From Candidatus Daviesbacteria bacterium (lineage in GTDB: Bacteria; Patescibacteriota; Microgenomatia; Daviesbacterales; UBA10151): 64,000 nt of DNA. Made by a program: the position numbers and the translations under genes. This document shows positions 1-64,000 of the stretch, one piece after another. Location of the stretch: NCBI GenBank assembly GCA_016176405.1, contig JACOXG010000010.1, forward strand, positions 33,078 through 97,077. The letters run 5' to 3'. The notes below the pieces were generated by a model. The model was not told the origin of the DNA. It ran no database searches and saw only the letters and a program-made list of their open reading frames with translations. Numbering within the stretch: the stretch's first letter is position 1; the number at the start of each line of letters is the position of its first letter.

Positions 1-701
1 GTTTTGACTATTCTCAAATGGAACTTAAGATTTTATTTTTTTATCTAAACAATGATGAAGCTAGACAATATTTGAGTGATCCAGACTGGGATGGGCATTC
101 TTGGGTGGCCACTAAAATTTGGGGGATTTCAGATAAAGATCCTAGTTTTCCAGCTTTCCGAAAATTAGCCAAGGCTATAAACTTTGGAATTATATACGGA
201 GAAGGTGATAGACTATTAGCGGCTCAACTAGGGAAGACTGTTAACGAAGCTAAGAAGTTTAGAGAAGAGTATTATGCTAAAATTCCTGGAATAAGAGATC
301 TGATTAATGGGATTCATAAAAAGGTACAGACTAGAGGATATGTTTTCAATTACTTTGGACGGAGATATTATGCAGACCAAGACAGAGAATATGTTTTATT
401 AAATTATTTAATCCAAGGAACGAGCGCTGATTTAATTAAAAATAGAATGGTGGCGATTGATAATGATTTAGAATTAAGGTCTATTGGACTAAAGCTAATC
501 TTACAAATTCATGATGAACTAATTTTTGAATGTCCAAAAGATAAGATTGATTATTCAGTTAAACTAGTTAAACAGATTCTAGAATTTCCAGTTCTAAAGG
601 TTCCATTGGCCTCTAAAGCATATATTCACTATCCTAGTTTGGCTAGTAAATTTGATTATGGATTAAATTGGAGAGATAATGCTGGACTTTCAATCAATTG
701 A
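1..701 (+). CDS. DNA polymerase, family A (PolA-like), C-terminal part; the 5' end lies upstream of the window
   Basis: Frame is open from nt 3. Pol A motif B 'RKLAKAINFGIIYG' and motif C 'LQIHDELIFE' are present. Confidence 0.8.
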   Translation, partial: FDYSQMELKILFFYLNNDEARQYLSDPDWDGHSWVATKIWGISDKDPSFPAFRKLAKAINFGIIYGEGDRLLAAQLGKTVNEAKKFREEYYAKIPGIRDLINGIHKKVQTRGYVFNYFGRRYYADQDREYVLLNYLIQGTSADLIKNRMVAIDNDLELRSIGLKLILQIHDELIFECPKDKIDYSVKLVKQILEFPVLKVPLASKAYIHYPSLASKFDYGLNWRDNAGLSIN

Positions 702-1566
702 TTCTGCCTATACTGAGATATTAAACATCTTAGATAAAGACGGATTTTTAAATAAGAGACGAAATGGAGAAGTAAAAGAATGCTATCATTTAATGATGTG
801 TTTGTCTAATCCAAGACACAGAGTAATTCAAAATTCAAGCAGAAAGATAAGTCTATCAATGTTAGTCGGAGAATTTTTTTGGATTTTGTTTGGTAGAGAT
901 GATTTGGATTTTATATCCTTCTATAATTCAAAAATGATTGAATACTCCGATAATGGAAAGTCTTTATTTGGGGCATATGGAAAGCGTTTGACTAGTCAAT
1001 GGTCTGGAGTTATAGAAAGAATCTTATCTGATAAACTAACTAGACAGGCAGTATTACCGATTATAGATAAAAGTGACTCTACGGCTATGACTAAAGATTT
1101 TCCATGTAATAATCTTCTTCATTTTTGGAGTCAAGACGGCACTAGTCTAAATTTAACCGTGTATATTAGATCTCAGGATATGTTTTTAGGATTTCCGTAT
1201 GATGTTTTTCATTGGACAATGTTTTTAGAGAACATGGCTATGACTTGTAATATGAGACTTGGGAAATACTATCATATAATGCAAAATTGTCATTATTACA
1301 TTAAAGACTATGAAAAAGTTCAGTTGATAAAACAAGCTAATAGTTTTGTTAGTTTACCAATGAACTCTATATTAGAAAGTTGTTTTGATAAGTCTGTAGA
1401 AAATAGACTAATAGAATCAGAATCAAAAACTCGGCAGAACGGGGTTTATGTAAACTTATTCGATGAAAAGTCAATTTGGTCAGACTTTATAAAAATAGTT
1501 CAGCATAGAAAAAGCAATAAAAAAGTTTCTTTATTTGATGGAGCTTTAACTAATGTCTATAGATAG
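679..1566 (+). CDS. ThyA-fold pyrimidine hydroxymethylase, predicted dCMP hydroxymethylase
   Basis: Aligns to thymidylate synthase: 'EFFWILFG' ~ 'ELLWFLQG', and 'FPCNNLLHFW..YIRSQDMFLGFPYDVFHW' ~ 'APCHAFFQFY..YQRSCDVFLGLPFNIASY'. The catalytic Cys is kept, and the base-specificity Asn (E. coli N177) is replaced by Asp, as in T4 gp42. Confidence 0.65.
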   Translation: MLDFQSIDSAYTEILNILDKDGFLNKRRNGEVKECYHLMMCLSNPRHRVIQNSSRKISLSMLVGEFFWILFGRDDLDFISFYNSKMIEYSDNGKSLFGAYGKRLTSQWSGVIERILSDKLTRQAVLPIIDKSDSTAMTKDFPCNNLLHFWSQDGTSLNLTVYIRSQDMFLGFPYDVFHWTMFLENMAMTCNMRLGKYYHIMQNCHYYIKDYEKVQLIKQANSFVSLPMNSILESCFDKSVENRLIESESKTRQNGVYVNLFDEKSIWSDFIKIVQHRKSNKKVSLFDGALTNVYR

Positions 1567-1897
1567 ATTATTCAAAGATCAAGTTAGATTTACAGATAAG
1601 ATCATTAATGATTTAAGTGTGAATGTATCTAAAACTGAGTTAATAAAAGAATATTTGCTGTCTTTGCATGATGAACTATCAGAAATTCTTCATTGCACAA
1701 ATTGGAAATGGCATAGAGAAGATTACGGATCAGACATAGACTATGAGAATTTATATGTGGAATTAATAGACACACAAAAGTTTTTATGGGGGCTGATGCA
1801 TATTTGTGGAATGGACATAAATAAGTTTGAAGAAGTGTATGATAAGAAAAGTAAAATTGTAGAAGAGCGTTTAATGAAATTGAAAGGGAAACAATAG
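1553..1897 (+). CDS. MazG-like / all-alpha NTP pyrophosphohydrolase (possible dCTPase/dUTPase role)
   Basis: Small acidic helical protein with E/D-rich motifs ('LHDELSEIL', 'YVELIDTQ'). It sits between the hydroxymethylase and ThyX. Confidence 0.35.
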   Translation: MSIDRLFKDQVRFTDKIINDLSVNVSKTELIKEYLLSLHDELSEILHCTNWKWHREDYGSDIDYENLYVELIDTQKFLWGLMHICGMDINKFEEVYDKKSKIVEERLMKLKGKQ

Positions 1898-2680
1898 TTG
1901 AGTCAATTAATTCTACCTAAGGTATTCATCATAGGAGAGTCTAAGATTGATTCTGTTGGTTTGCAACAATTATTAAACCATTTGAGTGTTCCTGCATGGA
2001 AATCAGATGCTGACACCGATGTAGAAAAACTTCTGGAAGTCTATGGAAGGGCTTGCTATAAGTCATTTGATGTTATTCTAAATCCTAATTTAACTCGTGT
2101 AAGAAAGCACAATGATGAATACATAAAGAACATTATAGAAAAAGGAGACGGTAGTGTATTAGAACATGGTATGATTAATTTCTTTTTTGCTGATGTGAGT
2201 AGAGTTTTTACCCATGAGTTAGTTAGGCATCGTGTCGGAACAGCCATAAGTCAAGAGAGCTTAAGATTTGTTAGATTGACAGATTTGAACTGGTACGCCC
2301 CAATTTGTATTCAAGAGGATGTTCAGGCTATGGAGATTTTTTCAAGGACACTCAATAGTTTAAGTCAACTTCAAAAAGACTTGGCAGACCTATATAATAT
2401 AGATAACATGTCTTTTGAGAAGAAAAAGGAATTAACTTCAGCTTTTAGACGTCTTGCCCCTGATGGGTTAGCTACAAATATCGGGTGGTCTGCAAATATT
2501 AGAACAATTAGACATGTATTGGAGATGAGGACTAATCCCTCAGCTGAGGAAGAAATCCGATTAGTCTTTTCTCAAGTAGGAAAACTAATGAGGGAAAGAT
2601 ATAAGACGTTGTTTGATGACTATGAGACCGAGATTGTTAATGGAATTGATTGGTACAAAACTAAACATAGAAAAGTATAA
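1898..2680 (+). CDS. thyX: Flavin-dependent thymidylate synthase ThyX
   Basis: ThyX signature 'HELVRHRVGTAISQESLRFV' (RHR..S..S.R). TTG start with an upstream GGGAA RBS-like sequence. Confidence 0.8.
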   Translation: MSQLILPKVFIIGESKIDSVGLQQLLNHLSVPAWKSDADTDVEKLLEVYGRACYKSFDVILNPNLTRVRKHNDEYIKNIIEKGDGSVLEHGMINFFFADVSRVFTHELVRHRVGTAISQESLRFVRLTDLNWYAPICIQEDVQAMEIFSRTLNSLSQLQKDLADLYNIDNMSFEKKKELTSAFRRLAPDGLATNIGWSANIRTIRHVLEMRTNPSAEEEIRLVFSQVGKLMRERYKTLFDDYETEIVNGIDWYKTKHRKV

Positions 2681-2692
2681 GGAGATCTAGAA

Positions 2693-2923
2693 TTGCAAGA
2701 GCCATTAAGTTTTGAAAAAATAATTACTGACTGTAGAGAGAAGCTGACTAAACTTCAAGCCACACTCGAGAGTGTACATCAAATAATATTGACCATATCT
2801 CAGTCTTATTACTGGACTCCTGAATGGCAAGCCAAAGAGAAACGAGCAGACGAGGATGCTCGGGCTGGAAGGTCAAAACAGTTCAAATCTGCCGAAGAAT
2901 TGATCAGGGAGTTGAAGTCATAG
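2693..2923 (+). CDS. hypothetical protein
   Basis: ORF in the co-directional gene array. Confidence 0.3.
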   Translation: MQEPLSFEKIITDCREKLTKLQATLESVHQIILTISQSYYWTPEWQAKEKRADEDARAGRSKQFKSAEELIRELKS

Positions 2924-3083
2924 TCTATGCCCGAGTGGACATTGGGGAGCTCAGATGGCTTCAAGGCTGATTATAAGGCAAAGCCACCGATGTTCAGCCG
3001 AGGAAATATGAATAAGGCTCAAATGATTGATGATGTAGAAGATGCTATAAGCATTCTTATATGTGCTTTATTGAGGAATAACC

Positions 3084-3563
3084 ATGGTAAATAGACCTTC
3101 ATGGGATGATTACTTCTTGGGGATTGCTAAAGTTGTAAGTAGCAGGGCTTCATGCCCTAGGGCAAGCTCAGGATGTGTTTTAGTTCTAGATAAGAGAATT
3201 TTGTCTACAGGTTATAATGGGGCTCCTGTTGGAGAAAAGACGTGTTTAGATATAGGATGTAATGTAAAAGACAGACATTGTGTCAGGGCAGTACATGGCG
3301 AAAGAAATGCCATTTTGTGGGCTGAAAAATATTTTTCAGTAAAGCAACTAAAGGAAGCGACTTTGTACGAATACTATGCAGCTCATAGCGATGAATCAGT
3401 AAAGAATTATTATCCTTCTCAAGATTCTGTAGAGTCATTAGACTTTTTTCCGTGCAAACCATGTAAAGAATTGATGTTAGATAGAAAAATCAAAGAAGTA
3501 ATTTGTCAATATGGGAATGGAATTATAAAAGTCTATAAGAACTATCATATTGGAGAAAAGTAA
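3084..3563 (+). CDS. dCMP (deoxycytidylate) deaminase
   Basis: Zinc-deaminase motifs 'VHGERNAI' (H-x-E) and 'PCKPC'. Confidence 0.7.
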   Translation: MVNRPSWDDYFLGIAKVVSSRASCPRASSGCVLVLDKRILSTGYNGAPVGEKTCLDIGCNVKDRHCVRAVHGERNAILWAEKYFSVKQLKEATLYEYYAAHSDESVKNYYPSQDSVESLDFFPCKPCKELMLDRKIKEVICQYGNGIIKVYKNYHIGEK

Positions 3564-3707
3564 AATGGGAAATATTCAAGATTTATCTATTTATGATCCA
3601 GATATTTGGCTTAAGATGTGTGTGACTTTAAAGATTGAGCTGCCAGACGAGGTTTGGAAAAAGTATATAGATGGCCTATATCCTAGTTTATTTTTTAGGG
3701 GGTAGAA

Positions 3708-3911
3708 ATGTCGCAAGCTTATAAGTGTGATATGTGTAAATGTTTATTTGATTATAGACCAACAAGAGAATTAGAGTTTTCAGAGCATTACGGGCCAGAG
3801 CCTGATGCTAAGAGAGTTCATGCAATAGCTGAAATGAGAGGTGATTATTGTAGAGATTGCTTAGCGGAGATTTTAAGAAATAAGATAAATTATTTGGGAA
3901 GACAAAAATGA
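3708..3911 (+). CDS. hypothetical Cys-rich small protein
   Basis: Contains 'CDMCKC' and 'CRDC' pairs. Confidence 0.3.
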   Translation: MSQAYKCDMCKCLFDYRPTRELEFSEHYGPEPDAKRVHAIAEMRGDYCRDCLAEILRNKINYLGRQK

Positions 3912-3975
3912 AAGAAAAGATTGGTAAAAAGCTAAATTTTGACCCATTATTCGGAGAAGACGGGGAGTAAATAAA

Positions 3976-4188
3976 TTGGCAAAAATTTCTCAGCAACTTT
4001 CTTTTACATTTAGAATCGGGGTAGATCAAAAAGGTCAATTTGCCAAAGTCACAGTACAAATTGATGAAATAGATACAGAATTACCAATAAAGGAGCAATT
4101 AGAGAAAGTTGATGGCGCTCTAGATAAAGTCTGGGCATACATAAAGAAGAAAGTTGATGCCCAGATAGATGAAGTATTAGATAATTGA
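3976..4188 (+). CDS. hypothetical protein
   Basis: ORF only. Confidence 0.3.
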   Translation: MAKISQQLSFTFRIGVDQKGQFAKVTVQIDEIDTELPIKEQLEKVDGALDKVWAYIKKKVDAQIDEVLDN

Positions 4189-5004
4189 ATGAAATCTTAT
4201 TCTTTGTTAAATATAACTGGGAATAAGAGAAGCATAGCAGACCAAATTTTTTCTATTTTACCATTAGATTGTTCAGGATTAACTTATGTTGATCCATTTT
4301 TTGGGTCTGGAGGAGCATATTTCAATGTCTCAAGAAATTTTTTAAGCTATGAGTGTTCTGATTTATTTCCGCTTATTATAAATTTTATATGCCAAGATTT
4401 TTCAAATGAAATTTTAAGCGATTATTATAACAAAGTAACACAAAAATGGGACTTCCATAATAAAGATGCTTATTATAATTTTAGAGAATTTTGGAATGAA
4501 AATAGAGAAAAAGGTCCTAGAATTAAATATATAGGTTTTATGCTTTTAGCGGGAGCATGTATTAATGGTCTATATAGATTTGGCCCAAATGGTTTTAATC
4601 AGTCGTATGGAAATAGGATAATGAAGAAAGAACAACTTTTAGACTATAAGAAACATATTAAGTCTAATAGTAGTTTTTCAATAAAGAATTTTTTAGACAT
4701 AGTCCCGTCTAAAACTTCAGTATTGTATTTAGACCCCCCATATTCTGATACAGGGGCTTTAACTCAAATGTTTGGATTTTGGGAATTGGGTTTGGCGCAA
4801 GATTTAAATCTTATAAGACTAATTAAGTCTCAAGATGAGTGTAACGGTAAGTTTATTCTTAGCACTATTAAAAATTCTTTTTTACATAATGAATTAAAAG
4901 ACACATTTAGAAATATTGACATAAAGAAAACTTATAAAGTAAGTGTAGGAAAGCATTTAGCTTCGTCTCATGAAGAAATTATAGTTACAAATCTAGGAGA
5001 TTAA
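4189..5004 (+). CDS. DNA N6-adenine methyltransferase (Dam-like)
   Basis: SAM motif 'VDPFFGSGGAYFN' and catalytic 'LYLDPPYSDTG' (DPPY). Confidence 0.8.
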   Translation: MKSYSLLNITGNKRSIADQIFSILPLDCSGLTYVDPFFGSGGAYFNVSRNFLSYECSDLFPLIINFICQDFSNEILSDYYNKVTQKWDFHNKDAYYNFREFWNENREKGPRIKYIGFMLLAGACINGLYRFGPNGFNQSYGNRIMKKEQLLDYKKHIKSNSSFSIKNFLDIVPSKTSVLYLDPPYSDTGALTQMFGFWELGLAQDLNLIRLIKSQDECNGKFILSTIKNSFLHNELKDTFRNIDIKKTYKVSVGKHLASSHEEIIVTNLGD

Positions 5005-5006
5005 TC

Positions 5007-5942
5007 TTGTCGAAGAAGAATGATTCAATAGAAGAATTGCTAAAAAACGGCTTAATGAAATATGGCTCCGATAAGAGTTTGTTATTCGATAGGGTAGCAT
5101 TTGGGATAGAGTCGTTAGACAAGCTAGTAGGCGGCGGGATACCTAAAAAGAGAATGTCATTGTTTACTGGCCCCCCAAGTTCAGGGAAATCATATTTAGC
5201 ATCACAAGCTGTAGTTAGTGAACAAAAGAATGGTGGAGTAGCAGCTTGGATAGATACGGAGTTATCTTGGGATCCAGTTTGGATGGAAAGATGTGGGGTT
5301 GATATTGATAAAATTTATTTAGTTCAGCCGACAACAGGAGAAGAAGCATTTGATACGATTAAAGTGTTAATGAATGAAAAAGTAGGAGTTATTGTTCTAG
5401 ACAGTATTGCAGGAATAGTCCCGACAGCGGTGCAAGAAGAAGATTTTTCATACAATCCTGTAGCATGGCAGGCTAGGTTTGTTAATCAATCTATTCCTAA
5501 ACTATTTCCTTCATTAAAGAACGGGTCAGCCTTAATCGTAATAAATCAAGTCCGTTCTAGTCTTGGGCCCGTGTCATTAGATAATATGCCAGGAGGAGTG
5601 GCACAGCAATTCTTTGCACATTTCATATTGCAGATTAGGCGAGAAGGCTGGATAGAAGATGCTGATAAAAACAAGATGGGGTTTGACATAAAAATAAGTT
5701 GTAAGAAAAGTAAGGTTGGAGGACAGCCGTATCAATCTTGCACAGTCCCATTTAGACTAGAAGGTGGGATTGATCTTTTGGAAACTGTCATCAGAGAAGC
5801 ATTAGACAAAGGTATAATAGAACAAGCTAGGGCTTGGTTTAAATGGGGAGATCTTAAAGTGATTGGGATGAAAGGAGTTAAAGAATATTTGATAAATAAT
5901 CCAGATAAAAAATTAGAGTTGGAAAGTTTAATCAAAGAATAG
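5007..5942 (+). CDS. RecA-family recombinase / ATPase (UvsX/Sak4/RadA-like)
   Basis: Walker A 'GPPSSGKS' and Walker B-like 'IVLDSIAGIV'. Length about 311 aa. Confidence 0.65.
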   Translation: MSKKNDSIEELLKNGLMKYGSDKSLLFDRVAFGIESLDKLVGGGIPKKRMSLFTGPPSSGKSYLASQAVVSEQKNGGVAAWIDTELSWDPVWMERCGVDIDKIYLVQPTTGEEAFDTIKVLMNEKVGVIVLDSIAGIVPTAVQEEDFSYNPVAWQARFVNQSIPKLFPSLKNGSALIVINQVRSSLGPVSLDNMPGGVAQQFFAHFILQIRREGWIEDADKNKMGFDIKISCKKSKVGGQPYQSCTVPFRLEGGIDLLETVIREALDKGIIEQARAWFKWGDLKVIGMKGVKEYLINNPDKKLELESLIKE

Positions 5943-6130
5943 AATTAAATATGACTTGTCAATCTTGTAGTGGAAAGCTTACAGCGGTTAAGTCACTGCT
6001 GGAATCTAATGATTTTACTGCAGTAGTTTTCTATAAAAGAATTGATAATAATAATAAGTATCCAATATATTGGTGGTATGATTGCTATTTGTGGGGCAGT
6101 TATTTGGACAATAATTGGGAGTTTATATAA

Positions 6131-6457
6131 ATGAATGGAAAAGGCTGGGTATTAAAATCTGCTGTCATGGAAGCTACTAAGTCATTACCTTTAAGAGGAT
6201 GGATAGAAAGTCAGCCATATAAGAATTCAATTCCATGTATAGTCCAGCCAGGAAAGAAAACAACTAGATTAATTAAAGAAAATGAAATGGCAGTAGAGAT
6301 TATGCCTACTTGGGGGAAGTGTGTGTTAGTTGTGCCAAGAGAAGCTGTAGATATAGAGGTTCATTTAAAATCAGTGTCTATTCCATATAATCTATATTTA
6401 GAAGTGTCAAGATATGTTGGATTGGGGAAGTGTATAGGTGACAAAAGAGGTGGATGA
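6131..6457 (+). CDS. hypothetical protein
   Basis: ORF only. Confidence 0.3.
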   Translation: MNGKGWVLKSAVMEATKSLPLRGWIESQPYKNSIPCIVQPGKKTTRLIKENEMAVEIMPTWGKCVLVVPREAVDIEVHLKSVSIPYNLYLEVSRYVGLGKCIGDKRGG

Positions 6458-6541
6458 ATAGATGATAGAGATTGTAATAATAACGTGTCTGGGTTTTACG
6501 GTAGGCGTGCTTTTGAGTAAGTTAGCTAGCACTAAATATAA

Positions 6542-6844
6542 ATGATAGCTAAAGACCATACCAAGCAAGAAAATCTTATTGCTGATGTATTATCAAATCT
6601 TGGAATTAGATATGTGCAACAATACAATATAGGTCAATATACCGTAGATTTATTTTTGCCAGAATTAAATTATGTGATTGAGGCAGACGGAGTGTACGGT
6701 CATTTTAAGAAGGGAGATATAAAAAGAGACTTTATATTAGTATCAGACTTTGGAATAGACAAGGTAATTCATACTACTGAGAATACATATGCGGATATTC
6801 TTAAAAGGATAAAAGAAGAATGCCTGGAATTAGAAGACTCTTAG
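6542..6844 (+). CDS. DUF559/Vsr-like endonuclease-domain protein (free-standing homing-endonuclease-like)
   Basis: 'YTVDLFLPELNYVIEADGVYGHF' matches the DUF559 core pattern (D.F.P....IE.DG..H). Confidence 0.45.
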   Translation: MIAKDHTKQENLIADVLSNLGIRYVQQYNIGQYTVDLFLPELNYVIEADGVYGHFKKGDIKRDFILVSDFGIDKVIHTTENTYADILKRIKEECLELEDS

Positions 6845-7548
6845 GAGAAATATCTTCCAAACTAGTAAAAGAAGCAACCCCAAAAGATTCGTGGCTGATA
6901 AAAAAATTAGATGATTCTTTAGCAGCAATTCCTAATAGGCAATCTAGTGGGGGGGTATTTTATCCTTCTTCATTGGGGAGTAAGTGCGATAGATTTCTCT
7001 ATTATCATTATAGAGGTCTAATTCCACAAGAGCCAATTAGTGCAAAATTAAGAAGAATTTTTGATCATGGTAATGTTACTCAGGATAGGTATCAAAAATA
7101 TTTTGAAAAATTACGAGTTTTAATTTCTTGTGAGTTACAATTAAAATATTCTAATCCGCCAATTTCAGGTAGAGCAGATTTTATTCTTCAATATGCTGAT
7201 GAAGAAGGAAAGAAAGACCCAATAACAGGTATTATTAGATACACATTTGAAAATTATATTTTGGAGTTTAAGACAATAAATGATACTGGCTTTAAGAAAT
7301 TAACAAAAGCAACCCCAGACCACGAAGCACAGTTACAATGCTATTTGAACATAGCAAATTTAACTAAGGGCGGGGTACTATATGAGAATAAAGATAATCA
7401 GGATTTGAAGCTATTTTCAACAGAACGGAATGTTGAATGGTGGAATACTATACTGGATAGGTGCAGAAAAGTAATGAATTTGCAAATTCCTCCAGAAATT
7501 GTTGAGCCACATGATAAGTATTGTAAATGCTTGTTAGTGAAAGGATAA
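6820..7548 (+). CDS. PD-(D/E)xK nuclease, Cas4/RecB-nuclease-like
   Basis: 'GRADFI' (D), 'YILEFKT' (ExK), 'AQLQCYL' (QxxxY), plus N- and C-terminal Cys residues. Confidence 0.5.
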   Translation: MPGIRRLLGEISSKLVKEATPKDSWLIKKLDDSLAAIPNRQSSGGVFYPSSLGSKCDRFLYYHYRGLIPQEPISAKLRRIFDHGNVTQDRYQKYFEKLRVLISCELQLKYSNPPISGRADFILQYADEEGKKDPITGIIRYTFENYILEFKTINDTGFKKLTKATPDHEAQLQCYLNIANLTKGGVLYENKDNQDLKLFSTERNVEWWNTILDRCRKVMNLQIPPEIVEPHDKYCKCLLVKG

Positions 7549-7549
7549 G

Positions 7550-7837
7550 ATGTCTAAAAAGTACACTATTGAATATTCTGTTGATATAGAGACATTGACA
7601 GAACGCGTAGTTATATTTTGTCGGGATGGTGCAGATATTTATGTTGCTTCACCGATGAGTTTTACTAAGATAGATGAGGCAGAGAGAATCATTCCTACAT
7701 TAGAGGCTCGACTTGGGGAATTAGAAGGGCTTAAAAGAAAATTAACATCTAATTCAGAAGCATTAGAAGCAGAGTTAAAAGCCACTAAGTATCATCTTGA
7801 AGATATACGAAAATTGTTGGATTTGAAAAATGGGTAA
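7550..7837 (+). CDS. hypothetical protein
   Basis: ORF only. Confidence 0.3.
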   Translation: MSKKYTIEYSVDIETLTERVVIFCRDGADIYVASPMSFTKIDEAERIIPTLEARLGELEGLKRKLTSNSEALEAELKATKYHLEDIRKLLDLKNG

Positions 7838-8483
7838 TGATAAACTTTTACCTAACCAAGTCTATGTAGTAGACAAAAATACAAAGGCGAAATGGATTTA
7901 TGATATAGATCCAGAAGACTTTGACTTGATTGCTACTCGTGGCGTGAGAGATGAGTATGGAAATATAACCTTAGAAACTCCATATTTAGCTGCATTGAAA
8001 TATTGGACAGTAGAGAAAGCAATGAATACAGCTGACTTGTATGTAAAGGATTTAAATGTTCCGTCTATTGATATAAAGATAAAGGAAAAGCCTCCAGTAG
8101 ATTTATCTCAATTGCACAATAGCACTAATGACCAATTAGCAGAATATCTAGCATTTTTTGGGGGTTATCGAGCATATTTGGAGACCCAGTTATCTTATGT
8201 AGAGGCAAAGAAAGGTATATTAGAATCTTCATTTGAAGAGGGGCTTTCTAAGATGTTTTATACTCTTGGGGATAAGTATAAAGATAGCAAAAAGCCATTG
8301 AAAGAAGCAATGCATGGAGAAAGTATGCAAATGAATCCATCATTGAAAAAGATAAAGCAAACTCTAATAGAGACGGAGGCTATATATAATAGAATACGTG
8401 GACTTAGAGATTCATACAAGGTGGCATGGGATACAGTTAGTAGAGTAATAGCATTAAGACTGGGGTCTAAGGAAGGAGTATAA
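7830..8483 (+). CDS. hypothetical protein
   Basis: ORF only. Confidence 0.3.
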   Translation: MGNDKLLPNQVYVVDKNTKAKWIYDIDPEDFDLIATRGVRDEYGNITLETPYLAALKYWTVEKAMNTADLYVKDLNVPSIDIKIKEKPPVDLSQLHNSTNDQLAEYLAFFGGYRAYLETQLSYVEAKKGILESSFEEGLSKMFYTLGDKYKDSKKPLKEAMHGESMQMNPSLKKIKQTLIETEAIYNRIRGLRDSYKVAWDTVSRVIALRLGSKEGV

Positions 8484-8755
8484 GTATTTATATGACTGAG
8501 GATGGGAGCGGCAAGAATTATAGACTTTATGAAGATCTTTTAATTGCAATTGATAGGTATCTTCCAGAAGATAGTAATATTTTACCGGCAGATATTGTTG
8601 ATATAATTTTGCCTACCATTAAGAAGTCTATTGAAATTCTAGGATATTTTACATCTTGATCATGTGAGGATAGAGGAGGAGAAAAAATGAATGTTAGTTC
8701 CTCTTTCAAAAACTCTAATCGAGAAATTTGAAGATTATACCAATGGGTAGTTTTT

Positions 8756-9013
8756 ATGAATAAGCATAGGTCTTTTCTCAAAGATAGTAAATTAGTAAAT
8801 AACTGGTACTGTCCAAAATGTACAGTCTATGTGGATGTAAGACGGTATAAAGAATCAGCAAGAAATAACATGATTCTTTATGAAAGAAATGACTGTGAAA
8901 AATGCGGTATGACGCTGTATGAACTTATGCCATCATATTATTGTGTTAAATGCGGTAAGCTAGAAGTTCTAAATTCTGATTTTCTGTGCAAAGGATGTGT
9001 GACAAATGGATAA
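8756..9013 (+). CDS. zinc-ribbon protein (multiple CxxC)
   Basis: CPKC..CEKC..CVKC..CKGC. Confidence 0.35.
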   Translation: MNKHRSFLKDSKLVNNWYCPKCTVYVDVRRYKESARNNMILYERNDCEKCGMTLYELMPSYYCVKCGKLEVLNSDFLCKGCVTNG

Positions 9014-9132
9014 AGAAAATTTGTTTGAAGTTGAGGATTTAATTTCATACATTGAGCTTGCCTGTGGGGCATTAAGATATGCTCAAATGCAATCAAATCA
9101 AGCTTTATGGGAAAGTATTTTGGATGACATAA

Positions 9133-9660
9133 TTGGTTCAGCTAACCAATTGCAAGAGGCTGGACTTGAAGAAAGAGAGTAATTATTACATAGGCGTAGA
9201 CTGTAGCTCCAAAAGCATTCATTGCGTTAGTCTAAATGATAGTGCGAAGATAGCTTTCATAGCCTCATTTAAAACTGATAAAGAGGGTTTAGATGAGCGC
9301 ATGTATATGTTATATGATGATCTAATAAAGTTCGTTGAAGATAATTTATACATATTTAAGCATAAGGTTATTGTAGTAGTAGAAAATTCCATTTATATTC
9401 AGAATGTGAGAGCAACAATTGGCATATCTCAAACGGTAGCAGCATCAAAGCTTGTGTTTAACAAATTTGGGGCTGCTGTTTTTGGGATTGACAATAAGTC
9501 CTGGAAAAAGGACGTATTAGCTTCTGGTAAGGCAGAGAAAAGCTTGATAAAAAAATTTGCTCTTACAAAATGGCCAGATGATTTAAATGAAACAATGGAT
9601 CAAGACTTTTTCGATGCAGCCTGTATAGCATATTACGGTTTTAGTAAGTTTGGTAAATAG
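9133..9660 (+). CDS. RuvC-like Holliday junction resolvase
   Basis: 'YYIGVDCSSKS' (Asp 1), 'VVVENSIYIQN' (Glu) and 'DAACIAYYG' (Asp) resemble the RuvC catalytic residues. The true start may be the TTG near 9163. Confidence 0.55.
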   Translation: MVQLTNCKRLDLKKESNYYIGVDCSSKSIHCVSLNDSAKIAFIASFKTDKEGLDERMYMLYDDLIKFVEDNLYIFKHKVIVVVENSIYIQNVRATIGISQTVAASKLVFNKFGAAVFGIDNKSWKKDVLASGKAEKSLIKKFALTKWPDDLNETMDQDFFDAACIAYYGFSKFGK

Positions 9661-9663
9661 GCG

Positions 9664-10815
9664 ATGACTAGAATATTTATAACTTCAAAAGAATCAACAC
9701 AGGCCCCGACTTTAGAGTCAGAAAATATTAAGCCAGTGATGATTGATATTTTTTCTCATAGACTGACGTCGTATAATGCATTTAATATGCAAAGAGCTCT
9801 TGCTATTGAAGATTTAGTGCGTAAATATAATAAATCTATTCATACAACAGAAGTTGTTTTGAGTCCTACTAATGAGATTAAATTTAATGATATTAATATA
9901 GTGAAACATGGGGCGGCAATTTATGCAGAGGATTTGCAGGGGTCGTCTATGATAAATTGCTTAATTTTTAAGAACCTAGAAGTTATTTCTATTAGTTTTG
10001 ATATATATAGATTAACTAGCGCCGTTCGCTCAATAAGCATTACACATGTTGGAAAAAGAGATGAATGTCTTAAGTCTATTTTAGAATATTTTAATAGTTT
10101 AGGGTTTTCTACTGATTCTGGAAAAGATAATAAGACCACTGTCATATATGGATTTCCTGGGGAAAGAGGTCCCAGAACAGTGGCCAGGGATTTTATTAAA
10201 TTACCATTTAAAGATATTAGAAAAAACTATTCAATGGAGACTCAAAGTAAGATTGGTGTCTTGATTGCTCAATTAGCTGATGCCGCTGTAAAAAGTGGGA
10301 TTGTTATTTTCAATGGGCCAGTTGGCACTGGGAAAAGCTATTTAATCAGATCATTATTGTCAGATTTATCAAGTCGTCAAAGCATTGTTTTGTCTCCCCC
10401 CGAATATTTTCTAAATGATATTGGAATGATGCAATCAGTAATAGCTGAGTACCCCAAGTCATTTGTAATTTTGGAAGACTTGGGAGAAATGTTAGCTATT
10501 GATGGCAGCGCTAGAAGTGCTAGTATTACATCAAATTTATTGAACGCCACCTCAGGTCTCCTATCTTTACTGTCAGATACAATTTTTATTCTTACTTTCA
10601 ATCATGACATAGGAAAGCTTAATCCTGCATTTTTGAGACCTGGGAGGTGTTTGGGAAAAATTGAAATTGGAAATTTGTCACTTGATTATGCTCAAACTTT
10701 GACTAAAGTAAAGTTAGTTAGACAATCTTATTCTTTAGCTGAAATATATGAAATTAATCGTACAGGAAAGGATATTGAAAATTTTTCTGATAAGGCTTTA
10801 GGACTTAAAAGATGA
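9664..10815 (+). CDS. P-loop/AAA-like ATPase
   Basis: Walker A 'NGPVGTGKSY' and Walker B 'FVILEDLGE'. Confidence 0.5.
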   Translation: MTRIFITSKESTQAPTLESENIKPVMIDIFSHRLTSYNAFNMQRALAIEDLVRKYNKSIHTTEVVLSPTNEIKFNDINIVKHGAAIYAEDLQGSSMINCLIFKNLEVISISFDIYRLTSAVRSISITHVGKRDECLKSILEYFNSLGFSTDSGKDNKTTVIYGFPGERGPRTVARDFIKLPFKDIRKNYSMETQSKIGVLIAQLADAAVKSGIVIFNGPVGTGKSYLIRSLLSDLSSRQSIVLSPPEYFLNDIGMMQSVIAEYPKSFVILEDLGEMLAIDGSARSASITSNLLNATSGLLSLLSDTIFILTFNHDIGKLNPAFLRPGRCLGKIEIGNLSLDYAQTLTKVKLVRQSYSLAEIYEINRTGKDIENFSDKALGLKR

Positions 10816-11243
10816 AAACATGGTATTTATCATATAATAATAAAGACGAGTTTGAAATTAATATTGGGACAAAAAGTTTAATCTTGACATTTTTATCTGA
10901 TATAATAGATTTTATAAATCATAATGTTTTAAAGTATGTCCCGATGGTGCCATTTCCAATTATTCATTGGGGAAATTGGATTTGTGAAAACAAAAGGATA
11001 CATTTTCACATGTCATATAATTGGTATGGATGGAGCATTGGAGATATATTGTGTATGACTTTAGAAGGCTATTTGTTTAATAAGTCATTGGACAATGAGA
11101 GACAGATACTTAGTTTTAGTGTATCAGAGGAAGACTTAGCTAAATTTTATGGGAGAGATGCTGATTTTATTCAGGAGTGCAAAGAAAATGATAGAAACTA
11201 TGTCCCCAACAAGTTTGGAAGTGCAAAAGAAAATAACAAATAG
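10812..11243 (+). CDS. hypothetical protein
   Basis: ORF only. Confidence 0.3.
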   Translation: MKTWYLSYNNKDEFEINIGTKSLILTFLSDIIDFINHNVLKYVPMVPFPIIHWGNWICENKRIHFHMSYNWYGWSIGDILCMTLEGYLFNKSLDNERQILSFSVSEEDLAKFYGRDADFIQECKENDRNYVPNKFGSAKENNK

Positions 11244-11414
11244 TTGTGTAGTGCCTGAGTGCACCAGCAGACAAAGCAGGTCGAACAATAAAGTAGGATT
11301 ATGTTTTAGGCACGCAGAATGGTTATACTTTTTGCTATGGGCTTTACCTAGAATTACATTAGAAAAACAAGCAGAATCAGGTTTGTGGACTCCTGAGAAG
11401 AAAGGATAGGAAAT

Positions 11415-12902
11415 ATGTATCAAGTCATCGGGAAAAATTATATAAATGGTCAATGGGTGGAGCTCAAGAATCATTTTTATTCATTAAATCCGTCTAATAC
11501 AAATGAAGATATCGGGATTTTTCCTCAGTCTGTATATTCTGAAGTAGATTTAGCTGTTGAGGCTGCAAAAGATGCCTTTAGATCTTGGAAAAGTTTGTCT
11601 AGAATTAATAGGGCGGAGTATTTTAATGCATTTGTAAAAAATGTGGAGAAAAATTTTGATGAACTTGTGCATTTAATGTGTAGGGAAAGCGGAAAACAAA
11701 TAAATGAATGCAAAGCTGATGTAATTGAAGGGATTCATATGGCTCAATATAACTTTGGTAGAGCAAGGATGCCATATGGAGAAGTAATGGCATCAGAAAT
11801 TGCTAGTAAGGATGCATTTATGTTGCGAAAACCAAAAGGGGTAATCGCAGCAATAACTCCTTGGAATTTTCCGTTTGCTATTCCTTTATGGTTAATTATT
11901 CCATCTTTGCTAGAAGGAAACACTGTTGTATTCAAACCGTCAGAAGACACTCCTGCTGTAGGAGAATTTTTAGTTAAAATGTTTGATGAAGTTAGTTTAC
12001 CCCCAGGAGTATTAAATCTAGTTCAGGGAGATGGGGGGACTGGATGGGATTTAGTTACAAATACTGATATTAAGGTAGTGTTATTTACTGGCTCCTATGC
12101 TGTTGGGTCTAAAATTAGGAAAGAATGTGCTGGTTCTATAGACAAAATGGCAGTGTGCGAGATGGGCGGGAAAAACGCTATTATTGTGTTGGAAGATGCA
12201 GATTTGGATTTAGCAGTAAATGCATGCATTTTAAGTGCCTTCAAAACTGCTGGTCAAAGATGTGTATCTGCTTCCAGATTGATAGTTCATAGGTCTATTT
12301 TGAAAGAATTTGAGGATAAATTTGTAAATAAGGCTAAAAATTTAATAGTTGGGGATCCTCTTGATTCAAGCACCTTTATGGGGCCAGTAATAAATCTAGA
12401 GGCTATTAATAAAATTTTGTCTTATAATGATATGGCTCGGAAAGAGGGTGTTGAAATATTATTAAATGGTTCCAGACTTGTAGAAGGGAAATATTGGGAT
12501 GGGTATTTCATGTCTCCATTTGTATATGAAACGGAAAATAGATTTTCTAAAGTCTTGAAGGAAGAGGTGTTTGGGCCTCATGTGGCTATTATCCCATTTG
12601 ATACATTAGAAGATGCAGTCAGTCTATATAATAGTACTGATTATGGTTTTGCATTAGCTGTAATATCTAATGATTATCGTAAGATTAAATATTTACAGCA
12701 GAATTGTGATTTTGGAGTGGGATATGTAAATCTTCCCAGCATAGGCGCAGAAGTTCATTTGCCATTTGGTGGTACAAAGAAGAGTGGTTCTGGGATGCCT
12801 TCAGCCTCTGCTTTAATTGATGCTGTAACACACAGAGTAGCCTGGACTGTTAACTATGCAGATGAAATTCAATTAGCCCAAGGATTAAATGCAAAGGTAT
12901 GA
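11415..12902 (+). CDS. NAD(P)-dependent aldehyde dehydrogenase
   Basis: ALDH Glu motif 'EMGGKNAII', Cys motif 'GQRCVSASR', NAD-binding 'FTGS..VG'. 495 aa. Confidence 0.85.
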   Translation: MYQVIGKNYINGQWVELKNHFYSLNPSNTNEDIGIFPQSVYSEVDLAVEAAKDAFRSWKSLSRINRAEYFNAFVKNVEKNFDELVHLMCRESGKQINECKADVIEGIHMAQYNFGRARMPYGEVMASEIASKDAFMLRKPKGVIAAITPWNFPFAIPLWLIIPSLLEGNTVVFKPSEDTPAVGEFLVKMFDEVSLPPGVLNLVQGDGGTGWDLVTNTDIKVVLFTGSYAVGSKIRKECAGSIDKMAVCEMGGKNAIIVLEDADLDLAVNACILSAFKTAGQRCVSASRLIVHRSILKEFEDKFVNKAKNLIVGDPLDSSTFMGPVINLEAINKILSYNDMARKEGVEILLNGSRLVEGKYWDGYFMSPFVYETENRFSKVLKEEVFGPHVAIIPFDTLEDAVSLYNSTDYGFALAVISNDYRKIKYLQQNCDFGVGYVNLPSIGAEVHLPFGGTKKSGSGMPSASALIDAVTHRVAWTVNYADEIQLAQGLNAKV

Positions 12903-12945
12903 AATGGATTTGTAGTAGTAGATTTATAGAACCGGAAGTATTTTA

Positions 12946-13182
12946 ATGATATGGCAAGATATTGTAATAATGATTGGCCAAGTCTTATTTTCAATTTCGT
13001 TAATTCCAATTTTGCGGGCTAAAACTAAGCCTCCAAAGTTTACGTGTTTTTTAACAGCCAGTATTTTAGGCAGTTTCTTTATAACATTTGGGACATTGTC
13101 TTTATGGATGTCAATGTTTTCATGTCTCCTAAATGGAACTTTATGGTGTTGGATAGGATTACAGAAAGGCATAAGAATATGA
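12946..13182 (+). CDS. small hydrophobic membrane protein
   Basis: Two to three predicted TM helices. Overlaps the next gene by ATGA. Confidence 0.35.
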   Translation: MIWQDIVIMIGQVLFSISLIPILRAKTKPPKFTCFLTASILGSFFITFGTLSLWMSMFSCLLNGTLWCWIGLQKGIRI

Positions 13183-13736
13183 ATATAGCTATAGATATTG
13201 AAGGGACTGTTGCTGATGTGCACGAAGCATTTTTACAATGGTTTAATACTAAGTATGACACTAATTTTACGATTAAAGATATTGACAATTGGAATATAGC
13301 AAAGACAAAATTAGGAATAACAACATCAGAGTTTATTGAATCTCTTAGAAAGCTATGGAAACAACAATGCACTATGACTTTGACAGATAGTAATATCCCA
13401 AAGATAATTGATAGGTTAATAGATTCAGGGCATAGAATTTATTTTGTGACTGCTCATTATGAGGTCGCGCCACAAATTATTGATTGGATTAATAAGAATA
13501 GACTAAAACATTCGGGCTTCATGGCTGTAAAGAATACAGAAGTAAAGAAGATTCTTTCATTTGATTTATTTATTGATGATTGCCCATTATTAGTGGAATC
13601 TTTAGGGCACCGACTTTTTTTATATAATAGACCATATAATACAAATACAAAAGCTATTAATCGTTTTACTGATTTTTCAGAATTAACTAATCGAATAAAC
13701 ATGTGGCCAAGGAGGGGAGAGAATGAAAGCTTGTAA
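13179..13736 (+). CDS. HAD-family 5'(3')-deoxyribonucleotidase (NT5C-like)
   Basis: 'IAIDIEGTVADV' (DxDxT/V..D motif I) and 'LFIDDCP'. Start taken at the internal ATG at 13179. Confidence 0.55.
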   Translation: MNIAIDIEGTVADVHEAFLQWFNTKYDTNFTIKDIDNWNIAKTKLGITTSEFIESLRKLWKQQCTMTLTDSNIPKIIDRLIDSGHRIYFVTAHYEVAPQIIDWINKNRLKHSGFMAVKNTEVKKILSFDLFIDDCPLLVESLGHRLFLYNRPYNTNTKAINRFTDFSELTNRINMWPRRGENESL

Positions 13737-14118
13737 GACTGAGATAAATATTAGCTGTGAGTGCTCAGGAGATAGTTGTTCATTGAAGGCATTGGAATCC
13801 TATCGAAAATTCATTTGGTGTGATGCTGTAGATTGTGTTTGGAATATGAATCCCTTACCCTTTAAGAAATATGTTCAAGTTAATGATAATTTTAAGTCCT
13901 TGCCTAATGATAATGTCAAGGGATTATGCACCAGGCAAGAAATTAGATTAACAGCTAGAGAAGTTGAGACATTGCGTGTTAAACATAAATTAGCAGGTTG
14001 TGCAGTTCGAAGTGATAAAAGAATAACAGGTCATATGGATTGGGGAAAGTTTCCTGAAGGGGGGAACATCCCAGATCCAGTTGATCCTGCTATTGGTGGT
14101 TCTGAGTTATTAGGATAG
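13723..14118 (+). CDS. hypothetical protein
   Basis: ORF only. Confidence 0.3.
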   Translation: MKACKTEINISCECSGDSCSLKALESYRKFIWCDAVDCVWNMNPLPFKKYVQVNDNFKSLPNDNVKGLCTRQEIRLTAREVETLRVKHKLAGCAVRSDKRITGHMDWGKFPEGGNIPDPVDPAIGGSELLG

Positions 14119-14119
14119 T

Positions 14120-14632
14120 ATGTCTGACGATTACACAGAAGATCAAAGAAAATTCGCTTTAGATTTATACCTAGACGGCATGACAGCCGTGAAAATTGCT
14201 CGTAGGTTTTCTAGTGAGTATAATTCTTTGATTAGGGCATCAACAATTACTCAATGGATCAATAAATATGAATGGAAGAATATTAGAGCAGAATTGCGTA
14301 ATCAAGCTATTGCAGAAATAATGCAAAGAAACAAAAGCTCTCTTATTAAGACTTCTGAAGAGCATGCTAAGACATACCGAAAATTGTGGAAAAAGGGGGA
14401 GGAAGCCCTAGAAAGAGAAAAAAGTCCTGCTAAAATTCTTGACCCAAGCGATGCTATAAAAGCAATAGATGCGGGAATACAGGGAGAGAGGAAAGTAATT
14501 TTAGGCATTGTTAATATGAAATTTGTTCAGGATGTCTTAGGGGTAATTGTAGAAGAAGTTAACGATCAAACTGTATTAAACAAAATAGCTATTAGGCTGA
14601 AAAAACTAGCTTCAGAAATGATGGAAGGTTAA
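14120..14632 (+). CDS. putative terminase small subunit (HTH protein)
   Basis: Immediately upstream of the large terminase. N-terminal HTH-like 'LDGMTAVKIARRF'. Confidence 0.4.
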   Translation: MSDDYTEDQRKFALDLYLDGMTAVKIARRFSSEYNSLIRASTITQWINKYEWKNIRAELRNQAIAEIMQRNKSSLIKTSEEHAKTYRKLWKKGEEALEREKSPAKILDPSDAIKAIDAGIQGERKVILGIVNMKFVQDVLGVIVEEVNDQTVLNKIAIRLKKLASEMMEG

Positions 14633-14637
14633 AGAAA

Positions 14638-14853
14638 GTGAGAGTCACTGATTTGGATTTAGAACAATTTATTGCACAGTGCAAGTCTTGTAAGGATACT
14701 TTTGTAATTGATTATGTTAAGAGATATAAATATTTTGAAAGTCAATTAGCTTTTACAGTAAGAGATGGTCAATTTAGACATAGATGTGGTGGATTGATTA
14801 GGATTTTTACAAGTGTCCCAATCTCTTTTGACATACAAACAAGCACTAACTAA
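14638..14853 (+). CDS. hypothetical protein
   Basis: ORF only. Confidence 0.25.
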   Translation: MRVTDLDLEQFIAQCKSCKDTFVIDYVKRYKYFESQLAFTVRDGQFRHRCGGLIRIFTSVPISFDIQTSTN

Positions 14854-16438
14854 TCTAGCTGATAGTTTATTAACTAGAGACGAAAAGTCCATCAAAATAG
14901 GTGGATTTTATGAATTTGTAAGGGATATTTGGTCTAAAAGTTATGAGCATCCTGAGCGTTTCAAGATGTTCCACATCGAAGTAATATGCCATGATGTAGA
15001 AGAAGCATTAGCTACTGGTAAAAATTATGTTTGTGTTCTTCCTCGAGGGTTTTTAAAGTCAACGGTGCCTGGATATGCTTTTTGTATTTGGCGTTTATTG
15101 AAAATGGGAAATTCAGACAGTACAATTCTTTATACATCATTTTCAGATGGGATGAGTCAATACCATATATCTGAAATGAAGAAACATATAAGGCGTAATC
15201 CAATTCTTTCTGAATGGATGATAGACAGGAGTCCAAATGCTGACTTTTCATTTAGATATTCTGTAAATGGATTCCAAAAGAATATTTTACATGGTGGGGT
15301 TTTGTCATTCAAAAGAGGGACCCACGTAGATGGGGCAGTGGTGGCGGATGATCTCTTACAGGACCCAGATAATCCAGCCAGGCCTACAGAGATATTAAAG
15401 GTTGAAGAATTTTTCTTTTCAGAGACAATGTATATTCCTAATCCAGGAGTGCCAGTCTTTGTATTAGGGACTCCCTTATTACCGGACGATCTATTATCAA
15501 AGCTTAAAAAAGATGATCGTTTTTTGTATCGTTTTATGCCGGCCTTAGACCCAATTCCAGGAAGAAGAGTTTTAGCCCCAGAAATTAGAGATGAAGCCCA
15601 GTTGTTAAGAGAAAAAGCTGCAAGACCTCACGCTTTTGCAGCAGAAATGATGCTATCTCCTATGTCTTCTGTGAAGGGATATTTTACTGATACTGATATT
15701 AGTAGATGTGAAAATAAAGATTTAGCATCATTTGATCCATACAAAGAATGGGATTTTAACAGTGAGTTTACAGTTGCTGGGTTTGATGTGGGAAAAAAGA
15801 GGCACCCCTCTCATCTAGCTGTTTATGCAAGTAAAGGAGGTGTACTGAAACAAGTTCATCAAGTATTTCTAGATGGATGGGATTATAATATTCAAAAAGA
15901 ATATTTAAATACAGTAGCCAAAAATTTTGCTCTTGATGTAGGATACTATGACAGCACCAGAGGAGAATTAGACGATAGGGGGCTAGATTCTAGGTGGAAG
16001 TCATTAAATTTTACCTTGAAAGACAAGAGAAAAATGGCCCAGGTGTTTGAAGAATTTGTTCAATCAGGAAATTTATCTCTTATTGTTGATGAACGTCAAA
16101 AATCGCAAATATTGGCAGTGGATAATGACTTAGATGCAGCAGAGAGTCCGCTCGGGCATGGAGATTCATTTTGGTCTAATGCTTTAGCATTATTAGCATA
16201 CAAAGACAAGACAACAGTTGGGACGCAAGATGTTGGAAATGTTCAGGATATATTTGGAAACGATAAGACTAAAGAAAATATTAATTTTAAAGAATTTGTG
16301 CAACCAATAAATTTAGGCACAGGATGCCCTAATTGTAAAGAATTTGTAGGCTGGATAGAAGAAAGAAAATTATGCTTGATTTGCCAGCATAGATGTAATG
16401 ATAATTGTATTCATACTGGAGAGAAAAATGGGGGCTAA
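14813..16438 (+). CDS. terminase large subunit
   Basis: ATPase Walker A-like 'VLPRGFLKST' and Walker B 'VVADDLLQD'. C-terminal RNaseH-like nuclease 'GFDVGKKRHPSHLAVY'. Confidence 0.8.
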   Translation: MSQSLLTYKQALTNLADSLLTRDEKSIKIGGFYEFVRDIWSKSYEHPERFKMFHIEVICHDVEEALATGKNYVCVLPRGFLKSTVPGYAFCIWRLLKMGNSDSTILYTSFSDGMSQYHISEMKKHIRRNPILSEWMIDRSPNADFSFRYSVNGFQKNILHGGVLSFKRGTHVDGAVVADDLLQDPDNPARPTEILKVEEFFFSETMYIPNPGVPVFVLGTPLLPDDLLSKLKKDDRFLYRFMPALDPIPGRRVLAPEIRDEAQLLREKAARPHAFAAEMMLSPMSSVKGYFTDTDISRCENKDLASFDPYKEWDFNSEFTVAGFDVGKKRHPSHLAVYASKGGVLKQVHQVFLDGWDYNIQKEYLNTVAKNFALDVGYYDSTRGELDDRGLDSRWKSLNFTLKDKRKMAQVFEEFVQSGNLSLIVDERQKSQILAVDNDLDAAESPLGHGDSFWSNALALLAYKDKTTVGTQDVGNVQDIFGNDKTKENINFKEFVQPINLGTGCPNCKEFVGWIEERKLCLICQHRCNDNCIHTGEKNGG

Positions 16439-18671
16439 TTTAACACCACAAGCAAAATATATTTTAGAGCAAAGATATTTAAGACGAGATGAGAATGGAG
16501 ACATTATTGAAACTCCAGAACAATTGTTTGAACGAGTGGCAAGGGCAGTCTCTAATGGAGAGCCAATAGAGAGTGACAGACAAATATATTTTCAAAGATT
16601 TTATGACTTAATGACTTCATTGAAATTTTTGCCTAATTCTCCTACATTGGTAAATGCTGGAGTAGAAGGAAAAGGTTGCCTAAGCGCATGTTTTGTTTGC
16701 TCCCCCGAAGAAGACACGATGGAGTCAATTTTACAAACACAGAAAGATTGGGGGATGATAGAGAAATGGGGTGGCGGAGTAGGAATAGGCTTAAGCATTA
16801 TTAGGCCAAAAGGTGACAGAATCAGTACCACTCACGGAAAGGCATTAGGGCCAGTAGCAATAATGCATATGTTGTCTACAAATGCAAAGCATATAACACA
16901 GGGCAGCTTTCGTCTCGGGGCCCATATGGCTCAATTAGCTGTTTCTCACAATGATATTTTTGAGTTTATCCACTGTAAAGACAAAGATGATACATTAGAG
17001 AATTTCAATATTAGTGTACAGATAACTGATGAGTTTATGCAGGCCTTAGAAAAAGGGGAGGACTGGCATTTAGTGAATTCTAAAAACAATGAAGTAATGC
17101 AGACAATTCCAGCCAAACAATTATGGCAGGAAATATGCGGGTCTGCTTGGAAAACAGGAGATCCAGGAGTAGTATTCATAGACCGGGTATGGGAAACAGC
17201 CCCAAATCCACAATTAGGGGGGATTCAGACGAGCAATCCCTGCGGGGAGGAATTTCTTGAAAATTACTCAAATTGTTGTCTCGGTTCCATAGATTTAAGT
17301 AAATTTGTTATTGAGGGAAAGTTTGACTTTGAGGATTTTGATAGAGTAGTTTATTTAGCAATTAGATTTTTAAATGATGTAATTGAAGTTAATACATTCC
17401 CAATTCCCCATTTACGTGAAATGAACTTGAAGACTAGGCGTATTGGTTTGGGAGTAATGGGGTTTGCCGATGCATTGATAAAATTAGGGCTGCCATATGA
17501 CAGCGAAGCTGCATTAGGAATGGCTAGATTGATAGGAAAAAAACTAAAAAATTCAGCATGGTTAGAATCTTTTAGATTGGCTGATGAAAGAGGGGCATAT
17601 TCTGAGTATAAAAATTCTAGCCTCAAGTATGAATTTAAAAATAAGCCAGTTAGAAATTCTAGTGTCATAACCATAGCTCCTACAGGCACGATTTCGAGAT
17701 TGGCTAATTGTTCCAGCGGCATAGAGCCGTGTTTTGATTTAGCTTATTGGTCTAATATTTTATGGACAGATCATGATGGGAAAAGCACTAAATTTCTTGA
17801 TGTCCCATCTAGTGTGAAAGACGTACTAGAACGAGATTGGGGGGCGGAGAAAGTTAATGAAATTTTAATAGCTATTGCTAATAATCCAGAGAAAACCCGA
17901 GCAATTCTGAAAGCATATTATGGAATTAATGCAGACATATTTAGAACAGCAATGGAAATATCTCCTGAATGGCATGTAAAAATGCAGGCGGCATGGCAGG
18001 AGAATGTAACAAATTCTGTATCCAAGACAATAAATCTTCCAGAAGATGCTACTGTAAATGATGTATCCGAGGCTTTTAAATTAGCTTGGGAATTGAAGTG
18101 CAAAGCTGTGACTGTATATAGGGACAAATCAAAGTCTATGCAAGTATTAAATAAGGCAGAAGGACTTAGTGAATTAGTAAAAGTTATAGACAATATAAAG
18201 CTAGTTGTCAAAGACAGGCCTGCGGTAATGACTGGAGTTACTGAAAAAGTAAAGACTGGGCACGGAAATGCTTATGTAACAATCAATTTTGAAGGTACAG
18301 ACCCATTTGAATTATTTACTACGTTGGGGAAAGCTGGGGGCTGTGACTCGGCAAATTTAGAAGCAATATCTAGATTAGTATCATTAGCTTTTAGATATGG
18401 AATTGATACAAAAGAAGTAATTGCACAGCTAAAAGGCATTACTTGCTGCCCAGTATGGAATGAAGGCACAATGATAAAATCAACGGCAGATGGAATAGCA
18501 TATGCAATATCTAAAAATGTATTAAAAGAGGATGAAATAAGTTATAATAATAAAATAGGTGGGTCTATAGAGAAAAATGGGCATTTAGTATGCATACAGT
18601 GTGGAGGAGAATTGATTCGTAAAGAAGGTTGCATTGTTTGTAAAGATTGCTCTTGGACTCGTTGTGAGTAA
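16428..18671 (+). CDS. nrdJ: ribonucleotide reductase, class II (adenosylcobalamin-dependent, NrdJ-like), with C-terminal zinc ribbon
   Basis: 'SNPCGEEF' active-site motif and 'CIQCGGE..CIVCKDC' ribbon. Start chosen at the ATG at 16428 preceded by GGAGAG. Confidence 0.85.
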   Translation: MGANLTPQAKYILEQRYLRRDENGDIIETPEQLFERVARAVSNGEPIESDRQIYFQRFYDLMTSLKFLPNSPTLVNAGVEGKGCLSACFVCSPEEDTMESILQTQKDWGMIEKWGGGVGIGLSIIRPKGDRISTTHGKALGPVAIMHMLSTNAKHITQGSFRLGAHMAQLAVSHNDIFEFIHCKDKDDTLENFNISVQITDEFMQALEKGEDWHLVNSKNNEVMQTIPAKQLWQEICGSAWKTGDPGVVFIDRVWETAPNPQLGGIQTSNPCGEEFLENYSNCCLGSIDLSKFVIEGKFDFEDFDRVVYLAIRFLNDVIEVNTFPIPHLREMNLKTRRIGLGVMGFADALIKLGLPYDSEAALGMARLIGKKLKNSAWLESFRLADERGAYSEYKNSSLKYEFKNKPVRNSSVITIAPTGTISRLANCSSGIEPCFDLAYWSNILWTDHDGKSTKFLDVPSSVKDVLERDWGAEKVNEILIAIANNPEKTRAILKAYYGINADIFRTAMEISPEWHVKMQAAWQENVTNSVSKTINLPEDATVNDVSEAFKLAWELKCKAVTVYRDKSKSMQVLNKAEGLSELVKVIDNIKLVVKDRPAVMTGVTEKVKTGHGNAYVTINFEGTDPFELFTTLGKAGGCDSANLEAISRLVSLAFRYGIDTKEVIAQLKGITCCPVWNEGTMIKSTADGIAYAISKNVLKEDEISYNNKIGGSIEKNGHLVCIQCGGELIRKEGCIVCKDCSWTRCE

Positions 18672-18682
18672 AAGGAGATGAA

Positions 18683-18949
18683 ATGGACGGATTACAAATA
18701 GGTAGAATAGTTCATTATGTATTATGGCCTCATGAAACAAATCATGGTTTTCCAGAACATAAGGCAGCTATAATAACTAATCTTTTTGGCAATGATGGTC
18801 TAGCTAATTTAACTGTTTTTATGGATTGGTCAAATGATAAAAAAGACTCTCCTGGAGATGCTATGAGTGGCCCATTATGTTGGGCAACTTCCAGACCATA
18901 TAGTGAAGAGCCAAAACCTGGAACTTGGCATTGGCCAGAGAAAGTGTAG
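18683..18949 (+). CDS. hypothetical protein
   Basis: ORF only. Confidence 0.3.
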   Translation: MDGLQIGRIVHYVLWPHETNHGFPEHKAAIITNLFGNDGLANLTVFMDWSNDKKDSPGDAMSGPLCWATSRPYSEEPKPGTWHWPEKV

Positions 18950-18958
18950 AGGAGATAT

Positions 18959-19465
18959 ATGCCAATAGGAGATAATTTAAGTCGGGTAGACCAGCAATAT
19001 ATAGCAAAAAAAGATGATAAGAATACTTGGCGTATTTTGAATTTGTGGCACCCAGAATTAAAGAATTTATCCTCTGGTGAAGATGATGTTCCAGACAATC
19101 ATCCTGCGGTAACTATATTGACAGAGGGGGCATTTTTGGCTCTAGTAAAATCAGCAGTACAGGAAGGGGTAATTCAAAATGCTGTAATGTCTGCTGAAGT
19201 GGCACATGATAATTGTGTTAAAGGGAAAGACCTTGATATATTGTATGATAAAATAGGTAGGGCTGAGGTTGAAATAAATTTTCTTACTAAAAGTGTAACA
19301 GAAAAATCTGCGGCTATTAAATTATTGGAGGATGAAAATTCATTATTAAAACAAGAAAAGCCTAGATCAGAAGCATTTGAGACTACAAAGTTAGTGGTAG
19401 ACTCTCTAGTACGATTAGCCGGGATGAGTAATTTAAAAGATAAGGATGAAAGGAATAAGACTTAA
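18959..19465 (+). CDS. hypothetical protein
   Basis: ORF only. Confidence 0.3.
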   Translation: MPIGDNLSRVDQQYIAKKDDKNTWRILNLWHPELKNLSSGEDDVPDNHPAVTILTEGAFLALVKSAVQEGVIQNAVMSAEVAHDNCVKGKDLDILYDKIGRAEVEINFLTKSVTEKSAAIKLLEDENSLLKQEKPRSEAFETTKLVVDSLVRLAGMSNLKDKDERNKT

Positions 19466-19479
19466 TATAGAGAAATAAT

Positions 19480-21399
19480 TTGAAAATATCAGAATATCTT
19501 CCAGAGTTACCTGGTCTAATGCAGCAAGAGCAAAGATTAACTTCTCTTGCTGATCAATTGTCTCTAATAAAAGCTGATTCAGATACATATCGTGCCCCGT
19601 CCCTTGGCCTCGATACAATTATAAATACCTGGCTTAGAAATCAGTTAGTATATCGCCAAAATATGATGACTGATTTAATGAGAATTTCTAAAACTATAGA
19701 AGAAATACGAGCGCCGATTCATCATATAACTGCCGAAGTATTTCGTAGGGGTATTTCATGGAAGCCAAAATTCGCTGTTAAGTGCCAGGAATGCCAGACA
19801 GAATATAATGATGTCATGAAAGAATGTCCTAAATGTCATTCTACAGACCTAATATCTCCAGATGAAGGACAGAAGAAAAAATTAGAAAGTTTTCTTATTG
19901 ACTGTAACATATTTGATAATAGTTTAGAAGAAGTTTTAAGACAGTTTAATTATGACTTAAATGCACTTGATGATGCATTCCTGTATCTCGTTAAAGAATA
20001 CATGGCTGCTGAAGACGGAAAAATTAGATCTAAAGTAATCGAAGTGAGGCGATTGGATCCAGCCTTTATGGAGTTTGATTTAGATCCACAAGGTCTTCCT
20101 AAGAATAAGTCATTTCTTTGTTATATTCATAGAGATATAAATGTAGCCACAACTCCTGGGGCTTGTATTGAATGTGGCAGAACATTAGTCCCAGCAATGT
20201 ATAAATACTATCACAGAAATAAGCCGATGTATTTGCTTGATACTGAAGTGATACATTCTTCAAAATTTGACCCGAGCGAAACTTACGGTTGGAGCCCCAT
20301 ATTAACTATTTTTGAAAAGGCAATGACTATTATCGGCATGGATCGTAATATGTATCGTTATTTCTTTGAGCGCAAAATGCCTGCAGGGATGATAATGGTG
20401 TTTACGGATAACCCAGAGAGTCTTATAAAAGAACGGGCAGAGTTAGCCTTAAAGACTAGACAAGACCCAAATTATATTCCAATGGTTGCTGTATCGTCTA
20501 AAGGAAATCGTGGAAGAGTGGACTTTGTAAAGTTATTTCATACATTACAAGAAATGGACTATATGCCTGTAAGAAATGAAATAAGAGAGAGAATAGCATC
20601 TATGTGGGGAGTTACCCCAGCTTGGCAAGGTGCCCCAGATGCATTTGGTGGTATTTCAAATCAGACACAACAATTAACAGTGATGTCTCGTGTAGTAGAA
20701 ACAGATCAGAGATTATTTCACGATAAAGTTTTTCCTAGAATTATGGATTCATTTGGAATAACTGATTGGGAGTTAGAGCTTCCCATACCAGAAGAGAAAG
20801 CAGAAGCTACCAGAATTTCATTTGCTCAGCAAAAAATTAGTGCAGCAAATATGCTTCTCCAAATGGGCTTTGATGTAAAGGCTAAATCTCAGGAAGTCGG
20901 ATTAATTGATATTGATTTTGTAGTATCTGGTGAAGCAAAGAAGATAGATTATAGTTCAATGATGGGTGGAGGACAAGGGGGACTAGGTGGAATGGGGGGA
21001 GAAGGACTGCCAGGAGGGATTCCTGGATTAGAATTACCTGAAGAAGAGCAACCAAGTCAAAACCAATCACAGCAATACCCTGAACAAGGTTTGAGACTAA
21101 TGGAAAAAGCACACGGATGGGCAGACCAGATATTAAAAGCTGGATATTTTCCGATGATAAAACAAGTAAATCCAGTTGGGCCTGTGATTTGGTTTACTCA
21201 AAATAATACTGATTATGTGGCTAAGTTTGATAATAATATTTTGAAGGATATAAGTAAGGCAATCTTTCCCCGACTTCATGCACATGACGGTCGTCCTCCT
21301 CATGATCCAAATATTCCCCATAATACAGTAGATAGAAAATTACAGAGTGACAGCAAGATTTTCGAAGCAGAAGAGCCAGACGAAGTTGATAATGAATAG
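19480..21399 (+). CDS. putative portal protein (with zinc-ribbon insert and Gly-rich C-terminal segment)
   Basis: Size and position after the terminase. 'GGGQGGLGGMGGEGLPGG' low-complexity tail. Start is uncertain (TTG). Confidence 0.45.
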   Translation: MKISEYLPELPGLMQQEQRLTSLADQLSLIKADSDTYRAPSLGLDTIINTWLRNQLVYRQNMMTDLMRISKTIEEIRAPIHHITAEVFRRGISWKPKFAVKCQECQTEYNDVMKECPKCHSTDLISPDEGQKKKLESFLIDCNIFDNSLEEVLRQFNYDLNALDDAFLYLVKEYMAAEDGKIRSKVIEVRRLDPAFMEFDLDPQGLPKNKSFLCYIHRDINVATTPGACIECGRTLVPAMYKYYHRNKPMYLLDTEVIHSSKFDPSETYGWSPILTIFEKAMTIIGMDRNMYRYFFERKMPAGMIMVFTDNPESLIKERAELALKTRQDPNYIPMVAVSSKGNRGRVDFVKLFHTLQEMDYMPVRNEIRERIASMWGVTPAWQGAPDAFGGISNQTQQLTVMSRVVETDQRLFHDKVFPRIMDSFGITDWELELPIPEEKAEATRISFAQQKISAANMLLQMGFDVKAKSQEVGLIDIDFVVSGEAKKIDYSSMMGGGQGGLGGMGGEGLPGGIPGLELPEEEQPSQNQSQQYPEQGLRLMEKAHGWADQILKAGYFPMIKQVNPVGPVIWFTQNNTDYVAKFDNNILKDISKAIFPRLHAHDGRPPHDPNIPHNTVDRKLQSDSKIFEAEEPDEVDNE

Positions 21400-22375
21400 T
21401 TGTGAATGTGGTTGTGGTATAGAGTGTAAGAAGAGATTTGTTCATAATCATCAGAAAAGGAATGTTCATTTATCTGTTGAACACAAAATAAAACTTAGGT
21501 TGGCTGGATTGGGAAGAAAACAGTCTAAAGAGACAATTGAGAAGAGAGTTGCTAAGATAAGAGGAATAGCATGTTCTGAAAATACTAAAAGCAAAATTAG
21601 CGAGACATTAAAGAAATATGAAATTACTAAGGTTCATCGGGATGCTCTTTCTAAGTCTAAATATGGGAGGGTATTGAGCGAAGAGCATAAAAATGCTATT
21701 AGATTAAATCGTCCAGATTTTTCAGGTAATAAACATCCGATGTATGGCAAGCATCACTCAGAATCTACTAGAATTAAAATGTCTTTGTCTCAAAAAGGAA
21801 AGAAACATTTATATGCATATAAGTTTTCAGAAAAAGATAAAGTTAAAATATCTATAGCTAGAAAAAGTAAGAAATTATCGGAGCATCATATTGAAGCACT
21901 GAAAAAGTCTTGGAATAACCCAGAAGTAGCAGCTAGAAGATTATTTAGTATTTTAAGAAGTAATTTTAATAGACCCAATAAATCAGAAACAAGGTTGTCT
22001 TTACTTTTATCAGATTTAAATACAGACTTTAAATATGTTGGCAACGGAAGTTTTATTATTGATCATAAAAATCCAGACTTTGTAAATAAAGAATCTAAGA
22101 AAATAATTGAGTTACAAGGTTGTTACTGGCATGGCTGCAAAATTTGTTTCCCAAATTCTAAGAAATCAAATAATTTTCCAGATCGTCAACAAATTTTTAA
22201 ACCTGCTGGATATGATTCAATAGAAATCTGGGAGCATGAATTGAAGAGTCCAGAAGTAGTAATTAGCAAAGTTAAGGATTTTAATAGTTTAGATGAAATT
22301 GAAAAGGCATGTAAAGAACAGGAAAGAATATCTTTAATGAGCATTGCTTTACATGACAGAAAAATTAAAGATTAA
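21392..22375 (+). CDS. homing endonuclease: zinc-finger N-terminus, NUMOD3 repeats, C-terminal Vsr/DUF559-like nuclease
   Basis: Repeated 'G..HSEETK.KIS.S.KGK'-like NUMOD3 units ('YGKHHSESTRIKMSLSQKGKK', 'SEEHKNAIRLN', 'SEHHIEALKKSW'). C-terminal 'PDF..IIELQGCYWHGC' resembles the Vsr core 'FVDGCFWHGH'. Confidence 0.6.
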   Translation: MNSCECGCGIECKKRFVHNHQKRNVHLSVEHKIKLRLAGLGRKQSKETIEKRVAKIRGIACSENTKSKISETLKKYEITKVHRDALSKSKYGRVLSEEHKNAIRLNRPDFSGNKHPMYGKHHSESTRIKMSLSQKGKKHLYAYKFSEKDKVKISIARKSKKLSEHHIEALKKSWNNPEVAARRLFSILRSNFNRPNKSETRLSLLLSDLNTDFKYVGNGSFIIDHKNPDFVNKESKKIIELQGCYWHGCKICFPNSKKSNNFPDRQQIFKPAGYDSIEIWEHELKSPEVVISKVKDFNSLDEIEKACKEQERISLMSIALHDRKIKD

Positions 22376-24392
22376 CTCGTCTGTGTTTGAGGTTGATCTA
22401 GCCTTTACTCCGTTTAAACAATTTGTCGGTCTCTCACAACACCAGGATTTAAAAGCTAATTCTGGTATGCTTTTTATTTATCCTAGTAGTAAGCAAAGAA
22501 TTTTTAATACGTTGCAAATGAAATTTCCTATTGATTTTGTCTGGATAATGCATGATGGAAGAATTTCTAGTATAACAGAAAACGTACCTCCAGAAAAACA
22601 GCAAGTGGAGTCTATTAGTCCAGCAAAATATATTTTAGAATTAAATGCTGGAGAAGTTAAAAAGAACAACATAAAAGTTGGAGATATGGTAGAGAACTTA
22701 CCCGATGATTCAGATATTGTACTTAGGAAAAGCAATGATTTCATTCATTTACAGGACTATAAATCAACTGGGAATTTAACCGAAGTAAAGACAGACCATC
22801 CATATCTTCGTAGGAAAAGGTCATATGGACTTAAGTTGCCGTCATTGTCTAAGGTTAATAGTTCATTAAGTCAAATATTCAAAGAATGGGTGGAAAAACA
22901 ACCTCGTCCAGGTCTAGTCCCAAAAAGTGGTAATTGGAAATATCCATATAGATGGATTAGACCAAGTAAGATTGAAGAAGTAAAAGATAGGTCAAATGAT
23001 AATTTTCAAAAAATAGACAGGTTTAGAAGTGCATTATCTAGAAGAAAGTCAATAGAATCTATGGACGATGAAGAGGCCATAGACAAGAATCTGGACACAT
23101 TTCATTTATTATTAGAAAACTTAGGGGCCTCGAAAAAAGAACTTGATGCTTCTGATGATTCATTACTTTCTTATTATTCATGGAAATTTGAGGAAAGATC
23201 ATTAGGGGCTGCCATGCTTAGATATGGTATTGCAGTTAGTTTAGGAAAGGATCCAATTGTAGAATTGAAGGACTATGGCATTTCTGATAGCATTATTAAA
23301 AAAATCGGGCAAGACAAAGATTATGTAAAGTTGACTACACAAATTCTACAAAAAATAACGTCATTATATATGAAAAATAAGTATGGTGATACAGTTCATT
23401 TATATAGAGGTATTCCAAAGGGAGAAAAAGTTAAGACTGTAAATGTATTATCCTACACGACAGACCCTACTGTAGCAGCTCGTTTTGCGGGGAAGGATGG
23501 GAGTATTATAGGGGAAGATATTTCAACTGATCAAATTTGGGCAGCAGATGAAATATTTTATCCAAGGGCAGAAAGTGAAGTTATTGTAGGTCTAAAAAAC
23601 AATTCAATAAATAAGCAATTAAACGGAACAGTGTATACATCAGAAGATGTATCAAGCTCAGTGGCTGATAAATGGGCCCCATTAAATCCGGATTGGAAGA
23701 ATTATGCGAAGAGAAAGACTTCCCCCAATAAGATTTTAGATGAATGGCTTGAAAAACAGAATGCAGACTTGGTCCCTAAAAAAGTCCCAATTCATTTGCA
23801 AACAGGTAAAGTTGTTTCGGGCATTAGGTGGGTTAAGCCAGAAAAATTTGAAGGAGAGACTCAGAAAGCTTTATCATTTGATGATGCTTCAGAGGCAAAT
23901 AAATGGAGAGACAAAATTAGAGGGTCTAAAATGGGGTCTGAAGAAAGAGCTACTTTACGAGATTATATAGGATTCGGAAATACGATGACAAATACATATT
24001 TACGACAAGGGTATAAAAAGAATCCATTACTTTTAAATAAAATCTCAGCCTTAGATTCTCTTATTCAAAAAACAACTATTCCTAATGATGTGATTGTTTA
24101 TAGAGGGACAGAGAATTTAGATTTATCCATTGGGGATATATTTATAGATAAAGGGTTTTTGTCTACTACATTAACATCTAATATGGCGCGTCTTTTTGTT
24201 ACAAATAAAGGTGCCTTATTTAAAATTCATGTAAAGGCAGGGACTCCCGTAACTTTAGGGCAAGACAAAGAGCTAGAATTGATTTTTGGTCGCGAATCAA
24301 AGTTTATAGTAAAAGATAAATATTCTCCTCCTCCGGACCCATATTTTCGAGGCAGATATACAATATATGAATTAGATATGGTGTCTTCTTAA
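22344..24392 (+). CDS. multidomain protein: DUF192 domain followed by two ADP-ribosyltransferase (R-S-E class) domains, each preceded by the conserved N-module
   Basis: DUF192 'GMLFIYP..FPIDFVWIMHDGRI'. ART1 'HLYRG..SYTT..ESEVIV'. ART2 'VYRG..LSTTL..ELELIF'. N-modules at about 22881-22980 and 23738-23850. Confidence 0.55.
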   Translation: MLYMTEKLKINSSVFEVDLAFTPFKQFVGLSQHQDLKANSGMLFIYPSSKQRIFNTLQMKFPIDFVWIMHDGRISSITENVPPEKQQVESISPAKYILELNAGEVKKNNIKVGDMVENLPDDSDIVLRKSNDFIHLQDYKSTGNLTEVKTDHPYLRRKRSYGLKLPSLSKVNSSLSQIFKEWVEKQPRPGLVPKSGNWKYPYRWIRPSKIEEVKDRSNDNFQKIDRFRSALSRRKSIESMDDEEAIDKNLDTFHLLLENLGASKKELDASDDSLLSYYSWKFEERSLGAAMLRYGIAVSLGKDPIVELKDYGISDSIIKKIGQDKDYVKLTTQILQKITSLYMKNKYGDTVHLYRGIPKGEKVKTVNVLSYTTDPTVAARFAGKDGSIIGEDISTDQIWAADEIFYPRAESEVIVGLKNNSINKQLNGTVYTSEDVSSSVADKWAPLNPDWKNYAKRKTSPNKILDEWLEKQNADLVPKKVPIHLQTGKVVSGIRWVKPEKFEGETQKALSFDDASEANKWRDKIRGSKMGSEERATLRDYIGFGNTMTNTYLRQGYKKNPLLLNKISALDSLIQKTTIPNDVIVYRGTENLDLSIGDIFIDKGFLSTTLTSNMARLFVTNKGALFKIHVKAGTPVTLGQDKELELIFGRESKFIVKDKYSPPPDPYFRGRYTIYELDMVSS

Positions 24393-24393
24393 A

Positions 24394-25353
24394 ATGCAAG
24401 ATCGATACATTTGGAATAAGGGTGATATAGTTCTTTTGGATAAAGAATCTGAATTTGAAAAACAATTTAATATTCCATGTCCTGTAGGTTATCATGAACA
24501 TGCAAATATCCAAGGCTGCCATCCAATGTCTCAGCACCATAGGTTTGAGCATAGAGCCGTAGGGGCAGGCTCTGGAAAAGAGGCAGCAGAATATACATTC
24601 CAAAGACCAGAATCAGAAGAAGAGGAAGAGCAATTAACAGATATTACAATACCTGCAATAGCAAATGCACATGGTATTAGTTTAAGTGCATTGTGGGAAA
24701 ATCTTAAAAATCTATATGGGAAGAAATTAGAAGAGCAAAAATATCAAGAGCAGAAATATACACAAGAAGGAAAGCTGCTCACTTATTCTCCAATTCATCT
24801 AACCCCCAGTCAAATATACACAGCTCATTTTTTGGCAGAGAAAATAAAGAGACGCCAACTTTCAAGGCCAGGAAAAGTAGTATCGATAAAGCCAGCAGCC
24901 GTGGCTAAAGTAATGTTAAAGCAATTCCCATGGATCCAAAAATCTTTTGATTTAGAAATTAGAAAATCATTAGGGGATGACATTAAGCTATCTGTAAAAG
25001 CAATTATAGAGGACGAAGCAGGAAGATTGTTGATATTGAAAGATAGATATTCTGATTTTTGGGACCTTCCGGGTGGGCATGTAGCAGATGGAGAGTCATT
25101 ACATGATGCTCTTGTTAGAGAAGTAAAAGAGGAAACAAATTTAGATGTTATTGGTGCAGAAGAATTATTTACTAGAGAATTAACATTGGGGAAAGAGACA
25201 AAACCAGTTGTATTTTATAAAACCGGTGCGGAAGGAATAGTTCATTTATCTAAAGAGCATAATAATTTTAGGTGGATAAATCAAGAGCATTTTGACGAGT
25301 ATAATCTTGGAGTTTTCTCTGGCATAATTCATGAGTACTTTACTACAAAATAA
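24394..25353 (+). CDS. Nudix hydrolase
   Basis: Nudix box 'GGHVADGESLHDALVREVKEETNL'. Confidence 0.7.
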   Translation: MQDRYIWNKGDIVLLDKESEFEKQFNIPCPVGYHEHANIQGCHPMSQHHRFEHRAVGAGSGKEAAEYTFQRPESEEEEEQLTDITIPAIANAHGISLSALWENLKNLYGKKLEEQKYQEQKYTQEGKLLTYSPIHLTPSQIYTAHFLAEKIKRRQLSRPGKVVSIKPAAVAKVMLKQFPWIQKSFDLEIRKSLGDDIKLSVKAIIEDEAGRLLILKDRYSDFWDLPGGHVADGESLHDALVREVKEETNLDVIGAEELFTRELTLGKETKPVVFYKTGAEGIVHLSKEHNNFRWINQEHFDEYNLGVFSGIIHEYFTTK

Positions 25354-26218
25354 GCTAGCCGATTGGCTTGAAAAACAAGCTATTGATAGATCTAGACTTG
25401 TGCCAAAAAAAGTTCCTATCCATTTACAAACAGGTAGGACGATAGAAGGAATAAGATGGATCAACCCTGATGCTGAAAGTACTAATGAATTAACTGATTT
25501 GGCTAGTAAGGCTAATACTTTAAAATATGACAAGGGAGATCGTGATGCAGAAGATACGATTATGGATTGGGCGGAGAAAAATAACGTTAATCCAGAAAAA
25601 ATGATTCAAGCTTGGACTTTGATAACTTCAACTTGGGGAAAGGGGGACCCAAAGGCTACACAAGGAGGCAAAGAATACGTAGCAATTCGTTCAGCGGCTT
25701 ATTCACTATTAAATATAGATGGGTATCAAGATGAAAAGAAATATTTTGTTGAGACAAGAAAAGTACAAGAAAAAATATTTAATAAAGAGTGGGAATTAGG
25801 TAAATCTATAGCTAAATATTTTATTCCATTATATATAATATCCCAAAAAGCTCTTAATAAATCTATGGCCCCAGATAAGACAATTACAGTATATAGAGGT
25901 GTTGGGGGAAAATTTGCTGTAGATATCATTAATTCAATAGAAAGGGGAGAAAAAGAATTTGAAATTCCAAATAGCGGGATTTCTAGCTGGGCTTTAAATA
26001 GAGAGACAGCCTCTATGTATGCTTCATCTTCTGGATTTCCACAAGAGAAAGCACGAAACGGAGTAGTTTTATCAAAAAAAATTTTGGTAAAAGATATTTT
26101 TTTGTACCCAGAAGGTATTTATAAGCATTCTTCTTCTGAACCAGATGAAGTCTTAGTCTTTGGGGCTGCTGTCAATAAATTTTCTAAGGATGAAATTAGC
26201 CAGGAATTAACATGGTAA
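25331..26218 (+). CDS. ADP-ribosyltransferase (R-S-E class) with N-terminal conserved module
   Basis: 'ADWLEKQ..LVPKKVPIHLQTGRTIEGIRWINP' module. ART motifs 'VYRG', 'ISSW', 'EPDEVLV'. Confidence 0.5.
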   Translation: MSTLLQNKLADWLEKQAIDRSRLVPKKVPIHLQTGRTIEGIRWINPDAESTNELTDLASKANTLKYDKGDRDAEDTIMDWAEKNNVNPEKMIQAWTLITSTWGKGDPKATQGGKEYVAIRSAAYSLLNIDGYQDEKKYFVETRKVQEKIFNKEWELGKSIAKYFIPLYIISQKALNKSMAPDKTITVYRGVGGKFAVDIINSIERGEKEFEIPNSGISSWALNRETASMYASSSGFPQEKARNGVVLSKKILVKDIFLYPEGIYKHSSSEPDEVLVFGAAVNKFSKDEISQELTW

Positions 26219-29200
26219 TTTTTTCTAATATTGATTTTGACTTAGAAAATAGTTTTTGGATTAATCAAAAAAAGTTCAATTTAATTAAAAAAATATCTAT
26301 TTGCAAAGAATGCAACAGTGACTGTGATTGTATAAAAGGACAATCATGTGAGTGCAAACATAACTGCATGTGCCCCAATATTTTAGTAGAAGATAGTCTA
26401 GATGATGATTTTATATTAGACAAAACCTTTTTTCAAAATGAATTTCTAGAAAAAGCTGTAATTTCGACTCCTACTGATAAAGAAGGGAAGTTTGATGCTA
26501 CTAAAGTCCCAATAGGCGCGAGTGTTTGGATAACTATTGGGAATCCTGAGTCTCCTTTACATGGTCGTCATGTCATGATAACAAAAAGACCTGATGGTCT
26601 TATGGCAATTACGGGTGGGGCGGGTGTTGACAAAGAAACAGCTGCACGCAGACATCTTATTTTAACTGGAACTCCTAGAAAAACAAAGAGAGATGATGAA
26701 TTAGAAGAAATAGTTGATGAGGCAAAGAAATATAATGAGCCCCTATTAGTAGAGAGAAAGCAGTTACAGAGAGAAGCAATAGAAGAAATCAAAGTTGCTG
26801 CTGATGATATGAAAAAAGCATTTGGGCTTTCAGATATGAATAAGAAAACAATGCTAGAAAAGAAAGATGAAATACAAAATTATGTTGAATCAATCCTTGG
26901 GGAGGATGAAAAGGGACAAGCAAAACGTCTTACAGACACAGTGGCAAGGCATCTAGTATTAGCAGAACGCAAAATTTCAGAGCATATACAAAGAGACAGA
27001 GAAGTAATATTTGCTAAAATAGGAAAGAGAATTACTAGATTTTCAGAAGAAGAATTACCAAAGGCGCTGGAAGAAGTAAATGATTCTATTCAAAACTATT
27101 CTTCTTCTGTTATAAATTTGCCTGATTTAAGTGATTTAAAAGGTCTTTCTTCCCTACAGCAAGAGTTAGTCATTGCTAATTACTTTGATAAACAGGCAAA
27201 TGATTTCTTTAGCGCAGAAAAAATAGACCATATTGAAAAGAAAGATGTCCCACAGATTACTTTGGGAGAAACGGTAAAGCCGTTAGAGATTAGATCTTCC
27301 GAAGAATTACATAATGCTATAGATAAAGTAAAGCATTATTGGGAGACAAGATCAAAGGCAGAAGAAATAACATCTAGCCTAAAAAGAATTCCGTTAAAGC
27401 CGTCAAGTAGCAGCACTATTGCTGAACTACGAAATGACTTAAAAGGCATGAATATAGAAATGGATTTCGATGAAATAGTAGATAAGGCTGAACAGAATTT
27501 AGTTAGATGGCAAACTAATAATTCAGCCTTAGCTTTTTATGATGCAGTGGGAGACTATTGGAATGATGATACAAGCCTGTCAGAGCAATTAACAAATAAA
27601 GATAAATTTGATTCTACAATGCAGTTCCATATAAGCTCTGGGGCTGCTACAGCATTAGCTTCATTGTCAAAAGAATATCTTGGGACAAGACTTGATACAT
27701 TGCGATTAATAAATACCGCTAATTTGGAGTCAGCTGTTGCAATTACTGCGCTTGAAATCAGGCAGAAGTTCGCTAAAGATCCAAAAGCATATGATGAAGC
27801 ACTAGTAAAAATAAAAGACTTTAATGCTAAGAATCAGATAGACACTGAGAAAATTGCTCTAGATAGACATGCTACGTTAAAAACACAGTATGATGAGATT
27901 CAAAAACAAAAGTCTACTGGAGAGCTATTAGATAAGATTAGAATTTCAAACTTAGAGTTGGAGAATATAGTAGAGCAAAAGAGAAATCTAGGCTCTGCAT
28001 TAGGTTCATTGCAAGCATCAGCAACATTCTATGATTATTTAACTAAATTCAAGACAGCTAAAGATGATATTGTTCAGATAAATGTTGGTAATAATATAAA
28101 TGATGCCAATGATATGGTAGATAGGCTAAGACTTCGCAAAGGTTATGAAGTGGATACATCTGATCCAGACAACATTAGAATAAAGGCTGGTTTGTCTTCA
28201 TTTGAAAAGTTCGTTAATGAAGAGAAGGATATAAAGTCCAAGGCTGACCAATATGATAAGCTAAAGACAAGCATGGATGGAATTATAGAAGATGAAGATG
28301 GGAGGTTAGTAGCAGATAAATATGATGTTCCTGGGTGGAAAAATGAATACATAGATGAACAAGGCAATACCCAGCAATATAAATGGAGAGTAGAGCAAAG
28401 GAATGATATAAATTGGCTCCTTGATGCTACTAGAAGCACTCAGGAAAATCCTTTAGGGGAGGGTGGGGGATTAGTCACACGAGTAGTAGGCGCAGGAAAG
28501 ACAAATACTGCATTGGGGTTCTTTGCCAACAAGATAAATGATAATAAAGACTATAAAGGATTAGTAGTAGTTCCAAAAGGTAGAGCGCAACAATGGGTAG
28601 ACGAGGCAAAGAAGTTTACTGACTTGAATATTGAGTTAATTCCAGATGGTACAGCTAAAGACAGGGTAGATGAAATATTGTCTAAAAGTAAGCCAGGAAC
28701 TATATATGTCACAGGACATAGAGAAGCAGCCCGTTCTCATTTAACATTAGAAGCTTTACAAACCAGCAAAGAATTTTCGGATAAGAAATTCCATGGATTA
28801 GTAATTGATGAGCCACAAGAATTGCAAGCAAGGGGTCAAAGTGGAAATATAGGAGAACTTGGCAAAAGACTAATGCATCTACCAATGCAGCATAGAGTAG
28901 GTTTAACAGCAACTCCAGCTAGAAGAAATCCACTTGAGGTATATGATTTAATAAAGTGGACAAGCGGGGCAAAAGATATAGGAGATAAAGCATCATTCAA
29001 GAGAGTATTCTCAGGATTTGGTAGTGGGACAAATGCCCAAGATACTGCTATTAGAAAATTATATTTCAATACAATTCAGCCATATATTAGTGGTGATAGG
29101 ATAACAACCCCTAATTTTAAGGTAAAACAAGAATCCATAAATTTTAATCGTACTTCCACTCAAATTGCTAAACAAAAAGAAATAGAGTCTCAAAGTGCCG

Positions 29201-29868
29201 CATATATAGAAAGGCGAAAGAACGAAATTGTAAGAGAAGTGCAAGCAAATCCAGCACACCCTCTTAGGAGACTAATAAATTGGCAATTTTCAGCCCCTAG
29301 AAAAGCCGTAGAAATGGCAAGAACTGAAGTAGAGAACATGCATAGGGATAATATGGATGATGGGGATTATAGGAATAATTCAAAGCTTATGAAGTTCAAG
29401 GAAAGCTTTGAGAAAGACCCAAAGAAGAAGCGTGTTCTTTTTATAGATTCTAGAACACAGCGTGTATCTTTGATGGAGATGTTTAAGGATATTGGGTTAA
29501 AGCCTAACCAAATCAAAAATATTGCTGCTACAACGACAGCAATTACGGGTGAAGAAATGGCAAATAGAGTAAAAGATTTTAAAACAAACAAAGATATTCC
29601 AATTATCTTGATTGATACTAAAAGTTCTAGCGGGTATAATTTGCAAGCAGGGGACGTTCTTGATGTGCTTGGGACCCCCCAGGATGCGAGCGTGTATCTC
29701 CAAGCTCAGGGGAGACTGGCTAGAATGCCTAGAAAGGGAGATGTAGAAATAGCTACATATAAGTATAATGATAATCCTATCGAGCAAGCTAAATGGAATC
29801 AACTTGAAGCCCAACTAAAAATTTTAAGAGCAAGCTCTCCAGGATTATTCCCAACACAAAATGAATAA
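26212..29868 (+). CDS. large (1218 aa) multidomain protein: Cys-rich N-terminus, coiled-coil middle, C-terminal SF2 helicase-like ATPase
   Basis: Walker A 'VVGAGKTNTALG' and Walker B 'LVIDEPQELQ'. Helicase-C-like 'ILIDTKSSSGYNLQAGDVLD'. N-terminal 'CKECNSDCDCIKGQSCECKHNCMC'. Confidence 0.5.
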   Translation: MVIFSNIDFDLENSFWINQKKFNLIKKISICKECNSDCDCIKGQSCECKHNCMCPNILVEDSLDDDFILDKTFFQNEFLEKAVISTPTDKEGKFDATKVPIGASVWITIGNPESPLHGRHVMITKRPDGLMAITGGAGVDKETAARRHLILTGTPRKTKRDDELEEIVDEAKKYNEPLLVERKQLQREAIEEIKVAADDMKKAFGLSDMNKKTMLEKKDEIQNYVESILGEDEKGQAKRLTDTVARHLVLAERKISEHIQRDREVIFAKIGKRITRFSEEELPKALEEVNDSIQNYSSSVINLPDLSDLKGLSSLQQELVIANYFDKQANDFFSAEKIDHIEKKDVPQITLGETVKPLEIRSSEELHNAIDKVKHYWETRSKAEEITSSLKRIPLKPSSSSTIAELRNDLKGMNIEMDFDEIVDKAEQNLVRWQTNNSALAFYDAVGDYWNDDTSLSEQLTNKDKFDSTMQFHISSGAATALASLSKEYLGTRLDTLRLINTANLESAVAITALEIRQKFAKDPKAYDEALVKIKDFNAKNQIDTEKIALDRHATLKTQYDEIQKQKSTGELLDKIRISNLELENIVEQKRNLGSALGSLQASATFYDYLTKFKTAKDDIVQINVGNNINDANDMVDRLRLRKGYEVDTSDPDNIRIKAGLSSFEKFVNEEKDIKSKADQYDKLKTSMDGIIEDEDGRLVADKYDVPGWKNEYIDEQGNTQQYKWRVEQRNDINWLLDATRSTQENPLGEGGGLVTRVVGAGKTNTALGFFANKINDNKDYKGLVVVPKGRAQQWVDEAKKFTDLNIELIPDGTAKDRVDEILSKSKPGTIYVTGHREAARSHLTLEALQTSKEFSDKKFHGLVIDEPQELQARGQSGNIGELGKRLMHLPMQHRVGLTATPARRNPLEVYDLIKWTSGAKDIGDKASFKRVFSGFGSGTNAQDTAIRKLYFNTIQPYISGDRITTPNFKVKQESINFNRTSTQIAKQKEIESQSAAYIERRKNEIVREVQANPAHPLRRLINWQFSAPRKAVEMARTEVENMHRDNMDDGDYRNNSKLMKFKESFEKDPKKKRVLFIDSRTQRVSLMEMFKDIGLKPNQIKNIAATTTAITGEEMANRVKDFKTNKDIPIILIDTKSSSGYNLQAGDVLDVLGTPQDASVYLQAQGRLARMPRKGDVEIATYKYNDNPIEQAKWNQLEAQLKILRASSPGLFPTQNE

Positions 29869-30619
29869 GTTAGATTTATTAAAGGACTTTTTAGAGAAAC
29901 AACAGCTTGGGCTTGTCCCAAAGAAAGTTCCTGTTCACTTACAAACTGGTAAGGTTACTGAGGCAATCAGATGGGTAAAACCTCAGCACGATACAGATTT
30001 ACGAGAAATTGACAGACTGAAGAAGATTTCAGATAAGCATGAATTAATGTATGAGTTAGAAAAAGCATCAAATAATGTTTTGCAAGCTTTTATGCATGAT
30101 AATCGCGACATTATAAGACATGTTGTGGCGGCATATATTTTGAAAGATTCTGTAGGAAAAGTTTTTGACGGGGATATTATTTTTCATGGAAATTTAATAG
30201 GGGAAGATATTGACATTCCTTATGAATATAATATATCTGACAAAAGTCTAAATTTGGAGTATGTCAAAGTACATAAAGCTCTTACTAGGCAGATTTTAGA
30301 TATTGCTTTTCCAGACACAAATATATTTGTGTTATATCGTGGGACAAGCGAAATAAAAGATATAGACAAATTAGCTAATGGTGATAGAATCAAAATTACC
30401 CAGAATCCGATTAGTAGCTGGACATTAAAGAAAAGTGTGGCCCGAAACTTTGCTTTGGAGGCTGGGGCTAACGGAAAATTGCTTAAAACAATTGTAAATA
30501 AAGATGAAATCTGGTCAACATTTGCGACACATGCCTATAAGGGCAATGAAACAGAAATACTATTAATAAACAGAAAGGGAGGTAGGGAAGTAGAGAATAT
30601 AGGTATTTACAGTGAATAA
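29861..30619 (+). CDS. ADP-ribosyltransferase (R-S-E class) with N-terminal conserved module
   Basis: 'KDFLEKQQLGLVPKKVPVHLQTGKVTEAIRWVKP' module. ART motifs 'LYRG', 'ISSW', 'ETEILL'. Confidence 0.5.
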   Translation: MNKLDLLKDFLEKQQLGLVPKKVPVHLQTGKVTEAIRWVKPQHDTDLREIDRLKKISDKHELMYELEKASNNVLQAFMHDNRDIIRHVVAAYILKDSVGKVFDGDIIFHGNLIGEDIDIPYEYNISDKSLNLEYVKVHKALTRQILDIAFPDTNIFVLYRGTSEIKDIDKLANGDRIKITQNPISSWTLKKSVARNFALEAGANGKLLKTIVNKDEIWSTFATHAYKGNETEILLINRKGGREVENIGIYSE

Positions 30620-30920
30620 GCAACTCATCAATTTAGACAATTCAATAGAGAATTCAGACTGGATAAAAAAGATTAAAGATAATATCGGTCTTGAAAAGCA
30701 ATCAGAAAAATCGTCCCCTAGTGAACTTGATGCATTAAGTATGTCAATAGATGTATCTACAAGGAAATATCTATTGGAATTGCTTGACTATAAAAAGCAG
30801 ATTAAAGAACAACTAAAGAATTCTGATAATGATGTATTGTATCAGCGACAGTTAAAGGACGCATTGGAAATCATAGATAATAATATAAATCGCATAAGGT
30901 TTGATGGAATACTAGATTAA
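30612..30920 (+). CDS. hypothetical protein
   Basis: ORF only. Confidence 0.3.
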   Translation: MNKQLINLDNSIENSDWIKKIKDNIGLEKQSEKSSPSELDALSMSIDVSTRKYLLELLDYKKQIKEQLKNSDNDVLYQRQLKDALEIIDNNINRIRFDGILD

Positions 30921-31447
30921 TGCCAGTCAATATTGAAAAACAGCAAGGCTTAAAGATTCCACACAAGGTATGGGTGTATCCAAAGACTGGCGGGAAGCCG
31001 TTTATGACCACAAGGTGGAGGAATATTCCTGTAAATTATTATACTGGAGATCTTAAATTCGTTGATAGCAAAGAATATACAGGAGACTTACAGAATGTAT
31101 ATAAGCAATGGATAAAGTTTCTGCAAGGCTACCAAGGGCAATATAGAAAAATGCTTCCAGTAATTGCACTGCAAGAAATATTATCCAAAAATAGCAATGG
31201 TCTATTAGCTGTGTCTCATAATAGAATAGTAGGAATAGCGACATATACTAAAGACAATCAGATTTCTATAATAAGTTCTTCCCTATTTGAGATGGATACC
31301 CCAATAGAATCATTTCTGGTTAGTTCTTTGAAACAAGAATTGAAAAATAGAAATATATTAGTTGATGAGCCAGATGCTATGTCAGATTCAGAGAATAATT
31401 TTGATGATTTTGTGGATTCTGTGCATTTTGTAGATGGAAATGAATAA
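30920..31447 (+). CDS. hypothetical protein carrying a diverged copy of the N-module
   Basis: 'NIEKQQGLKIPHKVWVYPKTGGKPFMTTRWRNIP'. Confidence 0.35.
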   Translation: MPVNIEKQQGLKIPHKVWVYPKTGGKPFMTTRWRNIPVNYYTGDLKFVDSKEYTGDLQNVYKQWIKFLQGYQGQYRKMLPVIALQEILSKNSNGLLAVSHNRIVGIATYTKDNQISIISSSLFEMDTPIESFLVSSLKQELKNRNILVDEPDAMSDSENNFDDFVDSVHFVDGNE

Positions 31448-33617
31448 ACTAGATTTATTAAATGATTTTCTAGAAAAGGCTCGTGTCTATCTTCAGCCTG
31501 GAGAAAAGCCTCCTGAGAATGTTCAAGTTTATCAAGGAAAGAGAGGGGGCAAGTACTATCTTTCTAGGACTGGGCTTGCTGAGAAATGGTACTCAAAGCC
31601 AAAACAAAAGTTTGGCGCATTAGCAGAACAAGATTATCCTACACTAGAGTCTAGGAAACAAGTGTTATTAACATTTGTTCCGCCAATGTATAGAGATAAG
31701 AAAGTTACTTTTAATCCAAAATTATTAAAATCTTCAAATCCTAAAATGCTGTCTGCTGCCAAAGAATGGCTGGTGAAGTGGGTGGCAAAAGACGGTAAAG
31801 AGCAGGTAGCCTATTCACAGAATCACCAAGAAAAGAGTGACATAGAAAAATGGAATCGAATGAAAGTAATGTCTAAAAAGCTACCTTTGATTAGGAAGCT
31901 ATATAATAGTCTATTAGATAGCAAAGAGGAGTCAGATAGAGCTATTGGGGCTATTATTTCATTGTTAGATATTACAGGCTTTAGAATAGGAAAAGAGCAA
32001 TATGCTGAAGAGCATGGTACTTATGGCATTTCTTCCCTTCGCTGCAGCCAAGTTAGATTATTGCCAGACAGCAAAATAGAACTTAATTTCATTGGCAAGA
32101 AAGGAGTCGAGTTCAAAGGAGAAAGATTTATAGTCCCAAATAAAGTTTATAATTTCTTGTCTAGATGCAAATTAAGCTCAAAGAGAATGGATAAGATATT
32201 TCCTGTAGATGAAGGCGATGTATATAAAGTATTATCAGACTTTGGTGTGAGCGCTAAGGATTTCAGGACATATCATGCCAATAGACTATTATTTTCCGAA
32301 TTGATTTCCGGCCCCCAATATAAAGGCAATGAAATAAAGAGAGAAAATAGAGTAAAAGAAATAATAAAGGAAATAGCAGAAAGATTGGGGCATAATTGGA
32401 CTACGTCAAGAAAAGCCTATATGAATCCGTTTATTGTCAGAGCATATTTAGATAAGGAAGATTTATCCGAATTTGGGGCTATTTATAAAGAGGACATCGA
32501 TTTAGAAAAGTCTTATGCTTCTGATAAATGCATGGAATGTAAGATGTCTCCTGTTATTGAACTATTGTGGGCAGAAGGGATGGCTCATGCATGGTTTTGT
32601 GATAAGCACTATAAAGAATTCAAAAAAGAGCACTCAGATGATATATCTTCAGAGCGGGAATTAAAATGGGGAGTTGCCTCAAAACATTGGAAGAACGGGG
32701 TGCCAACAAAAGAGGATGCATTAAAACTAGAAAAAAATGATGCTTATCCCTTAAATCCTGATTCAGAAGAGATGTATAAATGGATTGATGATAATTTAAT
32801 TAAATCAGGATTAGTAATTGGAGGAAAGCAGCCACAAGGAGCAAAGACAATAGGGAGACAAATAGAGCAGAGATTGTATTCTACATTGCAAGTAGCTATT
32901 GACAAGTATTTGTCTAGTTTAACTGGAACTGAGCCAAAAACAGAGGTAATTGAAGGACTGATAGAAGTACTGAAAAAGTGGAAAGAAGTAAATGGCCCAG
33001 TAGCAGATGAAGCATTTGAGAAATTATTTAAGGCAGGATTCCAAGCTGGGACAATGTCAGCTGGAAGAATGGGCACATATGATAAGTTAGCAATGGATAT
33101 AATAAAGAATGGAAAATATAGAATAGGAGAGAGAATAGTCTTATTCGCAGATGATGTAGTAAAGGACTTTGCCAAGATAATTACTAAAGCATATACACCA
33201 GAGGGAATATTTTCATTACAGTCATTAGTCAAGGAGATGAATGAAGCTGTACCAAGTAAGAGAAGCGATTTGGAAAGAATAAGCAGGACTGAAACTTCGA
33301 ATATTAGCAATCTAGGCCGAATTTTTGGCTGGGGAGATGACAAGTATAAATATTTTTATAATTATATCTGGAACAGTAGTCCCGATACAAGACGTAGGGA
33401 AATGAAAAAGATGCGCAGTGAATGGTCGCCTTTGACATTCGATGAAGCTCTGTATCTTTGGACACATAATAAACAGCAATTATCTAATGGGAAGTGGCAA
33501 AATGGAAATATAAATTGTCGTTGTAGTTTGTCTCGAACGCCAAGAGAGGATGAGTATAAAGGAAATAGATTTGAAGGACAGCCAATTTTTGAAAAGACTT
33601 TGGACTTTAGTTTCTAA
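31434..33617 (+). CDS. type IB DNA topoisomerase domain fused to a putative Mu F/SPP1 gp7-like head-morphogenesis region; N-terminal conserved module
   Basis: TopIB blocks: 'GFRIGKEQY' (~ 'LRAGNEKE'), 'GISSLRCSQVRL' (~ 'GCCSLRVEHI'), 'FRTYHAN' (~ 'FRTYNAS'), and catalytic-Tyr block 'TSRKAYMNPFI' (~ 'TSKLNYLDPRI'). The C-terminal 'ISRTETSNISN' recalls the Mu F family RTE motif. N-terminus 'MNKLDLLNDFLEKA'. Confidence 0.65.
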   Translation: MEMNKLDLLNDFLEKARVYLQPGEKPPENVQVYQGKRGGKYYLSRTGLAEKWYSKPKQKFGALAEQDYPTLESRKQVLLTFVPPMYRDKKVTFNPKLLKSSNPKMLSAAKEWLVKWVAKDGKEQVAYSQNHQEKSDIEKWNRMKVMSKKLPLIRKLYNSLLDSKEESDRAIGAIISLLDITGFRIGKEQYAEEHGTYGISSLRCSQVRLLPDSKIELNFIGKKGVEFKGERFIVPNKVYNFLSRCKLSSKRMDKIFPVDEGDVYKVLSDFGVSAKDFRTYHANRLLFSELISGPQYKGNEIKRENRVKEIIKEIAERLGHNWTTSRKAYMNPFIVRAYLDKEDLSEFGAIYKEDIDLEKSYASDKCMECKMSPVIELLWAEGMAHAWFCDKHYKEFKKEHSDDISSERELKWGVASKHWKNGVPTKEDALKLEKNDAYPLNPDSEEMYKWIDDNLIKSGLVIGGKQPQGAKTIGRQIEQRLYSTLQVAIDKYLSSLTGTEPKTEVIEGLIEVLKKWKEVNGPVADEAFEKLFKAGFQAGTMSAGRMGTYDKLAMDIIKNGKYRIGERIVLFADDVVKDFAKIITKAYTPEGIFSLQSLVKEMNEAVPSKRSDLERISRTETSNISNLGRIFGWGDDKYKYFYNYIWNSSPDTRRREMKKMRSEWSPLTFDEALYLWTHNKQQLSNGKWQNGNINCRCSLSRTPREDEYKGNRFEGQPIFEKTLDFSF

Positions 33618-33631
33618 GGAGCATAAGCATA

Positions 33632-34978
33632 GTGTTATCATTTGAAAATGTAAGTGAAGAAGTAAAGAAAATAATAGGAGAATGGAGAAAAAAAGGGGTA
33701 ACACAAGATACAATTGTCCAATGGGTCAAGGAGAACATAAGGCCAGAAATTAGTAGAGATGCAATTAGAAAAGTTATTATGGATTATGATGCAGGAATAG
33801 TAAATTCTCCTATTTCTATTTCAGACCAGGTAAAACAAGATATACAGATTAAATCTAGAGAGGCTGAGGCTAATTATTATAAAAGACTTTACAATGAGTC
33901 TATCAAGGAAGCGGCAGAATTTGAGAAAATCATACAAGTAGCAAAGGAAATAACAAATGCTATTCCTGCCGTAAAGGTTCATTATGCTAAGCCTCAAATA
34001 TTAGCCACTTCTCCCCAATCTGTAGTAGCCCCATTATGTGATACTCATATTGGGGAAAAAGTTGACCTGGCCCAAATGGCTGGCTTAAATGAATATAACA
34101 TGGATATTTTCAATAGACGTCTCTATGGTTGGTCAGACCAAGTTGTGAATCTCGTGCAGTTAAGAAAGAAATATGTAGATGTCCCTAAATTATATGTCCC
34201 AATGCTTGGAGATATGATTTCAGGGGATATACATTTAGAATTGACGAGGACTAATCTTGATAATGTAATGGGGCAGATGATTCGTGGGGCTAATTTGATT
34301 GCTCAGGCATTAGTAAATTTATCCCAGCATTTTGATGAAGTCAATGTTCCTTGTGTAGTTGGAAATCACGGTAGAATGACAATAAAACCTCCAGCAAAGG
34401 ATAAATTTGTTGATTGGGACTATTTATTATTCCAATGGGCAGCGGCTTTTTGTAGAAATCAAAAGAATATCAAATTTGAAATTCCTAGAAGCTTTATGCA
34501 CGTCTTTAGTGTAGAAGGGAAGAATGTCCTAATAATGCACGGTGATTCAATAAAGATGTGGCAATCAATCCCAGCCTATGGGATTATTAGGGCTATTAGC
34601 CAACTAAGACAGACATTGCAATTCAGACGTGGTCTTGAAGAAGACATAGAGAAATTAGTCAAGTCAGAAGGCAAGTCTTCTTCTAGTTTTGTGTCTTTGT
34701 TAGCTTCATATTTTGATACAGTTTTGATAGGACATTTTCATACAGTTAGTGAATTTGATATAGGGACAGGAGAAGCATATGTTTGTGGTTGCGTAAAAGG
34801 GGCAGATGAATATGCTTTTGGACGATTGCATCAAGCTAGCAAGCCAAAGCAAATTTTACTATATGCTCATCCCAAGTATGGGTTTATTAGCAAAGATATT
34901 ATTTTCTTAGATAAGTATGATAAGGCTGAAAGAAGTTTTGTAGATTCATTACCAGATGTGTGGGCTGAAAAGATATAA
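33632..34978 (+). CDS. calcineurin-like metallophosphoesterase
   Basis: 'CDTHIG' (DxH), 'LGDMISGD' (GD), 'VVGNHGRM' (GNH), 'MHGD', 'GHFHT' (GHxH). Confidence 0.65.
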   Translation: MLSFENVSEEVKKIIGEWRKKGVTQDTIVQWVKENIRPEISRDAIRKVIMDYDAGIVNSPISISDQVKQDIQIKSREAEANYYKRLYNESIKEAAEFEKIIQVAKEITNAIPAVKVHYAKPQILATSPQSVVAPLCDTHIGEKVDLAQMAGLNEYNMDIFNRRLYGWSDQVVNLVQLRKKYVDVPKLYVPMLGDMISGDIHLELTRTNLDNVMGQMIRGANLIAQALVNLSQHFDEVNVPCVVGNHGRMTIKPPAKDKFVDWDYLLFQWAAAFCRNQKNIKFEIPRSFMHVFSVEGKNVLIMHGDSIKMWQSIPAYGIIRAISQLRQTLQFRRGLEEDIEKLVKSEGKSSSSFVSLLASYFDTVLIGHFHTVSEFDIGTGEAYVCGCVKGADEYAFGRLHQASKPKQILLYAHPKYGFISKDIIFLDKYDKAERSFVDSLPDVWAEKI

Positions 34979-35011
34979 ATCTATAGCAAAAAGATTTATA
35001 ATAATTAGTAT

Positions 35012-35209
35012 ATGCAGCGAAATAATGAGATTCTAGACAGTACATATAGTCTATTAAGTGAGGCTAAGAATGCATTGTTTATGTCATTCAAAAACTTAGA
35101 CAGAAGAAATTTATCTGTTGTATGTGAATGTTTGTATAGAGCAGAGACATTAATAGAGCAAGCAAGAGAGAAATTAGAGGAGGATAATAACGATGATACA
35201 GACAAGTAA
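35012..35209 (+). CDS. hypothetical protein
   Basis: ORF only. Confidence 0.25.
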   Translation: MQRNNEILDSTYSLLSEAKNALFMSFKNLDRRNLSVVCECLYRAETLIEQAREKLEEDNNDDTDK

Positions 35210-35384
35210 TGATCTTAGGCAAGCTGCAATGGATTTATTAAAAGATATTCATAATGAAGCATTGTTAACAGATGTATCAATATACGAGAATAACATAGAA
35301 GAGGCCATATGTAGTTTATATAGGCTGTCTGCCTTTGCTGAAGCTGCAGCAGATTATCTGAAACAAGAACATGATAAAGTATAA
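35193..35384 (+). CDS. hypothetical protein
   Basis: ORF only. Confidence 0.25.
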   Translation: MIQTSNDLRQAAMDLLKDIHNEALLTDVSIYENNIEEAICSLYRLSAFAEAAADYLKQEHDKV

Positions 35385-35574
35385 GAAAGAAACAATAGAA
35401 CAAGATGTCATTGATGACATATTGTGTGACTTATGCCAAAATACTACTAGGAAATCCTATAATTTTGAATATGCTAAAATTATTTCCGATTGGGGATATG
35501 AATCCAAAAAAGATAGAGAAGTATGGAACTATATTCTGTGTGAAGATTGTGCAGATAAATTGATAGATTTTTGA
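35371..35574 (+). CDS. hypothetical CxxC protein
   Basis: 'CDLC..CEDC'. Confidence 0.3.
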   Translation: MIKYKKETIEQDVIDDILCDLCQNTTRKSYNFEYAKIISDWGYESKKDREVWNYILCEDCADKLIDF

Positions 35575-35587
35575 AGTTAAGATAAAA

Positions 35588-36895
35588 ATGCCAATTAGTA
35601 GATCTCAGTTAAACCAGTTAATTTACAAAGCTATCGTGCAAGGTATCCAGCGCAATGGAGACAGAATTTTTAATCAGTCCCAGCAAACTTCTGAATGTTT
35701 TGTACCTGTGGACACGGGCATGTTAAAAAAGTCGGGATATGTGAAGCAACTTTCTAACGGCGTAGAAATTGGCTATATTGCCCCATATGCATGTATTCCA
35801 TACTTGAAACGACAAAAAATAAGGCTTTCTAATGGGGCCCAATTGAATTTAACCAAGCTTAGAATTGGAGATCTAATTGATGATGGATTTGGAAATTCAA
35901 GAGAAGTTATAGCTATTAAAAAGCAACCAAAACAAAAATATAGAATTTTAGAAATTGTTACTGAATCTGGAAAAAAGATTTTGGTAACTGATAATCATAA
36001 AATTTCTATGGGAGGTGATGATTTCAGAGAAGCAAAAAATTTGATTATTGGAGACTCTATTGGTATTGATGATAAATGGGTTAATTCTGTAATAGAGTGT
36101 AAAGTCTGTCATAAAAAAATGAAAGCTATTTCTATTACACATTGTAAAACTCATAGTTTAACTCAAAATGACTACAAGAAATTATATGGGCCTCTAAAAA
36201 ATTGGAAAAGAATTGGCTATAGATCTTGGAATAAGGGACTTAATAAGTTTTCTGATGCTAGAATAGCAAAATATGCTGAAAAATTAATCGAAAATACATC
36301 ATTTAAAAAACCTGAAGTAAAAGAAAAAATGAAGCTAAATCATTGGAGTAAAAGAGGAGGTAAGTCCTGGAATATTGTTAAACGAGTTTATGTTAAATGT
36401 GGGAGTAAAGAATGTAAAAATCTAGTCAAAATATTACTAACTCAAGAAGAATATTATAGGAAACATAAAACATTTTGTTCAAAACTATGCGAATCTAATT
36501 GGAGAGCAATTAGATATTCTGGAGAAGGAAATCCAAGATTTGGAACAAAATGTTCAGCAAAAGGTACTTCTAGGGGCGGCTTTAGAGAAGATCTAGGACA
36601 TTATGTTAGAAGTAGCTGGGAAGCTAATTTTGCTAGGCTGTTAAAATATTCTAATATATCATATTATTATGAAGCTAAACGATTTGACTTGAAAGATGGA
36701 AGAACTTATTGCCCAGATTTTTTAATTCCGTCTCTTAATTGTTATTTAGAACTTAAGGGATATGACGGAGATAATAGATTTGAAAAAGCCAAACAAATTT
36801 ATAGTCAATTGAATTTTATTAAGATTGATGGAAATGTATATAAAGATTTAGAAACTATGTTTAGTAATGTTATTCCATTGTGGGAATATAGATGA
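35588..36895 (+). CDS. N-extein (HK97 gp10-like 'VPVDTGMLKKS' protein) plus intein N-terminal region (blocks A, B) with embedded PD-(D/E)xK/Vsr-like homing-endonuclease domain
   Basis: Intein block A 'CIPYL' begins at Cys69 (nt 35792). Block B is 'VTDNHKI'. Endonuclease-like 'PDFLIPSLNCYLELKGYDGDN'. Confidence 0.55.
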   Translation: MPISRSQLNQLIYKAIVQGIQRNGDRIFNQSQQTSECFVPVDTGMLKKSGYVKQLSNGVEIGYIAPYACIPYLKRQKIRLSNGAQLNLTKLRIGDLIDDGFGNSREVIAIKKQPKQKYRILEIVTESGKKILVTDNHKISMGGDDFREAKNLIIGDSIGIDDKWVNSVIECKVCHKKMKAISITHCKTHSLTQNDYKKLYGPLKNWKRIGYRSWNKGLNKFSDARIAKYAEKLIENTSFKKPEVKEKMKLNHWSKRGGKSWNIVKRVYVKCGSKECKNLVKILLTQEEYYRKHKTFCSKLCESNWRAIRYSGEGNPRFGTKCSAKGTSRGGFREDLGHYVRSSWEANFARLLKYSNISYYYEAKRFDLKDGRTYCPDFLIPSLNCYLELKGYDGDNRFEKAKQIYSQLNFIKIDGNVYKDLETMFSNVIPLWEYR

Positions 36896-37323
36896 TCACT
36901 GAAAAGATTGTTTCAATCAGAGAATTAGTCCCAAAAAGAGCTACTAAAATTCCAGAAGTTTTTGATATACAAACTTCTGGAGGCGGGACTTTTATTCTGA
37001 ATGGTATTATTGTTCATAATTCAGATGTCGAATTTGGAAAACCTGTACGTCCAATTACGGAAACCCAGGAAGTTTTCGTTAGACGATTTAAGCGTAAAGA
37101 TGGAGTTATTGTAAAAGCTCATACAAAGAAATACATTAATAAAAGACTTATTGGCTTTAGACCAAAATTAAGCAAGTTTGAGAGAGGTGAAAAGATATTT
37201 AGAGTAATAAGTGAAGAGAAAGAGCAAACTGGACAGCACTATTTGGGTCGGGCGTTCCAAAAAGAAATTAAAGAGCTCCCAAAGGACATTGAATTTTTTT
37301 TACGGGAATTAGAGAGGAAATAA
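36892..37323 (+). CDS. intein C-terminal fragment (blocks F/G, 43 aa) plus C-extein
   Basis: 'VFDIQTSGGGTFILNGIIVHN|S'. Overlaps the previous ORF by ATGA and is in a different frame. Confidence 0.5.
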   Translation: MITEKIVSIRELVPKRATKIPEVFDIQTSGGGTFILNGIIVHNSDVEFGKPVRPITETQEVFVRRFKRKDGVIVKAHTKKYINKRLIGFRPKLSKFERGEKIFRVISEEKEQTGQHYLGRAFQKEIKELPKDIEFFLRELERK

Positions 37324-37328
37324 AGAAA

Positions 37329-37526
37329 ATGAAATTGTTATATGGAATTGTAAAGATTAATGAAAAGGGTGAAACTATTTCTCCATCATTTGCATGTTTT
37401 AATGATGAAAAATTTGCTAAAGAAGCATTAGATACGTACTACCAAGACGATTTGGGAATTCAGTTTGTAGAATTTTATGACTCAATCGATGATTTTAAAA
37501 TTCGAAATAAAATAGTTGATGCATAG
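37329..37526 (+). CDS. hypothetical protein
   Basis: ORF only. Confidence 0.3.
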   Translation: MKLLYGIVKINEKGETISPSFACFNDEKFAKEALDTYYQDDLGIQFVEFYDSIDDFKIRNKIVDA

Positions 37527-37558
37527 AAAGGAAATAGAATTTAAGGGAGAAAGATACG

Positions 37559-37762
37559 ATGGCTAATAATGATATTAAAGTAACACCAGATCAGCAATAT
37601 ATTTATGATAGATTTTCTAAATGTATAGGGCAACTTCTGCTCTATATTGAAAGTGCTGTTCCTGGTGAGATGCAATGCAAGTCGTTGAAGAAATTAGTGG
37701 AGAATAGGGTTTATCAGACTAGAGATGAGCTTATAGCTAGATTTGGTGAGGTGAAAGAATAG
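37559..37762 (+). CDS. hypothetical protein
   Basis: ORF only. Confidence 0.3.
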   Translation: MANNDIKVTPDQQYIYDRFSKCIGQLLLYIESAVPGEMQCKSLKKLVENRVYQTRDELIARFGEVKE

Positions 37763-38386
37763 ATGATGAACAATAATTTTATGGGCGGAGAATTGCTACT
37801 CCCAAAACCATTTGAATTAAGACACTCTCAGTCTATACATGCATATTTAGCTAGGGAGCGAATAGTATTTATGTACGGAGCTATTGTAGGCTATCCCCAA
37901 AGAATGGATATATTCAATGCCTCCCAAATTGCTGATACTCTTTTGGTGTTGAATAGAATGGATAAGACCAAACCTATTTGGCTAGTTATTGATAGTGAAG
38001 GAGGCTTTGTAAATGATGGTTTAGGTATATATGATGTTATTAAAACTATAGAAGCTCCTGTATATACAGTAGGAAGATCTTGTTTTAGTATGGCAGCTGT
38101 GCTATTGACTGTTGGAGAAAAAGGGCACAGGTATTTGTACCCTCATTCTAAGGTGATGCTTCATCTTCCACAAGGAAGTTCATCAGGAGATTCTGAGGAA
38201 GTAAAGATTCAAGCAAAGGAGCTAGATAAAGTTAAGGATGTCTTAGTTGACATATTAATAGAAAATGGAGTAACAAAACCACGAGCTAGGATACTGAAAG
38301 ATATAAACAGAGAGCACTGGATGGATACACAAGAAGCAATTGCTTATGGCTTGGCAGACAAAGTTTTGATTAAGGGGCTGCTGTAA
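37763..38386 (+). CDS. ClpP-like serine protease (S14 family)
   Basis: Aligns to ClpP: 'IDSEGGFV' (~ SPGG), catalytic Ser 'GRSCFSMAAV', His 'MLHLPQG', and a C-terminal Asp. Confidence 0.75.
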   Translation: MMNNNFMGGELLLPKPFELRHSQSIHAYLARERIVFMYGAIVGYPQRMDIFNASQIADTLLVLNRMDKTKPIWLVIDSEGGFVNDGLGIYDVIKTIEAPVYTVGRSCFSMAAVLLTVGEKGHRYLYPHSKVMLHLPQGSSSGDSEEVKIQAKELDKVKDVLVDILIENGVTKPRARILKDINREHWMDTQEAIAYGLADKVLIKGLL

Positions 38387-38513
38387 TAGAATGTATTTAA
38401 CTTGTCAAATGTGCGGGCATAAGTCTCATATATCAACTTGGACACGCATATCTGATCAGACATTTTCGTGCCCAAAATGCGGGGCTTATAAATATTTCTT
38501 AGGTAAATAAGCA

Positions 38514-40403
38514 ATGATAAATGAATTCACATTTCTTCGAGTATATAAAGACATAGCATATCAAAAAGCATCAGAAACTGATGTTAATATGTTATACAAT
38601 GATTTGTCTAGTGATATTGGAGACAAGCCAGAATTCAATAAGTGGTTTGAGAATAAATATCCGATAAAGCTAGATAAGATTATTTCTATTGATGCTATTG
38701 CTCATGAGATTCATGCTAATGGAGATTCCGTATTACAGAAAATTTATCCTGGGGCTGACATAGATATATTTAAGTCGGAACTCGATAGACTGGCAGGTAT
38801 GGAAAATACAAATGATGTCAGAAAACTAAATAGGGGATTCTTTACAACTTTACTTAGTGACGGAGACTTGATATTTCTTGAAAAGCAACAAGTCGGAAGA
38901 ACGATAAAGGATGATATATTCCCAGCAATAGAAGAATATAAGAAACTATATGATGCTGGAATAGGGTCTAAGGGAGAATTGCTGACATTAGATAGATATT
39001 ATAGGGGGCAAAATAAGAAATACCATGATGATGTAATTAGCAAGGGGCTTGATAAAGACGAGAATGAGCCAATGGTTATTGGTGGCCCCGCATCATTAGA
39101 AATGGTTGATAAGGAAGGACATCTAATCACAGCTAAAGCTCTTGATGCAGCATTTTATAAGTTTATGAATCAATTTAGAACTCGTGATATAAACTTAGCC
39201 CATACGGATGTTCAAATTGGCTGGCCATTGCCTGCATATATAACAAAAAATGGTAGCGTATTCCAGTCTGGCGTAGATGATAAGGGGCTATGGGTTATAT
39301 CAGAATTAAGGGACGACAATAAGATAGCAAATAGGGTTGCAGAGCAAATAAAAGCAGGAGTATTTAAATCATATTCTATAGCTGGGAGCGCATCAAAAAC
39401 ACAGAATGTGCAGAAAGGGGCACAGAATTATACGCAAGTAGATGAACTTTCCCTACAAGAAATTACAATTTGTTTACCTTTCGGGTCAAAAATTTGGACT
39501 TTGGTAGGGCTAAAAAATATTGAAGACATAAAAGTCGGCGAATTTGTACTTACCCATAAAAGTAGATTTAAGCCTGTAGTTAAGACCTTTAAAAGATTTA
39601 CAGATGAAGAAATAGTAGTCTTAAAAACAGATTTTGGTAATGTTTTAAAGGCTACTAAGGAGCATCCGGTTCTAGTCAGAGAAGAGTTTGATGGACAGGT
39701 TAATAAAAATTGGGTTCCAATAAAGAATTTAATCCCAAGTAATGAAGTGTATGTGTATGATAGTTTGCATAAAAATTCGGTCTTTACAGAAGTTTGGATT
39801 AAAGAAATTAGTGTAGAAAATTATAAAGGGTATGTGTATAATTTAGCAGTAGAAGAAGATAATTCATATACTACGGAGGCTTGTGTAGTGCATAATTGCG
39901 AAAAAGGAATGAATCAAGGAGCACATTTTGATATATTGAAGGGAGAGAAAATGGCCTTAGATGAAATATTTAAAGGAGATTGGGACAAATATGCCGATTA
40001 TGGCAGTGGATATTATTACAAGTTTATAAAAGAAAATCCAGAGTTCGACACTAAAGAATTTCAAGAATATGTAATAGTACATAATAAAGCTGACAGAGAC
40101 TCTGGAGAATTGGGAGATATAGCCAATTTTGAAATTGATAGATTAGCCAATGAATTTGGTTCTAAAAACTTACAAAAGGGTATAGATATTACAAAGGAGT
40201 ATAAGGATATGAATGCATTTGATGCTCTACGAAAGTTCTTGGAAAAGGATGCTGATGATAGACAAAAGGCTCATAGAGAGCTTCTAGACAAGTATGGTTT
40301 TCCAGAAGATGGTGAATACAAAAATGTTCGGGAAGATAAGGATGATGAGATTTATCATTATGAACCGTGGACCGCTAATACCTCTGGGAGAATTAAAGAA
40401 TAA
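38514..40403 (+). CDS. HK97-type prohead protease (U35/S78-like) interrupted by a mini-intein
   Basis: Protease core 'GGPASLEMVDKEGHLITAKALD..LAHTDVQIGWP..KGLWVISEL..KAGVFKSYSIAG'. The intein runs 39471..39896. Confidence 0.6.
   Translation: MINEFTFLRVYKDIAYQKASETDVNMLYNDLSSDIGDKPEFNKWFENKYPIKLDKIISIDAIAHEIHANGDSVLQKIYPGADIDIFKSELDRLAGMENTNDVRKLNRGFFTTLLSDGDLIFLEKQQVGRTIKDDIFPAIEEYKKLYDAGIGSKGELLTLDRYYRGQNKKYHDDVISKGLDKDENEPMVIGGPASLEMVDKEGHLITAKALDAAFYKFMNQFRTRDINLAHTDVQIGWPLPAYITKNGSVFQSGVDDKGLWVISELRDDNKIANRVAEQIKAGVFKSYSIAGSASKTQNVQKGAQNYTQVDELSLQEITICLPFGSKIWTLVGLKNIEDIKVGEFVLTHKSRFKPVVKTFKRFTDEEIVVLKTDFGNVLKATKEHPVLVREEFDGQVNKNWVPIKNLIPSNEVYVYDSLHKNSVFTEVWIKEISVENYKGYVYNLAVEEDNSYTTEACVVHNCEKGMNQGAHFDILKGEKMALDEIFKGDWDKYADYGSGYYYKFIKENPEFDTKEFQEYVIVHNKADRDSGELGDIANFEIDRLANEFGSKNLQKGIDITKEYKDMNAFDALRKFLEKDADDRQKAHRELLDKYGFPEDGEYKNVREDKDDEIYHYEPWTANTSGRIKE
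39471..39896 (+). other. mini-intein (142 aa, no endonuclease domain) inside the prohead protease gene
   Basis: Block A 'CLPFG', block B 'TKEH', blocks F/G 'VYNLAVEEDNSYTTEACVVHN' followed by Cys+1. Length 426 nt, in frame. Confidence 0.65.
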
Positions 40404-40408
40404 AGCTT

Positions 40409-40591
40409 ATGTTTCATATAGAAGTTGACAAAGAAGTAGATATTGCATATGTTACGTTTAACCATAATAAGGCAGAGTCTACGGAAGAAATAACGAATGA
40501 CATTATTGTGAACATAGATAAGGATGGAAATCCAGTAGGCCTGGAAATTATGAATTTTAGCTATCACGGAAGCCAAAAAGAGAATGATTGA
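40409..40591 (+). CDS. hypothetical protein
   Basis: ORF only. Confidence 0.25.
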   Translation: MFHIEVDKEVDIAYVTFNHNKAESTEEITNDIIVNIDKDGNPVGLEIMNFSYHGSQKEND

Positions 40592-40626
40592 ACATCCCAG
40601 GAAATTGTAGATAGAAAAGGAGACAT

Positions 40627-40830
40627 ATGTTTAAAGATGAAAATACTTCATTTGGTAGCACAATGATTAAAATCGAGAGTGTTAAAGCTTTGATTAAGGA
40701 AATCCATGATGAAATAGCTTTATCTATATATAGTGAAGCAGATAATATAAAATATATGAAGGATAGACTGCGGATAGTTTCTGCCTTTGCCAATGGGGCA
40801 GTAGAAATGTTAGAGAAGGAATACAAATAA
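40627..40830 (+). CDS. hypothetical protein
   Basis: ORF only. Confidence 0.3.
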   Translation: MFKDENTSFGSTMIKIESVKALIKEIHDEIALSIYSEADNIKYMKDRLRIVSAFANGAVEMLEKEYK

Positions 40831-40897
40831 ATTAAAACGAAGAAGGAAAAACCTAAGCCAAAGCCAAAAAAGTAAAACTAAATAAAGTATCTATGAT

Positions 40898-40945
40898 ATT
40901 AGTCTGGAGAGAGAAATCTTTTCAGACTAATATTCTTTTTTCTTT
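40898..40945 (+). terminator. rho-independent terminator
   Basis: 9-bp perfect inverted repeat ATTAGTCTG..CAGACTAAT with a 16-nt loop, followed by a T-rich run 'ATTCTTTTTTCTTTTTC'. Confidence 0.6.
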
Positions 40946-40966
40946 TTCTTTCAATATAATATAATA
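40944..40966 (+). promoter_or_regulatory. copy of the conserved phage promoter cassette (TTTCTTTCAATATAATATAAT)
   Basis: Same motif as at 42604, 52425 and 54850. Includes a TATAAT -10 element. Confidence 0.5.
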
Positions 40967-40971
40967 TATGT

Positions 40972-41634
40972 ATGGATATAAAAATGGTTTTGTCTTCAAT
41001 GCTTCTTATAACTGCCTGTTCTTCTGTGCAGCCGATGTATCAAGATTCAGAAAAAATAGTGTACAACTATTCAGAGGTAGTAGTTCCCCCAGTTATTTCT
41101 AAAAAGACTGAGGAGACTATTAAGACTATGCCTATTCCAACTCCCGAACCAGCCCCTATCTTAATGCCAGAGCTCGCTCCAGTAAATTATGATTTCTATA
41201 AAAAGCCAATTTTAGAGAGTGTAGATGAAGCAATACAGCTAAAAATATCTCCATTTAATGATGAAGTATCTGAACCATTACAATTTAAGCTTGGTGGAAG
41301 TGTTAGTAAAGATTACTTGGAGATACAGAATAAGAGTAACGCAAGCCTATACTTTGTGGCAATCAGAATAAATACAATAAATCAAATCTATAAGAAAGAC
41401 GGGGTCTACAAACCAATTCAAGAAATCAAACCTGGAGAAAGAATCAAAGTTTCTCTAGGGGATTTTGTTGGATTTAATTCAAGTGAAAAAATATCTTCCT
41501 TAATTCTTAGCTTTAGTGTCCATGAGATAAACAATTCAGTGCCAAAAGGAATGTATAATCATTATGTAAAGTCATTTCAAAAGAGTTTAGATTGGGACAA
41601 AGATATTCAATCTATAGAATATGTATCAAAATAG
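40972..41634 (+). CDS. lipoprotein (signal peptide plus lipobox)
   Basis: 'MDIKMVLSSMLLITAC' has a basic n-region, a hydrophobic core and lipobox I-T-A-C. Confidence 0.5.
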   Translation: MDIKMVLSSMLLITACSSVQPMYQDSEKIVYNYSEVVVPPVISKKTEETIKTMPIPTPEPAPILMPELAPVNYDFYKKPILESVDEAIQLKISPFNDEVSEPLQFKLGGSVSKDYLEIQNKSNASLYFVAIRINTINQIYKKDGVYKPIQEIKPGERIKVSLGDFVGFNSSEKISSLILSFSVHEINNSVPKGMYNHYVKSFQKSLDWDKDIQSIEYVSK

Positions 41635-41662
41635 AGGGAAGTTTTTTGGGAAATAATTTCTA

Positions 41663-42604
41663 ATGATTCATGTAAGATATGCCCCAAGCCCTACGGGAGA
41701 TCCTCATGTAGGAAATTTGCACACAGCTCTATTTAATTGGTTGTTTGTAAAACATTTTGGGGGGAAATTTACATTAAGGATTGATGATACAGACACTAAT
41801 CGAAATGTGCCAGATGGATTAGATAAAATTTTAGATAGTTTGGCGTATCTGGGGATGGATTTTAATGATGGCCCATTTTTTGCTTCTGATAGTTTAGACA
41901 GTCATAGATATGCCGCTGATAAGCTTGTTAATTCAGATAATGCATATTACTGTAATTGTACCAATGATGCTTTAAGGATTGCTAGAGAGTTCGCTGTCAG
42001 TAACAGAAAGGCATATAAATATAATAACCATTGTCGTGACTTAGGGCTTCGTAAAACAACGGATTCAGTTATCCGTTTTAAAATGCCATTGGATGGTGTC
42101 ACAAAATTTCATGATATGATTTATGGGGATATATGTTTTGATAATAGTCTGTTAGAGGATTTTGTAATTATGAAGTCTAATGGTTATCCTACATATCATT
42201 TAGCTACCGTTATTGATGATAATAGAATGAATATTACTCATGTTATGAGAGCCAATGATTGGATTTCAAGCACTCCAAAACATATCTGTATTTATAATGC
42301 ATTGGATTATGTATTACCTAATTTTGTTCATTTGCCATTAATTTTAGACAAGGATAGAAAAAAATTGAGTAAACGTTCTGGAGATGCTACATCAATTCTT
42401 TGGTATAGGGATAATGGTTATTATCCTGATGCCATGATTAATTTCTTGGCTTTACTTGGTTGGTCATTGGACGATAAAACAACAATTATTTCTAGAGCAG
42501 ATTTGATTAAATACTTTAGTCTAGACCGAGTTAGAAAATCGAGTTCCATATTTGATACTAACAAATTAGATTGGATTAACAAAAAGTATTCAAACATGCG
42601 ATAA
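41663..42604 (+). CDS. truncated class I glutamyl-tRNA synthetase paralog (GluQRS/YadB-like catalytic domain)
   Basis: 'RYAPSPTGDPHVGNLHTALFNWLF..FTLRIDDTDTNR' (HIGH region, ~ GluRS '[31 protein letters not shown]'). KMSKS is 'KLSKRSG'. At 313 aa it lacks the anticodon-binding domain. Confidence 0.65.
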   Translation: MIHVRYAPSPTGDPHVGNLHTALFNWLFVKHFGGKFTLRIDDTDTNRNVPDGLDKILDSLAYLGMDFNDGPFFASDSLDSHRYAADKLVNSDNAYYCNCTNDALRIAREFAVSNRKAYKYNNHCRDLGLRKTTDSVIRFKMPLDGVTKFHDMIYGDICFDNSLLEDFVIMKSNGYPTYHLATVIDDNRMNITHVMRANDWISSTPKHICIYNALDYVLPNFVHLPLILDKDRKKLSKRSGDATSILWYRDNGYYPDAMINFLALLGWSLDDKTTIISRADLIKYFSLDRVRKSSSIFDTNKLDWINKKYSNMR

Positions 42605-42633
42605 AAACATTTTCTTTCAATATAATATAATAT
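42604..42633 (+). promoter_or_regulatory. conserved phage promoter cassette AAAAACATTTTCTTTCAATATAATATAAT
   Basis: Near-identical to the copies at 52425 and 54850. Followed by 'GAAGGAGG' and the ATG at 42667. Confidence 0.55.
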
Positions 42634-42666
42634 CTGTATAGGGAATTTAGAAGGAGGCTTCAATAG

Positions 42667-42879
42667 ATGGCTATCAAATATGTTCCAGGTGAATGGTTGG
42701 AGGCTTGTGTAGATTCCCATTATCCTGGAACTAGACATAAGGGTTGCCCAGCAACAGCTATTGCCACATGGCTTCGACGTAGGGGGTATGTGGTAACTGT
42801 TCAACGGACAGCTATCAAAACAATGGCTCCTGGTGACTTGGTATGGGAGGCTCAAGTAGTATGGGAGGATAGGCATTAG
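42667..42879 (+). CDS. hypothetical protein (locally elevated GC)
   Basis: ORF downstream of the promoter cassette with a strong RBS. Roughly 47% GC against an approximately 35% background. Confidence 0.4.
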   Translation: MAIKYVPGEWLEACVDSHYPGTRHKGCPATAIATWLRRRGYVVTVQRTAIKTMAPGDLVWEAQVVWEDRH

Positions 42880-43045
42880 AAATGGAGACTAGCAAGGACA
42901 GAGTTTTAAGGAAGCTAGGTTTAGAGAAATATGCTCGTTGGGACCGTAAAGATTATAATGATTGCTCAGCATGTCTTAGATGGGTTATGCATACGGAAAT
43001 TGAGCACAATCAGGCAGTAGAAAGGAATAGGAGGTCCAGCTACTA

Positions 43046-43246
43046 ATGCAAGCAGGAGTTAAGAAGCCAAAAGTAAAGTTAACTGGAACAGACGGAAATG
43101 TCTTTGCCCTAGCTGGTTTGGTAAATAGGGCCTTAAGAAAAGCTGGACAAGAAGATAAAGCCAAAGAGTTTTCTTCTAAGCTATTTAAGTGTGGGAGTTA
43201 TGGAGAAGCACTTAATTTAATGTCTGAATATGTAGAAGTATCTTAG
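43046..43246 (+). CDS. hypothetical protein
   Basis: ORF only. Confidence 0.3.
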   Translation: MQAGVKKPKVKLTGTDGNVFALAGLVNRALRKAGQEDKAKEFSSKLFKCGSYGEALNLMSEYVEVS

Positions 43247-43261
43247 AAAGGAGATTGTAAA

Positions 43262-43549
43262 TTGGCTACTTCAATATGCAGAATGTGCGGATCTAAGGCA
43301 GAGGTCGAGACTTTTTATGCCTATGATTCTCATGCTGCGGGCTGCAAGGATTGCTTGAAGAAAATTAGTGATAGAGTAACAAAATTGTTGCATGGAATGA
43401 GAACAGAGAATAATGTATTCTATAGTCATGATAACTTGACAATATCAATTGAGAACAATGATTCTTCTGTGATGCCAAAGACAGAAGAGTTAGAATGGGT
43501 TTACTCAATTTCGGCTCCAGATGATGAAAATTTATTGAGCTATAAATGA
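43262..43549 (+). CDS. zinc-ribbon protein
   Basis: 'CRMCGS..CKDC'. Confidence 0.3.
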   Translation: MATSICRMCGSKAEVETFYAYDSHAAGCKDCLKKISDRVTKLLHGMRTENNVFYSHDNLTISIENNDSSVMPKTEELEWVYSISAPDDENLLSYK

Positions 43550-43900
43550 GAATAAAGCCCACTATAATACTTGATCTAGACCACAAATGCTGGTGTAAAG
43601 ACTATTCATTAAGAATGTCTTTTCCCTCATGCCCTTGTGAATATTGTGAAGAGCATGAAGTTATAATAAATAAAAAACTTTGTTGTGAGTGTCATAATTA
43701 GAAAGGAATAAATAAAATGGTTGTTGCTGATACAAGATCTCTTTTCTCGAAAAGTATGGTATAATGCAGATTCTAGAATTGTATGTAACTATAAGGAGGT
43801 CTTATTGTTGATAGAATTTCTAGATTTACATGAAGCAGAGTTTACAATGGAAAGAACATGGCTTGGAAAGTTCATAGTTAGAGCCCCAAAGATGTAATCA

Positions 43901-44260
43901 ATGAGAATATTAGTTTGCGGGGACAGAAATTGGGTTGATAAGCTACTAATCAAAAGCGTATTAAGACAATTACTTAGTAAAAATTCTATAGACTATATAA
44001 TAGAAGGAGAGGCAAGAGGGGCAGATAGTTTGGCTAGAGAATGCGCCGAGGAGTTGGGAATTAAGGTATTGAAATTTCCAGCGGATTGGAAAAAGTATGG
44101 TAAAGCTGCTGGTCCTATTAGAAATCAACAAATGTTAAAAGAAGGAAAGCCAGATTTAGTATTAGCCTTTCATGATAACCTTCAAAATAGTAAGGGCACA
44201 GCAAATATGATAAAAATATCCAAAAAGGCAGGAATAGAAACTGAAGTCTATCATCATTAA
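43901..44260 (+). CDS. SLOG-family Rossmann protein (DUF2493-like)
   Basis: 'ILVCGDRNW..EGEARGADSLARECA..GKAAGPIRNQQML' pattern. Confidence 0.5.
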   Translation: MRILVCGDRNWVDKLLIKSVLRQLLSKNSIDYIIEGEARGADSLARECAEELGIKVLKFPADWKKYGKAAGPIRNQQMLKEGKPDLVLAFHDNLQNSKGTANMIKISKKAGIETEVYHH

Positions 44261-44296
44261 AAATCTATATAATCTAAATAGAAGGAGAAAAGTAAA

Positions 44297-44737
44297 ATGA
44301 GTGCTGATAATTACATTGAAGTTGTAGAAAAGGAAAAAGGCAAATTGTATGTTGGGTATATGCAATTTGCTAGTGATGAAAGAGCAGCCGAGCATCAAGA
44401 TTTGGAAGAGTTTCGTTGCACAACTTTAGAAGAAGCTATGGACAAGGCTTCTCAAATTTGGACAGCATATGGCATAACATATGTTCCATATGAGGAGCTG
44501 AACCATAAGGAGACTGTTAACTCTCAAGATAGGGAATGGTATAGCGCAGAAAGTTCTGCTCAAGACCATGTCTATGGAAAAGATTATTATGGAGACCCTG
44601 AATGCTCTGTATGTCATCAATGGGGAGAAGGATTTACTACAGAGTGCCCGAAAGTAGACATGAGGGAGGTTGTAGAGGATTTAATTAGTAAGCATAGACT
44701 AGATTATGTAAGTGGAGGATGGGTATTTAAGCTATGA
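44297..44737 (+). CDS. hypothetical protein
   Basis: Preceded by the TATATAATCTAAATAGAAGGAGAAAAG cassette. Confidence 0.35.
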   Translation: MSADNYIEVVEKEKGKLYVGYMQFASDERAAEHQDLEEFRCTTLEEAMDKASQIWTAYGITYVPYEELNHKETVNSQDREWYSAESSAQDHVYGKDYYGDPECSVCHQWGEGFTTECPKVDMREVVEDLISKHRLDYVSGGWVFKL

Positions 44738-45000
44738 AGAAAGCAGTAAAAGTTCTTAGTGTGTCTAATGGAATTGATAGTTTTTTGGAGGAATTGAATC
44801 GAATGGATAAGGAAGAGCTAGAAGTTTTTAAGAGACAAGTATTGAATGACTTTAAGGCAGATTTATTGAATAAGATAAATGATTATCAATATGGGTTGAC
44901 TGAGAAGAAACCTATTTCTGATGAAGAATCTGTTTCCAGAACTGCATTTATAGATGGATTAGAAGTAGTCAAACATTTTATTAGAGACGGGCATGCATAG
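44734..45000 (+). CDS. hypothetical protein
   Basis: ORF only. Confidence 0.3.
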   Translation: MKKAVKVLSVSNGIDSFLEELNRMDKEELEVFKRQVLNDFKADLLNKINDYQYGLTEKKPISDEESVSRTAFIDGLEVVKHFIRDGHA

Positions 45001-45017
45001 AAAAGGAGAATAAAGAA

Positions 45018-46025
45018 TTGCCAGCCGAATTATTTGGGGAAAGATTCTATTCAAATCGAGCACCAGCATGGCATAATTTGGGATTAGTGTTAGATACTCC
45101 AATGAGTGCAGTAGAAGCTTTTAGGAGAGTCGGTTCATATACAGTGCATTTAGATGATTTAGTTACAGAGGATGCACATGACTTAAAGAAGAAATTGATT
45201 GTTAGAGACTCTACAGTAGATGATCAGAAATTAGTTGTGTTTGGAATTGTTGATTCTGACTATAATGTAATTCAACCAGAAGCAATATGTAGAGTATGGG
45301 ATGAATTTATCATAGACCCAGTAGAGACATTAGGGGTATTAAGAGAAGGTAGATTAGTATTTGTAACTACGCAGCTCGAATCCTTTTCCTTGAACAAAGA
45401 AGACGACGTAGATAATTATTTGATTCTTGTTCACTCTCTAACTGCTGCCCCAACAAAGGTAATGGTCAGTCCAGTCAGGGTTGTGTGCCAAAATACCTTG
45501 ACACTAGCAGAAGGAAAGGCAAGCAAAGCCTATAAGTTTAAGCATACTATTTCTGAGACAGAGAGAATTGGTGAGAGGCTAGTAGAACTACATAATAAAT
45601 CTAAGAATCAAATCATATCTATTAAGGAAGCATTTGAAATGCTTACAAAATTCAAAGTTGGAAAGGAAACACTTGATGCAGTTTTGGATAATGCGTATCC
45701 ATTTCCAGTAGAGCCAGACAATCCTACTGAAGAGGAATTAGGGGATTTCGAGAAAAAGAGGTCAATAGTAACAAGTAGGAGAAATGCTATAAATTCTTTA
45801 TTCAATGGTGATGCTACTGGAGGAAATTTACAAACGGCGAAAGGGACCGCCTGGGGACTCTATAATTCCATCACAGAATTTGAAAGTTTTAGAAGTGGGT
45901 ATAAAGACGAGGCCATAGGTTATGATTCTTTATTGGGGGGTAGGGCAAGAACAAAAGCAATAGCATATAAAACTCTCATGTCATTGGCTAGAAAAGAAGT
46001 AAAAGGAGATTTGGTAGTAATATAA
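45018..46025 (+). CDS. hypothetical protein (335 aa)
   Basis: ORF only. Confidence 0.3.
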   Translation: MPAELFGERFYSNRAPAWHNLGLVLDTPMSAVEAFRRVGSYTVHLDDLVTEDAHDLKKKLIVRDSTVDDQKLVVFGIVDSDYNVIQPEAICRVWDEFIIDPVETLGVLREGRLVFVTTQLESFSLNKEDDVDNYLILVHSLTAAPTKVMVSPVRVVCQNTLTLAEGKASKAYKFKHTISETERIGERLVELHNKSKNQIISIKEAFEMLTKFKVGKETLDAVLDNAYPFPVEPDNPTEEELGDFEKKRSIVTSRRNAINSLFNGDATGGNLQTAKGTAWGLYNSITEFESFRSGYKDEAIGYDSLLGGRARTKAIAYKTLMSLARKEVKGDLVVI

Positions 46026-46186
46026 ATATATGTCTGCGCTGCTTGAGGATGGTGAAGGCAGATATCCCAACCTCCTGGGAAGATTGATCCCCTGACAACG
46101 CCTAGTAGTAGACCCAAAAATCTACACTCCCAAGCAGCGTATTGTAAGAATATAGAATCTAAAGTGGGGGGGAAGAGAGAATGCAT

Positions 46187-46260
46187 TGTGGATTAGTATA
46201 ATGGTAGTACATCAGGTTTTGACCCTGAGAATTTTGGTTCGAATCCAGAATCCACAGCCA
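46187..46260 (+). tRNA. tRNA-Gln (anticodon UUG), CCA encoded
   Basis: Hand-folded cloverleaf: 7-bp acceptor stem TGTGGAT/ATCCACA with U1-A72, discriminator G73, U8, D-loop GG, anticodon loop 'TTTTGAC' (UUG), T-arm TTTGG-TTCGAAT-CCAGA, 3' CCA. 74 nt. Confidence 0.8.
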
Positions 46261-46363
46261 TATGGATTAATGCCATAGAAGTCCAATTAGCATTTTTCAT
46301 TGTTTTTATTTTTGGGTTAGCGCTATTACTATTAGTATTAGGGCTTATAGAAATTCTTAAAAG

Positions 46364-46399
46364 TTGAATATAATATCTAAATAAGGAGAAAAGATTAAG
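46364..46399 (+). promoter_or_regulatory. promoter/RBS cassette variant (TTGAATATAATATCTAAATAAGGAGAAAAG)
   Basis: Shares 'TATAAT..CTAAATA.AAGGAGAAAAG' with the cassette at 44262-44296. Confidence 0.4.
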
Positions 46400-47173
46400 A
46401 TGAGTGGAGTAAAAGGAATGCATAAATATCATAGTCAATACATTTTTGCTGCAAAGCTAAATAAGGCAGTCAGAGCAGGTAGATTTGCTGAGCTAATCAA
46501 GACAAAGACCCTTGAGCAAATAGCAGCATTAGAAAGTCCTCCGATTAGTAGAGAAAGAGTCCGACAGATTTTAGCTTCATTTGGAATTAGCTCTAGTAGG
46601 ATGAAAGGTTCTTCCAAAACTATTTGTAAAATTTGCGGGAAATTAAACAGGTCTTATTCTACTAATATTCATAAATCATGTATGTCAGAATATACAAGAC
46701 AAGAAAGACAAGAGCAAGCTGTATTGCATAATGTTAAATGCACATATTGCAATAATTTGATTGTTAATCGTAACCATGAAACTAGAACTGGACTTAATAA
46801 GCATGCACTAATATATACCCATTTTTTCTGCAATAATAGCTGTCAAGGGAAATGGATGGCTATAATTAATGGAAATGGAAAATTTAGTTTAAAAGTCCCT
46901 TGTTTAAATTGCCATGATCTTTTTAAGTTTGTACAAAATACAGAAGGCTTTAAAGTTTTTTGCTCTATAAGCTGCAATAGTAGTTATAGATTAGGCAAAT
47001 ATGCTTCTGAGACTAGGCACAGTATTTCAGAGCATAGAAAGAAAATTGAGTATACATATTTAGTTCAAAAAGTTAAATCCTTGAAAGAGGATAATAATAA
47101 ATTTGGATTAAAGCCTTATGGGGTAAAACAGCTTCAGAAGTATGCAAATAGACTCTTGAATTGGAGTAATTGA
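46400..47173 (+). CDS. putative transcription regulator: sigma-70 region-4-like HTH plus multiple zinc fingers
   Basis: 'TLEQIAALESPPISRERVRQIL' resembles sigma region 4.2. Several CxxC/CxxH pairs lie downstream. Confidence 0.4.
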   Translation: MSGVKGMHKYHSQYIFAAKLNKAVRAGRFAELIKTKTLEQIAALESPPISRERVRQILASFGISSSRMKGSSKTICKICGKLNRSYSTNIHKSCMSEYTRQERQEQAVLHNVKCTYCNNLIVNRNHETRTGLNKHALIYTHFFCNNSCQGKWMAIINGNGKFSLKVPCLNCHDLFKFVQNTEGFKVFCSISCNSSYRLGKYASETRHSISEHRKKIEYTYLVQKVKSLKEDNNKFGLKPYGVKQLQKYANRLLNWSN

Positions 47174-47389
47174 ATGGGAAATAGAGAGCTAGAGCTTTTG
47201 AGAATGATAGCTTCAACCGATTTGGAAAGAGATGATGATCGGCGCCTTACCATGAAAGACAAAAGATCATTGAGGAGAATGTATCTTAATAAACTAATTA
47301 TGGCTGAGCCTGTTTTGTGGGAAGAAGGGCAACCATATGACAAGCTAATGGGATTAACTGAGAAAGGTAAATTATTTATAGATGGATAA
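47174..47389 (+). CDS. hypothetical protein
   Basis: ORF only. Confidence 0.3.
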   Translation: MGNRELELLRMIASTDLERDDDRRLTMKDKRSLRRMYLNKLIMAEPVLWEEGQPYDKLMGLTEKGKLFIDG

Positions 47390-47606
47390 TCTTGAAGTTT
47401 TAACTTCGTCCGCAGTTTGTTGTAGCAAGGAAATGGATAGATTAACTGATGAAGTAGATATAGGAGTTGGGATTCAGACATTTACATACGGATTTGAATG
47501 TTCTGAGTGTAGCAGGATGCTGCCTGCATGTTTTCATTGTGGAATACCTGAAGATGGCAGGCAGCATTGGACAGGGTGTTTAAGTTTGAAGGAGATAAAT
47601 GATTAA
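47382..47606 (+). CDS. hypothetical Cys-rich protein
   Basis: ORF only. Confidence 0.3.
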   Translation: MDNLEVLTSSAVCCSKEMDRLTDEVDIGVGIQTFTYGFECSECSRMLPACFHCGIPEDGRQHWTGCLSLKEIND

Positions 47607-47716
47607 AGAAGTTTGGGAAACACCCGATAGAAAACATTTTGTCAATAAGGAAGAGGCTGAGCGACATGATACATATTTATCTAATTTAGCTAAGCTAAAT
47701 AAGTTTTATCATTTAA

Positions 47717-47956
47717 ATGACGATGAAGGAGATACATGGTATTTTGTTAAGACAGAGGGATGAAGTAGCAAATATACAAGAAATAGCTGAGAGAGTGTTT
47801 CCTAGACTTAGTTATTTATCGGAGGGGGAGTGCTCTCCTGTGTGGCTTAATTTTCATACAGAATCTGGAGATCGAGATTATACATACATTAGAATTATGC
47901 AAGGGGCTACATTGAGAAAATTTGTGGAAGCATTTGATTATGAAGGAATAAAATGA
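47717..47956 (+). CDS. hypothetical protein
   Basis: ORF only. Confidence 0.3.
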   Translation: MTMKEIHGILLRQRDEVANIQEIAERVFPRLSYLSEGECSPVWLNFHTESGDRDYTYIRIMQGATLRKFVEAFDYEGIK

Positions 47957-48153
47957 CAAAAGATGAGTTTTTGAAGCGTTATCATGTATACCAAGTCTCT
48001 ACTAAAGAAGAAGCTGAAAAAGAAATCGAGCAGATGGAAATTGTTAAAGATTGCATTATTGTTCCAGTTGGATTTGAAGGTTTAGGTTGGTGCTTAATGC
48101 TGAAAACGGCAGCTGATTATTTAGGTGAACTGGGAATAGCTGCAAATAGATAA
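47953..48153 (+). CDS. hypothetical protein
   Basis: ORF only. Confidence 0.3.
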   Translation: MTKDEFLKRYHVYQVSTKEEAEKEIEQMEIVKDCIIVPVGFEGLGWCLMLKTAADYLGELGIAANR

Positions 48154-48154
48154 G

Positions 48155-49726
48155 ATGAAAACAATATTATTTAAAGACAAAGCAAGAAAAGAACTTTTTG
48201 AAGGCATTAAAGTTCTATATGATGCTGTAAAATTCACTTTAGGCCCAAAAGGTAGAAATGCTGTTTTGCAAATGAGAACTGGCTATCCAAATATTTGTAG
48301 TGATGGGGCGACAATACTAAAGGACTTGTCATTACCAGACAGAGCACAAAATGCGGGGATGCAAATAGTAAAAGAAGCATCACAAAAGACCAATGATGCT
48401 GTAGGAGATGGGACTACTACATCAACAGTTTTAGCCTATTGGCTAGTATATGAGGCTTTCAAAGCCTTAGAGGCAGGACATTCTCCGTTAGACATTAGAA
48501 ATGGAATTGAACACGCATTAAAGCTAGTGAAATATGACTTATCTAAAATGTCTGTTCCAGTTAATAGTACACTACAAATCCAGCAAATTGCAGCCTTGGC
48601 TTCTCATGATGAAGAAATGGGGCAAATGGTAGCTGATGTATTAGCGAGAGTTGGATTAAAGGGGACTGTAGTTGTAGAGGAAGCCAAAGTTTTAAAAGAT
48701 ATAGTTGAATATGTAGATGGTATGCAGATTGATAGGGGATATTTAACGGAAAACTTTGCTGCTTTATATAATCAGAATGAAGTAACATTAGACAATCCAT
48801 ATATTTTAATTACAGAGCAGCCTATTTCAAATCCAAATGATATGGCAGCAGTTCTAGATAAAGTAGTGCAGAGTGGGAAACAGAACTTATTAGTAATAGC
48901 CGAAGATGTTATTGGCCATGCTTTGTCAACGCTGTTAGTTAATGTGCAGAAGAGGACAGTAAATAGTCTAGCAATTAGAGCGCCAGCAATTGAATTTCGT
49001 AGGACTGATATGCTAGAAGATATTGCAGTATTTACTGGTGGGGTAATGATTTCTAAGGCTTCTGGTAGAAGTATTAAGAATATTGAATTGTCAGATTTAG
49101 GCAGAGCAGGCAGAGTAATATCAACTAGAGATATAACAACTATAATTGGGGGCAAGGGAGAAAAGCAGAAAATACAAAATAGAATTAGTCAAATAAGGGA
49201 TGCGGACAGTAGAGAGAAGTCGCAATTCGACAAGGATTTGTATAAGGATCGTATTGCACACTTGTCTAGTGGTATAGCAGTAATCAAAGTGGGTGGAATA
49301 TCTGATGTAGATGTCCGAGAACGAAAAAGTAGAGTAGATGATGCTCTTGGCGCAACAAAGGCTGCAATGGAAGAAGGCATAGTTCCTGGCGGTGGAGTAG
49401 CATTGATACAAGCTTGTTCTCTATTAGATAATTTAAGACTAACAAATACACAGGATAGCCTTGGAGTTAAAGTATTCTACAATGCATTACAGCATCCATT
49501 ATGGTTAATTGCAGATAATTCAGGATATAATAACGGGGAATATGTTATAGAAGTAGTAAAGAAAAAGCAGACTGGTTATGATGCTTTTACAGGAGAATTT
49601 TGTGATGCAATAGAGAGAGGGATAGTAGACCCTACAAAGGTTGTTCGAGTAGCATTGGAAAACGCAGTTAGTGTTGCTTTTATATTGTTGACTACAGAAG
49701 CAGTTGTAGCAATCAAGGAGGAATAA
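48155..49726 (+). CDS. GroEL-like chaperonin (Cpn60 family)
   Basis: 'AVKFTLGPKGRNAVL', 'DAVGDGTTTSTVLA' and 'VPGGGVALIQA' match GroEL signature blocks. Confidence 0.8.
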   Translation: MKTILFKDKARKELFEGIKVLYDAVKFTLGPKGRNAVLQMRTGYPNICSDGATILKDLSLPDRAQNAGMQIVKEASQKTNDAVGDGTTTSTVLAYWLVYEAFKALEAGHSPLDIRNGIEHALKLVKYDLSKMSVPVNSTLQIQQIAALASHDEEMGQMVADVLARVGLKGTVVVEEAKVLKDIVEYVDGMQIDRGYLTENFAALYNQNEVTLDNPYILITEQPISNPNDMAAVLDKVVQSGKQNLLVIAEDVIGHALSTLLVNVQKRTVNSLAIRAPAIEFRRTDMLEDIAVFTGGVMISKASGRSIKNIELSDLGRAGRVISTRDITTIIGGKGEKQKIQNRISQIRDADSREKSQFDKDLYKDRIAHLSSGIAVIKVGGISDVDVRERKSRVDDALGATKAAMEEGIVPGGGVALIQACSLLDNLRLTNTQDSLGVKVFYNALQHPLWLIADNSGYNNGEYVIEVVKKKQTGYDAFTGEFCDAIERGIVDPTKVVRVALENAVSVAFILLTTEAVVAIKEE

Positions 49727-49728
49727 CA

Positions 49729-50343
49729 ATGGAATATCCAAAAATAGAAACATTATTTGATAGGGATAAAGACACATTTAAGGTTGATACAAGTAAATGG
49801 AGACTCCCAGAATTTGAGTATCTTCAAAATAATGAATGGCTTGTAACAGAAAAAATAGATGGGACAAATATACGAGTTATGTGGGATGGACAAAAAGTAG
49901 TGTTTGGTGGTAGAACTGACAATGCCAATCTATCAGCTTCTTTGGTAACTAGACTCCAAGAATTGTTCCCAGTAGAAAAATTCCAACTAAATTATCCTAA
50001 TGTATCCATGACTTTATATGGAGAGGGATACGGGGCAGGAATTCAAAAGGGTGGTGGAAATTATCTTCCAGATGGGAAGGATTTTATTTTGTTTGATGTG
50101 CTAATAAAGGACTATTGGCTATTGCAAGATGATATGAATGGCATAGCATCTAAACTGCAAATTAAGACTGTGCCATTTTTAGGGAAATATAATTTGAATG
50201 TTGTTACAAATATGGTGAAGTTAGGATTAGTTTCTACTTTTGGGTCATTTAAAGCTGAAGGTGTGGTAGTGAAGACTCCAGTTGGTCTATATTCTAGGTA
50301 CAATCAAAGACTTGTCGGGAAGTTAAAAGCGACAGATTTATAA
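49729..50343 (+). CDS. ATP-dependent RNA/DNA ligase-family nucleotidyltransferase (minimal Rnl-like)
   Basis: Motif I 'KIDGTN', motif III 'TLYGEGYG', motif IV 'FILFDV', motif V 'EGVVVK'. Confidence 0.55.
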   Translation: MEYPKIETLFDRDKDTFKVDTSKWRLPEFEYLQNNEWLVTEKIDGTNIRVMWDGQKVVFGGRTDNANLSASLVTRLQELFPVEKFQLNYPNVSMTLYGEGYGAGIQKGGGNYLPDGKDFILFDVLIKDYWLLQDDMNGIASKLQIKTVPFLGKYNLNVVTNMVKLGLVSTFGSFKAEGVVVKTPVGLYSRYNQRLVGKLKATDL

Positions 50344-50409
50344 TGACAATAAAGGAGTTGGAATGAACGACTTATTGAAGTATCTCAATAGCCCTAGAAA
50401 TATAAGGGA

Positions 50410-51066
50410 ATGGTTACTGCTTTGGATTCCTATCTGGTTATTATGTATTGGGATTGGTTTATCAATAGCATCAGTTTTGAGACATTTGCTATGACAATTG
50501 AACAAACAGTGTCTGAAATGTGGGGCAAGGATTATCAATTATTTGGATTAAATGACCCGTTCAATCCGAATAATTTTGTAGAAGGATTTCTTTGTACAAG
50601 AGCAGCTAATGATTATGGTTCGTTGATGATTTCAAAGGTCAATGGAACCAAATGCCCCCAACTAATTCAAGGGACTCCAAAACTACATTATCCATTTGAT
50701 AAAAATGGTAATTGGAATTTTCCGTCTGCTAGAAAAATTCTAGTCTATGAAAAGCTTGATGGAACAAATGTTGTTCAGTATGTCTATGGAGATAAAAAAC
50801 AGACATATACTTCGTATAAGACAAGACTAAGGCCGTTTCTTTCTGATGGTCGTTTTGGAGATTTCTTTGGTATGTGGCAAGATATGTTGAAGAAATATCC
50901 AAATATCAATAAGATCGCAGAGACAGGAGTAGCATATAGTTTTGAGCTGTATGGATATTTGAATCGTCATTTGATTGAATATTCTGTAGGTTTGGATTGC
51001 GCTTTATTGTTCATTAGATACCATTCAATATATCCACCAACTAAATTTGACATTTTTTCGCAGTAA
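50410..51066 (+). CDS. second ligase-like nucleotidyltransferase (motif I 'KLDGTN'), possibly truncated or frameshifted at its 3' end
   Basis: 'YEKLDGTNVVQY' and 'SFELYG'. A 35-codon continuation lies in another frame at 51069-51176. Confidence 0.4.
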   Translation: MVTALDSYLVIMYWDWFINSISFETFAMTIEQTVSEMWGKDYQLFGLNDPFNPNNFVEGFLCTRAANDYGSLMISKVNGTKCPQLIQGTPKLHYPFDKNGNWNFPSARKILVYEKLDGTNVVQYVYGDKKQTYTSYKTRLRPFLSDGRFGDFFGMWQDMLKKYPNINKIAETGVAYSFELYGYLNRHLIEYSVGLDCALLFIRYHSIYPPTKFDIFSQ

Positions 51067-51194
51067 AGATTTTCCTGTCCCAGTCTGCAAATTATTAACT
51101 AAGATAGACAAAGACTATGTTTGGAATTATGGTGAACAAAAGAAAGTGATGTCTTCTAAGCTAAAAGAGTAATGGATTTAAGCTAAGGTTAGAG

Positions 51195-51803
51195 ATGATG
51201 GACGAGAAGAATAGACAAGCAATAATAGATTATTTTAGACAAATTCGTCCTAGAAGAACTATAGCTAGAATTCAAGTTCAGGGGACATTTATTGCGTGTG
51301 AATTTGACAATGGAACTCGTTGGGAAGTTCGATCAGCTGATATTCCAATAGATTATTCTAGCAGGGACTTAGAAGTAATTGATTTAGCATATTCAGAAAA
51401 AATTTCTCCTGGTGATTTTGCTGATGCTATGGAGAATCTATCTTGGAAGCAATTAAATGAATTTAAGAGATATTGGGAGAATCAATATCCAACTTTAAAA
51501 ATTGACATTAATTCCAAAATTACAAATGAGACAGAATTGTTTCAGTCTACAGTATGTAAATTTTTAAATATTTCATTAGAAGAATTTATGGCTCAGTATG
51601 GAAAAAAGAAGACCGAAGCTATGATCGAAGGGGTCGGAGCCTGGAAACCACTAAAAAATGATGAAGCATTTGAATCAATGTATACAATGGAGCCTAAGTG
51701 GGAGAAACCTATAGGTTGGACACAAAGGGCTAAGAAAGAGATGACAGAGGAAGAGAATATTGAAATTGTAGATAACCAGAAGCGTAAAATCATTCTAGAT
51801 TAG
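51195..51803 (+). CDS. hypothetical protein with shared C-terminal tag (..VDNQKRKIILD)
   Basis: C-terminal peptide shared with 60227..60781 and four others. Confidence 0.4.
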   Translation: MMDEKNRQAIIDYFRQIRPRRTIARIQVQGTFIACEFDNGTRWEVRSADIPIDYSSRDLEVIDLAYSEKISPGDFADAMENLSWKQLNEFKRYWENQYPTLKIDINSKITNETELFQSTVCKFLNISLEEFMAQYGKKKTEAMIEGVGAWKPLKNDEAFESMYTMEPKWEKPIGWTQRAKKEMTEEENIEIVDNQKRKIILD

Positions 51804-51836
51804 AGCGCTCTCAAAAAAGAATATAATATATGTAGA

Positions 51837-52355
51837 ATGGCAATTCTCAAAATAGTAATTCTCTCGGCAACACTGGCATTCTTAGCCCAGTTTGTAGCTG
51901 TAGGGTCTCCTAATTTTGTAGAAGTGAATGAGTCGGCATTGGTTTTACTACGAGATCGCTATCCAACTATGTTTGAACTAGTTATGTATAATGTTATAGA
52001 GAACATAGAATGGACATCCGATGCTGACCAGATACCAGGCTGGAAAGTCGGTGCAGATTATATCATGTTGCCAGATGATGGCAATGCAGATATTGTTATG
52101 GCAGGAAGGTTGGCACATGAAGCTATGCATATCTTGCTCTGGAAAAACTGTATTCAGCCTGGTGGTGCATGGGGCGAGGAGTTTGCCATTTATCAGGAGA
52201 CAGTCACGCTAAGAAAATTAAATCGTTTTGGTGAATATAATGGAGTTGAAGATTATATTCAGTCACTACAGAAAGCCATTGGCACACACGGTAAAGGGAC
52301 AGAGATAGTATCTCTACCCGCATATTGTGAAGGTGGAATTGCATTAGTTAAATAA
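51837..52355 (+). CDS. secreted HExxH zinc metallopeptidase-like protein
   Basis: N-terminal signal peptide 'MAILKIVILSATLAFLAQFVAVG' and 'LAHEAMHILLW' (HExxH). Confidence 0.45.
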   Translation: MAILKIVILSATLAFLAQFVAVGSPNFVEVNESALVLLRDRYPTMFELVMYNVIENIEWTSDADQIPGWKVGADYIMLPDDGNADIVMAGRLAHEAMHILLWKNCIQPGGAWGEEFAIYQETVTLRKLNRFGEYNGVEDYIQSLQKAIGTHGKGTEIVSLPAYCEGGIALVK

Positions 52356-52393
52356 GTTTTAAGGAAGATGCTATTAGAACTATCTAATTGTTT

Positions 52394-52424
52394 GCCTCTA
52401 GTAAAAATTTAAAATACTGGAGGC
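52394..52424 (+). terminator. hairpin (candidate terminator) immediately upstream of the promoter cassette
   Basis: GCCTCTAGTA / TACTGGAGGC is a 10-bp stem with one G-U, extendable by TTT/AAA. T-rich sequence follows after the cassette begins. Confidence 0.4.
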
Positions 52425-52454
52425 AAAAACATTTTCTTTCAATATAATATAATT
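52425..52454 (+). promoter_or_regulatory. conserved phage promoter cassette
   Basis: AAAAACATTTTCTTTCAATATAATATAATT. Confidence 0.55.
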
Positions 52455-52462
52455 AATCTATC

Positions 52463-52648
52463 TTGAAAGGGGAGAAAAGAAAAGTGCAGTTAACTAAAGT
52501 AGTGTATCCATACAACCCATATCAGTATGAATGTCAGTATTGCTCCCGAAGATTAGGTCATTCTCAGAAAGTTCATGACACAGTAGTATCAAAGAACAAC
52601 TATTATTCTCTTGTAATTGATAGGGTAATGAGAAGGAAGTGGGCATAA
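52463..52648 (+). CDS. small hypothetical protein (start more likely the GTG at 52484)
   Basis: Downstream of the promoter cassette. 'CQYCSRRLGH'. Confidence 0.35.
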   Translation: MKGEKRKVQLTKVVYPYNPYQYECQYCSRRLGHSQKVHDTVVSKNNYYSLVIDRVMRRKWA

Positions 52649-52926
52649 TAAGGAGAATGTATCCGATGCTTCAGTATGAGGTAATAGCAGAGTTTAGGTC
52701 AAAGACTAAGCCTGGGAAATGTTACATAGTTAAGAAAAGATTAGACACCGGAATGCTAACTTGCAATTGCCCAGCTTGGATTTTCAATAAATATGAGGAT
52801 AGAACTTGCTATCATACATTAAAGTTAATGGCAAGTGGGGCATTGCAGTCACAGCAGCAAAATCAAGTTATTGATAGAATTGAGGCTGTCAATTCAGGAA
52901 GGAGAGTATTGATACTAGATGAGTAA
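52639..52926 (+). CDS. SWIM-type zinc-finger protein
   Basis: 'CNCPAWIFNKYEDRTCYH' fits CxCx(n)CxH. Confidence 0.35.
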   Translation: MGIIRRMYPMLQYEVIAEFRSKTKPGKCYIVKKRLDTGMLTCNCPAWIFNKYEDRTCYHTLKLMASGALQSQQQNQVIDRIEAVNSGRRVLILDE

Positions 52927-53119
52927 AAAGACGAGTTTTGAGGTTATAATGAAACGAAGCCATTACACAAGTTATTTTATTGAGGTCGAAACAGAAGAGG
53001 ATGCTGAAGTCTTAGTAAAAGATGGTAACGGGACGTTTGGGGCTGATTGGGAAAGCCTGGAGGAAGAAGTGTATGCGGTGCTCTGTCCCCCAAAATCTTT
53101 TTCTTCAAATAAATTATAA
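52919..53119 (+). CDS. hypothetical protein
   Basis: ORF only. Confidence 0.3.
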   Translation: MSKKTSFEVIMKRSHYTSYFIEVETEEDAEVLVKDGNGTFGADWESLEEEVYAVLCPPKSFSSNKL

Positions 53120-53289
53120 TTATATTATCTTAAATAGGGGGGTTTTATGAGAAAAGGCAAATGTTATATTTGTGGAAAAATATCTAAGTTATATCTTGAT
53201 TATGGCGGACCAGGAAAAGTAAAAGGCTATTGTCTAAAATGCTCAAATAAAAATAGAAATCTAGCCTAAAATTAGCTTTAAAAATAATA

Positions 53290-54849
53290 GTGGAGAATAG
53301 AAAAGTGACAAATAAGTTCCAGTCTACTTTAGCCGCATATAATAAGGCGTCATATGCCTTGATATATTGCAAGACACCAGAAGAGCTAAGGGCAACACAA
53401 TCAATTCAAAAACTTTCTTTTGAGCTTGGCAGAACATTTGGTTTATGGTCTGTGACTAAGGGATGGAGACTTTTCGGTAATAAGACTAAATTTGGGCAGG
53501 TTACTGAAGTTTTTGATATTACTGACCCAGTCGAGGCTATGAAGAAAGTATCCACTTTTCCAAAAGGGGCTGGTATCTATGTGCTAATCAATTTCCACCC
53601 ATTCATGAAAAGCCCAGAGGCAATTCAGCTATTGAAAGATACAGCCGAAACTTGTCGAGAGGATAATGTCACTCTTGTATTTGTGTCCAATGTAATGGAA
53701 ATTCCAACAGAGCTCTCTAGGGATTTCACTCAGCTAGATTTTTCATTGCCAGATGAAGAGGAGCTTGAGAGCAGACTAAATGAGATAGCCAAAAATGCCC
53801 CTACTGTGAAATTGCCTGCTGACGTCTCTCCGTTAATAGACGCGGGCAAAGGGATGACAGGATCAGAATATTCTGATGCCCTTGCAAGTATGTTGGTAAA
53901 GGAGAAGAAATATAATCCTTCAAGTGTTCTATTGGAAAAAGTGAAAATCCTTGAGAAGGCATCTATTAGATACTACAATTCAAGTCTGAATCTAAATGAT
54001 GTTGGTGGACTTGAGAACTTGAAGAAGTGGGCAGTATCCGTTAAGCCAACATTTGGAACAAAGGCAAAGACTGCTGGAGTAAAGCCGCCAAAGGGAGTAT
54101 TGTTAGTTGGAGTTCCTGGCTGCGGAAAGAGCTATGTTATGAAGGCTATGTCTTCGGCTTGGGGAATTCCATTGCTATGGGGAGATATATCAGCAGCATA
54201 TTCTAAGTTTCTTGGGGAGACAGAGGAGCGAATGAAATATATGTTTGAGGTGTCCAGAATAATGTCTCCTTGTATATTGGGAATTGATGAATTGGAAAAG
54301 AGCATTGCTGGATATGAAGGTGGGGGGCAAACAAGTGGGGGTGTCCCAAATAGAGTGCTAGGAATTATGTTGACAGAGATGCAAGAGTCTGACTCATCAG
54401 TAGTAATAGTAGCCACAGCAAATGAAGCATGGAAGCTGCCTGCCCCGCTTGTCAGAAGGTTCGATGAAGTATTCTTTGTAGACCTCCCTAGTGACCCAGA
54501 GAGGAAGGACATATTTAAGATTCATTTGGCAAAGGTAAAAGCCAGCAATGATATGGATATAGAGCATCTATCAAAAATAACAGAAGGATTCTCTGGGGCT
54601 GAAATAGAGAAGGTATGTCGAAAGGCTCAAATTGCAGCCTTCGGAATGAACCAGAAGATTAGCCAGAACTATGTTGTTACAGCAGTGAATGGGATAGTCC
54701 CAGTCAGTACGTCAATGGCTGAAGAAGTAACAGCTATTAGAAAGTGGGCAGAGGCAAGAGCGGTGCCAGCATCAAAGATTCAGGCATATGATATTACTAA
54801 GGGTAGACGGGCACTTGATCTTAGCGATGGCCCAACAATTATGGCATAG
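53290..54849 (+). CDS. AAA+ ATPase (classic AAA clade) with the C-terminal tag ..RRALDLS 8 aa before its end
   Basis: Walker A 'GVPGCGKSY', Walker B 'ILGIDELEKS', SRH 'LPAPLVRRFDEVFFVDLP'. Confidence 0.75.
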   Translation: MENRKVTNKFQSTLAAYNKASYALIYCKTPEELRATQSIQKLSFELGRTFGLWSVTKGWRLFGNKTKFGQVTEVFDITDPVEAMKKVSTFPKGAGIYVLINFHPFMKSPEAIQLLKDTAETCREDNVTLVFVSNVMEIPTELSRDFTQLDFSLPDEEELESRLNEIAKNAPTVKLPADVSPLIDAGKGMTGSEYSDALASMLVKEKKYNPSSVLLEKVKILEKASIRYYNSSLNLNDVGGLENLKKWAVSVKPTFGTKAKTAGVKPPKGVLLVGVPGCGKSYVMKAMSSAWGIPLLWGDISAAYSKFLGETEERMKYMFEVSRIMSPCILGIDELEKSIAGYEGGGQTSGGVPNRVLGIMLTEMQESDSSVVIVATANEAWKLPAPLVRRFDEVFFVDLPSDPERKDIFKIHLAKVKASNDMDIEHLSKITEGFSGAEIEKVCRKAQIAAFGMNQKISQNYVVTAVNGIVPVSTSMAEEVTAIRKWAEARAVPASKIQAYDITKGRRALDLSDGPTIMA

Positions 54850-54879
54850 AAAAACATTTTCTTTCAATATAATATAATT
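54850..54879 (+). promoter_or_regulatory. conserved phage promoter cassette
   Basis: AAAAACATTTTCTTTCAATATAATATAATT. Confidence 0.55.
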
Positions 54880-54908
54880 TAAATGTCAAGGGAGCGAAGG
54901 AGAGACAA

Positions 54909-55088
54909 ATGGTAAATAGAGACGAGAAATTAGCCCATATTTTTAGCCAGCTTTTGAAATTAGGGGATAGTAATCTGGATTGGGCATTGTCAGAAGTTCA
55001 AAAAATTATTGACAAGCAAAGTATGGATGCTTGGGATGCTGAAACAGATGAAGGATTTAAGCCACCTCTGAGTTTAACAAATTAGAAA
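54909..55088 (+). CDS. small hypothetical protein (59 aa, below the ORF-track cutoff)
   Basis: ATG 31 nt downstream of the promoter cassette, preceded by AAGGAG. Hand-translated as MVNRDEKLAHIFSQ...SLTN. Confidence 0.4.
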
Positions 55089-55119
55089 GCCTAAGAAAAG
55101 CATAATAGGAGAATAGAAA

Positions 55120-55974
55120 ATGTTAGAAAAGATTTGGAAAGATGGTGTTGCACTATCAGTAGATGTTCGGCTTTGGGGAGGGGATGCAGCGCTTGACCCA
55201 GAAGATGTAGGTTTGAGTAGTGTTGATGTACCTCAGGATTTATTCCAAATGGGCAGAAAGAGACTAGTCCCAAAGCTAAGCATGTCTAATCTCGTGGCAT
55301 ATAGGATGAAGACCAGGAATGTATTATTCAGGTACAGTTTTCCAATGCCATTTGGGGATACGTGGTTTGTCCCTTGGACGAATGTGAAGGAAGTAGTAGA
55401 TTGGTTAAAGGAGACACAATCACAGTTCTATAAGGATACAGATAAATTTTTATCTGAGTATGATACTCTGAGAGAGTCCTTTTTGGCAGAGCATGAACAA
55501 TACAGGAAAGTGTTAGAGCCTTTCTATCCATCACAGAAAAGACTTTCAAATAAGTTTTATTTCAAATACAGTCTTTTTGAACTGTCTGTTCCTCGGACTG
55601 GGGTGCTATCAGCAGAAGATGCACAGAGAGTAGACCAGGAGACAGATAATTTTTTGAAGCAAGTTACTACTCAATTGAGACAACAAGCAGGAGATGCAGC
55701 TTCAAAGTTAGCTGCTACTCTTGAAAAGGATTCAGCCACAAAGGCCAGCTTAAAGTCTGCTCAAAACATGGTGGAAAGATTTAAGAGCTTGAACTTTGTC
55801 AAAGACACAAAGATGGAGAATGCTTTGAATCTTTTGAATGCTGCTCTTTCAGTTGGCCTTGATAATCCAGAGCTAGTGGAAGCAGCAAAAGGAGTTGTGG
55901 TAGAGGCAAGAGTTAATGGTAACACAGTCAATGAGATTGTAGGAAGTTATAAGAGAGCGTTAGATTTAAGTTAA
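55120..55974 (+). CDS. hypothetical protein with C-terminal tag (..SYKRALDLS)
   Basis: Shared C-terminal peptide. Confidence 0.4.
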   Translation: MLEKIWKDGVALSVDVRLWGGDAALDPEDVGLSSVDVPQDLFQMGRKRLVPKLSMSNLVAYRMKTRNVLFRYSFPMPFGDTWFVPWTNVKEVVDWLKETQSQFYKDTDKFLSEYDTLRESFLAEHEQYRKVLEPFYPSQKRLSNKFYFKYSLFELSVPRTGVLSAEDAQRVDQETDNFLKQVTTQLRQQAGDAASKLAATLEKDSATKASLKSAQNMVERFKSLNFVKDTKMENALNLLNAALSVGLDNPELVEAAKGVVVEARVNGNTVNEIVGSYKRALDLS

Positions 55975-55986
55975 GGAAGGCATGAG

Positions 55987-56244
55987 ATGGCAAAGTATGA
56001 ATTATATGACCCAGAGAATAATAAAGAAGAAGAAATGCTTTTTGATGCAGAAGAAGAAATGGACTCATGTTTAGAGGAGTTAAAGGATGACTTGAGGGAA
56101 ATAGTAGATGCTTTTAACTTTAAGTTTAATGATTGGAAGGAAAAGCATAGAAAGTTGGGGGCTAGTGATACAGCAGTAAAAGAGAGCGTTCATATAAAAG
56201 TTAAGAGTATTTTTAGCAATAATCTGGGAAGGATTGACATCTAG
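55987..56244 (+). CDS. hypothetical acidic protein
   Basis: ORF only. Confidence 0.3.
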   Translation: MAKYELYDPENNKEEEMLFDAEEEMDSCLEELKDDLREIVDAFNFKFNDWKEKHRKLGASDTAVKESVHIKVKSIFSNNLGRIDI

Positions 56245-56260
56245 AAAGGAGTATAAATAA

Positions 56261-56566
56261 GTGCCTTGTGATTTGAGGATAAGAGTTAGAGCCTATGATA
56301 TGAACAGACTATATGACATCTGTTCAAGGATGGGACTACAGGTAACAAAGACATCTGGATACGTTCACATAAATGGTAGAGGGATAAATAAGGTCTATAA
56401 GGAGAATGACCTTCTTAATATGACTGATGCTGAGTTACAGTCAGGGCTTGGAAAAGCTATCCAAGAGTATTCCAAGCAGAAAACTTTAGAGGCTCTTAGG
56501 AAACAAGGACTAAAATTTCAGCAGAAGCAAGTAGAAGGGCGCATAGAGATAGTGGTGGAGAATTAA
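56261..56566 (+). CDS. hypothetical protein
   Basis: ORF only. Confidence 0.3.
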   Translation: MPCDLRIRVRAYDMNRLYDICSRMGLQVTKTSGYVHINGRGINKVYKENDLLNMTDAELQSGLGKAIQEYSKQKTLEALRKQGLKFQQKQVEGRIEIVVEN

Positions 56567-56713
56567 ACATGAAGTATGAAGTTATTGGAACTGTTTATGA
56601 GACTTGGGAAGAAGCTATTGAAGCAGAGTCCGCAGAAGAGGCTGAAAATCTAGCAGTTAGAAAAATTCAGCATGAATATACAATGTTTCATGTGAAGTAG
56701 TGAGGAAAGTTGA

Positions 56714-56896
56714 ATGAAATACAAAATTATTATCTATCCTGATGGGGGAGTAGAAGCTCAAGATCCTTCTGGCAGAGCAGTGTCTAAGAGTATGCCATGG
56801 CTAATAAAAGCTCTAGGAGAAATAGGAGAAGAGAAGCATCTATCAGGAAGTCATACTCATACAGAGAAGGAATCAATAGAAATTCAGAATGGCTAA
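56714..56896 (+). CDS. hypothetical protein
   Basis: ORF only. Confidence 0.25.
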   Translation: MKYKIIIYPDGGVEAQDPSGRAVSKSMPWLIKALGEIGEEKHLSGSHTHTEKESIEIQNG

Positions 56897-56919
56897 ATAT
56901 AGTCTAAAATAGATTTGTC

Positions 56920-57243
56920 ATGAGAAAAGGAATTCAAATGAAAGAAGTCGTGGAGGATGAGACCATGGAAGAGGTTGGGCTGCTTGTAACAACAGCATAC
57001 AAAGGGGTATTTTTTGGGTATGGCATCTTTTCGGATGCTGCCCAGATTACATTGAAGCGTGCCAGAATGTGTATCTATTGGCCAACAGGAGAAAAGGGAG
57101 TAATGGGATTAGCACTCGTAGGGCCGCTCCCAGGGGCTAAAATTGGGCCTGCTGTGCCATCCTTGATTTTGCGGGATGTAACTGCTGTCGTTATATGTAC
57201 GTCTAGTGCTATTGAGAAGTGGGAGAAGCCACCGTTATGGTAA
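56920..57243 (+). CDS. hypothetical protein
   Basis: ORF only. Confidence 0.3.
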   Translation: MRKGIQMKEVVEDETMEEVGLLVTTAYKGVFFGYGIFSDAAQITLKRARMCIYWPTGEKGVMGLALVGPLPGAKIGPAVPSLILRDVTAVVICTSSAIEKWEKPPLW

Positions 57244-57914
57244 CATTAGCTAATGTTATTAATGGCCCTAGCTATGGCTATGGCTATGGCTATGGCGATG
57301 GCTCTGGCTATGGCTATGGCTATGGCGATGGTTCTGGTTATGGCTCTGGCTATGGCTCTGGCTATGGCTATGGCTATGGCTCTGGTTATGGCTATGGCTA
57401 TGGCGATGGCTCTGGCTATGGCTATGGCTATGGCGATGGTTCTGGCTATGGCTCTGGCTCTGGCTCTGGCGATGGCTATGGCTCTGGCTCTAGCTATGGC
57501 TATGGCTATGGCTATGGCTATGGCTCTAGCTATGGCTCTGGCTCTGGCTCTGGCGATGGCTATGGCTCTGGCTCTGGCTATGGCTCTGGCTATGGCTCTG
57601 GCTCTGGCTATGGCTATGGCTCTGGCTATGGCTATGGCTATGGCTATGGCTATGGCGATGGTTGCTTTGATTACATTCGGACACTGCAGGAGACAGGACT
57701 GCTTACAACTAATTTCATTTTTGCCTTGCCAACAGAGATGCAGAAAAAGTTGAAGCTATTAAAATTAGTTACCCCAAATTCATTGCAAGAAAAAAAGAGA
57801 TCAGTTAAAACTGAATTAGATAAGTATAATTTGAATATTTCTACATCTTTAAAAGAAGACTATTCAACCAATATAATATTCAATAGCGGGAAAAGAAAGA
57901 TAGACTTATCTTAG
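57219..57914 (+). CDS. Gly/Tyr-rich tandem-repeat protein (GYGYGYGDGS)n with a globular C-terminal region and C-terminal tag (..NIIFNSGKRKIDLS)
   Basis: About 130 aa made of G-Y-G/S-D repeats. The last 18 aa are nearly identical to the end of 57936..58718. Confidence 0.5.
   Translation: MGEATVMVTLANVINGPSYGYGYGYGDGSGYGYGYGDGSGYGSGYGSGYGYGYGSGYGYGYGDGSGYGYGYGDGSGYGSGSGSGDGYGSGSSYGYGYGYGYGSSYGSGSGSGDGYGSGSGYGSGYGSGSGYGYGSGYGYGYGYGYGDGCFDYIRTLQETGLLTTNFIFALPTEMQKKLKLLKLVTPNSLQEKKRSVKTELDKYNLNISTSLKEDYSTNIIFNSGKRKIDLS
57268..57662 (+). repeat. imperfect hexanucleotide tandem repeat (GGCTATGGCTATGGCGATGGCTCTGGC units)
   Basis: Repeated GGCTMT/GGCGAT units. This is the coding repeat inside the Gly/Tyr-rich protein gene. 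Confidence 0.8.
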
Positions 57915-57935
57915 AATATCTATCAGGAGAGGGCA

Positions 57936-58718
57936 ATGAGATCTATTTGGGACAAAACAGTTTGTATCGGTTCTGGCACTACTCCAGCTAAGATCTATAA
58001 TTTTTTTGACTATGGGGGAGATTTTAAAGAAGGAAAGTGTTTTGACTGTGGAAAAATTTTTAGACTAAATTATATCAGTGGCTTAGTGAGACAGCATTTT
58101 ATAAATACGGGGCCAATTGAATATCGCGATAATTGGGGGCCAGAATTTGCAAAAGAATACTTGAAGAGCATTCGTTTCAAAAAAGAAAGACAAGTGATAA
58201 AAAGTGCAGTTAAAGCACAGAGAGCTGCTGAAGAGAGGGGAAGAAAGCAAAAACAAGAAAATGATAATATTGTAGATAATATTAAATCTCAGATGTCATT
58301 AAAAGAATTTATAGTTCAATATGGCAATAAGCCTGTTCCTAGTTTATTTATAGACAAATGGGTCCCCAAGATTGGAGACAGAGTAAAAGTAATTGGGTCA
58401 TTTAAGGATTGCGGGGGGAGGGTGGCTAGTCATGATTGCCATTTACGTAAAATGATAGGTAGAGTAGGAGAAATAACTTCTCTAAACTTAATATACGAAA
58501 ATCATAATATTGGTGTTAAATTTGGTTATGGAGATGACATATCTGTCGGACATTATTCTGGCTTAGAGATAAAGCCAATTTTTAGCTCATCCCAAAAAGA
58601 AAAGGGGTCTATTGCATCAAGGCTGAAGAATTTTGATTTGAATGTATTTTTAAAAGAAGAAGATTATTCAGGCAATATAATATTTAACAGCGGCAAGAGA
58701 AAAATAGATCTGTCTTAA
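57936..58718 (+). CDS. hypothetical protein with C-terminal tag (..NIIFNSGKRKIDLS)
   Basis: Shared C-terminal peptide. Confidence 0.4.
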   Translation: MRSIWDKTVCIGSGTTPAKIYNFFDYGGDFKEGKCFDCGKIFRLNYISGLVRQHFINTGPIEYRDNWGPEFAKEYLKSIRFKKERQVIKSAVKAQRAAEERGRKQKQENDNIVDNIKSQMSLKEFIVQYGNKPVPSLFIDKWVPKIGDRVKVIGSFKDCGGRVASHDCHLRKMIGRVGEITSLNLIYENHNIGVKFGYGDDISVGHYSGLEIKPIFSSSQKEKGSIASRLKNFDLNVFLKEEDYSGNIIFNSGKRKIDLS

Positions 58719-58732
58719 AAAAAGGAAAAGTT

Positions 58733-59194
58733 ATGCATTATTATACTGTTAGTCTAGTTGGAGGGGAAGAGTATAGTCCAGTAATCATAGCAATTCTGAA
58801 TAAGATCCCTTATTTTGATAGTGTGGTAGAGGCAATGGCACGAGGACTCTTTGCAAAATGGTTAAGCAATCCTAATAGAACTATACAAGGTTTTCCTGGT
58901 CATGATCATGACATAAATATTAAAATAGCAGAACAACTTGCTAAAGAATATGGTGGGGATGTCATTGAATTTGAAGAAGAATATGAATGGGAGTATTTCA
59001 CGGCACATAGTTTTAAATATCCAGCATTAGCAAAAGCTCAAGATGAACCATTTAAAGAAAACTTGAAGCCAGTCTTTCCTCATTACTTTGGAAAAGATTT
59101 AGAGACTAAATTATTCAATGCATTAGTAGAAGCATACAAAGTAGAATTAGAAAAGGAGAAAGAAAAGAAGACACATGAGAAAACAGGTTTATAG
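58733..59194 (+). CDS. hypothetical protein
   Basis: ORF only. Confidence 0.3.
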   Translation: MHYYTVSLVGGEEYSPVIIAILNKIPYFDSVVEAMARGLFAKWLSNPNRTIQGFPGHDHDINIKIAEQLAKEYGGDVIEFEEEYEWEYFTAHSFKYPALAKAQDEPFKENLKPVFPHYFGKDLETKLFNALVEAYKVELEKEKEKKTHEKTGL

Positions 59195-59492
59195 TTGGCA
59201 TGATGTGTCAGATGAAGAGATAGAAAAAATTTATGGTTCCTTATATACTTTATTTGAAGAAATAGTCCCAGTTGACTGTGATTATGATAATGTCATAGAT
59301 ATGAAATTGATAGATAGACGTAAATTTGAACCGATGCATTTTTTCAAGCAGCCACATTTAGCCAAAGATTATTCTAATATGGAGGACTGTCTGAACATTG
59401 CTAATATAAATATTCATCAAGCAGTAGAAAAATGGCAGACATTGTATAGAATTAAGAAAGATTTAGAAAAGGAGAAAAGTGAATCTAGATAG
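59175..59492 (+). CDS. hypothetical protein
   Basis: ORF only. Confidence 0.3.
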   Translation: MRKQVYSWHDVSDEEIEKIYGSLYTLFEEIVPVDCDYDNVIDMKLIDRRKFEPMHFFKQPHLAKDYSNMEDCLNIANINIHQAVEKWQTLYRIKKDLEKEKSESR

Positions 59493-59841
59493 ACGAGAGA
59501 AGCATGTTCTAAATGAGCTAAGGGAGACATATAATATTCCAGTTGCTCAGTTGCTAGGAAAACTAAACTCAAAAGAAGCCTCAGTAATTTATGCAGAGCT
59601 AAAAGGGGACGATTCAATATCCTGTCATGTGCTAAGTTTAGATGGTTTTATTTGTGGAGGAGTTTCTTCTTGTTCCCCTAATGATAAATATAGCTATGCA
59701 ATAGGAAGAATGATAGCATTTGCAGACGCTGCGGTGAATTATTCAAACAATGTAGTAGGAAGGAGTAAATATCATCTTACAAGTAAGCAATTGGAAAGCA
59801 TAGCAAGAGGAAATACTTTATCTAGCAATATAATAGAATAA
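59479..59841 (+). CDS. hypothetical protein
   Basis: ORF only. Confidence 0.3.
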   Translation: MNLDRREKHVLNELRETYNIPVAQLLGKLNSKEASVIYAELKGDDSISCHVLSLDGFICGGVSSCSPNDKYSYAIGRMIAFADAAVNYSNNVVGRSKYHLTSKQLESIARGNTLSSNIIE

Positions 59842-59849
59842 GAGTACAT

Positions 59850-60070
59850 GCTTGGTGGCAGAAAGAACCGATTGCGTCAATCCACATCGTAGTAATGGTC
59901 TGGTAGTGTGGAAGTGTCAGACACTCCCAGGTAGGGGCGGGCAATGCAGCTTTGTAGCGGCAAGGATGTGTCTGCTGAGACCTGGGCCAAGCATTATGCT
60001 GCTTCCAAGATCTACTTCATTCTGGCTGTCAGTAGGTAAAGGATTGATAGACTTCTTCGGTGGAAAAATG
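59850..60070 (+). ncRNA. candidate structured non-coding RNA (GC-rich island)
   Basis: About 50% GC in a roughly 35% GC genome. The track ORF here (59852..60133) has an implausible, low-complexity translation. Perfect complementary 7-mers CAGACAC/GTGTCTG and CCCAGGT/ACCTGGG sit in a crossing (pseudoknot-like) order, plus a hairpin TCCACAT..GTGTGGA. Confidence 0.3.
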
Positions 60071-60226
60071 GACTATAATGATTCCGATGATATAGAGATC
60101 AATTATTCAAAGCCTATTGGAACGTGGGGATGAATTTCAAAATAATTTGTTCAGTATAAAGCTATTAACAAAAGATGATTTATTTGCAATGGAAGATTTT
60201 GCAGCTTATTTAATGAGATAACTCAA

Positions 60227-60781
60227 ATGGAACGATTTAAAATAGGGGATTTAGTTCAGGTCTATGCTTTATGCAAAATTGTAGTACATGAACCGCCTTT
60301 CTTAGGAAAAACTGGTAGAATATCCCAAATAAGCAGATTTGAGGGACACAACATTAGTGTTATATTTGATGACATTAAATATCCTTGTGTGTATGATCAA
60401 AATGAGATACAATTAGTTGATGCTAATGAATGGATACCAAAAGTTGGAAATCTTGTTAAAGTTGTAAATGTTTGTAAAGCTATATCAATTATGGCTCATC
60501 GATGCCACGACAAAGATATTTTGCAACAGGTTGGTATAATTGAAAATATAAATGATATAGAAATACTTAATCATCGTATTCTTATTAGGTTTAAGAACAA
60601 TAAACTTCTATACGGCCATTATTCTAAAGCAGAATTAGAACTTGTAAACACATGGTTAGACCAGAACAAACGAAAGCCATGGATAGAAGAAATACAGAAT
60701 ACATTGGTGGACATGAAAAAGAAACAAGAAGACCAATTCTTAATTATTGACAATCAGAAAAGACGAATAGACTTAGACTAA
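60227..60781 (+). CDS. hypothetical protein with C-terminal tag (..IIDNQKRRIDLD)
   Basis: Shared C-terminal peptide. Confidence 0.4.
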   Translation: MERFKIGDLVQVYALCKIVVHEPPFLGKTGRISQISRFEGHNISVIFDDIKYPCVYDQNEIQLVDANEWIPKVGNLVKVVNVCKAISIMAHRCHDKDILQQVGIIENINDIEILNHRILIRFKNNKLLYGHYSKAELELVNTWLDQNKRKPWIEEIQNTLVDMKKKQEDQFLIIDNQKRRIDLD

Positions 60782-60786
60782 ATAAA

Positions 60787-61083
60787 ATGCAGACATTAAT
60801 TTTAAAAGTCCTAGTTGGATCTAAAGCTCATGGTCTTGCTAACAAAGACAGTGATACAGATTATAGGGGAGTTTTTGTAGAATCAACATCTGAAATTCTG
60901 GCAATGAAGAAATTAACTATTAAAAAAGTTGAGCCAAATCTTTATGAAATATCAAATTTTGCTTCATATAAAACAGTGACTTTATTTGCCACAGCAGAAG
61001 AATTAGAAGAACTTCATCAAGCATTAGAAAATATAAGTTGTTTGGATGAGAATTGTTCTTGTTATATTAAAGCTATGTCTTGA
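60787..61083 (+). CDS. hypothetical protein
   Basis: ORF only. Confidence 0.3.
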   Translation: MQTLILKVLVGSKAHGLANKDSDTDYRGVFVESTSEILAMKKLTIKKVEPNLYEISNFASYKTVTLFATAEELEELHQALENISCLDENCSCYIKAMS

Positions 61084-61116
61084 TACAAAGATATTTGGGG
61101 AGATTGGTATAGAGCA

Positions 61117-61317
61117 ATGAAAGATTCTGTAGGAAAATGCATTAAGTGTAATAAGCATGGAGATCTTGGAAATGGTCTTTGTGTAAGATGCTGGGACAGG
61201 TCTTTAGGGGATGCTTTGGGGCATTACTATTCCTATGAAAAGTGGGACAAGAAAATGAAGGTTAAATTTCTGTCTGTGCAAGAAGTATCAGATCCAAAGG
61301 ACAAAGGGATTTTATAA
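61117..61317 (+). CDS. zinc-ribbon protein
   Basis: 'CIKCNKHGDLGNGLCVRC'. Confidence 0.3.
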   Translation: MKDSVGKCIKCNKHGDLGNGLCVRCWDRSLGDALGHYYSYEKWDKKMKVKFLSVQEVSDPKDKGIL

Positions 61318-61319
61318 AA

Positions 61320-61523
61320 ATGTTTATATGCCAAGCAAGGTCTAAAAATAAATTCTGTGACAAACCAGCTAATTGGAGAGCAGAATGGTCTGATATAGAA
61401 TTGTTTGTCTGCGATGAAGATAGACTATATGTCAGAGAAGTGTATAAAGGAGATAGTAAATTAGACAGAACGGGAATATTTTGGACATCAGATTTAGGGA
61501 CTACCGAATATGAAGATTACTAA
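61320..61523 (+). CDS. hypothetical protein
   Basis: ORF only. Confidence 0.3.
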   Translation: MFICQARSKNKFCDKPANWRAEWSDIELFVCDEDRLYVREVYKGDSKLDRTGIFWTSDLGTTEYEDY

Positions 61524-61544
61524 AAGGCTTAGTGGATAATTTTT

Positions 61545-61727
61545 ATGAGCAATTTTATTGCCCTTTATTTTGCAATTGGACTAATTGTATTTGCTCTTGT
61601 TTATACAGGAATTGAAATTAACAATGAAACGCATCGACTCGGAGATTTATTGTCTGTTATTTTTTGGCCAATTATTTTAGTTGTAGCAATAGGAATAAGG
61701 GTACATAATGAAAAGAATTCTAGATGA
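61545..61727 (+). CDS. small two-TM membrane protein (holin-like size class)
   Basis: Hydrophobic stretches 'FIALYFAIGLIVFALVYTG' and 'IFWPIILVVAIGI'. Confidence 0.35.
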   Translation: MSNFIALYFAIGLIVFALVYTGIEINNETHRLGDLLSVIFWPIILVVAIGIRVHNEKNSR

Positions 61728-62157
61728 AATAAAATACTTCATTCAGCGTGGAAGAAGAGGCTGGTCAGATAGAGATATTTGGGATTTTGAGAGCTATCTT
61801 CACAAGATTCTAGCTGGAGGATTAACATACTTAGCCAAATCGGAAAATGGGCATCCATGCAGATTAATTATCTTGGAGGGGCAAGAAGAATGGACTCCCG
61901 ATAATTGTTCAAATTGCCACTGTGCTGAAAATTGGGACAAAGAATTAAGAGATAATGCAGAGAAATTCAGAAAATTGTGTGCTGAAAATGAAGGCGAATT
62001 CTTTAAAGAAGCTGATGAAATATATTTTAATGGTATAACAGATAATAATCAAGATGAGTGGGGAAGATTAGTTAAAAAAGGCTTTGAAGAAAAAAATAAA
62101 ATATGCAAAGAAGCATGGGAATGGCTAAAAGAGAATCATTGGTTATTGTGGGACTAG
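61708..62157 (+). CDS. hypothetical protein
   Basis: ORF only. Confidence 0.3.
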   Translation: MKRILDEIKYFIQRGRRGWSDRDIWDFESYLHKILAGGLTYLAKSENGHPCRLIILEGQEEWTPDNCSNCHCAENWDKELRDNAEKFRKLCAENEGEFFKEADEIYFNGITDNNQDEWGRLVKKGFEEKNKICKEAWEWLKENHWLLWD

Positions 62158-62317
62158 AAAGGATGAGGTATAATGTCACATCCAATAACAGACCATAAGA
62201 CCATAGAAGAGGTAATAACTCACAGTGTTAGTTGAGAAGATATGGATGGGTGGTTATTAGTTGGGCCAATTGAAGATAACAAGATAGAAGTGATTGTCCA
62301 ATGGAAAAATGTAGGCG

Positions 62318-62557
62318 ATGAATATAAATCTAGAAATAATCAAAGATAACTTTAGAGTAGAAGTCTATTGGTCTAATGATTATGCATCTGCGCATTTTAA
62401 TGAAAATGAGGCAAAGGGGCTTGCTAGGTATATAGAGAGCCTAAAAGACATAAAAGCTGTAGTTGTTTGGGATACACATTATAAATGCCCAAATTGCAAA
62501 ATGAGGGCGGTTAAGAAAGAAGACTTAGTAAATTGCTGCGAGGAGAATGTAGAATGA
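62318..62557 (+). CDS. hypothetical Cys-rich protein
   Basis: ORF only. Confidence 0.3.
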   Translation: MNINLEIIKDNFRVEVYWSNDYASAHFNENEAKGLARYIESLKDIKAVVVWDTHYKCPNCKMRAVKKEDLVNCCEENVE

Positions 62558-62877
62558 AAGAACTATTTAAAATTTTTGATGAATATAAGGGCCATGATGT
62601 AGAACTCAGTGTGATGTTAACAATGCTTTTCTTACTAATTTTAGGCTCAGTAAGTGTTGTTATGGCGATTCTTATAGGCACCCCATTCTTATTCTTTGTG
62701 GTTGGGGCTGTCTGGTTAGTCTGGTTCACAATATACCAGTTTGTAAAAAAGTATCAGATGAAAAACATAGACCCCAGCTGTCCTTCTCAAACGGATTTTA
62801 CAGGCGATTCTAGATGTCCTCCTCAAGTAGATTACACATTGGGGGAAGAAGCTGCGATCAAGAAAAGGGAGAGATAA
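62533..62877 (+). CDS. membrane protein (two TM helices)
   Basis: 'LSVMLTMLFLLILGSVSVVMAILIG' and 'FLFFVVGAVWLVWFTIY'. Confidence 0.35.
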   Translation: MLRGECRMKELFKIFDEYKGHDVELSVMLTMLFLLILGSVSVVMAILIGTPFLFFVVGAVWLVWFTIYQFVKKYQMKNIDPSCPSQTDFTGDSRCPPQVDYTLGEEAAIKKRER

Positions 62878-62879
62878 GA

Positions 62880-64000
62880 ATGTCTAACTTAAGAATTTGG
62901 GGAAGAGATATAGACCAAAATACAATGCTACAAGTAGAGATGACTGCAAGATTGTCTATCTTGAAAAATCATCCTGTAGCATTAATGCCAGATGCACATC
63001 TAGGAACTGGAGCAACAGTAGGAAGTGTTATAGCTACTGAAAATGCAATTGTCCCAGCTGCAGTCGGCGTGGATCTGGGCTGTGGGATGGTTGCTGTAGA
63101 GACAGATCTAAAGGCTAGTGATTTGCCAGATGATTTGCAACCATTAGTACATCAATTTAGTAGGTCAATTCCTGCGGGAGTGGGAAGAAGAAGAAATAGA
63201 GGGCAATCTATTGGACTAGAGGATAAATATGCTGTAAGAGAAGTGGCTGATTGGATGTTAAAAAATCCTTGCGATTTAGGCGGTTTAAAAACTACTGCCT
63301 TTTCTCAGCTTGGGACATTAGGGTCAGGAAATCATTTTGTAGAAGTCTGTCTAGACGAGAATGATATTGTATGGACAGTACTGCATTCTGGCTCCAGGGG
63401 AGTTGGAAATCAGCTTGCTAATAAACATATCAAACTAGCAAAGAAGCAAGAACTAGCATTAGAAGATAAGGATTTAGCATACTTTCTTGAAGGGACAAAT
63501 GAATTCAAGAATTATATTTCTGATATGCTTTGGGCGCAAAAATATGCATTGAAGAATAGAATGATTATGATGTCAATAGCCCTAATGAATTTGTTCCAGT
63601 TTGTAGGAAAGGGGAAAGTGATGATGGAGATAAATTGCCATCATAACTTTGCTCAGCAAGAATTGCATGACGGGAAATTATTGTGGATAACACGCAAAGG
63701 CGCAATAAAAGCAGATAAGGGAGATTTTGGGGTAATCCCTGGTAGTATGGGAACAAAGTCATACATTGTGCAAGGGCTAGGGAATCCTGATTCATACAAT
63801 TCAGCAAGTCATGGCGCTGGGAGAAGAATGAGTAGAGGACAAGCAAAGAGAGAATTAACACAAGAGTCACTAAATGTAGCCATGGAAGGAAAGGCCTGGA
63901 ATAATGATGCTAAAGGTTTATTAGATGAGCATCCAGCAGCATATAAAGACATAGACCAAGTAATGGAAGATCAGAAGGACTTGGTCGAGATCTTACATGT
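62880..64000 (+). CDS. rtcB: RtcB RNA 3'-phosphate ligase (3' end beyond the window)
   Basis: Hand translation from the ATG at 62880 stays open to the window end. RtcB signatures present: 'ALMPDAHLGTGA', 'GSGNHFVE', 'NCHHNF', 'SHGAGR'. Not in the ORF track because no stop falls inside the window. Confidence 0.85.
   Translation, partial: MSNLRIWGRDIDQNTMLQVEMTARLSILKNHPVALMPDAHLGTGATVGSVIATENAIVPAAVGVDLGCGMVAVETDLKASDLPDDLQPLVHQFSRSIPAGVGRRRNRGQSIGLEDKYAVREVADWMLKNPCDLGGLKTTAFSQLGTLGSGNHFVEVCLDENDIVWTVLHSGSRGVGNQLANKHIKLAKKQELALEDKDLAYFLEGTNEFKNYISDMLWAQKYALKNRMIMMSIALMNLFQFVGKGKVMMEINCHHNFAQQELHDGKLLWITRKGAIKADKGDFGVIPGSMGTKSYIVQGLGNPDSYNSASHGAGRRMSRGQAKRELTQESLNVAMEGKAWNNDAKGLLDEHPAAYKDIDQVMEDQKDLVEILH

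Follow-up and report, generated by a model that had tools for sequence, protein, structure and literature searches.

A repeated TATAAT-containing, promoter-like element without a -35 hexamer in the variable region of an uncultured phage genome

The window analysed here (64,000 nt) forms part of a phage genome of approximately 110 kb (full record 109,932 bp), and the DNA searched, consisting of the window and the flanks L005 and L007, covered 81.5 kb of it. The NCBI bin label of the DNA is "Candidatus Daviesbacteria", which, if right, would point to a CPR host for this phage. Neither the phage DNA nor its terminase had a match among GenBank phages, the terminase having been searched by tblastn against 50,697 phage records, while the phage polymerase belonged to family A with ≤27% identity to any phage polymerase. 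No sign of lysogeny was found. Between 40.9 and 54.9 kb the window contained a repeated element, designated class A, whose motif reads TATAATATAAT. The genes downstream of the class A copies were ORFans or accessory genes (lipoprotein, GluRS-like, DUF3150) and not virion genes, and apart from the named accessory genes these ORFs had no family matches. Another repeated motif lies upstream of the major capsid gene. The features are listed in Table 1.

Table 1. Class A copies, hairpins, other predicted promoters and the region-4-type gene, in window positions.
Feature	Position	Strand	Remarks
Intrinsic terminator hairpin, 18-bp stem, then run UCUUUUUUCUUUUUCUUUC	40895..40934	+	Closes long upstream operon; dG -22.7 kcal/mol, z -4.4
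Class A copy 1, 22-nt core TTTTCTTTCAATATAATATAAT alone	40944..40965	+	Second TATAAT 6 nt before ATG 40972
Class A copy 2, exact 29-mer	42603..42631	+	Begins within TAA stop of GluRS-like gene; followed by SD (GAAGGAGG), six small ORFs and YspA gene
Hairpin, 13-bp stem, 3' of 51837 gene	52391..52427	+	dG -17.8, z -5.3; overlaps first 3 A of copy 3
Class A copy 3, exact 29-mer	52425..52453	+	Followed by SD GGGGAG, GTG start 52484 and three ORFans
Class A diverged copy AAAATCTTTTTCTTCAAATAAATTATAAT	53092..53120	+	Overlaps 3' end of ORF 52919-53119; downstream, 40-aa Cys-rich ORF and AAA ATPase gene
Class A copy 4, exact 29-mer	54850..54878	+	Directly after TAG stop of AAA ATPase gene; downstream, 58-aa ORF and DUF3150 gene
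Simple promoter (predicted), second family: AAAAATCTATATAAT, leader TCTAAATAGAAGGAGAAAAG	44259..44296	+	Before 146-aa, 88-aa and DUF932 genes
Simple promoter (predicted), second family: AAAAGTTGAATATAAT, leader ATCTAAATAAGGAGAAAAG	46359..46399	+	Before ORF 46400
Simple promoter (predicted) AAAAAAGAATATAAT, 9 nt, ATG of HExxH protein, without SD	51813..51836	+	Candidate (near-)leaderless
Simple promoter (predicted) AAAAAGATTTATAAT, 9 nt, ATG 35012, without SD	34988..35011	+	
Sigma-70 region-4-type HTH (ISRERVRQIL), zinc-ribbon and FCS motifs	46400..47173	+	Not a sigma factor

The 29-mer AAAAACATTTTCTTTCAATATAATATAAT occurred exactly three times, each time on the + strand. Its 21/22-nt core was present a fourth time at 40944, where the terminator U-run stands in place of AAAAACA, and the diverged copy at 53092 was the fifth. 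A first-pass annotation of this DNA had reported four copies, and all of them are real, but the position given as 42604 is 42603 and the copy at 53092 had been missed. Its statement that the copies precede small genes does not hold for the gene at 40972, which encodes 220 aa. All five copies were intergenic and on the coding strand, except that the 53092 copy overlaps the final codons of the ORF before it. No match to the 29-mer was produced in 100 shuffles and no copy of the class A element is expected by chance. No further class A copies were found in the 81.5 kb. TATAAT was in general commoner in intergenic than in coding DNA (Fisher p 1.6e-6) and, between genes, occurred 17 times on the + strand and twice on the - strand (binomial p 7e-4). 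The pattern of an A-tract followed by TATAAT (AAAA, 2-7 nt, [A/T]TATAAT) was present at approximately eight sites on the + strand and none on the - strand, with six of the sites intergenic or just 5' of a gene block. The distance from the copies to the start codon was either 26-35 nt with an SD or 6-9 nt to an ATG without one.

Each of the four exact-core copies contained two overlapping TATAAT hexamers, either of which could be the one used. An alignment of seven sites from two phages showed that TAnnnT was kept at both hexamer positions and that the invariant columns were C, TTTTCTT, AATA, A, TA and AT, with the TTTTCTT box lying 5' of the hexamers. No -35 hexamer near TTGACA was found 16-18 nt upstream, where the class A copies have AAAAAC/AAAACA, and a sigma-70 scan listed no class A site on the + strand. 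The initial description of promoter-like cassettes with a TATAAT but no -35 was borne out. The TGn of an extended -10 was also absent, the bases before the hexamer being AATA/ATAA. Of the canonical sigma-70 elements, the -10 was present while the -35 and the extended -10 were not; the consensus compared is that of sigma-70, and the promoter rules of the actual host polymerase may differ. Canonical -35/-10 pairs were not enriched between genes (6/163). The sequence just 3' of the motif was not conserved, no RNA structure was predicted over the motif and Rfam gave no match there. The exact identity over 29 nt, with its sharp edges, exceeds what a sigma-70 promoter recognised by its -10 alone would need. 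An additional factor, or gene conversion among the copies in the recent past, could account for this.

Four strong intergenic hairpins were present in the 81.5 kb, and two of the four adjoined class A copies. The hairpin at 40895 is followed by a U-run, whereas the one at 52391 has its U-tract 4 nt downstream and is a less canonical terminator. Both folded strongly, and the copies at 40944 and 52425 do directly follow stem-loops as first described. Folding showed no hairpin 5' of the copies at 42603, 54850 and 53092. The proposal that such units are insulated morons stood only in part, since a terminator lies upstream but none lies downstream and the units run into the next promoter.

The second cassette family described in the first pass was found to be real but small: the sites at 44262 and 46364 have TCTAAATA and AGGAGAAAAG in common, with indels in the stretch between these two sequences, and a third member was present in the related phage. 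The simpler promoters do not carry a TTTTCTT-type box and two promoter classes are apparent. Read from the sequence, TATAAT and ATG are 6 nt apart for the 40972 gene and 9 nt apart for the 51837 gene; the 9-nt spacing recurred at 35012 and was kept at the 51837 orthologue in the relative L019. In all four cases a -10 element lies 6 or 9 nt before the start without an SD. The 40972 product has the lipobox LLITAC and the 51837 product the sequence HEAMH, consistent with their earlier designation as an exported lipoprotein and an HExxH protein. Leaderless starts for these two genes are plausible but unproven: the short spacing is present as claimed, but SD absence is weak evidence because only about 61% of gene starts have an SD-like 4-mer and 39% are without one.

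The closest relative was the phage of SRR22388038, with protein identities of 73% for GroEL and 76% for DUF932 and an identity of 51% at third codon positions. It is the only relative and is represented by two short contigs, contigs from the same site all being 100% identical. It carries AAAAATCTTTTTCTTTCAATATAAT..., which matches class A at 25 of 29 positions with an exact 17-nt core, and a second variant, both at non-orthologous junctions. The same element is kept at different junctions in a relative of approximately 75% protein identity, and the motif is therefore under selection. Between the anchors w43262-DUF932 and GroEL-w51837 the relative has other genes, with predicted promoters at the joints.

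ORF 46400, lying between class A copies 2 and 3, had been proposed as a sigma-region-4-like regulator. The N-terminal HTH of its family is indeed of the sigma-70 region-4 kind: 18 of the 24 members of the ORF 46400 family matched Pfam Sigma70_r4 (best E 2e-17), although the window's own protein scored only 13-14 bits, below the cut-off of 24.1. No match to Sigma70_r2 (region 2, the part that contacts the -10 and core RNA polymerase) was found and the remainder of the protein consists of zinc-ribbon and FCS motifs; lacking region 2, it cannot be a sigma factor. The relative encodes a protein with 58% identity. A structure model reached a pTM of 0.36 and a fold search with it gave no match at E≤0.001. 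A link between ORF 46400 and the class A motif is only hypothetical.

We consider class A probably a family of strong, -10-driven promoters of a virulent-looking uncultured phage, read by the housekeeping RNA polymerase of the host. The repetition of the element, its position, orientation and conservation, the hairpins and the missing -35 are observed; from these we infer promoter activity, the polymerase that reads the element, its timing and any role in recombination. A sigma-70/sigma-A type host RNA polymerase would read class A without a -35 contact, with recognition resting on TATAAT; in an alignment with the simpler promoters, the second overlapping hexamer corresponds to their only one. 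Recognition would be helped by the AT-rich extended upstream sequence and by the invariant TTTTCTT box after the A-tract. The predicted transcription start is approximately 7 nt 3' of the hexamer, giving leaders of about 20-30 nt with an SD, and the 40972 gene would be essentially leaderless. The promoters would head short transcription units of ORFan and accessory genes within a 14-kb variable region (40.9-55 kb), and are presumed to be of an early or accessory-region type. Where transcription of the preceding unit has to be stopped, the promoter would be joined to a terminator hairpin, with the U-tract of the hairpin running into the T-rich box. The copies probably have a second role as short stretches of homology through which cassettes are shuffled, as in the PeSL cassettes discussed below, because they are near-identical, lie at cassette junctions and enclose, between anchors, gene content that differs in the relative. 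The case for recombination is thin, with a single relative and two short contigs. Overall, class A appears to be a strong but ordinary family of phage promoters and not a novel system of transcription.

It is much less likely that class A represents middle-type promoters, at which host sigma reads the -10 while a phage activator binds the AAAAwCwTTTTCTT box in the -35/spacer zone and replaces the contact of region 4 with the -35. The box is invariant over the seven sites of the two phages despite the missing -35, the simpler promoters without it suggest a separate class, and ORF 46400 would be the candidate activator, with a genuine Sigma70_r4 HTH in its family, conservation in the relative and a predicted simple promoter upstream. 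However, ORF 46400 is not tied to the box by any observation and its fold search was uninformative, homologues of AsiA and MotA were not found in the DNA searched, and a promoter can be strengthened by T-rich spacers and A-tracts with no factor involved. A more far-reaching version, in which the phage infects a CPR bacterium and a protein of the ORF 46400 family reads AAAAwCwTTTTCTT and replaces region 4 of the host sigma, creating a new -35-independent promoter by a sigma-appropriation-like route, we regard as improbable.

The first-pass annotation had favoured late promoters that depend on a phage sigma, as T4 gp55 reads TATAAATA. A -10-like element alone, with no -35, and a region-4-related protein encoded nearby would fit such promoters, but the motif contains the housekeeping hexamer TATAAT and not TATAAATA, it precedes ORFans or accessory genes with the capsid gene after another motif, and ORF 46400 is without region 2. 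Neither the scans nor the Pfam matches listed for the called genes included a sigma family, and no gp55-like sigma was found in ~82 kb of the ~110-kb genome. A T4-type late promoter was rejected for the motif and for its downstream genes, and late promoters of any phage sigma are very unlikely. There is even less probability that the element acts not as a promoter but at the RNA level, as a processing site or translational operator in read-through transcripts, or purely as a recombination or homing target. The copies at 42603 and 54850, having no terminator upstream, would be transcribed and the sites coincide with mosaic junctions, but the element matches the -10 consensus perfectly, copy 1 is placed right behind a strong terminator with an ATG 6 nt away, and neither a predicted RNA structure nor an Rfam match was found over the motif. 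Least probable of all is that an RNA polymerase of the phage itself, either single-subunit or divergent multisubunit, reads the element. Such an enzyme would suit the exact 29-nt identity with sharp borders, as in T7-type promoter families, and could be encoded in the ~28 kb of the genome outside the DNA covered, but no RNA polymerase was found in the ~82 kb, the region after the motif, where +1 would be, is not conserved, and the diverged copies keep just TAnnnT, typical of a sigma-70 -10.

For a phage lineage without a cultured relative, and with a host that may be a CPR bacterium, the promoter family is a rare handle on transcription. It gives a first transcription-unit map, marks the variable accessory region and supplies a short test sequence. 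If the link to a CPR host is true, the motif would hint that CPR bacteria use leaderless starts and promoters dominated by the -10, and if the reading with ORF 46400 is also true, it would represent a sigma-appropriation-like switch where transcription is uncharted. Otherwise, it adds further promoter/terminator cassettes at the joints of shuffled genes, outside the T4 group.

Sigma-70/sigma-A promoters with a -10 only or an extended -10 are common in cyanobacteria, Campylobacterota and Mollicutes. Class A resembles the -10-only kind in its TATAAT, its AT-/T-rich upstream sequence and the lack of TTGACA, but it has no TGn and its upstream 18 nt are far more conserved than promoters of this kind require. 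T4 middle promoters combine a MotA box with a sigma-70 -10 and depend on AsiA and sigma appropriation; class A likewise has a host-type -10 and a conserved phage box at the place of the -35, although this box is unrelated to the MotA box and MotA/AsiA homologues were not found. T4 late promoters (TATAAATA, gp55/gp33) share with class A the -10-region element without a -35 but differ in the hexamer and in the class of genes downstream, with no gp55-like sigma found here. Lambdoid morons are accessory genes with their own promoter, as is the lipoprotein gene here with its promoter directly after a terminator, but class A units have no downstream terminator, recur as a family instead of being a one-off insertion, and the phage shows no sign of lysogeny.

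The promoter-early stem-loop (PeSL) cassettes of T4-type phages (Arbiol et al. 2010, PMC2839356; Comeau et al. 2014, PMC4122927) differ from class A in that class A has no -35 box, has a stem-loop at only two of five copies (absent at three), placed upstream and not GGGG/CCCC-rich, and occurs in a phage unrelated to T4. A T4-type myovirus genome as the carrier was rejected, with no phage DNA match and a terminase unmatched among the 50,697 phage records. In common with PeSL, class A consists of repeated, conserved intergenic promoter-like elements, some with a terminator stem-loop, concentrated in an ORFan-rich variable region with an SD and start codon after each element, and located at junctions where the gene content of related phages differs; in the two short contigs of the relative, the mosaic junctions coincide with the promoters.

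The class A cassette, a repeated promoter-like 29-mer (AAAAACATTTTCTTTCAATATAATATAAT), was found exact at 42603, 52425 and 54850, while shuffled sequence gave 0 matches. Its core TTTTCTTTCAATATAATATAAT occurred additionally at 40944. The repetition reported in the first-pass annotation was thus verified at all four places, and a fifth, diverged copy (AAAATCTTTTTCTTCAAATAAATTATAAT) was added at 53092. All copies were on the coding strand, four of them strictly intergenic and the fifth overlapping the final codons of ORF 52919-53119. The 81.5 kb read consisted of the window and its flanks L007 and L005, contigs 100% identical to the window in the overlaps; searching it with the exact 17-mer and with a relaxed regular expression produced no additional copy. 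The hairpins described ahead of the copies at 40944 and 52425 were also real: folding gave -22.7 kcal/mol (z -4.4) for 40895-40934, followed by a long U-run, and -17.8 kcal/mol (z -5.3) for 52391-52427. No upstream hairpin was folded at the other three copies. Of the four strong intergenic hairpins present in the 81.5 kb, two adjoined the class A motif.

Only one close relative was found, the phage of run SRR22388038, represented by two short contigs (L019 and L059). Protein identity to this relative was 73% for GroEL (L019) and 76% for DUF932 (L059), and the third codon positions were only 51% identical. L059 carried AAAAATCTTTTTCTTTCAATATAATAAGAT, which agreed with class A at 25 of 29 positions and had an unaltered 17-nt core, and L019 carried the variant TAAATTCTTTTTCTTTAAATAGATTATTAT. 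Alignment of the seven sites showed invariant columns of C, TTTTCTT, AATA, A, TA and AT, and the T-A-n-n-n-T skeleton of the -10 element was kept in both overlapping hexamers. The copies of the relative occupied gene junctions other than those of the window, so the family was maintained as such and not merely inherited in place. At L059:911-931, the class A promoter was followed by AAGGAGAAATATATGTAATAG, a start-stop mini-ORF (SD, ATG and immediate stop) lying some 85 nt before the next called gene. IMG/VR gave nothing or single chance matches for the exact core, for a degenerate motif and for two proteins (AAA and GluRS), and a scan of genome contigs gave a single chance match to an Actinomycetota contig. 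The 23-nt degenerate motif gave at least 120 single matches in metagenomes, none of them a relative by tblastn. Contigs with AAA-ATPase homologues (L010-L017) were rejected as cellular Ycf46 loci, and the DUF932 contigs (L056-L058, approximately 100 kb) as other phages without synteny.

The class A sites had the housekeeping -10 consensus, no TGn extension and no -35; the sigma-70 scan reported none of them on the + strand, which bore out the earlier description of a TATAAT without a TTGACA-like -35. The gene chain made from the ORF list comprised + strand ORFs only. Intergenic TATAAT was strongly enriched and oriented (17 on the + strand versus 2 on the - strand), and canonical -35/-10 pairs between genes were not enriched in the phage (6/163). 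Downstream of class A were genes for a lipoprotein and the GluRS-like protein, as well as runs of ORFs of 40-120 aa without family matches; DUF3150 was directly served, and the AAA ATPase followed the diverged copy at 53092. The most economical reading of these sites is that the host holoenzyme would recognise class A by the -10 element alone, as is typical of early or accessory-region promoters in phages. The invariant TTTTCTT box and A-tract, which stand in the place of the -35, would suit activator-dependent middle-type promoters, a reading considered improbable. The proposal of late promoters read by a phage sigma, as with T4 gp55, had the TATAAT without a -35 in its favour but was not supported: the served genes were accessory or ORFan, no RNA polymerase or sigma factor gene was found in the approximately 82 kb read, and the gene block leading to the capsid was preceded by a different repeat, AATAAAAGTGTAAAGTAGAA, in three copies. 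A GGAG followed this repeat at a fixed distance in two of the three cases, and the repeat may be either a 5'-UTR element or a class of late promoters. No Rfam family and no predicted RNA structure covered the class A motif. Taken together, position, orientation, spacing, conservation and terminator pairing made a promoter family a much closer fit than RNA motifs or repeats arising by chance. An archaeal TATA-box was rejected because the genes were bacterial (GroEL, DnaB, DnaG, PolA, RecA, lipobox) with an SD downstream, and a hidden -35 (TTTCAA with a hexamer further downstream) was dropped as it had no conserved partner. Overall, class A is a real and selected family of predicted promoters (and promoter-terminators), and a previously undescribed version of a familiar type of regulatory cassette, carried by a poorly characterised lineage of phages. 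Its significance is modest unless a link to a CPR host or a dedicated factor is shown.

ORF 46400 (46400..47173) had been described as a sigma-region-4-like regulator. It contained TLEQIAALESPPISRERVRQIL and was alone below the Pfam Sigma70_r4 threshold. An all-against-library search identified 25 distant homologues (26 library representatives including its own, E ≤ 0.001), and in the family alignment of 24 sequences (ORF 46400 and 23 of the 25 homologues) Sigma70_r4 was matched by 18, with a best E of 2e-17. The region-4 HTH was thus upheld and a sigma-factor role was not, as sigma region 2 was absent and the remainder consisted of zinc-ribbon and FCS motifs. Judged on its domains, ORF 46400 is not a sigma factor but a predicted DNA-binding protein. 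No significant PDB match was obtained with its structure model (pLDDT 74, pTM 0.36). The family is small and uncharacterised, and its proteins carry an FCxxxCQGxW motif and two CxxCG zinc ribbons in addition to the sigma-70 region-4 HTH.

Simpler sites with an A-tract and TATAAT and lacking the TTTTCTT box were found on the + strand only. The second family noted at 44262 and 46364 was confirmed as part of this group. The leader common to both, TCTAAATA...AGGAGAAAAG, was seen again in L059, where it lay downstream of the class A core; this relates the two families. In addition, GAATATAGAATCTAAAG at 46150-46170, approximately 20 nt upstream of tRNA-Gln, resembled the second-family promoter/leader (GAATATAATATCTAAATA) and may be the tRNA-Gln promoter. 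The distance from hexamer to start codon was 26-35 nt with an intervening SD; without an SD it was 6 nt at 40972 and 9 nt at 35012, 51837 and the L019 orthologue of 51837. The product of 40972 began with MDIKMVLSSMLLITAC..., and its charged n-region required the first ATG, located exactly 6 nt past the second TATAAT. Leaderless starts at 40972 and 51837 are plausible from this spacing. Approximately 39% of gene starts in the called set had no SD-like 4-mer, so a missing SD is weak evidence for them.

The window is AT-rich (GC approximately 34%) and belongs to a phage whose genome measures approximately 110 kb. Exact protein matches were found in Logan contigs of runs SRR12113383/84/420/430, and two SRR12113430 contigs (93,474 and 16,057 bp) tiled a circle of approximately 109.8 kb. 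The same proteins (MBI2020180.1, MBI2020174.1) were on a 109,932-bp NCBI contig with the bin label "Candidatus Daviesbacteria bacterium"; this contig is clearly a phage genome, so either its binning is wrong or the phage infects a CPR bacterium. No related GenBank phage was found by near-identity DNA search or by terminase protein search.

Proteins for replication included DnaB, primase, PolA, ThyA, ThyX and RecA, and terminase, ribonucleotide reductase, portal and prohead protease were also encoded. ThyA and ThyX were side by side (679-1566 and 1898-2680), and a dCMP deaminase was identified. The major capsid gene was outside the window (window-equivalent 67161-68513). The three large enzymes encoded at 22344-33617 may be packaged in the virion and injected; the ADP-ribosyltransferase is reminiscent of T4 Alt, a modifier of host RNA polymerase. 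Homing-endonuclease-like ORFs were present at 21347-22375, and weak Hint/intein domain matches were found in a minor-head/endonuclease-like ORF (35588-36895) and the prohead protease (38514-40403). Small ORFs formed a block from 40.9 kb onwards, mixed with a truncated GluRS, a YspA/SLOG protein, DUF932, tRNA-Gln, GroEL, RNA ligase, AAA ATPase and DUF3150. The GluRS had the catalytic domain only (313 aa, gltX model positions 2-315 of 470, 403 bits). Together with tRNA-Gln(UUG), the RNA ligase (49729-50343), RtcB and an RlaP-type nucleotidyltransferase, it looks like a toolkit for tRNA repair or charging. L007 carried tRNA-Met and tRNA-Ile(UAU), and a 227-nt intergenic region in its replication module (L007:5726-5952, window-equivalent -3596 to -3370) with iteron-like repeats GGACCTGTAT, GGACCTATA and GGACCTAAT is a candidate replication origin. 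A long tandem array of 12/18-nt period (57185-57730) lay within ORF 57219-57914, where a Logan contig breaks, and this ORF had a conserved 3' end in common with gene 57936-58718 (57853-57916 and 58657-58720).

Coordinates of enzyme genes, simple promoter sites and the repeat ahead of the capsid-leading block
Feature	Position	Strand	Remark
DUF192 + ADP-ribosyltransferase ORF	22344-24392		between portal and prohead protease
SNF2 helicase, 1218 aa	26212-29868		between portal and prohead protease
Type IB topoisomerase-MuF domain fusion	31434-33617		between portal and prohead protease
GluRS/tRNA-Gln/RNA repair gene set	window 41663-42604, 46187-46260; L005:5249-6403		
Simple A-tract + TATAAT sites	34997, 44268, 46369, 51822, 64430, 66151	+	intergenic or just before gene block
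AATAAAAGTGTAAAGTAGAA intergenic motif	L005:6874-6893, 6935-6954, 7832-7851 (window-equivalent 64505, 64566, 65463)		2 exact, 1 with 2 mismatches

In the relative, the genes between the orthologue of the gene at 43262 and DUF932 were different ones, and a class A copy stood mid-way, where the window has a simple promoter. After GroEL, the relative had three small ORFs, a class A variant, orthologues of 58733 and 59479, and then a simple promoter with the 51837 orthologue. Gene content around the promoters was thus swapped, which places them at the joints of exchanged cassettes, and recombination between class A cassettes is suggested by this arrangement. Contigs of the same site were 100% identical, so no recombinant variants were visible among them; the odd first 19 nt of contig L004 were Nextera adapter. 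In T4-type phages, modular shuffling is mediated by promoter-early stem-loops (PeSL), which combine strong early promoters of sigma-70-like type with stem-loops and lie in hyperplastic regions rich in ORFans (PMC2839356, PMC4122927). The class A promoters resemble PeSL in that they too are located at the joints of exchanged cassettes. They differ from PeSL in that they lack a -35, only two of the copies have a hairpin, and the phage that carries them is unrelated.

Follow-up and report, generated by a model that had tools for sequence, protein, structure and literature searches.

A scattered, partly truncated set of RNA-repair and translation genes in a putative 110-kb tailed-phage genome

Bacteriophage T4 uses Pnkp and Rnl1 to repair PrrC-cleaved tRNA-Lys. 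In jumbo and other large phages, RtcB, Rnl1, Rnl2, RlaP and tRNAs are found in combinations that have been read as counter-defence, several ligases per phage genome have already been described, and RlaP, RNA ligase and tRNAs follow mirrored patterns of occurrence (PMC7824862). The same families co-occur in one genome (Iyer et al. 2021, PMC7824862; Burroughs and Aravind 2016, as cited there), with kinase/phosphatase healing enzymes reported beside the ATP-dependent ligases. RlaP adds nucleotides to the 3' ends of damaged RNA (PMC12776372). The genome described here has in common with these large- and jumbo-phage sets both ligase chemistries, an RlaP-type nucleotidyltransferase and tRNAs of its own; it differs from them in being only ~110 kb, below the jumbo threshold, in having its genes scattered, and in carrying a truncated version of one ligase and probably of RlaP.

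Genome context and gene content

The window, which is the whole stretch of DNA analyzed, comprises 64,000 nt (contig JACOXG010000010.1, positions 33,078 to 97,077 of the forward strand, assembly GCA_016176405.1). With 18 kb of flanks, ~82 kb of the ~110-kb genome was examined. We consider it probable, as a single joint reading, that the window is part of a circular or circularly permuted tailed-phage genome from groundwater metagenomes and that it carries, among phage accessory genes, a loose, non-operonic set of RNA-damage-response and translation genes, in which RtcB, a 204-amino-acid ligase and a tRNA-Gln look functional while a second ligase, RlaP and a glutamyl-tRNA synthetase (GluRS) are decayed or truncated. 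Genes for a portal, a prohead protease with an intein, an SU10-like capsid protein, PolA, DnaB, primase, RecA and RNR were detected; ~110 kb is the length at which contig coordinates wrap, and the sequence is reproducible, as contigs recovered from several samples match the window at 100% identity. The phage genome was deposited within a "Candidatus Daviesbacteria" MAG; any host assignment would be inferential. The features considered are as follows.

33632..34978, calcineurin-type phosphoesterase ORF (motifs in the translation; phrog_284 "exonuclease," 158 bits)
41663..42604, + strand, GluRS catalytic core, 313 aa (TIGR00464 gltX_bact, 402.8 bits; tRNA-synt_1c, 297.6 bits)
43901..44260, + strand, YAcAr (SLOG-family) protein, 119 aa (PF10686 on an identical contig)
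46187..46260, + strand, tRNA-Gln(UUG), 74 nt including the encoded CCA (ARAGORN; Rfam RF00005, 63.7 bits; cloverleaf fold)
49729..50343, + strand, ORF1, stand-alone ATP-dependent RNA-ligase-type nucleotidyltransferase, 204 aa (PF09414, 66.7 bits against a cut-off of 27; phrog_548 "RNA ligase")
50410..51066, + strand, ORF2, Rnl1/Trl1-like RNA ligase remnant, pseudogene, 218 aa (homologs, alignment, motifs I and III)
51077..51172, + strand, frameshifted continuation of ORF2 (tblastn, E = 0.002; three-frame translation)
60787..61083, + strand, RlaP-like Pol-beta nucleotidyltransferase fragment, 98 aa (PF10127, 32.3 bits; cut-off, 23)
62880..64000, + strand, RtcB 3'-phosphate/5'-hydroxyl RNA ligase (PF01139, 358.5 bits; phrog_1075, 421 bits)

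The RNA-related genes from the synthetase core to RtcB span 21 kb (29 kb if the phosphoesterase is included), with gaps of 3 to 12 kb. Since they are spread over this distance, and since GroEL, an AAA ATPase and numerous small ORFs lie between them, they do not form a compact module; promoter-like repeats also separate them.

RtcB and the ATP-dependent ligases

RtcB enzymes depend on GTP and Mn2+ and, by way of a His-GMP intermediate, ligate RNA 5'-OH ends to ends bearing a 2',3'-cyclic phosphate or a 3'-phosphate. The preliminary description had placed an RtcB gene from 62880 to the window end, and our searches agree: 373 of its 384 codons lie inside the window and the gene ends ~34 nt beyond it. 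The full 384-aa protein, read on an identical contig, scored 367.6 bits with PF01139 over profile positions 1-426, and its motifs PDAH, DLGCG, GSGNHF, HSGSRG, CHHN and SHGAGR align to T. thermophilus and P. horikoshii RtcB. Judged by its sequence, RtcB is intact, with every catalytic motif in place, and is predicted to be active. With no need for an end-healing step, it would rejoin tRNAs or other RNAs that metal-independent ribonucleases of the host have cleaved.

Rnl2-like ligases seal 3'-OH/5'-phosphate breaks via a lysine-AMP intermediate. ORF1, correctly recognized earlier as a minimal ligase-family nucleotidyltransferase, has more than 7,900 homologs; almost all of those listed are 201-216 aa long, in a family of ~205 aa. 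It contains motifs I, III, IV and V, and the family-invariant residues K42, E99, E177-G178, K198 and K200 are complete. The top PDB match of its AF2 model (pLDDT, 91.5) was 1s68, the T4 Rnl2 adenylyltransferase domain (residues 1-249; TM, 0.69), followed by Naegleria Rnl5 and Rnl3. The fold and the four motifs are thus common to T4 Rnl2, Naegleria/Deinococcus Rnl5 and ORF1, whereas ORF1 and its relatives have no added N- or C-terminal domain and so lack both the C-terminal domain of Rnl2 and the N-terminal module of Rnl5. In work from the Shuman laboratory, the isolated Rnl2 N-domain reportedly self-adenylylates and can close nicks that are already adenylylated, yet performs poorly in the overall sealing reaction. 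ORF1 is intact and typical of its family, with an Rnl2/Rnl5-like fold in the model; a Lys42-AMP intermediate would allow it to seal 3'-OH/5'-phosphate breaks, most likely nicks in a duplex context. In all four other contigs inspected, the neighbors of ORF1-family genes were ThyX, ERF, PD-(D/E)xK, HNH, DnaB/RepO and methyltransferases, and no kinase-phosphatase was found among the usual neighbors in these four. These are phage replication/recombination neighborhoods and not neighborhoods of RNA repair, a setting that fits the sealing of nicks in DNA/RNA hybrids as well as it fits RNA repair.

ORF2 matched nothing in Pfam, PHROG or NCBIfam searches. Its 83 homologs are mostly 365-382 aa long, and ORF2, whose homologous start is probably at 50491, aligns only to residues ~1-190 of this ~375-aa family. 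Motif I (EKLDGTN, a KxDGxN motif with its lysine) and motif III (SFELYG) are present; the ORF stops before EGxVWY and FKCKP, so that motifs IV and V and the helical C-terminal domain are missing. All 27 viral relatives lie in full-length ORFs. A tblastn search with residues 198-228 of a relative (P0134) detected the continuation in a different frame; it reads ...KIDKDYVWNYGEQKKVMSSKLKE followed by a stop, corresponds to family residues ~198-228, immediately before motif IV, and is followed after about 20 nt by an unrelated gene. Since the continuation is readable in another frame, ORF2 is to be regarded as a pseudogene remnant, frameshifted and 3'-deleted, of which only the N-terminal half is left and which is predicted to be inactive. 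The earlier view of ORF2 as a second minimal ligase therefore holds for the lysine motif and fails for "minimal"; with motifs IV and V gone and the frame broken, it leaves ORF1 as the sole ATP-dependent ligase able to be active. The fragment keeps conserved residues and may have a residual or new function.

A full-length relative of ORF2 gave a model with pLDDT 93 whose best PDB match was T4 Rnl1 (2c5u, E = 1.6e-9). The family shares with T4 Rnl1 the adenylyltransferase and the helical C-terminal domain, but sequence identity is only ~13%, and the family does not belong to PF09511, which gave one weak match among 13 members. Compared with the T4 pathway, the Rnl1-like copy here appears to be a dead remnant, and no Pnkp was found in the ~82 kb examined.

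The glutamyl-tRNA synthetase core and the phage tRNAs

The catalytic core of GluRS can stand alone. GluQRS (YadB), the glutamyl-queuosine tRNA-Asp synthetase, is a core of ~300 aa without an anticodon-binding domain, and C-truncated E. coli GluRS constructs are reported to be active and specific (Dubois et al. 2009; Dasgupta et al. 2009); with H. pylori GluRS2 they exemplify selection of tRNA by acceptor stem and D-arm. The E. coli proteins are laboratory constructs, however, and GluRS2 is full length. The phage ORF resembles GluQRS in size and in comprising only Rossmann, CP and stem-contact domains, and it had been taken for a truncated paralog of GluQRS type. Truncated it is: it matches positions 2-315 of the 470-position TIGR00464 profile, above the cut-off of 290, and aligns to residues 1-318 of the 468 of T. 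thermophilus GluRS. GluQRS identity was rejected; five GluQRS models all scored below cut-off (best, TIGR03838, 205.9 bits against 276.7), and the ORF scored 236-281 bits on GluRS structures versus 117 on YadB. The phage core belongs to a different clade, and its nearest relatives, 54% identical, are all GluRS proteins of ~485 aa with PF19269. We conclude from these comparisons that it is an ordinary GluRS that ends at the junction where the anticodon-binding domain would follow. Because it is not GluQRS, the label "tRNA-modifying" is unsupported; were it to modify tRNA, this would be convergent evolution relative to GluQRS.

The HIGH and KMSKS motifs are kept (as HVGN and KLSKR), E41 is replaced by D, and the core still matches its clade at 78% of the conserved positions, versus 99% in controls. 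No remnant of the anticodon domain was found downstream, five viral GluRS genes turned up elsewhere, each of them full length, and the truncation is a one-off, shared by no viral or cellular relative among those examined. A promoter-like repeat begins at the stop codon. To our knowledge, no natural phage-encoded GluRS-clade core has been characterized. The fragment would most likely support at best weak, acceptor-stem-driven glutamylation, or else be a recent remnant; with conserved residues kept, it may have a residual or new function.

The ARAGORN check agreed with the tRNA-Gln(UUG) described earlier, with U1-A72, G73, G2-C71, U3-A70 and the anticodon loop UUUUGAC. The tRNAs tRNA-Ile(UAU) and tRNA-Met(CAU) lie just upstream of the window. 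Third codon positions are A or T in 73% of codons, CAA and ATA reach 22.4 and 29.3 per 1,000 codons, and among Gln codons CAA, read by the phage tRNA, is preferred (379, versus 193 CAG). The three tRNAs would supply decoding of heavily used A-ending codons and could also stand in for depleted or cleaved host tRNAs. U1-A72 had been offered as a GlnRS identity element but is not specific to GlnRS: GluRS2 and the bacterial amidotransferase read it equally, and GluRS2 recognizes tRNA-Gln solely via the acceptor stem (PMC2777447).

It is conceivable, if quite improbable, that the core and tRNA-Gln(UUG) are a functional pair in which the U1-A72 stem is read as by GluRS2 and the resulting Glu-tRNA-Gln is amidated by host GatCAB, so that the phage would have an independent way into the indirect Gln-tRNA pathway. 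The stem itself, the GluRS2 precedent, the retention of HIGH, KMSKS and the presumed glutamate-site residues, and the placement of the two genes 3.6 kb apart on one strand are in keeping with such pairing. The E. coli catalytic-domain truncation, however, still prefers tRNA-Glu (Dubois 2009, as cited in PMC2777447), and the one-off truncation and eroded positions also count against it. Plain decay accounts for the core more simply, given that two RNA-related genes nearby have demonstrably or probably decayed as well.

Further RNA-related genes and recurrence in other phages

The RlaP-like ORF covers only positions 20-65 of the 249 in PF10127 and 36-101 of the 351 in phrog_388, with a recognizable N-terminal GS...DxD segment; tblastn with a 323-aa RlaP found no trace of the rest, and the ORF is probably truncated. 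The phosphoesterase, previously suggested to trim RNA ends, does have calcineurin-type motifs (DTH, GDMISGD, GNHGR, HGD, GHFH); it has no Pfam Metallophos match, its sole family match is phrog_284, a phage exonuclease family, and nothing was seen that connects it with RNA. Pnkp-type, 2H, HD and HAD healing enzymes were not found in the ~82 kb, which includes many small ORFs without annotation. Without a Pnkp-type enzyme, the classical Rnl-plus-Pnk pathway is incomplete in this sequence.

These results bear on the reading in the preliminary description of a complete, working dual-chemistry tRNA repair kit, consisting of RtcB, two active Rnl ligases, an end-trimming phosphoesterase and a GluQRS-type enzyme. 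Each ligase-like ORF does have its motif-I lysine, the synthetase paralog is like GluQRS in size and domains (a match to the catalytic core only), and the phosphoesterase motifs are present. We nevertheless regard such a kit as highly improbable, given the truncated and frameshifted ORF2, the GluQRS scores, a phosphoesterase 12-29 kb distant that matches phage "exonuclease" families only, and the failure to find a polynucleotide kinase in the ~82 kb.

In an unrelated 142-kb phage (L007-L009), RtcB (389 aa), a PF09414 ligase (348 aa) and an ORF2-family ligase (376 aa) adjoin one another, with RlaP (323 aa) and YAcAr ~5 kb away, so that five gene types lie within 11 kb. The YAcAr protein of the window scored 154 bits against the YAcAr gene of that phage (L007); its tie to RNA repair is one of co-occurrence only. 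Of 28 ORF2-family loci, 11 have tRNA genes within 10 kb of the ligase gene; RtcB is that close in only one of ~28 independent loci, making the association of RtcB with this family occasional.

Alternatively, the genes may share no function: independent accessory genes with RNA-related annotations, the tRNAs matching AT-rich codon usage, ORF1 acting on replication/recombination nicks, RtcB in unrelated RNA processing and the truncated genes being debris. The preference for CAA and ATA, the replication/recombination neighbors of ORF1-family genes, the scatter with intervening promoter-like repeats and the rarity of RtcB near the ORF2 family all favor this view, which we hold to be rather unlikely, since it leaves aside the five-gene cluster in the other phage, the mirrored distributions in large phages (PMC7824862) and the frequent adjacency of ORF2-family genes to tRNA arrays.

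We therefore retain the reading of a loose, partly decayed set. Of the proposed investment in tRNA integrity or modification, the integrity part is plausible, with RlaP-like and YAcAr genes added, and the modification part is unsupported. The sequence comparisons establish what the genes are, which motifs they contain, which of them are truncated or frameshifted and that the set recurs in other phages; all enzymatic activities, and any role against host anticodon nucleases, we infer. RtcB/Rnl/RlaP/tRNA sets are already known from large phages, and the present set is another case, partly decayed; it is reasonable to see in it phage investment in RNA and tRNA integrity, matching the published large-phage pattern.

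Genome, deposition and gene content

The RtcB ligase, two Rnl-like ligases, tRNA-Gln, GluQRS-type synthetase and phosphoesterase of this region had been proposed in the preliminary description to make up an RNA repair and translation toolkit. Our analysis confirms that observation in part and partly supports its interpretation; what is established here comprises the identities of the genes, their motifs and truncations, a frameshift, and the recurrence of the gene set.

RNA-related genes of the phage (window positions unless a contig is named)
41663-42604, + strand: GluRS core, 313 aa; TIGR00464, 402.8 bits (cut-off, 289.95), profile positions 2-315 of 470
43901-44260: YAcAr/SLOG protein
46187-46260: tRNA-Gln(UUG); called by ARAGORN as tRNA-Gln(ttg), with a cloverleaf; RF00005, 63.7 bits versus 29
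49729-50343, + strand: ORF1, RNA-ligase-type nucleotidyltransferase; PF09414, 66.7 bits (cut-off, 27), and a phrog_548 match
50410-51066, + strand: ORF2, Rnl1/Trl1-like ligase remnant; motif I, EKLDGTN
60787-61083: RlaP-like ORF, 98 aa; PF10127, 32.3 bits (cut-off, 23), profile positions 20-65 of 249, the N-terminal GS...DxD segment only
62880 to the window end, + strand: RtcB; PF01139, 358.5 bits within the window (cut-off, 27)
3486-3559 and 3947-4024 of contig L048, ~6 kb upstream of the window start: tRNA-Met(CAU) and tRNA-Ile(UAU), in the replication module

Every sizeable ORF in the window lies on the + strand, and the GC content is ~0.35. Searches against Pfam, PHROG, and NCBIfam identified genes of replication and nucleotide metabolism (the end of PolA, ThyA, ThyX, Dam methylase, RecA, a Cas4-like nuclease, NT5C, RNR, and an SNF2 helicase) together with structural genes (portal, a prohead protease with an intein, and a ClpP-like protease). 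The gene for an SU10-like major capsid protein lies directly beyond the window end, while the 10 kb upstream of the window hold DnaB, primase, a UDG-like gene, and the remainder of PolA. Contigs matching the window at 100% identity were found in several runs of one sequencing project. One 93.5-kb contig covers the window from position 57632 to its end and then returns to ~41.2 kb; its coordinates wrap, which indicates a circular or permuted genome of ~110 kb. By its gene content (portal, prohead protease, capsid protein, PolA, and primase), this is a ~110-kb tailed phage.

At NCBI, these phage proteins (MBI2020149-MBI2020200) are found on a contig of 109,932 bp that was deposited within a "Candidatus Daviesbacteria bacterium" MAG; either the binning is an artefact or the phage is one that belongs to a CPR bacterium. 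Since a search of 185,579 reference genomes returned no relatives of the capsid protein, the CPR host is indicated by binning only. Among deposited phages, megablast of positions 46000-64000 found no close relative and tblastn of ORF2 found none; the GluRS matches in the deposited-phage search were bacterial-type or megaphage genes with <43% identity. The contigs are all 100% identical and so provide no strain polymorphism as a selection test on the truncated genes. An Rfam scan of the window for structured RNAs detected tRNA-Gln alone, and a scan for sigma-70 promoters and terminators gave fewer promoter-like matches than shuffled sequences did.

Several other features of the genome are recorded here. 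It is rich in selfish elements: the prohead protease gene (38514-40403) is interrupted by an intein, Hint/intein signatures are present in a 435-aa ORF (35588-36895), and a NUMOD3/Vsr-type homing endonuclease gene (21347-22375) adjoins the portal gene. A 682-aa protein (22344-24392) combines DUF192 with an ADP-ribosyltransferase exoenzyme domain and is directly followed by a NUDIX hydrolase (24394-25353); the two may form a host-takeover or NAD-conflict module. A full-length aldehyde dehydrogenase is encoded at 11415-12902 (452 bits).

RtcB, the ATP-dependent ligase genes and the search for healing enzymes

The assignment of RtcB was borne out by a match to the whole of PF01139 and by retention of the catalytic motifs. 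The complete gene encodes 384 aa and scores 367.6 bits over profile positions 1-426. Its PDAH, DLGCG, GSGNHF, HSGSRG, CHHN, and SHGAGR motifs align with those of the T. thermophilus and P. horikoshii RtcB structures, so that all metal-ligand and His-GMP motifs are kept; the residue roles (metal-binding Cys, His, and Asp, and the His that forms the GMP adduct) are presumed from knowledge of the family. RtcB enzymes directly join 2',3'-cyclic phosphate or 3'-phosphate ends to 5'-OH ends in a reaction dependent on GTP and Mn, and ends of this kind are the products of metal-independent anticodon nucleases and toxins. By analogy with the family, the phage RtcB would be expected to seal such nuclease-cut ends without a healing step.

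ORF1, the first of the two proposed Rnl-like ligases, likewise proved to be an RNA-ligase-type nucleotidyltransferase by its PF09414 and phrog_548 matches and by motifs I, III, IV, and V. The residues K42 (motif I), E99 (III), E177-G178 (IV), and K198/K200 (V), invariant in 40 family members, are all kept. At 204 aa, the protein is not truncated, since its homologs (>7,900) are of similar size, almost all of those listed having 201 to 216 aa; it stops 4 residues past motif V, as does the entire ~205-aa family. The structural model (pLDDT, 91.5) matched best the adenylyltransferase domain of T4 Rnl2 (1s68; TM, 0.69), followed by Naegleria Rnl5 and archaeal Rnl3. The Rnl2-specific C-terminal domain, which Rnl2 requires for overall nick sealing, is absent, and the TIGR02307 (RNA_lig_RNL2) model scored 23 bits against a cut-off of 197. 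ORF1 is thus Rnl2-like in fold, yet is not an Rnl2 equivalog.

If ORF1 behaves as its family does, it would seal 3'-OH/5'-phosphate breaks through a Lys42-AMP intermediate and, without Pnkp, would be unable to act on the products of metal-independent anticodon nucleases. In all four other contigs whose neighborhoods were compared, the ~205-aa ligase lies among replication and recombination genes (HNH, topoisomerase zinc ribbon, DnaB, RepO, ThyX, methyltransferases, ERF, and PD-(D/E)xK), and no kinase-phosphatase was found beside it in these four. This usual genomic company suggests a role in nick sealing during nucleic-acid metabolism at least as much as in tRNA repair. A GroEL-type chaperonin gene (48155-49726; 229 bits) stops 2 nt before ORF1. 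On a single 72,308-bp JGI contig (loci L011 and L012), one gene series that includes a 208-aa ligase is present at two places, which suggests a concatemeric or terminally redundant assembly.

In the T4 paradigm of Pnkp-type healing and sealing, a kinase/phosphatase accompanies an ATP-dependent ligase; none was detected for this phage in ~82 kb. The search for a polynucleotide 5'-kinase/3'-phosphatase covered 50 ORFs of the window and downstream flank by Pfam and the upstream flank by precomputed Pfam annotation. No 2H, HD, or HAD healing enzyme, archease, RtcA, or Hen1 was found in the scanned ORFs or the flank annotation. The phosphoesterase (33632-34978) that had been offered as a possible trimmer of RNA ends shows calcineurin-type motifs by eye in the translation only. 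Pfam yielded no Metallophos match and nothing at an E value of <0.01 beyond a weak DUF7148 match, a PDB sequence search returned no match, and the sole family match is to a phage "exonuclease" (phrog_284; 158 bits). The ORF is 15 kb from the nearest ligase; its motifs stand, but neither a Metallophos profile nor any link to RNA was found.

ORF2, the second proposed ligase, matched nothing in Pfam, PHROGs, or NCBIfam. Its 83 homologs, mostly 365 to 382 aa and without a Pfam assignment, align over motifs I, III (SFELYG), IV (EGxVWY), and V (FKCKP) and a helical C-terminal domain. Across this alignment, K115, D117, G118, and N120 of the KxDGxN motif are invariant. The lysine-adenylate motif, whose loss the preliminary description had named as evidence against a ligase, is retained in ORF2; a stronger comparison, at motifs IV and V, found both missing, as ORF2 ends ahead of alignment columns 281-301, where they lie, and lacks the C-terminal helical domain as well. 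With full-length members as queries, tblastn gave an in-frame match to their residues ~1-190 only and a weak match to residues 198-228 in a different frame (51077-51169). That frame translates to a segment ending in KIDKDYVWNYGEQKKVMSSKLKE at a stop codon, corresponds to the family segment immediately upstream of motif IV, and closes ~20 nt before the unrelated next gene. The partial in-frame match followed by a trace in another frame shows that ORF2 is frameshifted and deleted at its 3' end. All 27 relatives on viral contigs occupy full-length ORFs. The missing half does not reside in the next ORF (51195-51803), which shows no similarity. Alignment and frame analysis likewise rule out a second "minimal ligase": the window copy, as read from its sequence, is a dead remnant of the family.

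The affiliation of this family was approached through a full-length relative, P0134, rather than through the ORF2 fragment. The P0134 model (pLDDT, 93) had T4 Rnl1 as its top PDB match (2c5u; E = 1.6e-9) over the whole length, with a modest TM of 0.48, followed by Rnl3 and the fungal Trl1 ligase domain. A family profile found nothing meaningful among PDB sequences, the family did not qualify for membership of PF09511, and 6 of 13 members gave weak PF09414 matches; no Pfam model describes the family. On this model, the family is a very divergent ligase, Rnl1/Trl1-like in fold. The ~375-aa family (proteins P0122-P0203; loci L013-L039) is found on many large viral contigs, with sizes reaching 545 kb. 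By a raw count, 11 of 28 loci have tRNA genes, arrays of 10 and 14 among them, within 10 kb of a family gene; the family may be an undescribed tRNA-ligase clade.

The GluRS core and the phage tRNAs

The synthetase paralog is real and lacks an anticodon-binding domain, as GluQRS does, although it is not of the GluQRS type. It passes the GluRS model TIGR00464, while none of five GluQRS models (TIGR03838 and NF004312-15) scored above its cut-off, the best reaching 205.9 bits versus 276.7. Solved GluRS structures gave scores of 236 to 281 bits, and that of E. coli YadB (1nzj) gave 117. The protein's alignment with T. thermophilus GluRS (468 aa) covers residues 1-318 and reaches the junction that precedes the anticodon-binding domains in that structure. 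Its closest relatives share 54% identity with it, and all 119 relatives listed (460 to 520 aa) have PF19269, which the core lacks; no anticodon-domain remnant was found downstream. An initial scan of viral contigs with the core alone found no relatives. A profile rescan found five GluRS genes there, all full-length with 133 to 187 aa beyond the core, and the truncation is therefore a one-off.

The HIGH (HVGN) and KMSKS (KLSKR) motifs are retained, as are the glutamate-site residues of the T. thermophilus enzyme (R5, A7, S9, Y187, R205, and W209); E41 is replaced by D. Of the 87 positions that are invariant in the nearest clade, the core keeps 76, and of those conserved at ≥95% it keeps 78%, versus 99% in leave-one-out controls. 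Judged by these residues, the protein has diverged, yet it does not look plainly dead. A conserved, promoter-like intergenic 30-mer, AAAAACATTTTCTTTCAATATAATATAAT, occurs at 42603-42632, 52425-52454, and 54850-54879, with weaker copies at 53092 and 59811. One copy begins exactly at the stop codon of the GluRS core, which places the end of this ORF at a module boundary. Copies of another motif, which ends in AGGAGAAAAG, are present at 44254 and 46355.

The tRNA-Gln(UUG) gene is 74 nt long with an encoded CCA, U1-A72, and G73. The tRNA and both elements, described earlier as GlnRS identity elements, are present, but the elements do not discriminate GlnRS: the tRNA-Gln-specific GluRS2 and the bacterial amidotransferase also depend critically on U1:A72 (PMC2777447). 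The phage uses CAA at 22.4 and ATA at 29.3 per 1,000 codons, ATA accounts for 40% of its Ile codons, and A or T occupies 73% of third positions, so that all three phage tRNAs read codons that the phage uses heavily. Codon supply is therefore a sufficient ordinary explanation for the tRNAs, which may in addition stand in for cleaved host tRNAs.

Could a core-only enzyme work with such tRNAs? The truncated catalytic domain from the GluRS of E. coli is reported to keep its preference for tRNA-Glu (as cited in PMC2777447; Dubois 2009; Dasgupta 2009), and GluRS2 recognizes the acceptor stem only (PMC2777447). By analogy, a GluRS core might act on either tRNA. One conceivable mechanism is acceptor-stem charging of the phage U1-A72 tRNA-Gln(UUG), with the Glu-tRNA-Gln passed to the host amidotransferase; the other is a convergent GluQRS-like tRNA modification that shields an anticodon from host nucleases. 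Nevertheless, a recent remnant is the simpler reading, because two neighboring RNA-related genes have decayed and no other truncated relative is known. We consider it quite improbable that the protein is a functional, naturally occurring core of the GluRS clade whose anticodon-binding domain was lost independently of GluQRS and that acts on the phage tRNA-Gln or modifies a tRNA.

Recurrence and decay of the gene set

RlaP is an RNA-ligase-associated Pol-beta nucleotidyltransferase. The RlaP-like ORF of this phage also matched positions 36-101 of the 351 in phrog_388, and no trace was found of the remainder, to which the RNA-binding C-terminal part of a full-length RlaP belongs. RlaP extends damaged RNA 3' ends by one or two nucleotides (PMC12776372). 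In an unrelated 142-kb phage contig recovered from several metagenomes (L007; also L008 and L009), genes for RtcB (389 aa), a PF09414 ligase (348 aa), and an ORF2-family ligase (376 aa) are adjacent (5614-9131), and ~5 kb downstream of this row are a full-length RlaP (323 aa) and a YAcAr protein (14563-16238) that is clearly related to that of the window (154 bits). The arrangement is a compact version of the scattered set described here. Among 28 loci, RtcB lies within 10 kb of the ORF2 family in this lineage only, a second PF09414 ligase is near it in four (one weak), and RlaP in two; the gene set thus recurs occasionally.

Huge phages encode GluRS and other synthetases (PMC7162821). Compared with known large-phage RNA-repair sets, the present phage has the same families in a smaller genome, dispersed and with healing enzymes undetected in the stretch covered. 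It also differs in the decay of one ligase, which is certain, of RlaP, which is probable, and of the GluRS C-terminal domain.

Four otherwise dissimilar or weakly similar ORFs (51195-51803, 57219-57914, 57936-58718, and 60227-60781) share a C-terminal tail, ending in DNQKRKIILD, DNQKRRIDLD, or, twice, NSGKRKIDLS. The tail might serve as a signal for targeting or degradation, or it might mark a mobile cassette. Two of these ORFs lie beside the decayed ligase and the RlaP fragment; the ~18-residue tail is all that the two share, which is too little to support the idea that a mobile cassette caused the truncations. Tandem repeats of 12 and 18 nt form a long array (57185-57730) inside ORF 57219-57914, whose product is a low-complexity repeat protein with a weak TrAA12-like match.

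These results call for corrected annotation: the contig is viral rather than Daviesbacteria, the deposited "GluRS" is a truncated core, and of two "hypothetical proteins" one is an RNA ligase and the other a ligase remnant. They also raise the questions of how a stand-alone ligase domain of ~205 aa that has thousands of relatives works without an accessory domain, and of whether a natural GluRS core without an anticodon-binding domain is active, and on which tRNA. The decay of one of two ATP-dependent ligases is visible in progress, its frameshifted continuation still readable, which suggests fast turnover of such counter-defence genes. If our reading is true, this would be one more phage with RNA-repair and tRNA genes directed against host defences that target translation, in this case a mid-sized groundwater phage deposited in the genome bin of a CPR bacterium.

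Follow-up and report, generated by a model that had tools for sequence, protein, structure and literature searches.

Between 51.2 and 60.8 kb of the window (the whole 64-kb stretch of DNA that was analysed), eight plus-strand genes share a C-terminal peptide with the consensus Φ-Φ-x-N/G-x-[KR]-R-x-[IL]-[DI]-L-[SD] (Table 1). The original prediction had listed six such tails, all of which were found at the genes named; the count itself did not stand, as eight genes and a frame-shifted relic were found. The added bearers are the 95-aa protein, whose SWIM label comes from reading the sequence and has no Pfam match, and the 85-aa protein, which is probably a weaker bearer and whose ending G-R-I-D-I-COOH fits G-R-x-[LI]-D-[LIV], the ending seen most often in viral ATPases. 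The 202-aa protein matched no Pfam or PHROG family, and its likeness to the 184-aa protein is confined to an 18-aa tail region. The relic sits two frame changes past the preceding ORF, and its sequence is identical in an independent assembly (L093).

Table 1. Tail-bearing genes and associated features (positions in the window).
Position	Strand	Feature	Tail or remark
37763–38386		ClpP	PF00574, E = 1e-44
51160–51186	+	Relic or frameshift-dependent tail, 3' of ORF 50410–51066	AKRVMDLS-stop
51195–51803	+	202-aa protein, function unassigned	IVDNQKRKIILD (51765–51800)
52639–52926	+	95-aa SWIM-type zinc-finger protein (C-x-C...C-x-H)	AVNSGRRVLILDE
53290–54849	+	Ycf46-family AAA+ ATPase	ITKGRRALDLS (54790–54822), then 8 residues
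55120–55974	+	DUF3150 protein, conserved ATPase partner (PF11348, E = 3.3e-27)	IVGSYKRALDLS (55936–55971)
55987–56244	+	85-aa protein	ends IFSNNLGRIDI
56261–56566	+	DUF1257 (Ycf35)-like core module protein	tail-less
56714–56896	+	Divergent DUF2997-like small protein, core module member	
57185–57730		Tandem 12/18-nt DNA repeat	
57219–57914	+	Gly/Tyr/Ser/Asp low-complexity protein	NIIFNSGKRKIDLS (57870–57911)
57936–58718	+	260-aa protein: Cys-pair region, coiled region, small beta-rich domain	NIIFNSGKRKIDLS (58674–58715)
60227–60781	+	184-aa paralog of the C-terminal half of the 260-aa protein	IIDNQKRRIDLD (60743–60778)

The ATPase, DUF3150, DUF1257-like and DUF2997-like genes make up the core module at this locus. 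Neither of the latter two proteins had a direct Pfam match. The DUF1257-like protein was reached at E = 4e-8 by jackhmmer seeded with a Pfam-annotated DUF1257 protein from another locus (L012), the pairwise comparison with DUF1257 giving E = 0.001, and the DUF2997-like protein aligns with the Pfam-annotated DUF2997 of L012 and L004 (I.I.PDG.VE...G..G.......ALG), with concordant synteny. The region had been labelled late, but its setting is one of chaperonin, RNA-ligase, RlaP and RtcB genes rather than structural genes.

A six-frame scan of the window with the expression [KR][KRAV][IL][DI]L[SDE] gave eight matches, seven of them 0–7 residues from the stop of long plus-strand ORFs between 51.7 and 60.8 kb, and none was internal to the called plus-strand proteins (19,608 residues). 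At most two matches arose in any of 20,000 composition-preserving shuffles, against the seven observed with strict expressions that were devised post hoc, with the data already in view. All tail genes of the window lie less than 10 kb from the ATPase gene. No further tails were found in the 10 kb upstream or 8 kb downstream of the window, apart from a weak GKIADLSA ending; this belongs to a 450-aa protein 8 kb past the window, which ends in ..TQGKIADLSA. Between the two NIIFNSGKRKIDLS tails, 8 of the 42 nucleotides are different and seven codons are synonymously changed, and the codons for RALDLS in the ATPase and DUF3150 genes differ at five of six positions. These synonymous differences confirm the earlier claim that the peptide, not the DNA, is conserved, and they support the view that selection maintains the tail as a functional peptide.

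The ATPase matches PF00004 and AAA_lid_3 in Pfam and shares 36–38% identity over 92% of its length with proteins named Ycf46. It was placed in the unfoldase clade nearest Cdc48, PAN and FtsH, and NCBIfam put its domain similarity at the level of CdvC. Its AF2 model has a pLDDT of 89, with values below 50 over the last 14 residues, and Foldseek aligned about 550 columns of the model to p97 D1-D2. A p97/Cdc48-like two-tier fold without the N-domain is predicted, the tail is predicted to be disordered, and the first tier looks degenerate from our reading of sequence and model.

Ycf46-type ATPases were found in cyanobacteria, plastids, other bacteria, archaea and many phages, and the family has a C-terminal signature of its own, [KR]-x-Φ-[DE]-Φ. 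Cyanobacterial Ycf46 proteins end in ..EYQR[LM]EF, and other cellular homologs in KRRLEI, KRRIEI, RKLEL or RKIEF. In viruses, [KR]x[LIVM][DE][LIVMF] terminates 32 of 66 non-redundant ATPases, with endings that include RALDL, RSLDL, RTIDL and GKRALDLA; among cultured phages, the ATPase of Catdawg (gp97) ends in VRVLDL and that of L338C in GKRAGMSLDS. Judged by sequence, the tail is a conserved C-terminal motif of the Ycf46-type AAA+ ATPase family.

In other genomes the motif is shared by the neighbours of the ATPase, as a search of related phages suggested by the original prediction bore out. Near the ATPase in other viral contigs, WGR proteins end in ..GNRALEL, ..GHRKLEL or ..GSRVLDI, and DUF6744 proteins in ..GRRKLEV or ..PRTIEI, while homologs of the SWIM protein end in ..KKRLFRMVEVG (L040 and L059) or ..YERKMDI (L039). 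Across 66 loci, 20 non-ATPase genes carried the strict motif in their last nine residues, compared with 8.4 expected (P = 4e-4). Pairs of ATPase and DUF3150 genes with co-varying tails occur in L011, L012, L013, L016, L024, L039, L079 and L080. RALDLS ends both proteins in the window, and the corresponding ATPase and DUF3150 tails are KRKLRM and RRKLRM in L011, KRRIQR and KRRIVR in L013, GRRIDA and GRVIDI in L080, and SRAATLDL and SRASVLEL in L016. Same-genome pairs were closer than shuffled ones (permutation P = 0.001, 13 loci), although shared ancestry or recombination of tails, rather than a co-evolving receptor, could account for part of this co-variation. The module of ATPase, DUF1257 and DUF2997 is recurrent in cells and in about 34 of the fetched loci, and plastid ycf35 (DUF1257) and ycf46 are both among the genes missing from the same red-algal lineages (PMC5940233). 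Because no neighbouring gene carried the ATPase tail in the cyanobacterial loci, the sharing of tails is characteristic of mobile elements and not of the whole family.

The tail-bearing proteins had been described as otherwise unrelated. This does not hold for all of them: the 260-aa and 184-aa proteins are paralogs that match across about 134 residues (E = 2e-11), and the low-complexity and 260-aa proteins have homologous ends, with a 42-residue C-terminal stretch in common at 57% identity. The 260-aa protein arose by fusion of two ancestral genes that each bore a tail. In L094, a fragment of a related phage, its halves are separate genes with the endings ..PSGKRIIILD and ..PSGKRKIILD, each followed by a stop, and the protein retains inside it a tail, NIVDNIKSQMSL (repeat D6), that has decayed where the fusion made it internal. 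The sole distant homolog of the 184-aa protein in 1.84 billion representatives (P0137, 41% identity) is also tail-ended.

In general form the motif is a basic pair followed by hydrophobic, acidic and hydrophobic residues, [KR]-[KR]-x-Φ-[DE]-Φ, usually with a Gly/Asn turn and a short run of hydrophobic residues ahead of it. We consider that the tail is, on balance, probably a short linear docking motif that would gather the ATPase, together with cofactors or clients, at one site. This role is the most likely one because the tail is the signature of the ATPase family and has been copied onto partner proteins in many phages. The suggested tie between the tail and the co-encoded AAA+ ATPase was thus well placed, the motif being the family's own and the partners both copying it and co-varying with it. 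If the tail is such a tag, the ATPase module would be an uncharacterised protein-remodelling machine. The searched literature contained no description of an equivalent tail system, in agreement with the original prediction.

Other readings make different demands on these data. That the tails reflect chance, low complexity or a translated promoter or terminator has a negligible probability. Two tails have TATAAT-like strings in their codons for NIIF, and some tail genes are followed by a repeat that resembles a promoter, but that repeat (52424, 53091, 54849, 59810) is intergenic and apart from the tails, which are also kept in distant genomes whose G+C content is very different; the shuffles, none of which reached the observed count, the absence of the motif from protein interiors, the synonymous differences and the endings of viral ATPases effectively refute it. 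We regard as very improbable the earlier proposal that the tail docks cargo on the inner face of an HK97-fold shell. Its support is the analogy with encapsulin and phage scaffold peptides, which likewise are short, terminal and carried by unrelated proteins whose genes lie near one another in a virus-like genome, and the putative tail of the 450-aa protein beyond the window. To our knowledge, however, the motif is unlike the loading peptides described for encapsulins. The tagged genes surround the ATPase gene among chaperonin and RNA-repair genes rather than the head or shell genes, with terminase and portal more than 30 kb away, and tails are shared even on a non-phage-looking mobile-element contig with ParB and methyltransferases (L012). 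Capsid loading is also unsupported because the cellular Ycf46 ATPases of cyanobacteria, other bacteria and archaea, which lack a capsid, end in the same motif, the hallmark of a family that plastids have as well.

A C-terminal unfolding or degradation tag that makes its bearers short-lived is unlikely. The reader would be the phage ATPase together with the phage ClpP or a host peptidase, or a host ClpXP-type protease directly, and the tail of the ATPase itself would then act in self-limitation. The window has a genuine ClpP with no ClpX or ClpA nearby, and the ATPase belongs to a clade of unfoldases. ClpX reads basic-hydrophobic C-terminal tags such as RRKKAI of MuA, and ClpA is autodegraded through its own C-terminus. 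However, the ClpP gene lies 15 kb from the ATPase gene, and none of the other fetched loci had a ClpP homolog within 10 kb of the ATPase in either direction, so that co-occurrence does not support the link with ClpP that had been suggested. A degron also fits poorly with stable machines when an unfoldase and its invariant partner DUF3150 share it across hundreds of lineages, and the last residue of these tails is Ser, Asp or Glu, whereas ClpX tags typically have a non-polar one. That tails co-vary from genome to genome further favours a module-specific reader over a conserved host protease, although hosts differ too. Distinctly less probable again is docking of the ATPase and tagged proteins onto one host protein or structure, such as a protease ring, a membrane site or a nucleoid protein, where the phage would concentrate its own proteins or block a host site. 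This would suit a motif that is uniform within a genome and variable between phages of different hosts, and the lack of DUF1257/DUF2997 in about half of the loci; N-terminal hydrophobic segments of cellular DUF1257 proteins suggest a membrane anchor. On the other hand, tail bearers are always encoded alongside the ATPase, and the motif also terminates cellular Ycf46 proteins; the receptor should therefore exist in cells and be tied to the ATPase itself.

A docking tag of this kind would have precedents in part. Proteasome activators carry C-terminal tails, HbYX in PAN, Rpt, Cdc48 and Blm10, and GQYL in both mycobacterial Mpa and Bpa/PafE. There an AAA+ unfoldase and unrelated non-ATPases use one flexible C-terminal peptide for one receptor site, and the RALDLS common to the ATPase and DUF3150 may be a parallel. 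The tail here differs in having no penultimate Tyr and in being followed by 8–11 residues in several ATPases, that of the window included, because of which a free carboxylate is not required; nor was a 20S proteasome seen here. The EEVD motif of Hsp70/Hsp90, read by TPR co-chaperones, and the PTS1 motif SKL, read by Pex5, similarly place a C-terminal peptide on unrelated proteins, let one receptor domain read it and so define a set of clients or partners, but those motifs need a free C-terminus, and a TPR protein was found in one cellular locus only (L004) and none in the window. For p97/Cdc48, whose C-terminal tail is bound by PUB/PUL domains and whose adaptors use VIM, VBM and SHP motifs, the resemblance lies in the predicted two-tier fold with a disordered tail and in the engagement of one ATPase system by many unrelated proteins through a short, Arg-rich linear motif; the window ATPase, however, lacks the N-domain that binds VIM, VBM and SHP, and ATPase and partners have a motif in common here, which is not so for p97. 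ESCRT-III proteins also recruit a classical-clade AAA+ ATPase (Vps4/CdvC) through C-terminal linear motifs, the MIMs bound by its MIT domain. In contrast, the ATPase here has no MIT domain and itself bears the motif, which, with alternating Φ-x-Φ following a turn, resembles a strand or hairpin and not a helix.

Under the docking-tag reading, the ATPase and all tailed proteins would compete for, or be co-recruited to, a single site. One candidate is on the ATPase ring; the tailed proteins would then be its cofactors or clients, and the tail of the ATPase itself would serve as an in-built competitor or regulator. Another is on a common partner such as DUF1257/DUF2997. The latter two cannot be a universal receptor, because they are undetectable in about half of the viral loci, which keep the tails. 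Through duplication and fusion the tail has come to be carried by eight proteins of this phage, and the ATPase system would therefore serve an unusually large tagged set. The docking role, the identity of the receptor and the action of the ATPase on tagged proteins are all inferred. A charge-swap search for ATPase residues that track acidic versus basic tails returned positions 200 and 258 as phylogenetically confounded leads, and the window ATPase has Ser at 200.

The genes surrounding the Ycf46-family AAA+ ATPase encode proteins that end in the same short peptide (the tail) as this unfoldase-type ATPase itself. The tail is under selection, terminal and flexible, and it co-varies between the ATPase and its neighbors within genomes. 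All six C-termini listed in the original prediction were found at the named genes, and reading every ORF end added two bearers, a SWIM-type protein and a weaker match. We searched the 64 kb window in six frames with the expression [KR][KRAV][IL][DI]L[SDE], devised post hoc, and obtained eight matches, seven of which sit 0-7 residues before the stop of long plus-strand ORFs between 51.7 and 60.8 kb. No internal match occurred in the 19,608 residues of the 94 called plus-strand proteins, and 20,000 composition-preserving shuffles of protein ends gave at most 2 matches against the 7 observed, a large margin although the expression was post hoc. Low-complexity chance matching, which had been named as a possible undoing of the tail, is excluded by the shuffles and by the absence of the motif inside proteins.

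The peptide rather than the DNA is conserved, as had been claimed. Between the two NIIFNSGKRKIDLS tails, 8 of 42 nt are different and seven codons are exchanged for synonymous ones, and the codons for RALDLS differ between the ATPase and DUF3150 at five of six positions. A DNA-level repeat as the source of the tails is ruled out by these synonymous differences and by the separate, intergenic location of the repeat that does exist, the promoter-like AAAAACATTTTCTTTCAATATAATATAAT at 52424, 53091, 54849 and 59810, apart from the tails. Both chance and a DNA signal are excluded as explanations. The AAAAACATTTTCTTTCAATATAATATAAT element is conserved, carries an extended -10-like TATAAT, and is probably a phage promoter for the tail-gene block.

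Features of the window and its flank, with the protein ends or matches that characterize them
Feature	Position	Details
ThyA-type thymidylate synthase	679-1566	PF00303
ThyX-type thymidylate synthase	1898-2680	PF02511
Terminase large-subunit ORF	14813-16438	
Ribonucleotide reductase large-subunit ORF	16398-18671	
DUF192 protein	22344-24392	682 aa; C-terminal ADP-ribosyltransferase toxin domain (PF03496)
ClpP	37763-38386	
Prohead protease (S78)	38514-40403	Hint/intein domain inserted
GluRS/GlnRS catalytic-domain protein	41663-42604	
Cpn60 chaperonin	48155-49726	
RNA ligase	49729-50343	
SWIM-type protein	52639-52926	95 aa; C-x-C...C-x-H pattern; ends ..AVNSGRRVLILDE
ATPase	53290-54849	tail ITKGRRALDLS; 14-mer tails elsewhere in the window, NIIFNSGKRKIDLS and IVGSYKRALDLS
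DUF3150 protein	55120-55974	PF11348, 95.9 bits against a cut-off of 24.9, E = 3.3e-27
Weaker tail match	55987-56244	ends ..IFSNNLGRIDI
DUF1257-like protein	56261-56566	
DUF2997-like protein	56714-56896	
Gly/Tyr protein	57219-57914	
RlaP	60787-61083	
RtcB	L009 5249-6403	just past the window end

The tail bearers had been described as otherwise unrelated. This holds for at least five unrelated families, and for 51195-51803 the tail is the sole part in common with the other bearers; it does not hold for all of them, since 57936-58718 has a paralog in 60227-60781, the two aligning over about 134 residues (E = 2e-11), and the Gly/Tyr protein shares its last 42 residues with 57936-58718 at 57% identity. 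The Gly/Tyr protein contains about 150 residues of Gly/Tyr/Ser/Asp (GYGYGDGSGYGS...) with a resemblance to FUS-type low complexity. This run is encoded by a 12/18-nt tandem repeat (57185-57730), inside which an independent assembly breaks, and the overlapping 'MAMAMA' ORF (57253-57753) was dismissed as a frame artefact. A further AKRVMDLS followed by a stop stands isolated at 51160-51186, separated from the upstream ORF 50410-51066 by two frame changes, one at a T6 run and one at CTAAAAGAG. The ORF stops at the T6 run; about 40 codons are then open in the next frame up to CTAAAAGAG, and a -1 shift there would add K-RVMDLS and the stop. Because the sequence of 50410-51186 is identical in an independent assembly, it is either a decayed ninth tail in a pseudogene or a tail that depends on programmed frameshifts.

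Among 1.84 billion representatives, 60227-60781 has a single distant homolog (P0137), whose C-terminus reads ..LIFPSGKRKIILD. The 3.2 kb contig of P0137 (L094), obtained by exact-protein look-up, is syntenic with the window and carries counterparts of the DUF1257-like and DUF2997-like genes that are visibly close, as judged by reading translations; scans of IMG/VR and JGI metagenomes gave no match to the locus. At 2067-3009 of this fragment, two separate genes ending ..PSGKRIIILD and ..PSGKRKIILD directly before their stops correspond to 57936-58718, which contains a decayed internal tail, NIVDNIKSQMSL, at the junction (about 58250-58300). By this comparison, 57936-58718 is a fusion of two tail-bearing genes. 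The tails are intact on the split genes and decayed at the junction; the tail is therefore kept where it is terminal and decays where it is internal. Absence from homologs in related phages, which would have told against the tail, is not what is seen, as P0137 and the L094 genes keep it.

The ATPase contains a classical AAA domain (PF00004, E = 3.3e-23) and AAA lid (PF17862, E = 3.7e-9), and the solved structures closest to it in sequence are Cdc48/p97 D2 domains. It matches the cyanobacterial 'stress-responsive protein Ycf46' at 36-38% identity over at least 92% of the query (E ~1e-87); the similarity is full-length and includes the N-terminal non-catalytic domain, and many full-length homologs, aligned as a set of 50 sequences, bear this name or 'SpoVK/Ycf46/Vps4 family'. 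Orthology to Cdc48 was rejected (TIGR01243 score 134 against a cut-off of 803), leaving the protein Cdc48-like only. The AF2 model (pLDDT 89, pTM 0.82) shows an N-terminal alpha/beta tier, a helical lid and an AAA tier, with pLDDT below 50 over the last 14 residues; in it the protein begins at the first alpha/beta tier and lacks the N-terminal double-psi-barrel cofactor-binding domain. In Foldseek, p97 D1-D2 aligned with the protein over about 550 columns (E = 2e-23), reaching a TM of up to 0.66. The ATPase is therefore predicted to be p97-like and two-tiered, without an N-domain and with a flexible C-terminal tail. Among the tagged proteins, PHROGs matched the ATPase alone, chiefly to a family of unknown function; PADLOC returned generic AAA similarity (IetA) only, and NCBIfam gave only sub-threshold matches, for the ATPase to the generic AAA families CDC48, FtsH and PAN and for 57936-58718 a single weak one (E = 0.003).

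We propose that a C-terminal [KR]-x-Φ-[DE]-Φ, where Φ is hydrophobic, is a feature of the Ycf46 family, and we know of no publication describing it as such. The window ATPase conforms to it (RRALDLS), and cellular Ycf46 proteins of cyanobacteria (..EYQR[LM]EF), Myxococcota, Planctomycetota and archaea carry it at their ends, with KRRLEI, KRRIEI, KRKLEF, RKLEL and RKIEF among the endings of other cellular homologs. A subfamily of Ycf46-type homologs of about 499 aa is without the motif. Scanning IMG/VR with the single ATPase gave no match; an alignment of ATPases did, and the 66 non-redundant IMG/VR loci it retrieved make up the viral set. In this set, 32 of 66 ATPases end [KR]x[LIVM][DE][LIVMF] (typically RALDL, RSLDL, RTIDL or GKRALDLA), and some others have a basic variant such as KRKLRM or KRRIQR. 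In cultured phages the endings are ..VRVLDL (Mycobacterium phage Catdawg gp97), ..GKRAGMSLDS (Rhizobium phage L338C) and ..RNRRAIRTQG (Aeromonas phage HJ05). Several ATPases have 8-11 residues beyond the motif (8 in the window, 11 in the mobile-element contig L011), so the free carboxylate is not part of the signal.

The partners of the ATPase share its ending. A module of AAA, DUF3150, DUF1257 and DUF2997 genes recurs in two mobile-element contigs (L011 and L012), and in two cellular loci the AAA gene lies beside DUF1257 (in one of them, L004, also DUF2997) with no called DUF3150. The DUF1257-like protein of the window has no Pfam match at E < 0.01; it is found at E = 4e-8 by jackhmmer started from the Pfam-annotated DUF1257 of L012, with consistent synteny. 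The DUF2997-like protein, also without a Pfam match, aligns with annotated DUF2997, with a 2-residue gap and without the Cys of the conserved G-x-x-G-x-x-C. The DUF3150 tail mirrors the ATPase tail of the same genome: RALDLS on both in the window, and, for ATPase and DUF3150 respectively, KRKLRM and RRKLRM in L011, KRRIQR and KRRIVR in L013, GRRIDA and GRVIDI in L080, and SRAATLDL and SRASVLEL in L016. Across 13 loci, this same-genome similarity has P = 0.001 in a permutation test. A word-indexed homolog search with DUF3150 returned only itself, and a 12-sequence profile only 15 proteins.

Other families near the ATPase also bear the tail, including WGR-domain proteins (..GNRALEL, ..GHRKLEL, ..GSRVLDI), DUF6744 proteins (..GRRKLEV, ..PRTIEI) and homologs of the SWIM protein in other loci. 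In high-G+C loci without DUF1257 and DUF2997, the gene after the ATPase ends ..ALEF, ..MELF, ..LDLI or ..ALEL and a small HSHDGG.TWH protein comes next, as in Catdawg (L175, 4875-8702), where the AAA ATPase gp97 ends VRVLDL and gp95 YALDFEEVV and where gp93 is the HSHDGG.TWH protein. Counting the strict motif within the final 9 residues of non-ATPase genes gives 20 such genes in the 66 loci, where 8.4 would be expected (P = 4e-4); a locus has at most two of them, compared with six or seven in the window, which is thus the extreme case of tail sharing. A BLOSUM scan for proteins resembling the ATPase tail of their own genome was noisy (76 matches against 40 expected) and was replaced by this regex count and the DUF3150 pairing test. 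Neighbors of cyanobacterial Ycf46 showed no tail.

We infer that the tail works as a short linear motif by which proteins dock on a single receptor. Read from the sequence, a turn (NSG, NQ, KG or GS) and a second hydrophobic stretch come before its basic pair and alternating Φ-x-Φ. This layout suggests a beta-strand or hairpin that would be added to a sheet, and DUF1257 has a similar-looking C-terminal strand (..EGRIEIVVEN). One candidate receptor is the ATPase ring, in which case the ATPase's own tail would compete with those of tailed proteins serving as its cofactors or clients. The other is DUF1257/DUF2997, which could not be universal because half of the loci are without them. A charge-swap search within the ATPase for a receptor residue gave leads at window residues 200 and 258, which are confounded by phylogeny and are therefore not used as evidence.

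The original prediction had instead offered capsid or encapsulin loading, or recognition by ClpP and the ATPase. Motif distribution and gene context contradict capsid loading and make it very unlikely: the tail genes are grouped around the ATPase and not beside an HK97-fold shell gene, the 14.8-40.4 kb region being where terminase, portal and prohead protease are found, and the motif also occurs on cellular Ycf46. Alternatively, the tail might mark proteins for degradation by the ATPase together with ClpP or a host protease, a possibility given that a true ClpP is encoded by the phage. However, neither ClpP nor a chaperonin accompanies the ATPase in any other fetched locus, and a degron is awkward on the machine itself and on its invariant partner. 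ClpX-type degrons (ssrA-like LAA, MuA-like RRKKAI), which ClpXP degrades, have a non-polar or basic-hydrophobic end; the tails are basic-hydrophobic but finish in S, D or E. Docking to a host hub is also possible but less parsimonious, as the motif is distributed in cells as well.

Among known systems, the closest in logic are the HbYX and GQYL (Mpa, Bpa) proteasome tails, in which AAA+ ATPases and unrelated activators have common C-terminal docking tails; p97 cofactor motifs, the EEVD/TPR code and the PTS1 code are also close. The tail differs from these in lacking a penultimate Tyr, a strictly terminal position and a TPR or N-domain receptor; the docking-tail logic is therefore already known, while this form of it is new. 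On sequence, we rejected the encapsulin loading motif and HbYX itself, the tails having no Tyr and the ATPase motif not being at the extreme C-terminus. The beta-clamp-binding motif QL[SD]LF has Gln at position 1 and, at position 5, Leu or an aromatic residue; the pattern of the tails is [AKRV]-[IL]-[DI]-L-[SD], without Gln or Phe at the required positions, and this candidate was likewise set aside.

Ycf46 is a conserved protein whose range spans plastids, cyanobacteria, archaea and many phages, and the portions of the literature covered by our search contained no mechanistic account of it. It is described only as a stress-induced, KaiC-interacting ATPase (bioRxiv 10.1101/2025.07.21.665879), and the same red-algal lineages are without the plastid genes ycf35 (DUF1257) and ycf46, among others (PMC5940233). 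Within the same portions, on Ycf46, Ycf35, these DUFs and shared C-terminal docking peptides, neither the tail nor the function of DUF3150, DUF1257 or DUF2997 is addressed, in agreement with the earlier remark that no equivalent had been described. A docking code common to the ATPase and its neighbors would be a direct handle for finding partners and clients, and the shared ending makes the tail-bearing DUF3150, WGR, DUF6744 and SWIM proteins candidate cofactors of one machine. This phage is the richest natural example, with eight tagged proteins including the Gly/Tyr protein, and the culturable phages Catdawg, L338C and HJ05 have the same arrangement. A bolder reading, which we consider improbable, is that the tail is a PTS1/EEVD-type targeting signal of a previously unrecognised cellular organising system built on the Ycf46 unfoldase, gathering the ATPase, DUF3150/WGR/SWIM adaptors and phage-specific clients into an assembly scaffolded by DUF1257/DUF2997 or into a condensate. 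If so, one client would be the FUS-like Gly/Tyr protein, and the same code (..RLEF in cyanobacteria and plastids) would explain how the enigmatic Ycf46 finds its partners.

The tail block had been placed in a late region; it is not structural, and its setting is one of chaperonin and RNA-repair genes. The flanking RNA ligase, RlaP and RtcB suggest a counter-defence region against tRNA/RNA-cleaving host systems, and the frequent position of the module beside ParB and orphan methyltransferases in mobile elements hints at a role in takeover or counter-defence. No further clear tails were seen in the 10 kb fetched upstream or the 8 kb fetched downstream of the window. A 450-aa protein encoded about 5 kb beyond the window (L009, 9530-10882) has a weakly tail-like end, ..TQGKIADLSA, and is followed by two paralogous proteins of about 130 aa.

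ClpP and the S78 prohead protease are the only proteases identified in the window, with no 20S proteasome seen, and together with GluRS/GlnRS and Cpn60 they make an unusually rich proteostasis and translation set for a phage. The gene content is that of a large phage, with terminase, portal, prohead protease and replication genes on one strand throughout. The contig, deposited under 'Candidatus Daviesbacteria bacterium', is accordingly either mis-binned or from a phage of that host; a 109,932-bp contig, a phage genome by its gene content, encodes the identical ATPase under the entry name 'AAA family ATPase [Candidatus Daviesbacteria bacterium]', and no near-identical DNA was found among 50,697 phage records. 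The terminase match spans only part of the PHROG profile, so the gene may be split or carry an insertion; its ORF overlaps the start of the ribonucleotide reductase ORF. The window also encodes adjacent ThyA-type and ThyX-type thymidylate synthases, and a protein that joins DUF192 to an ADP-ribosyltransferase toxin domain.
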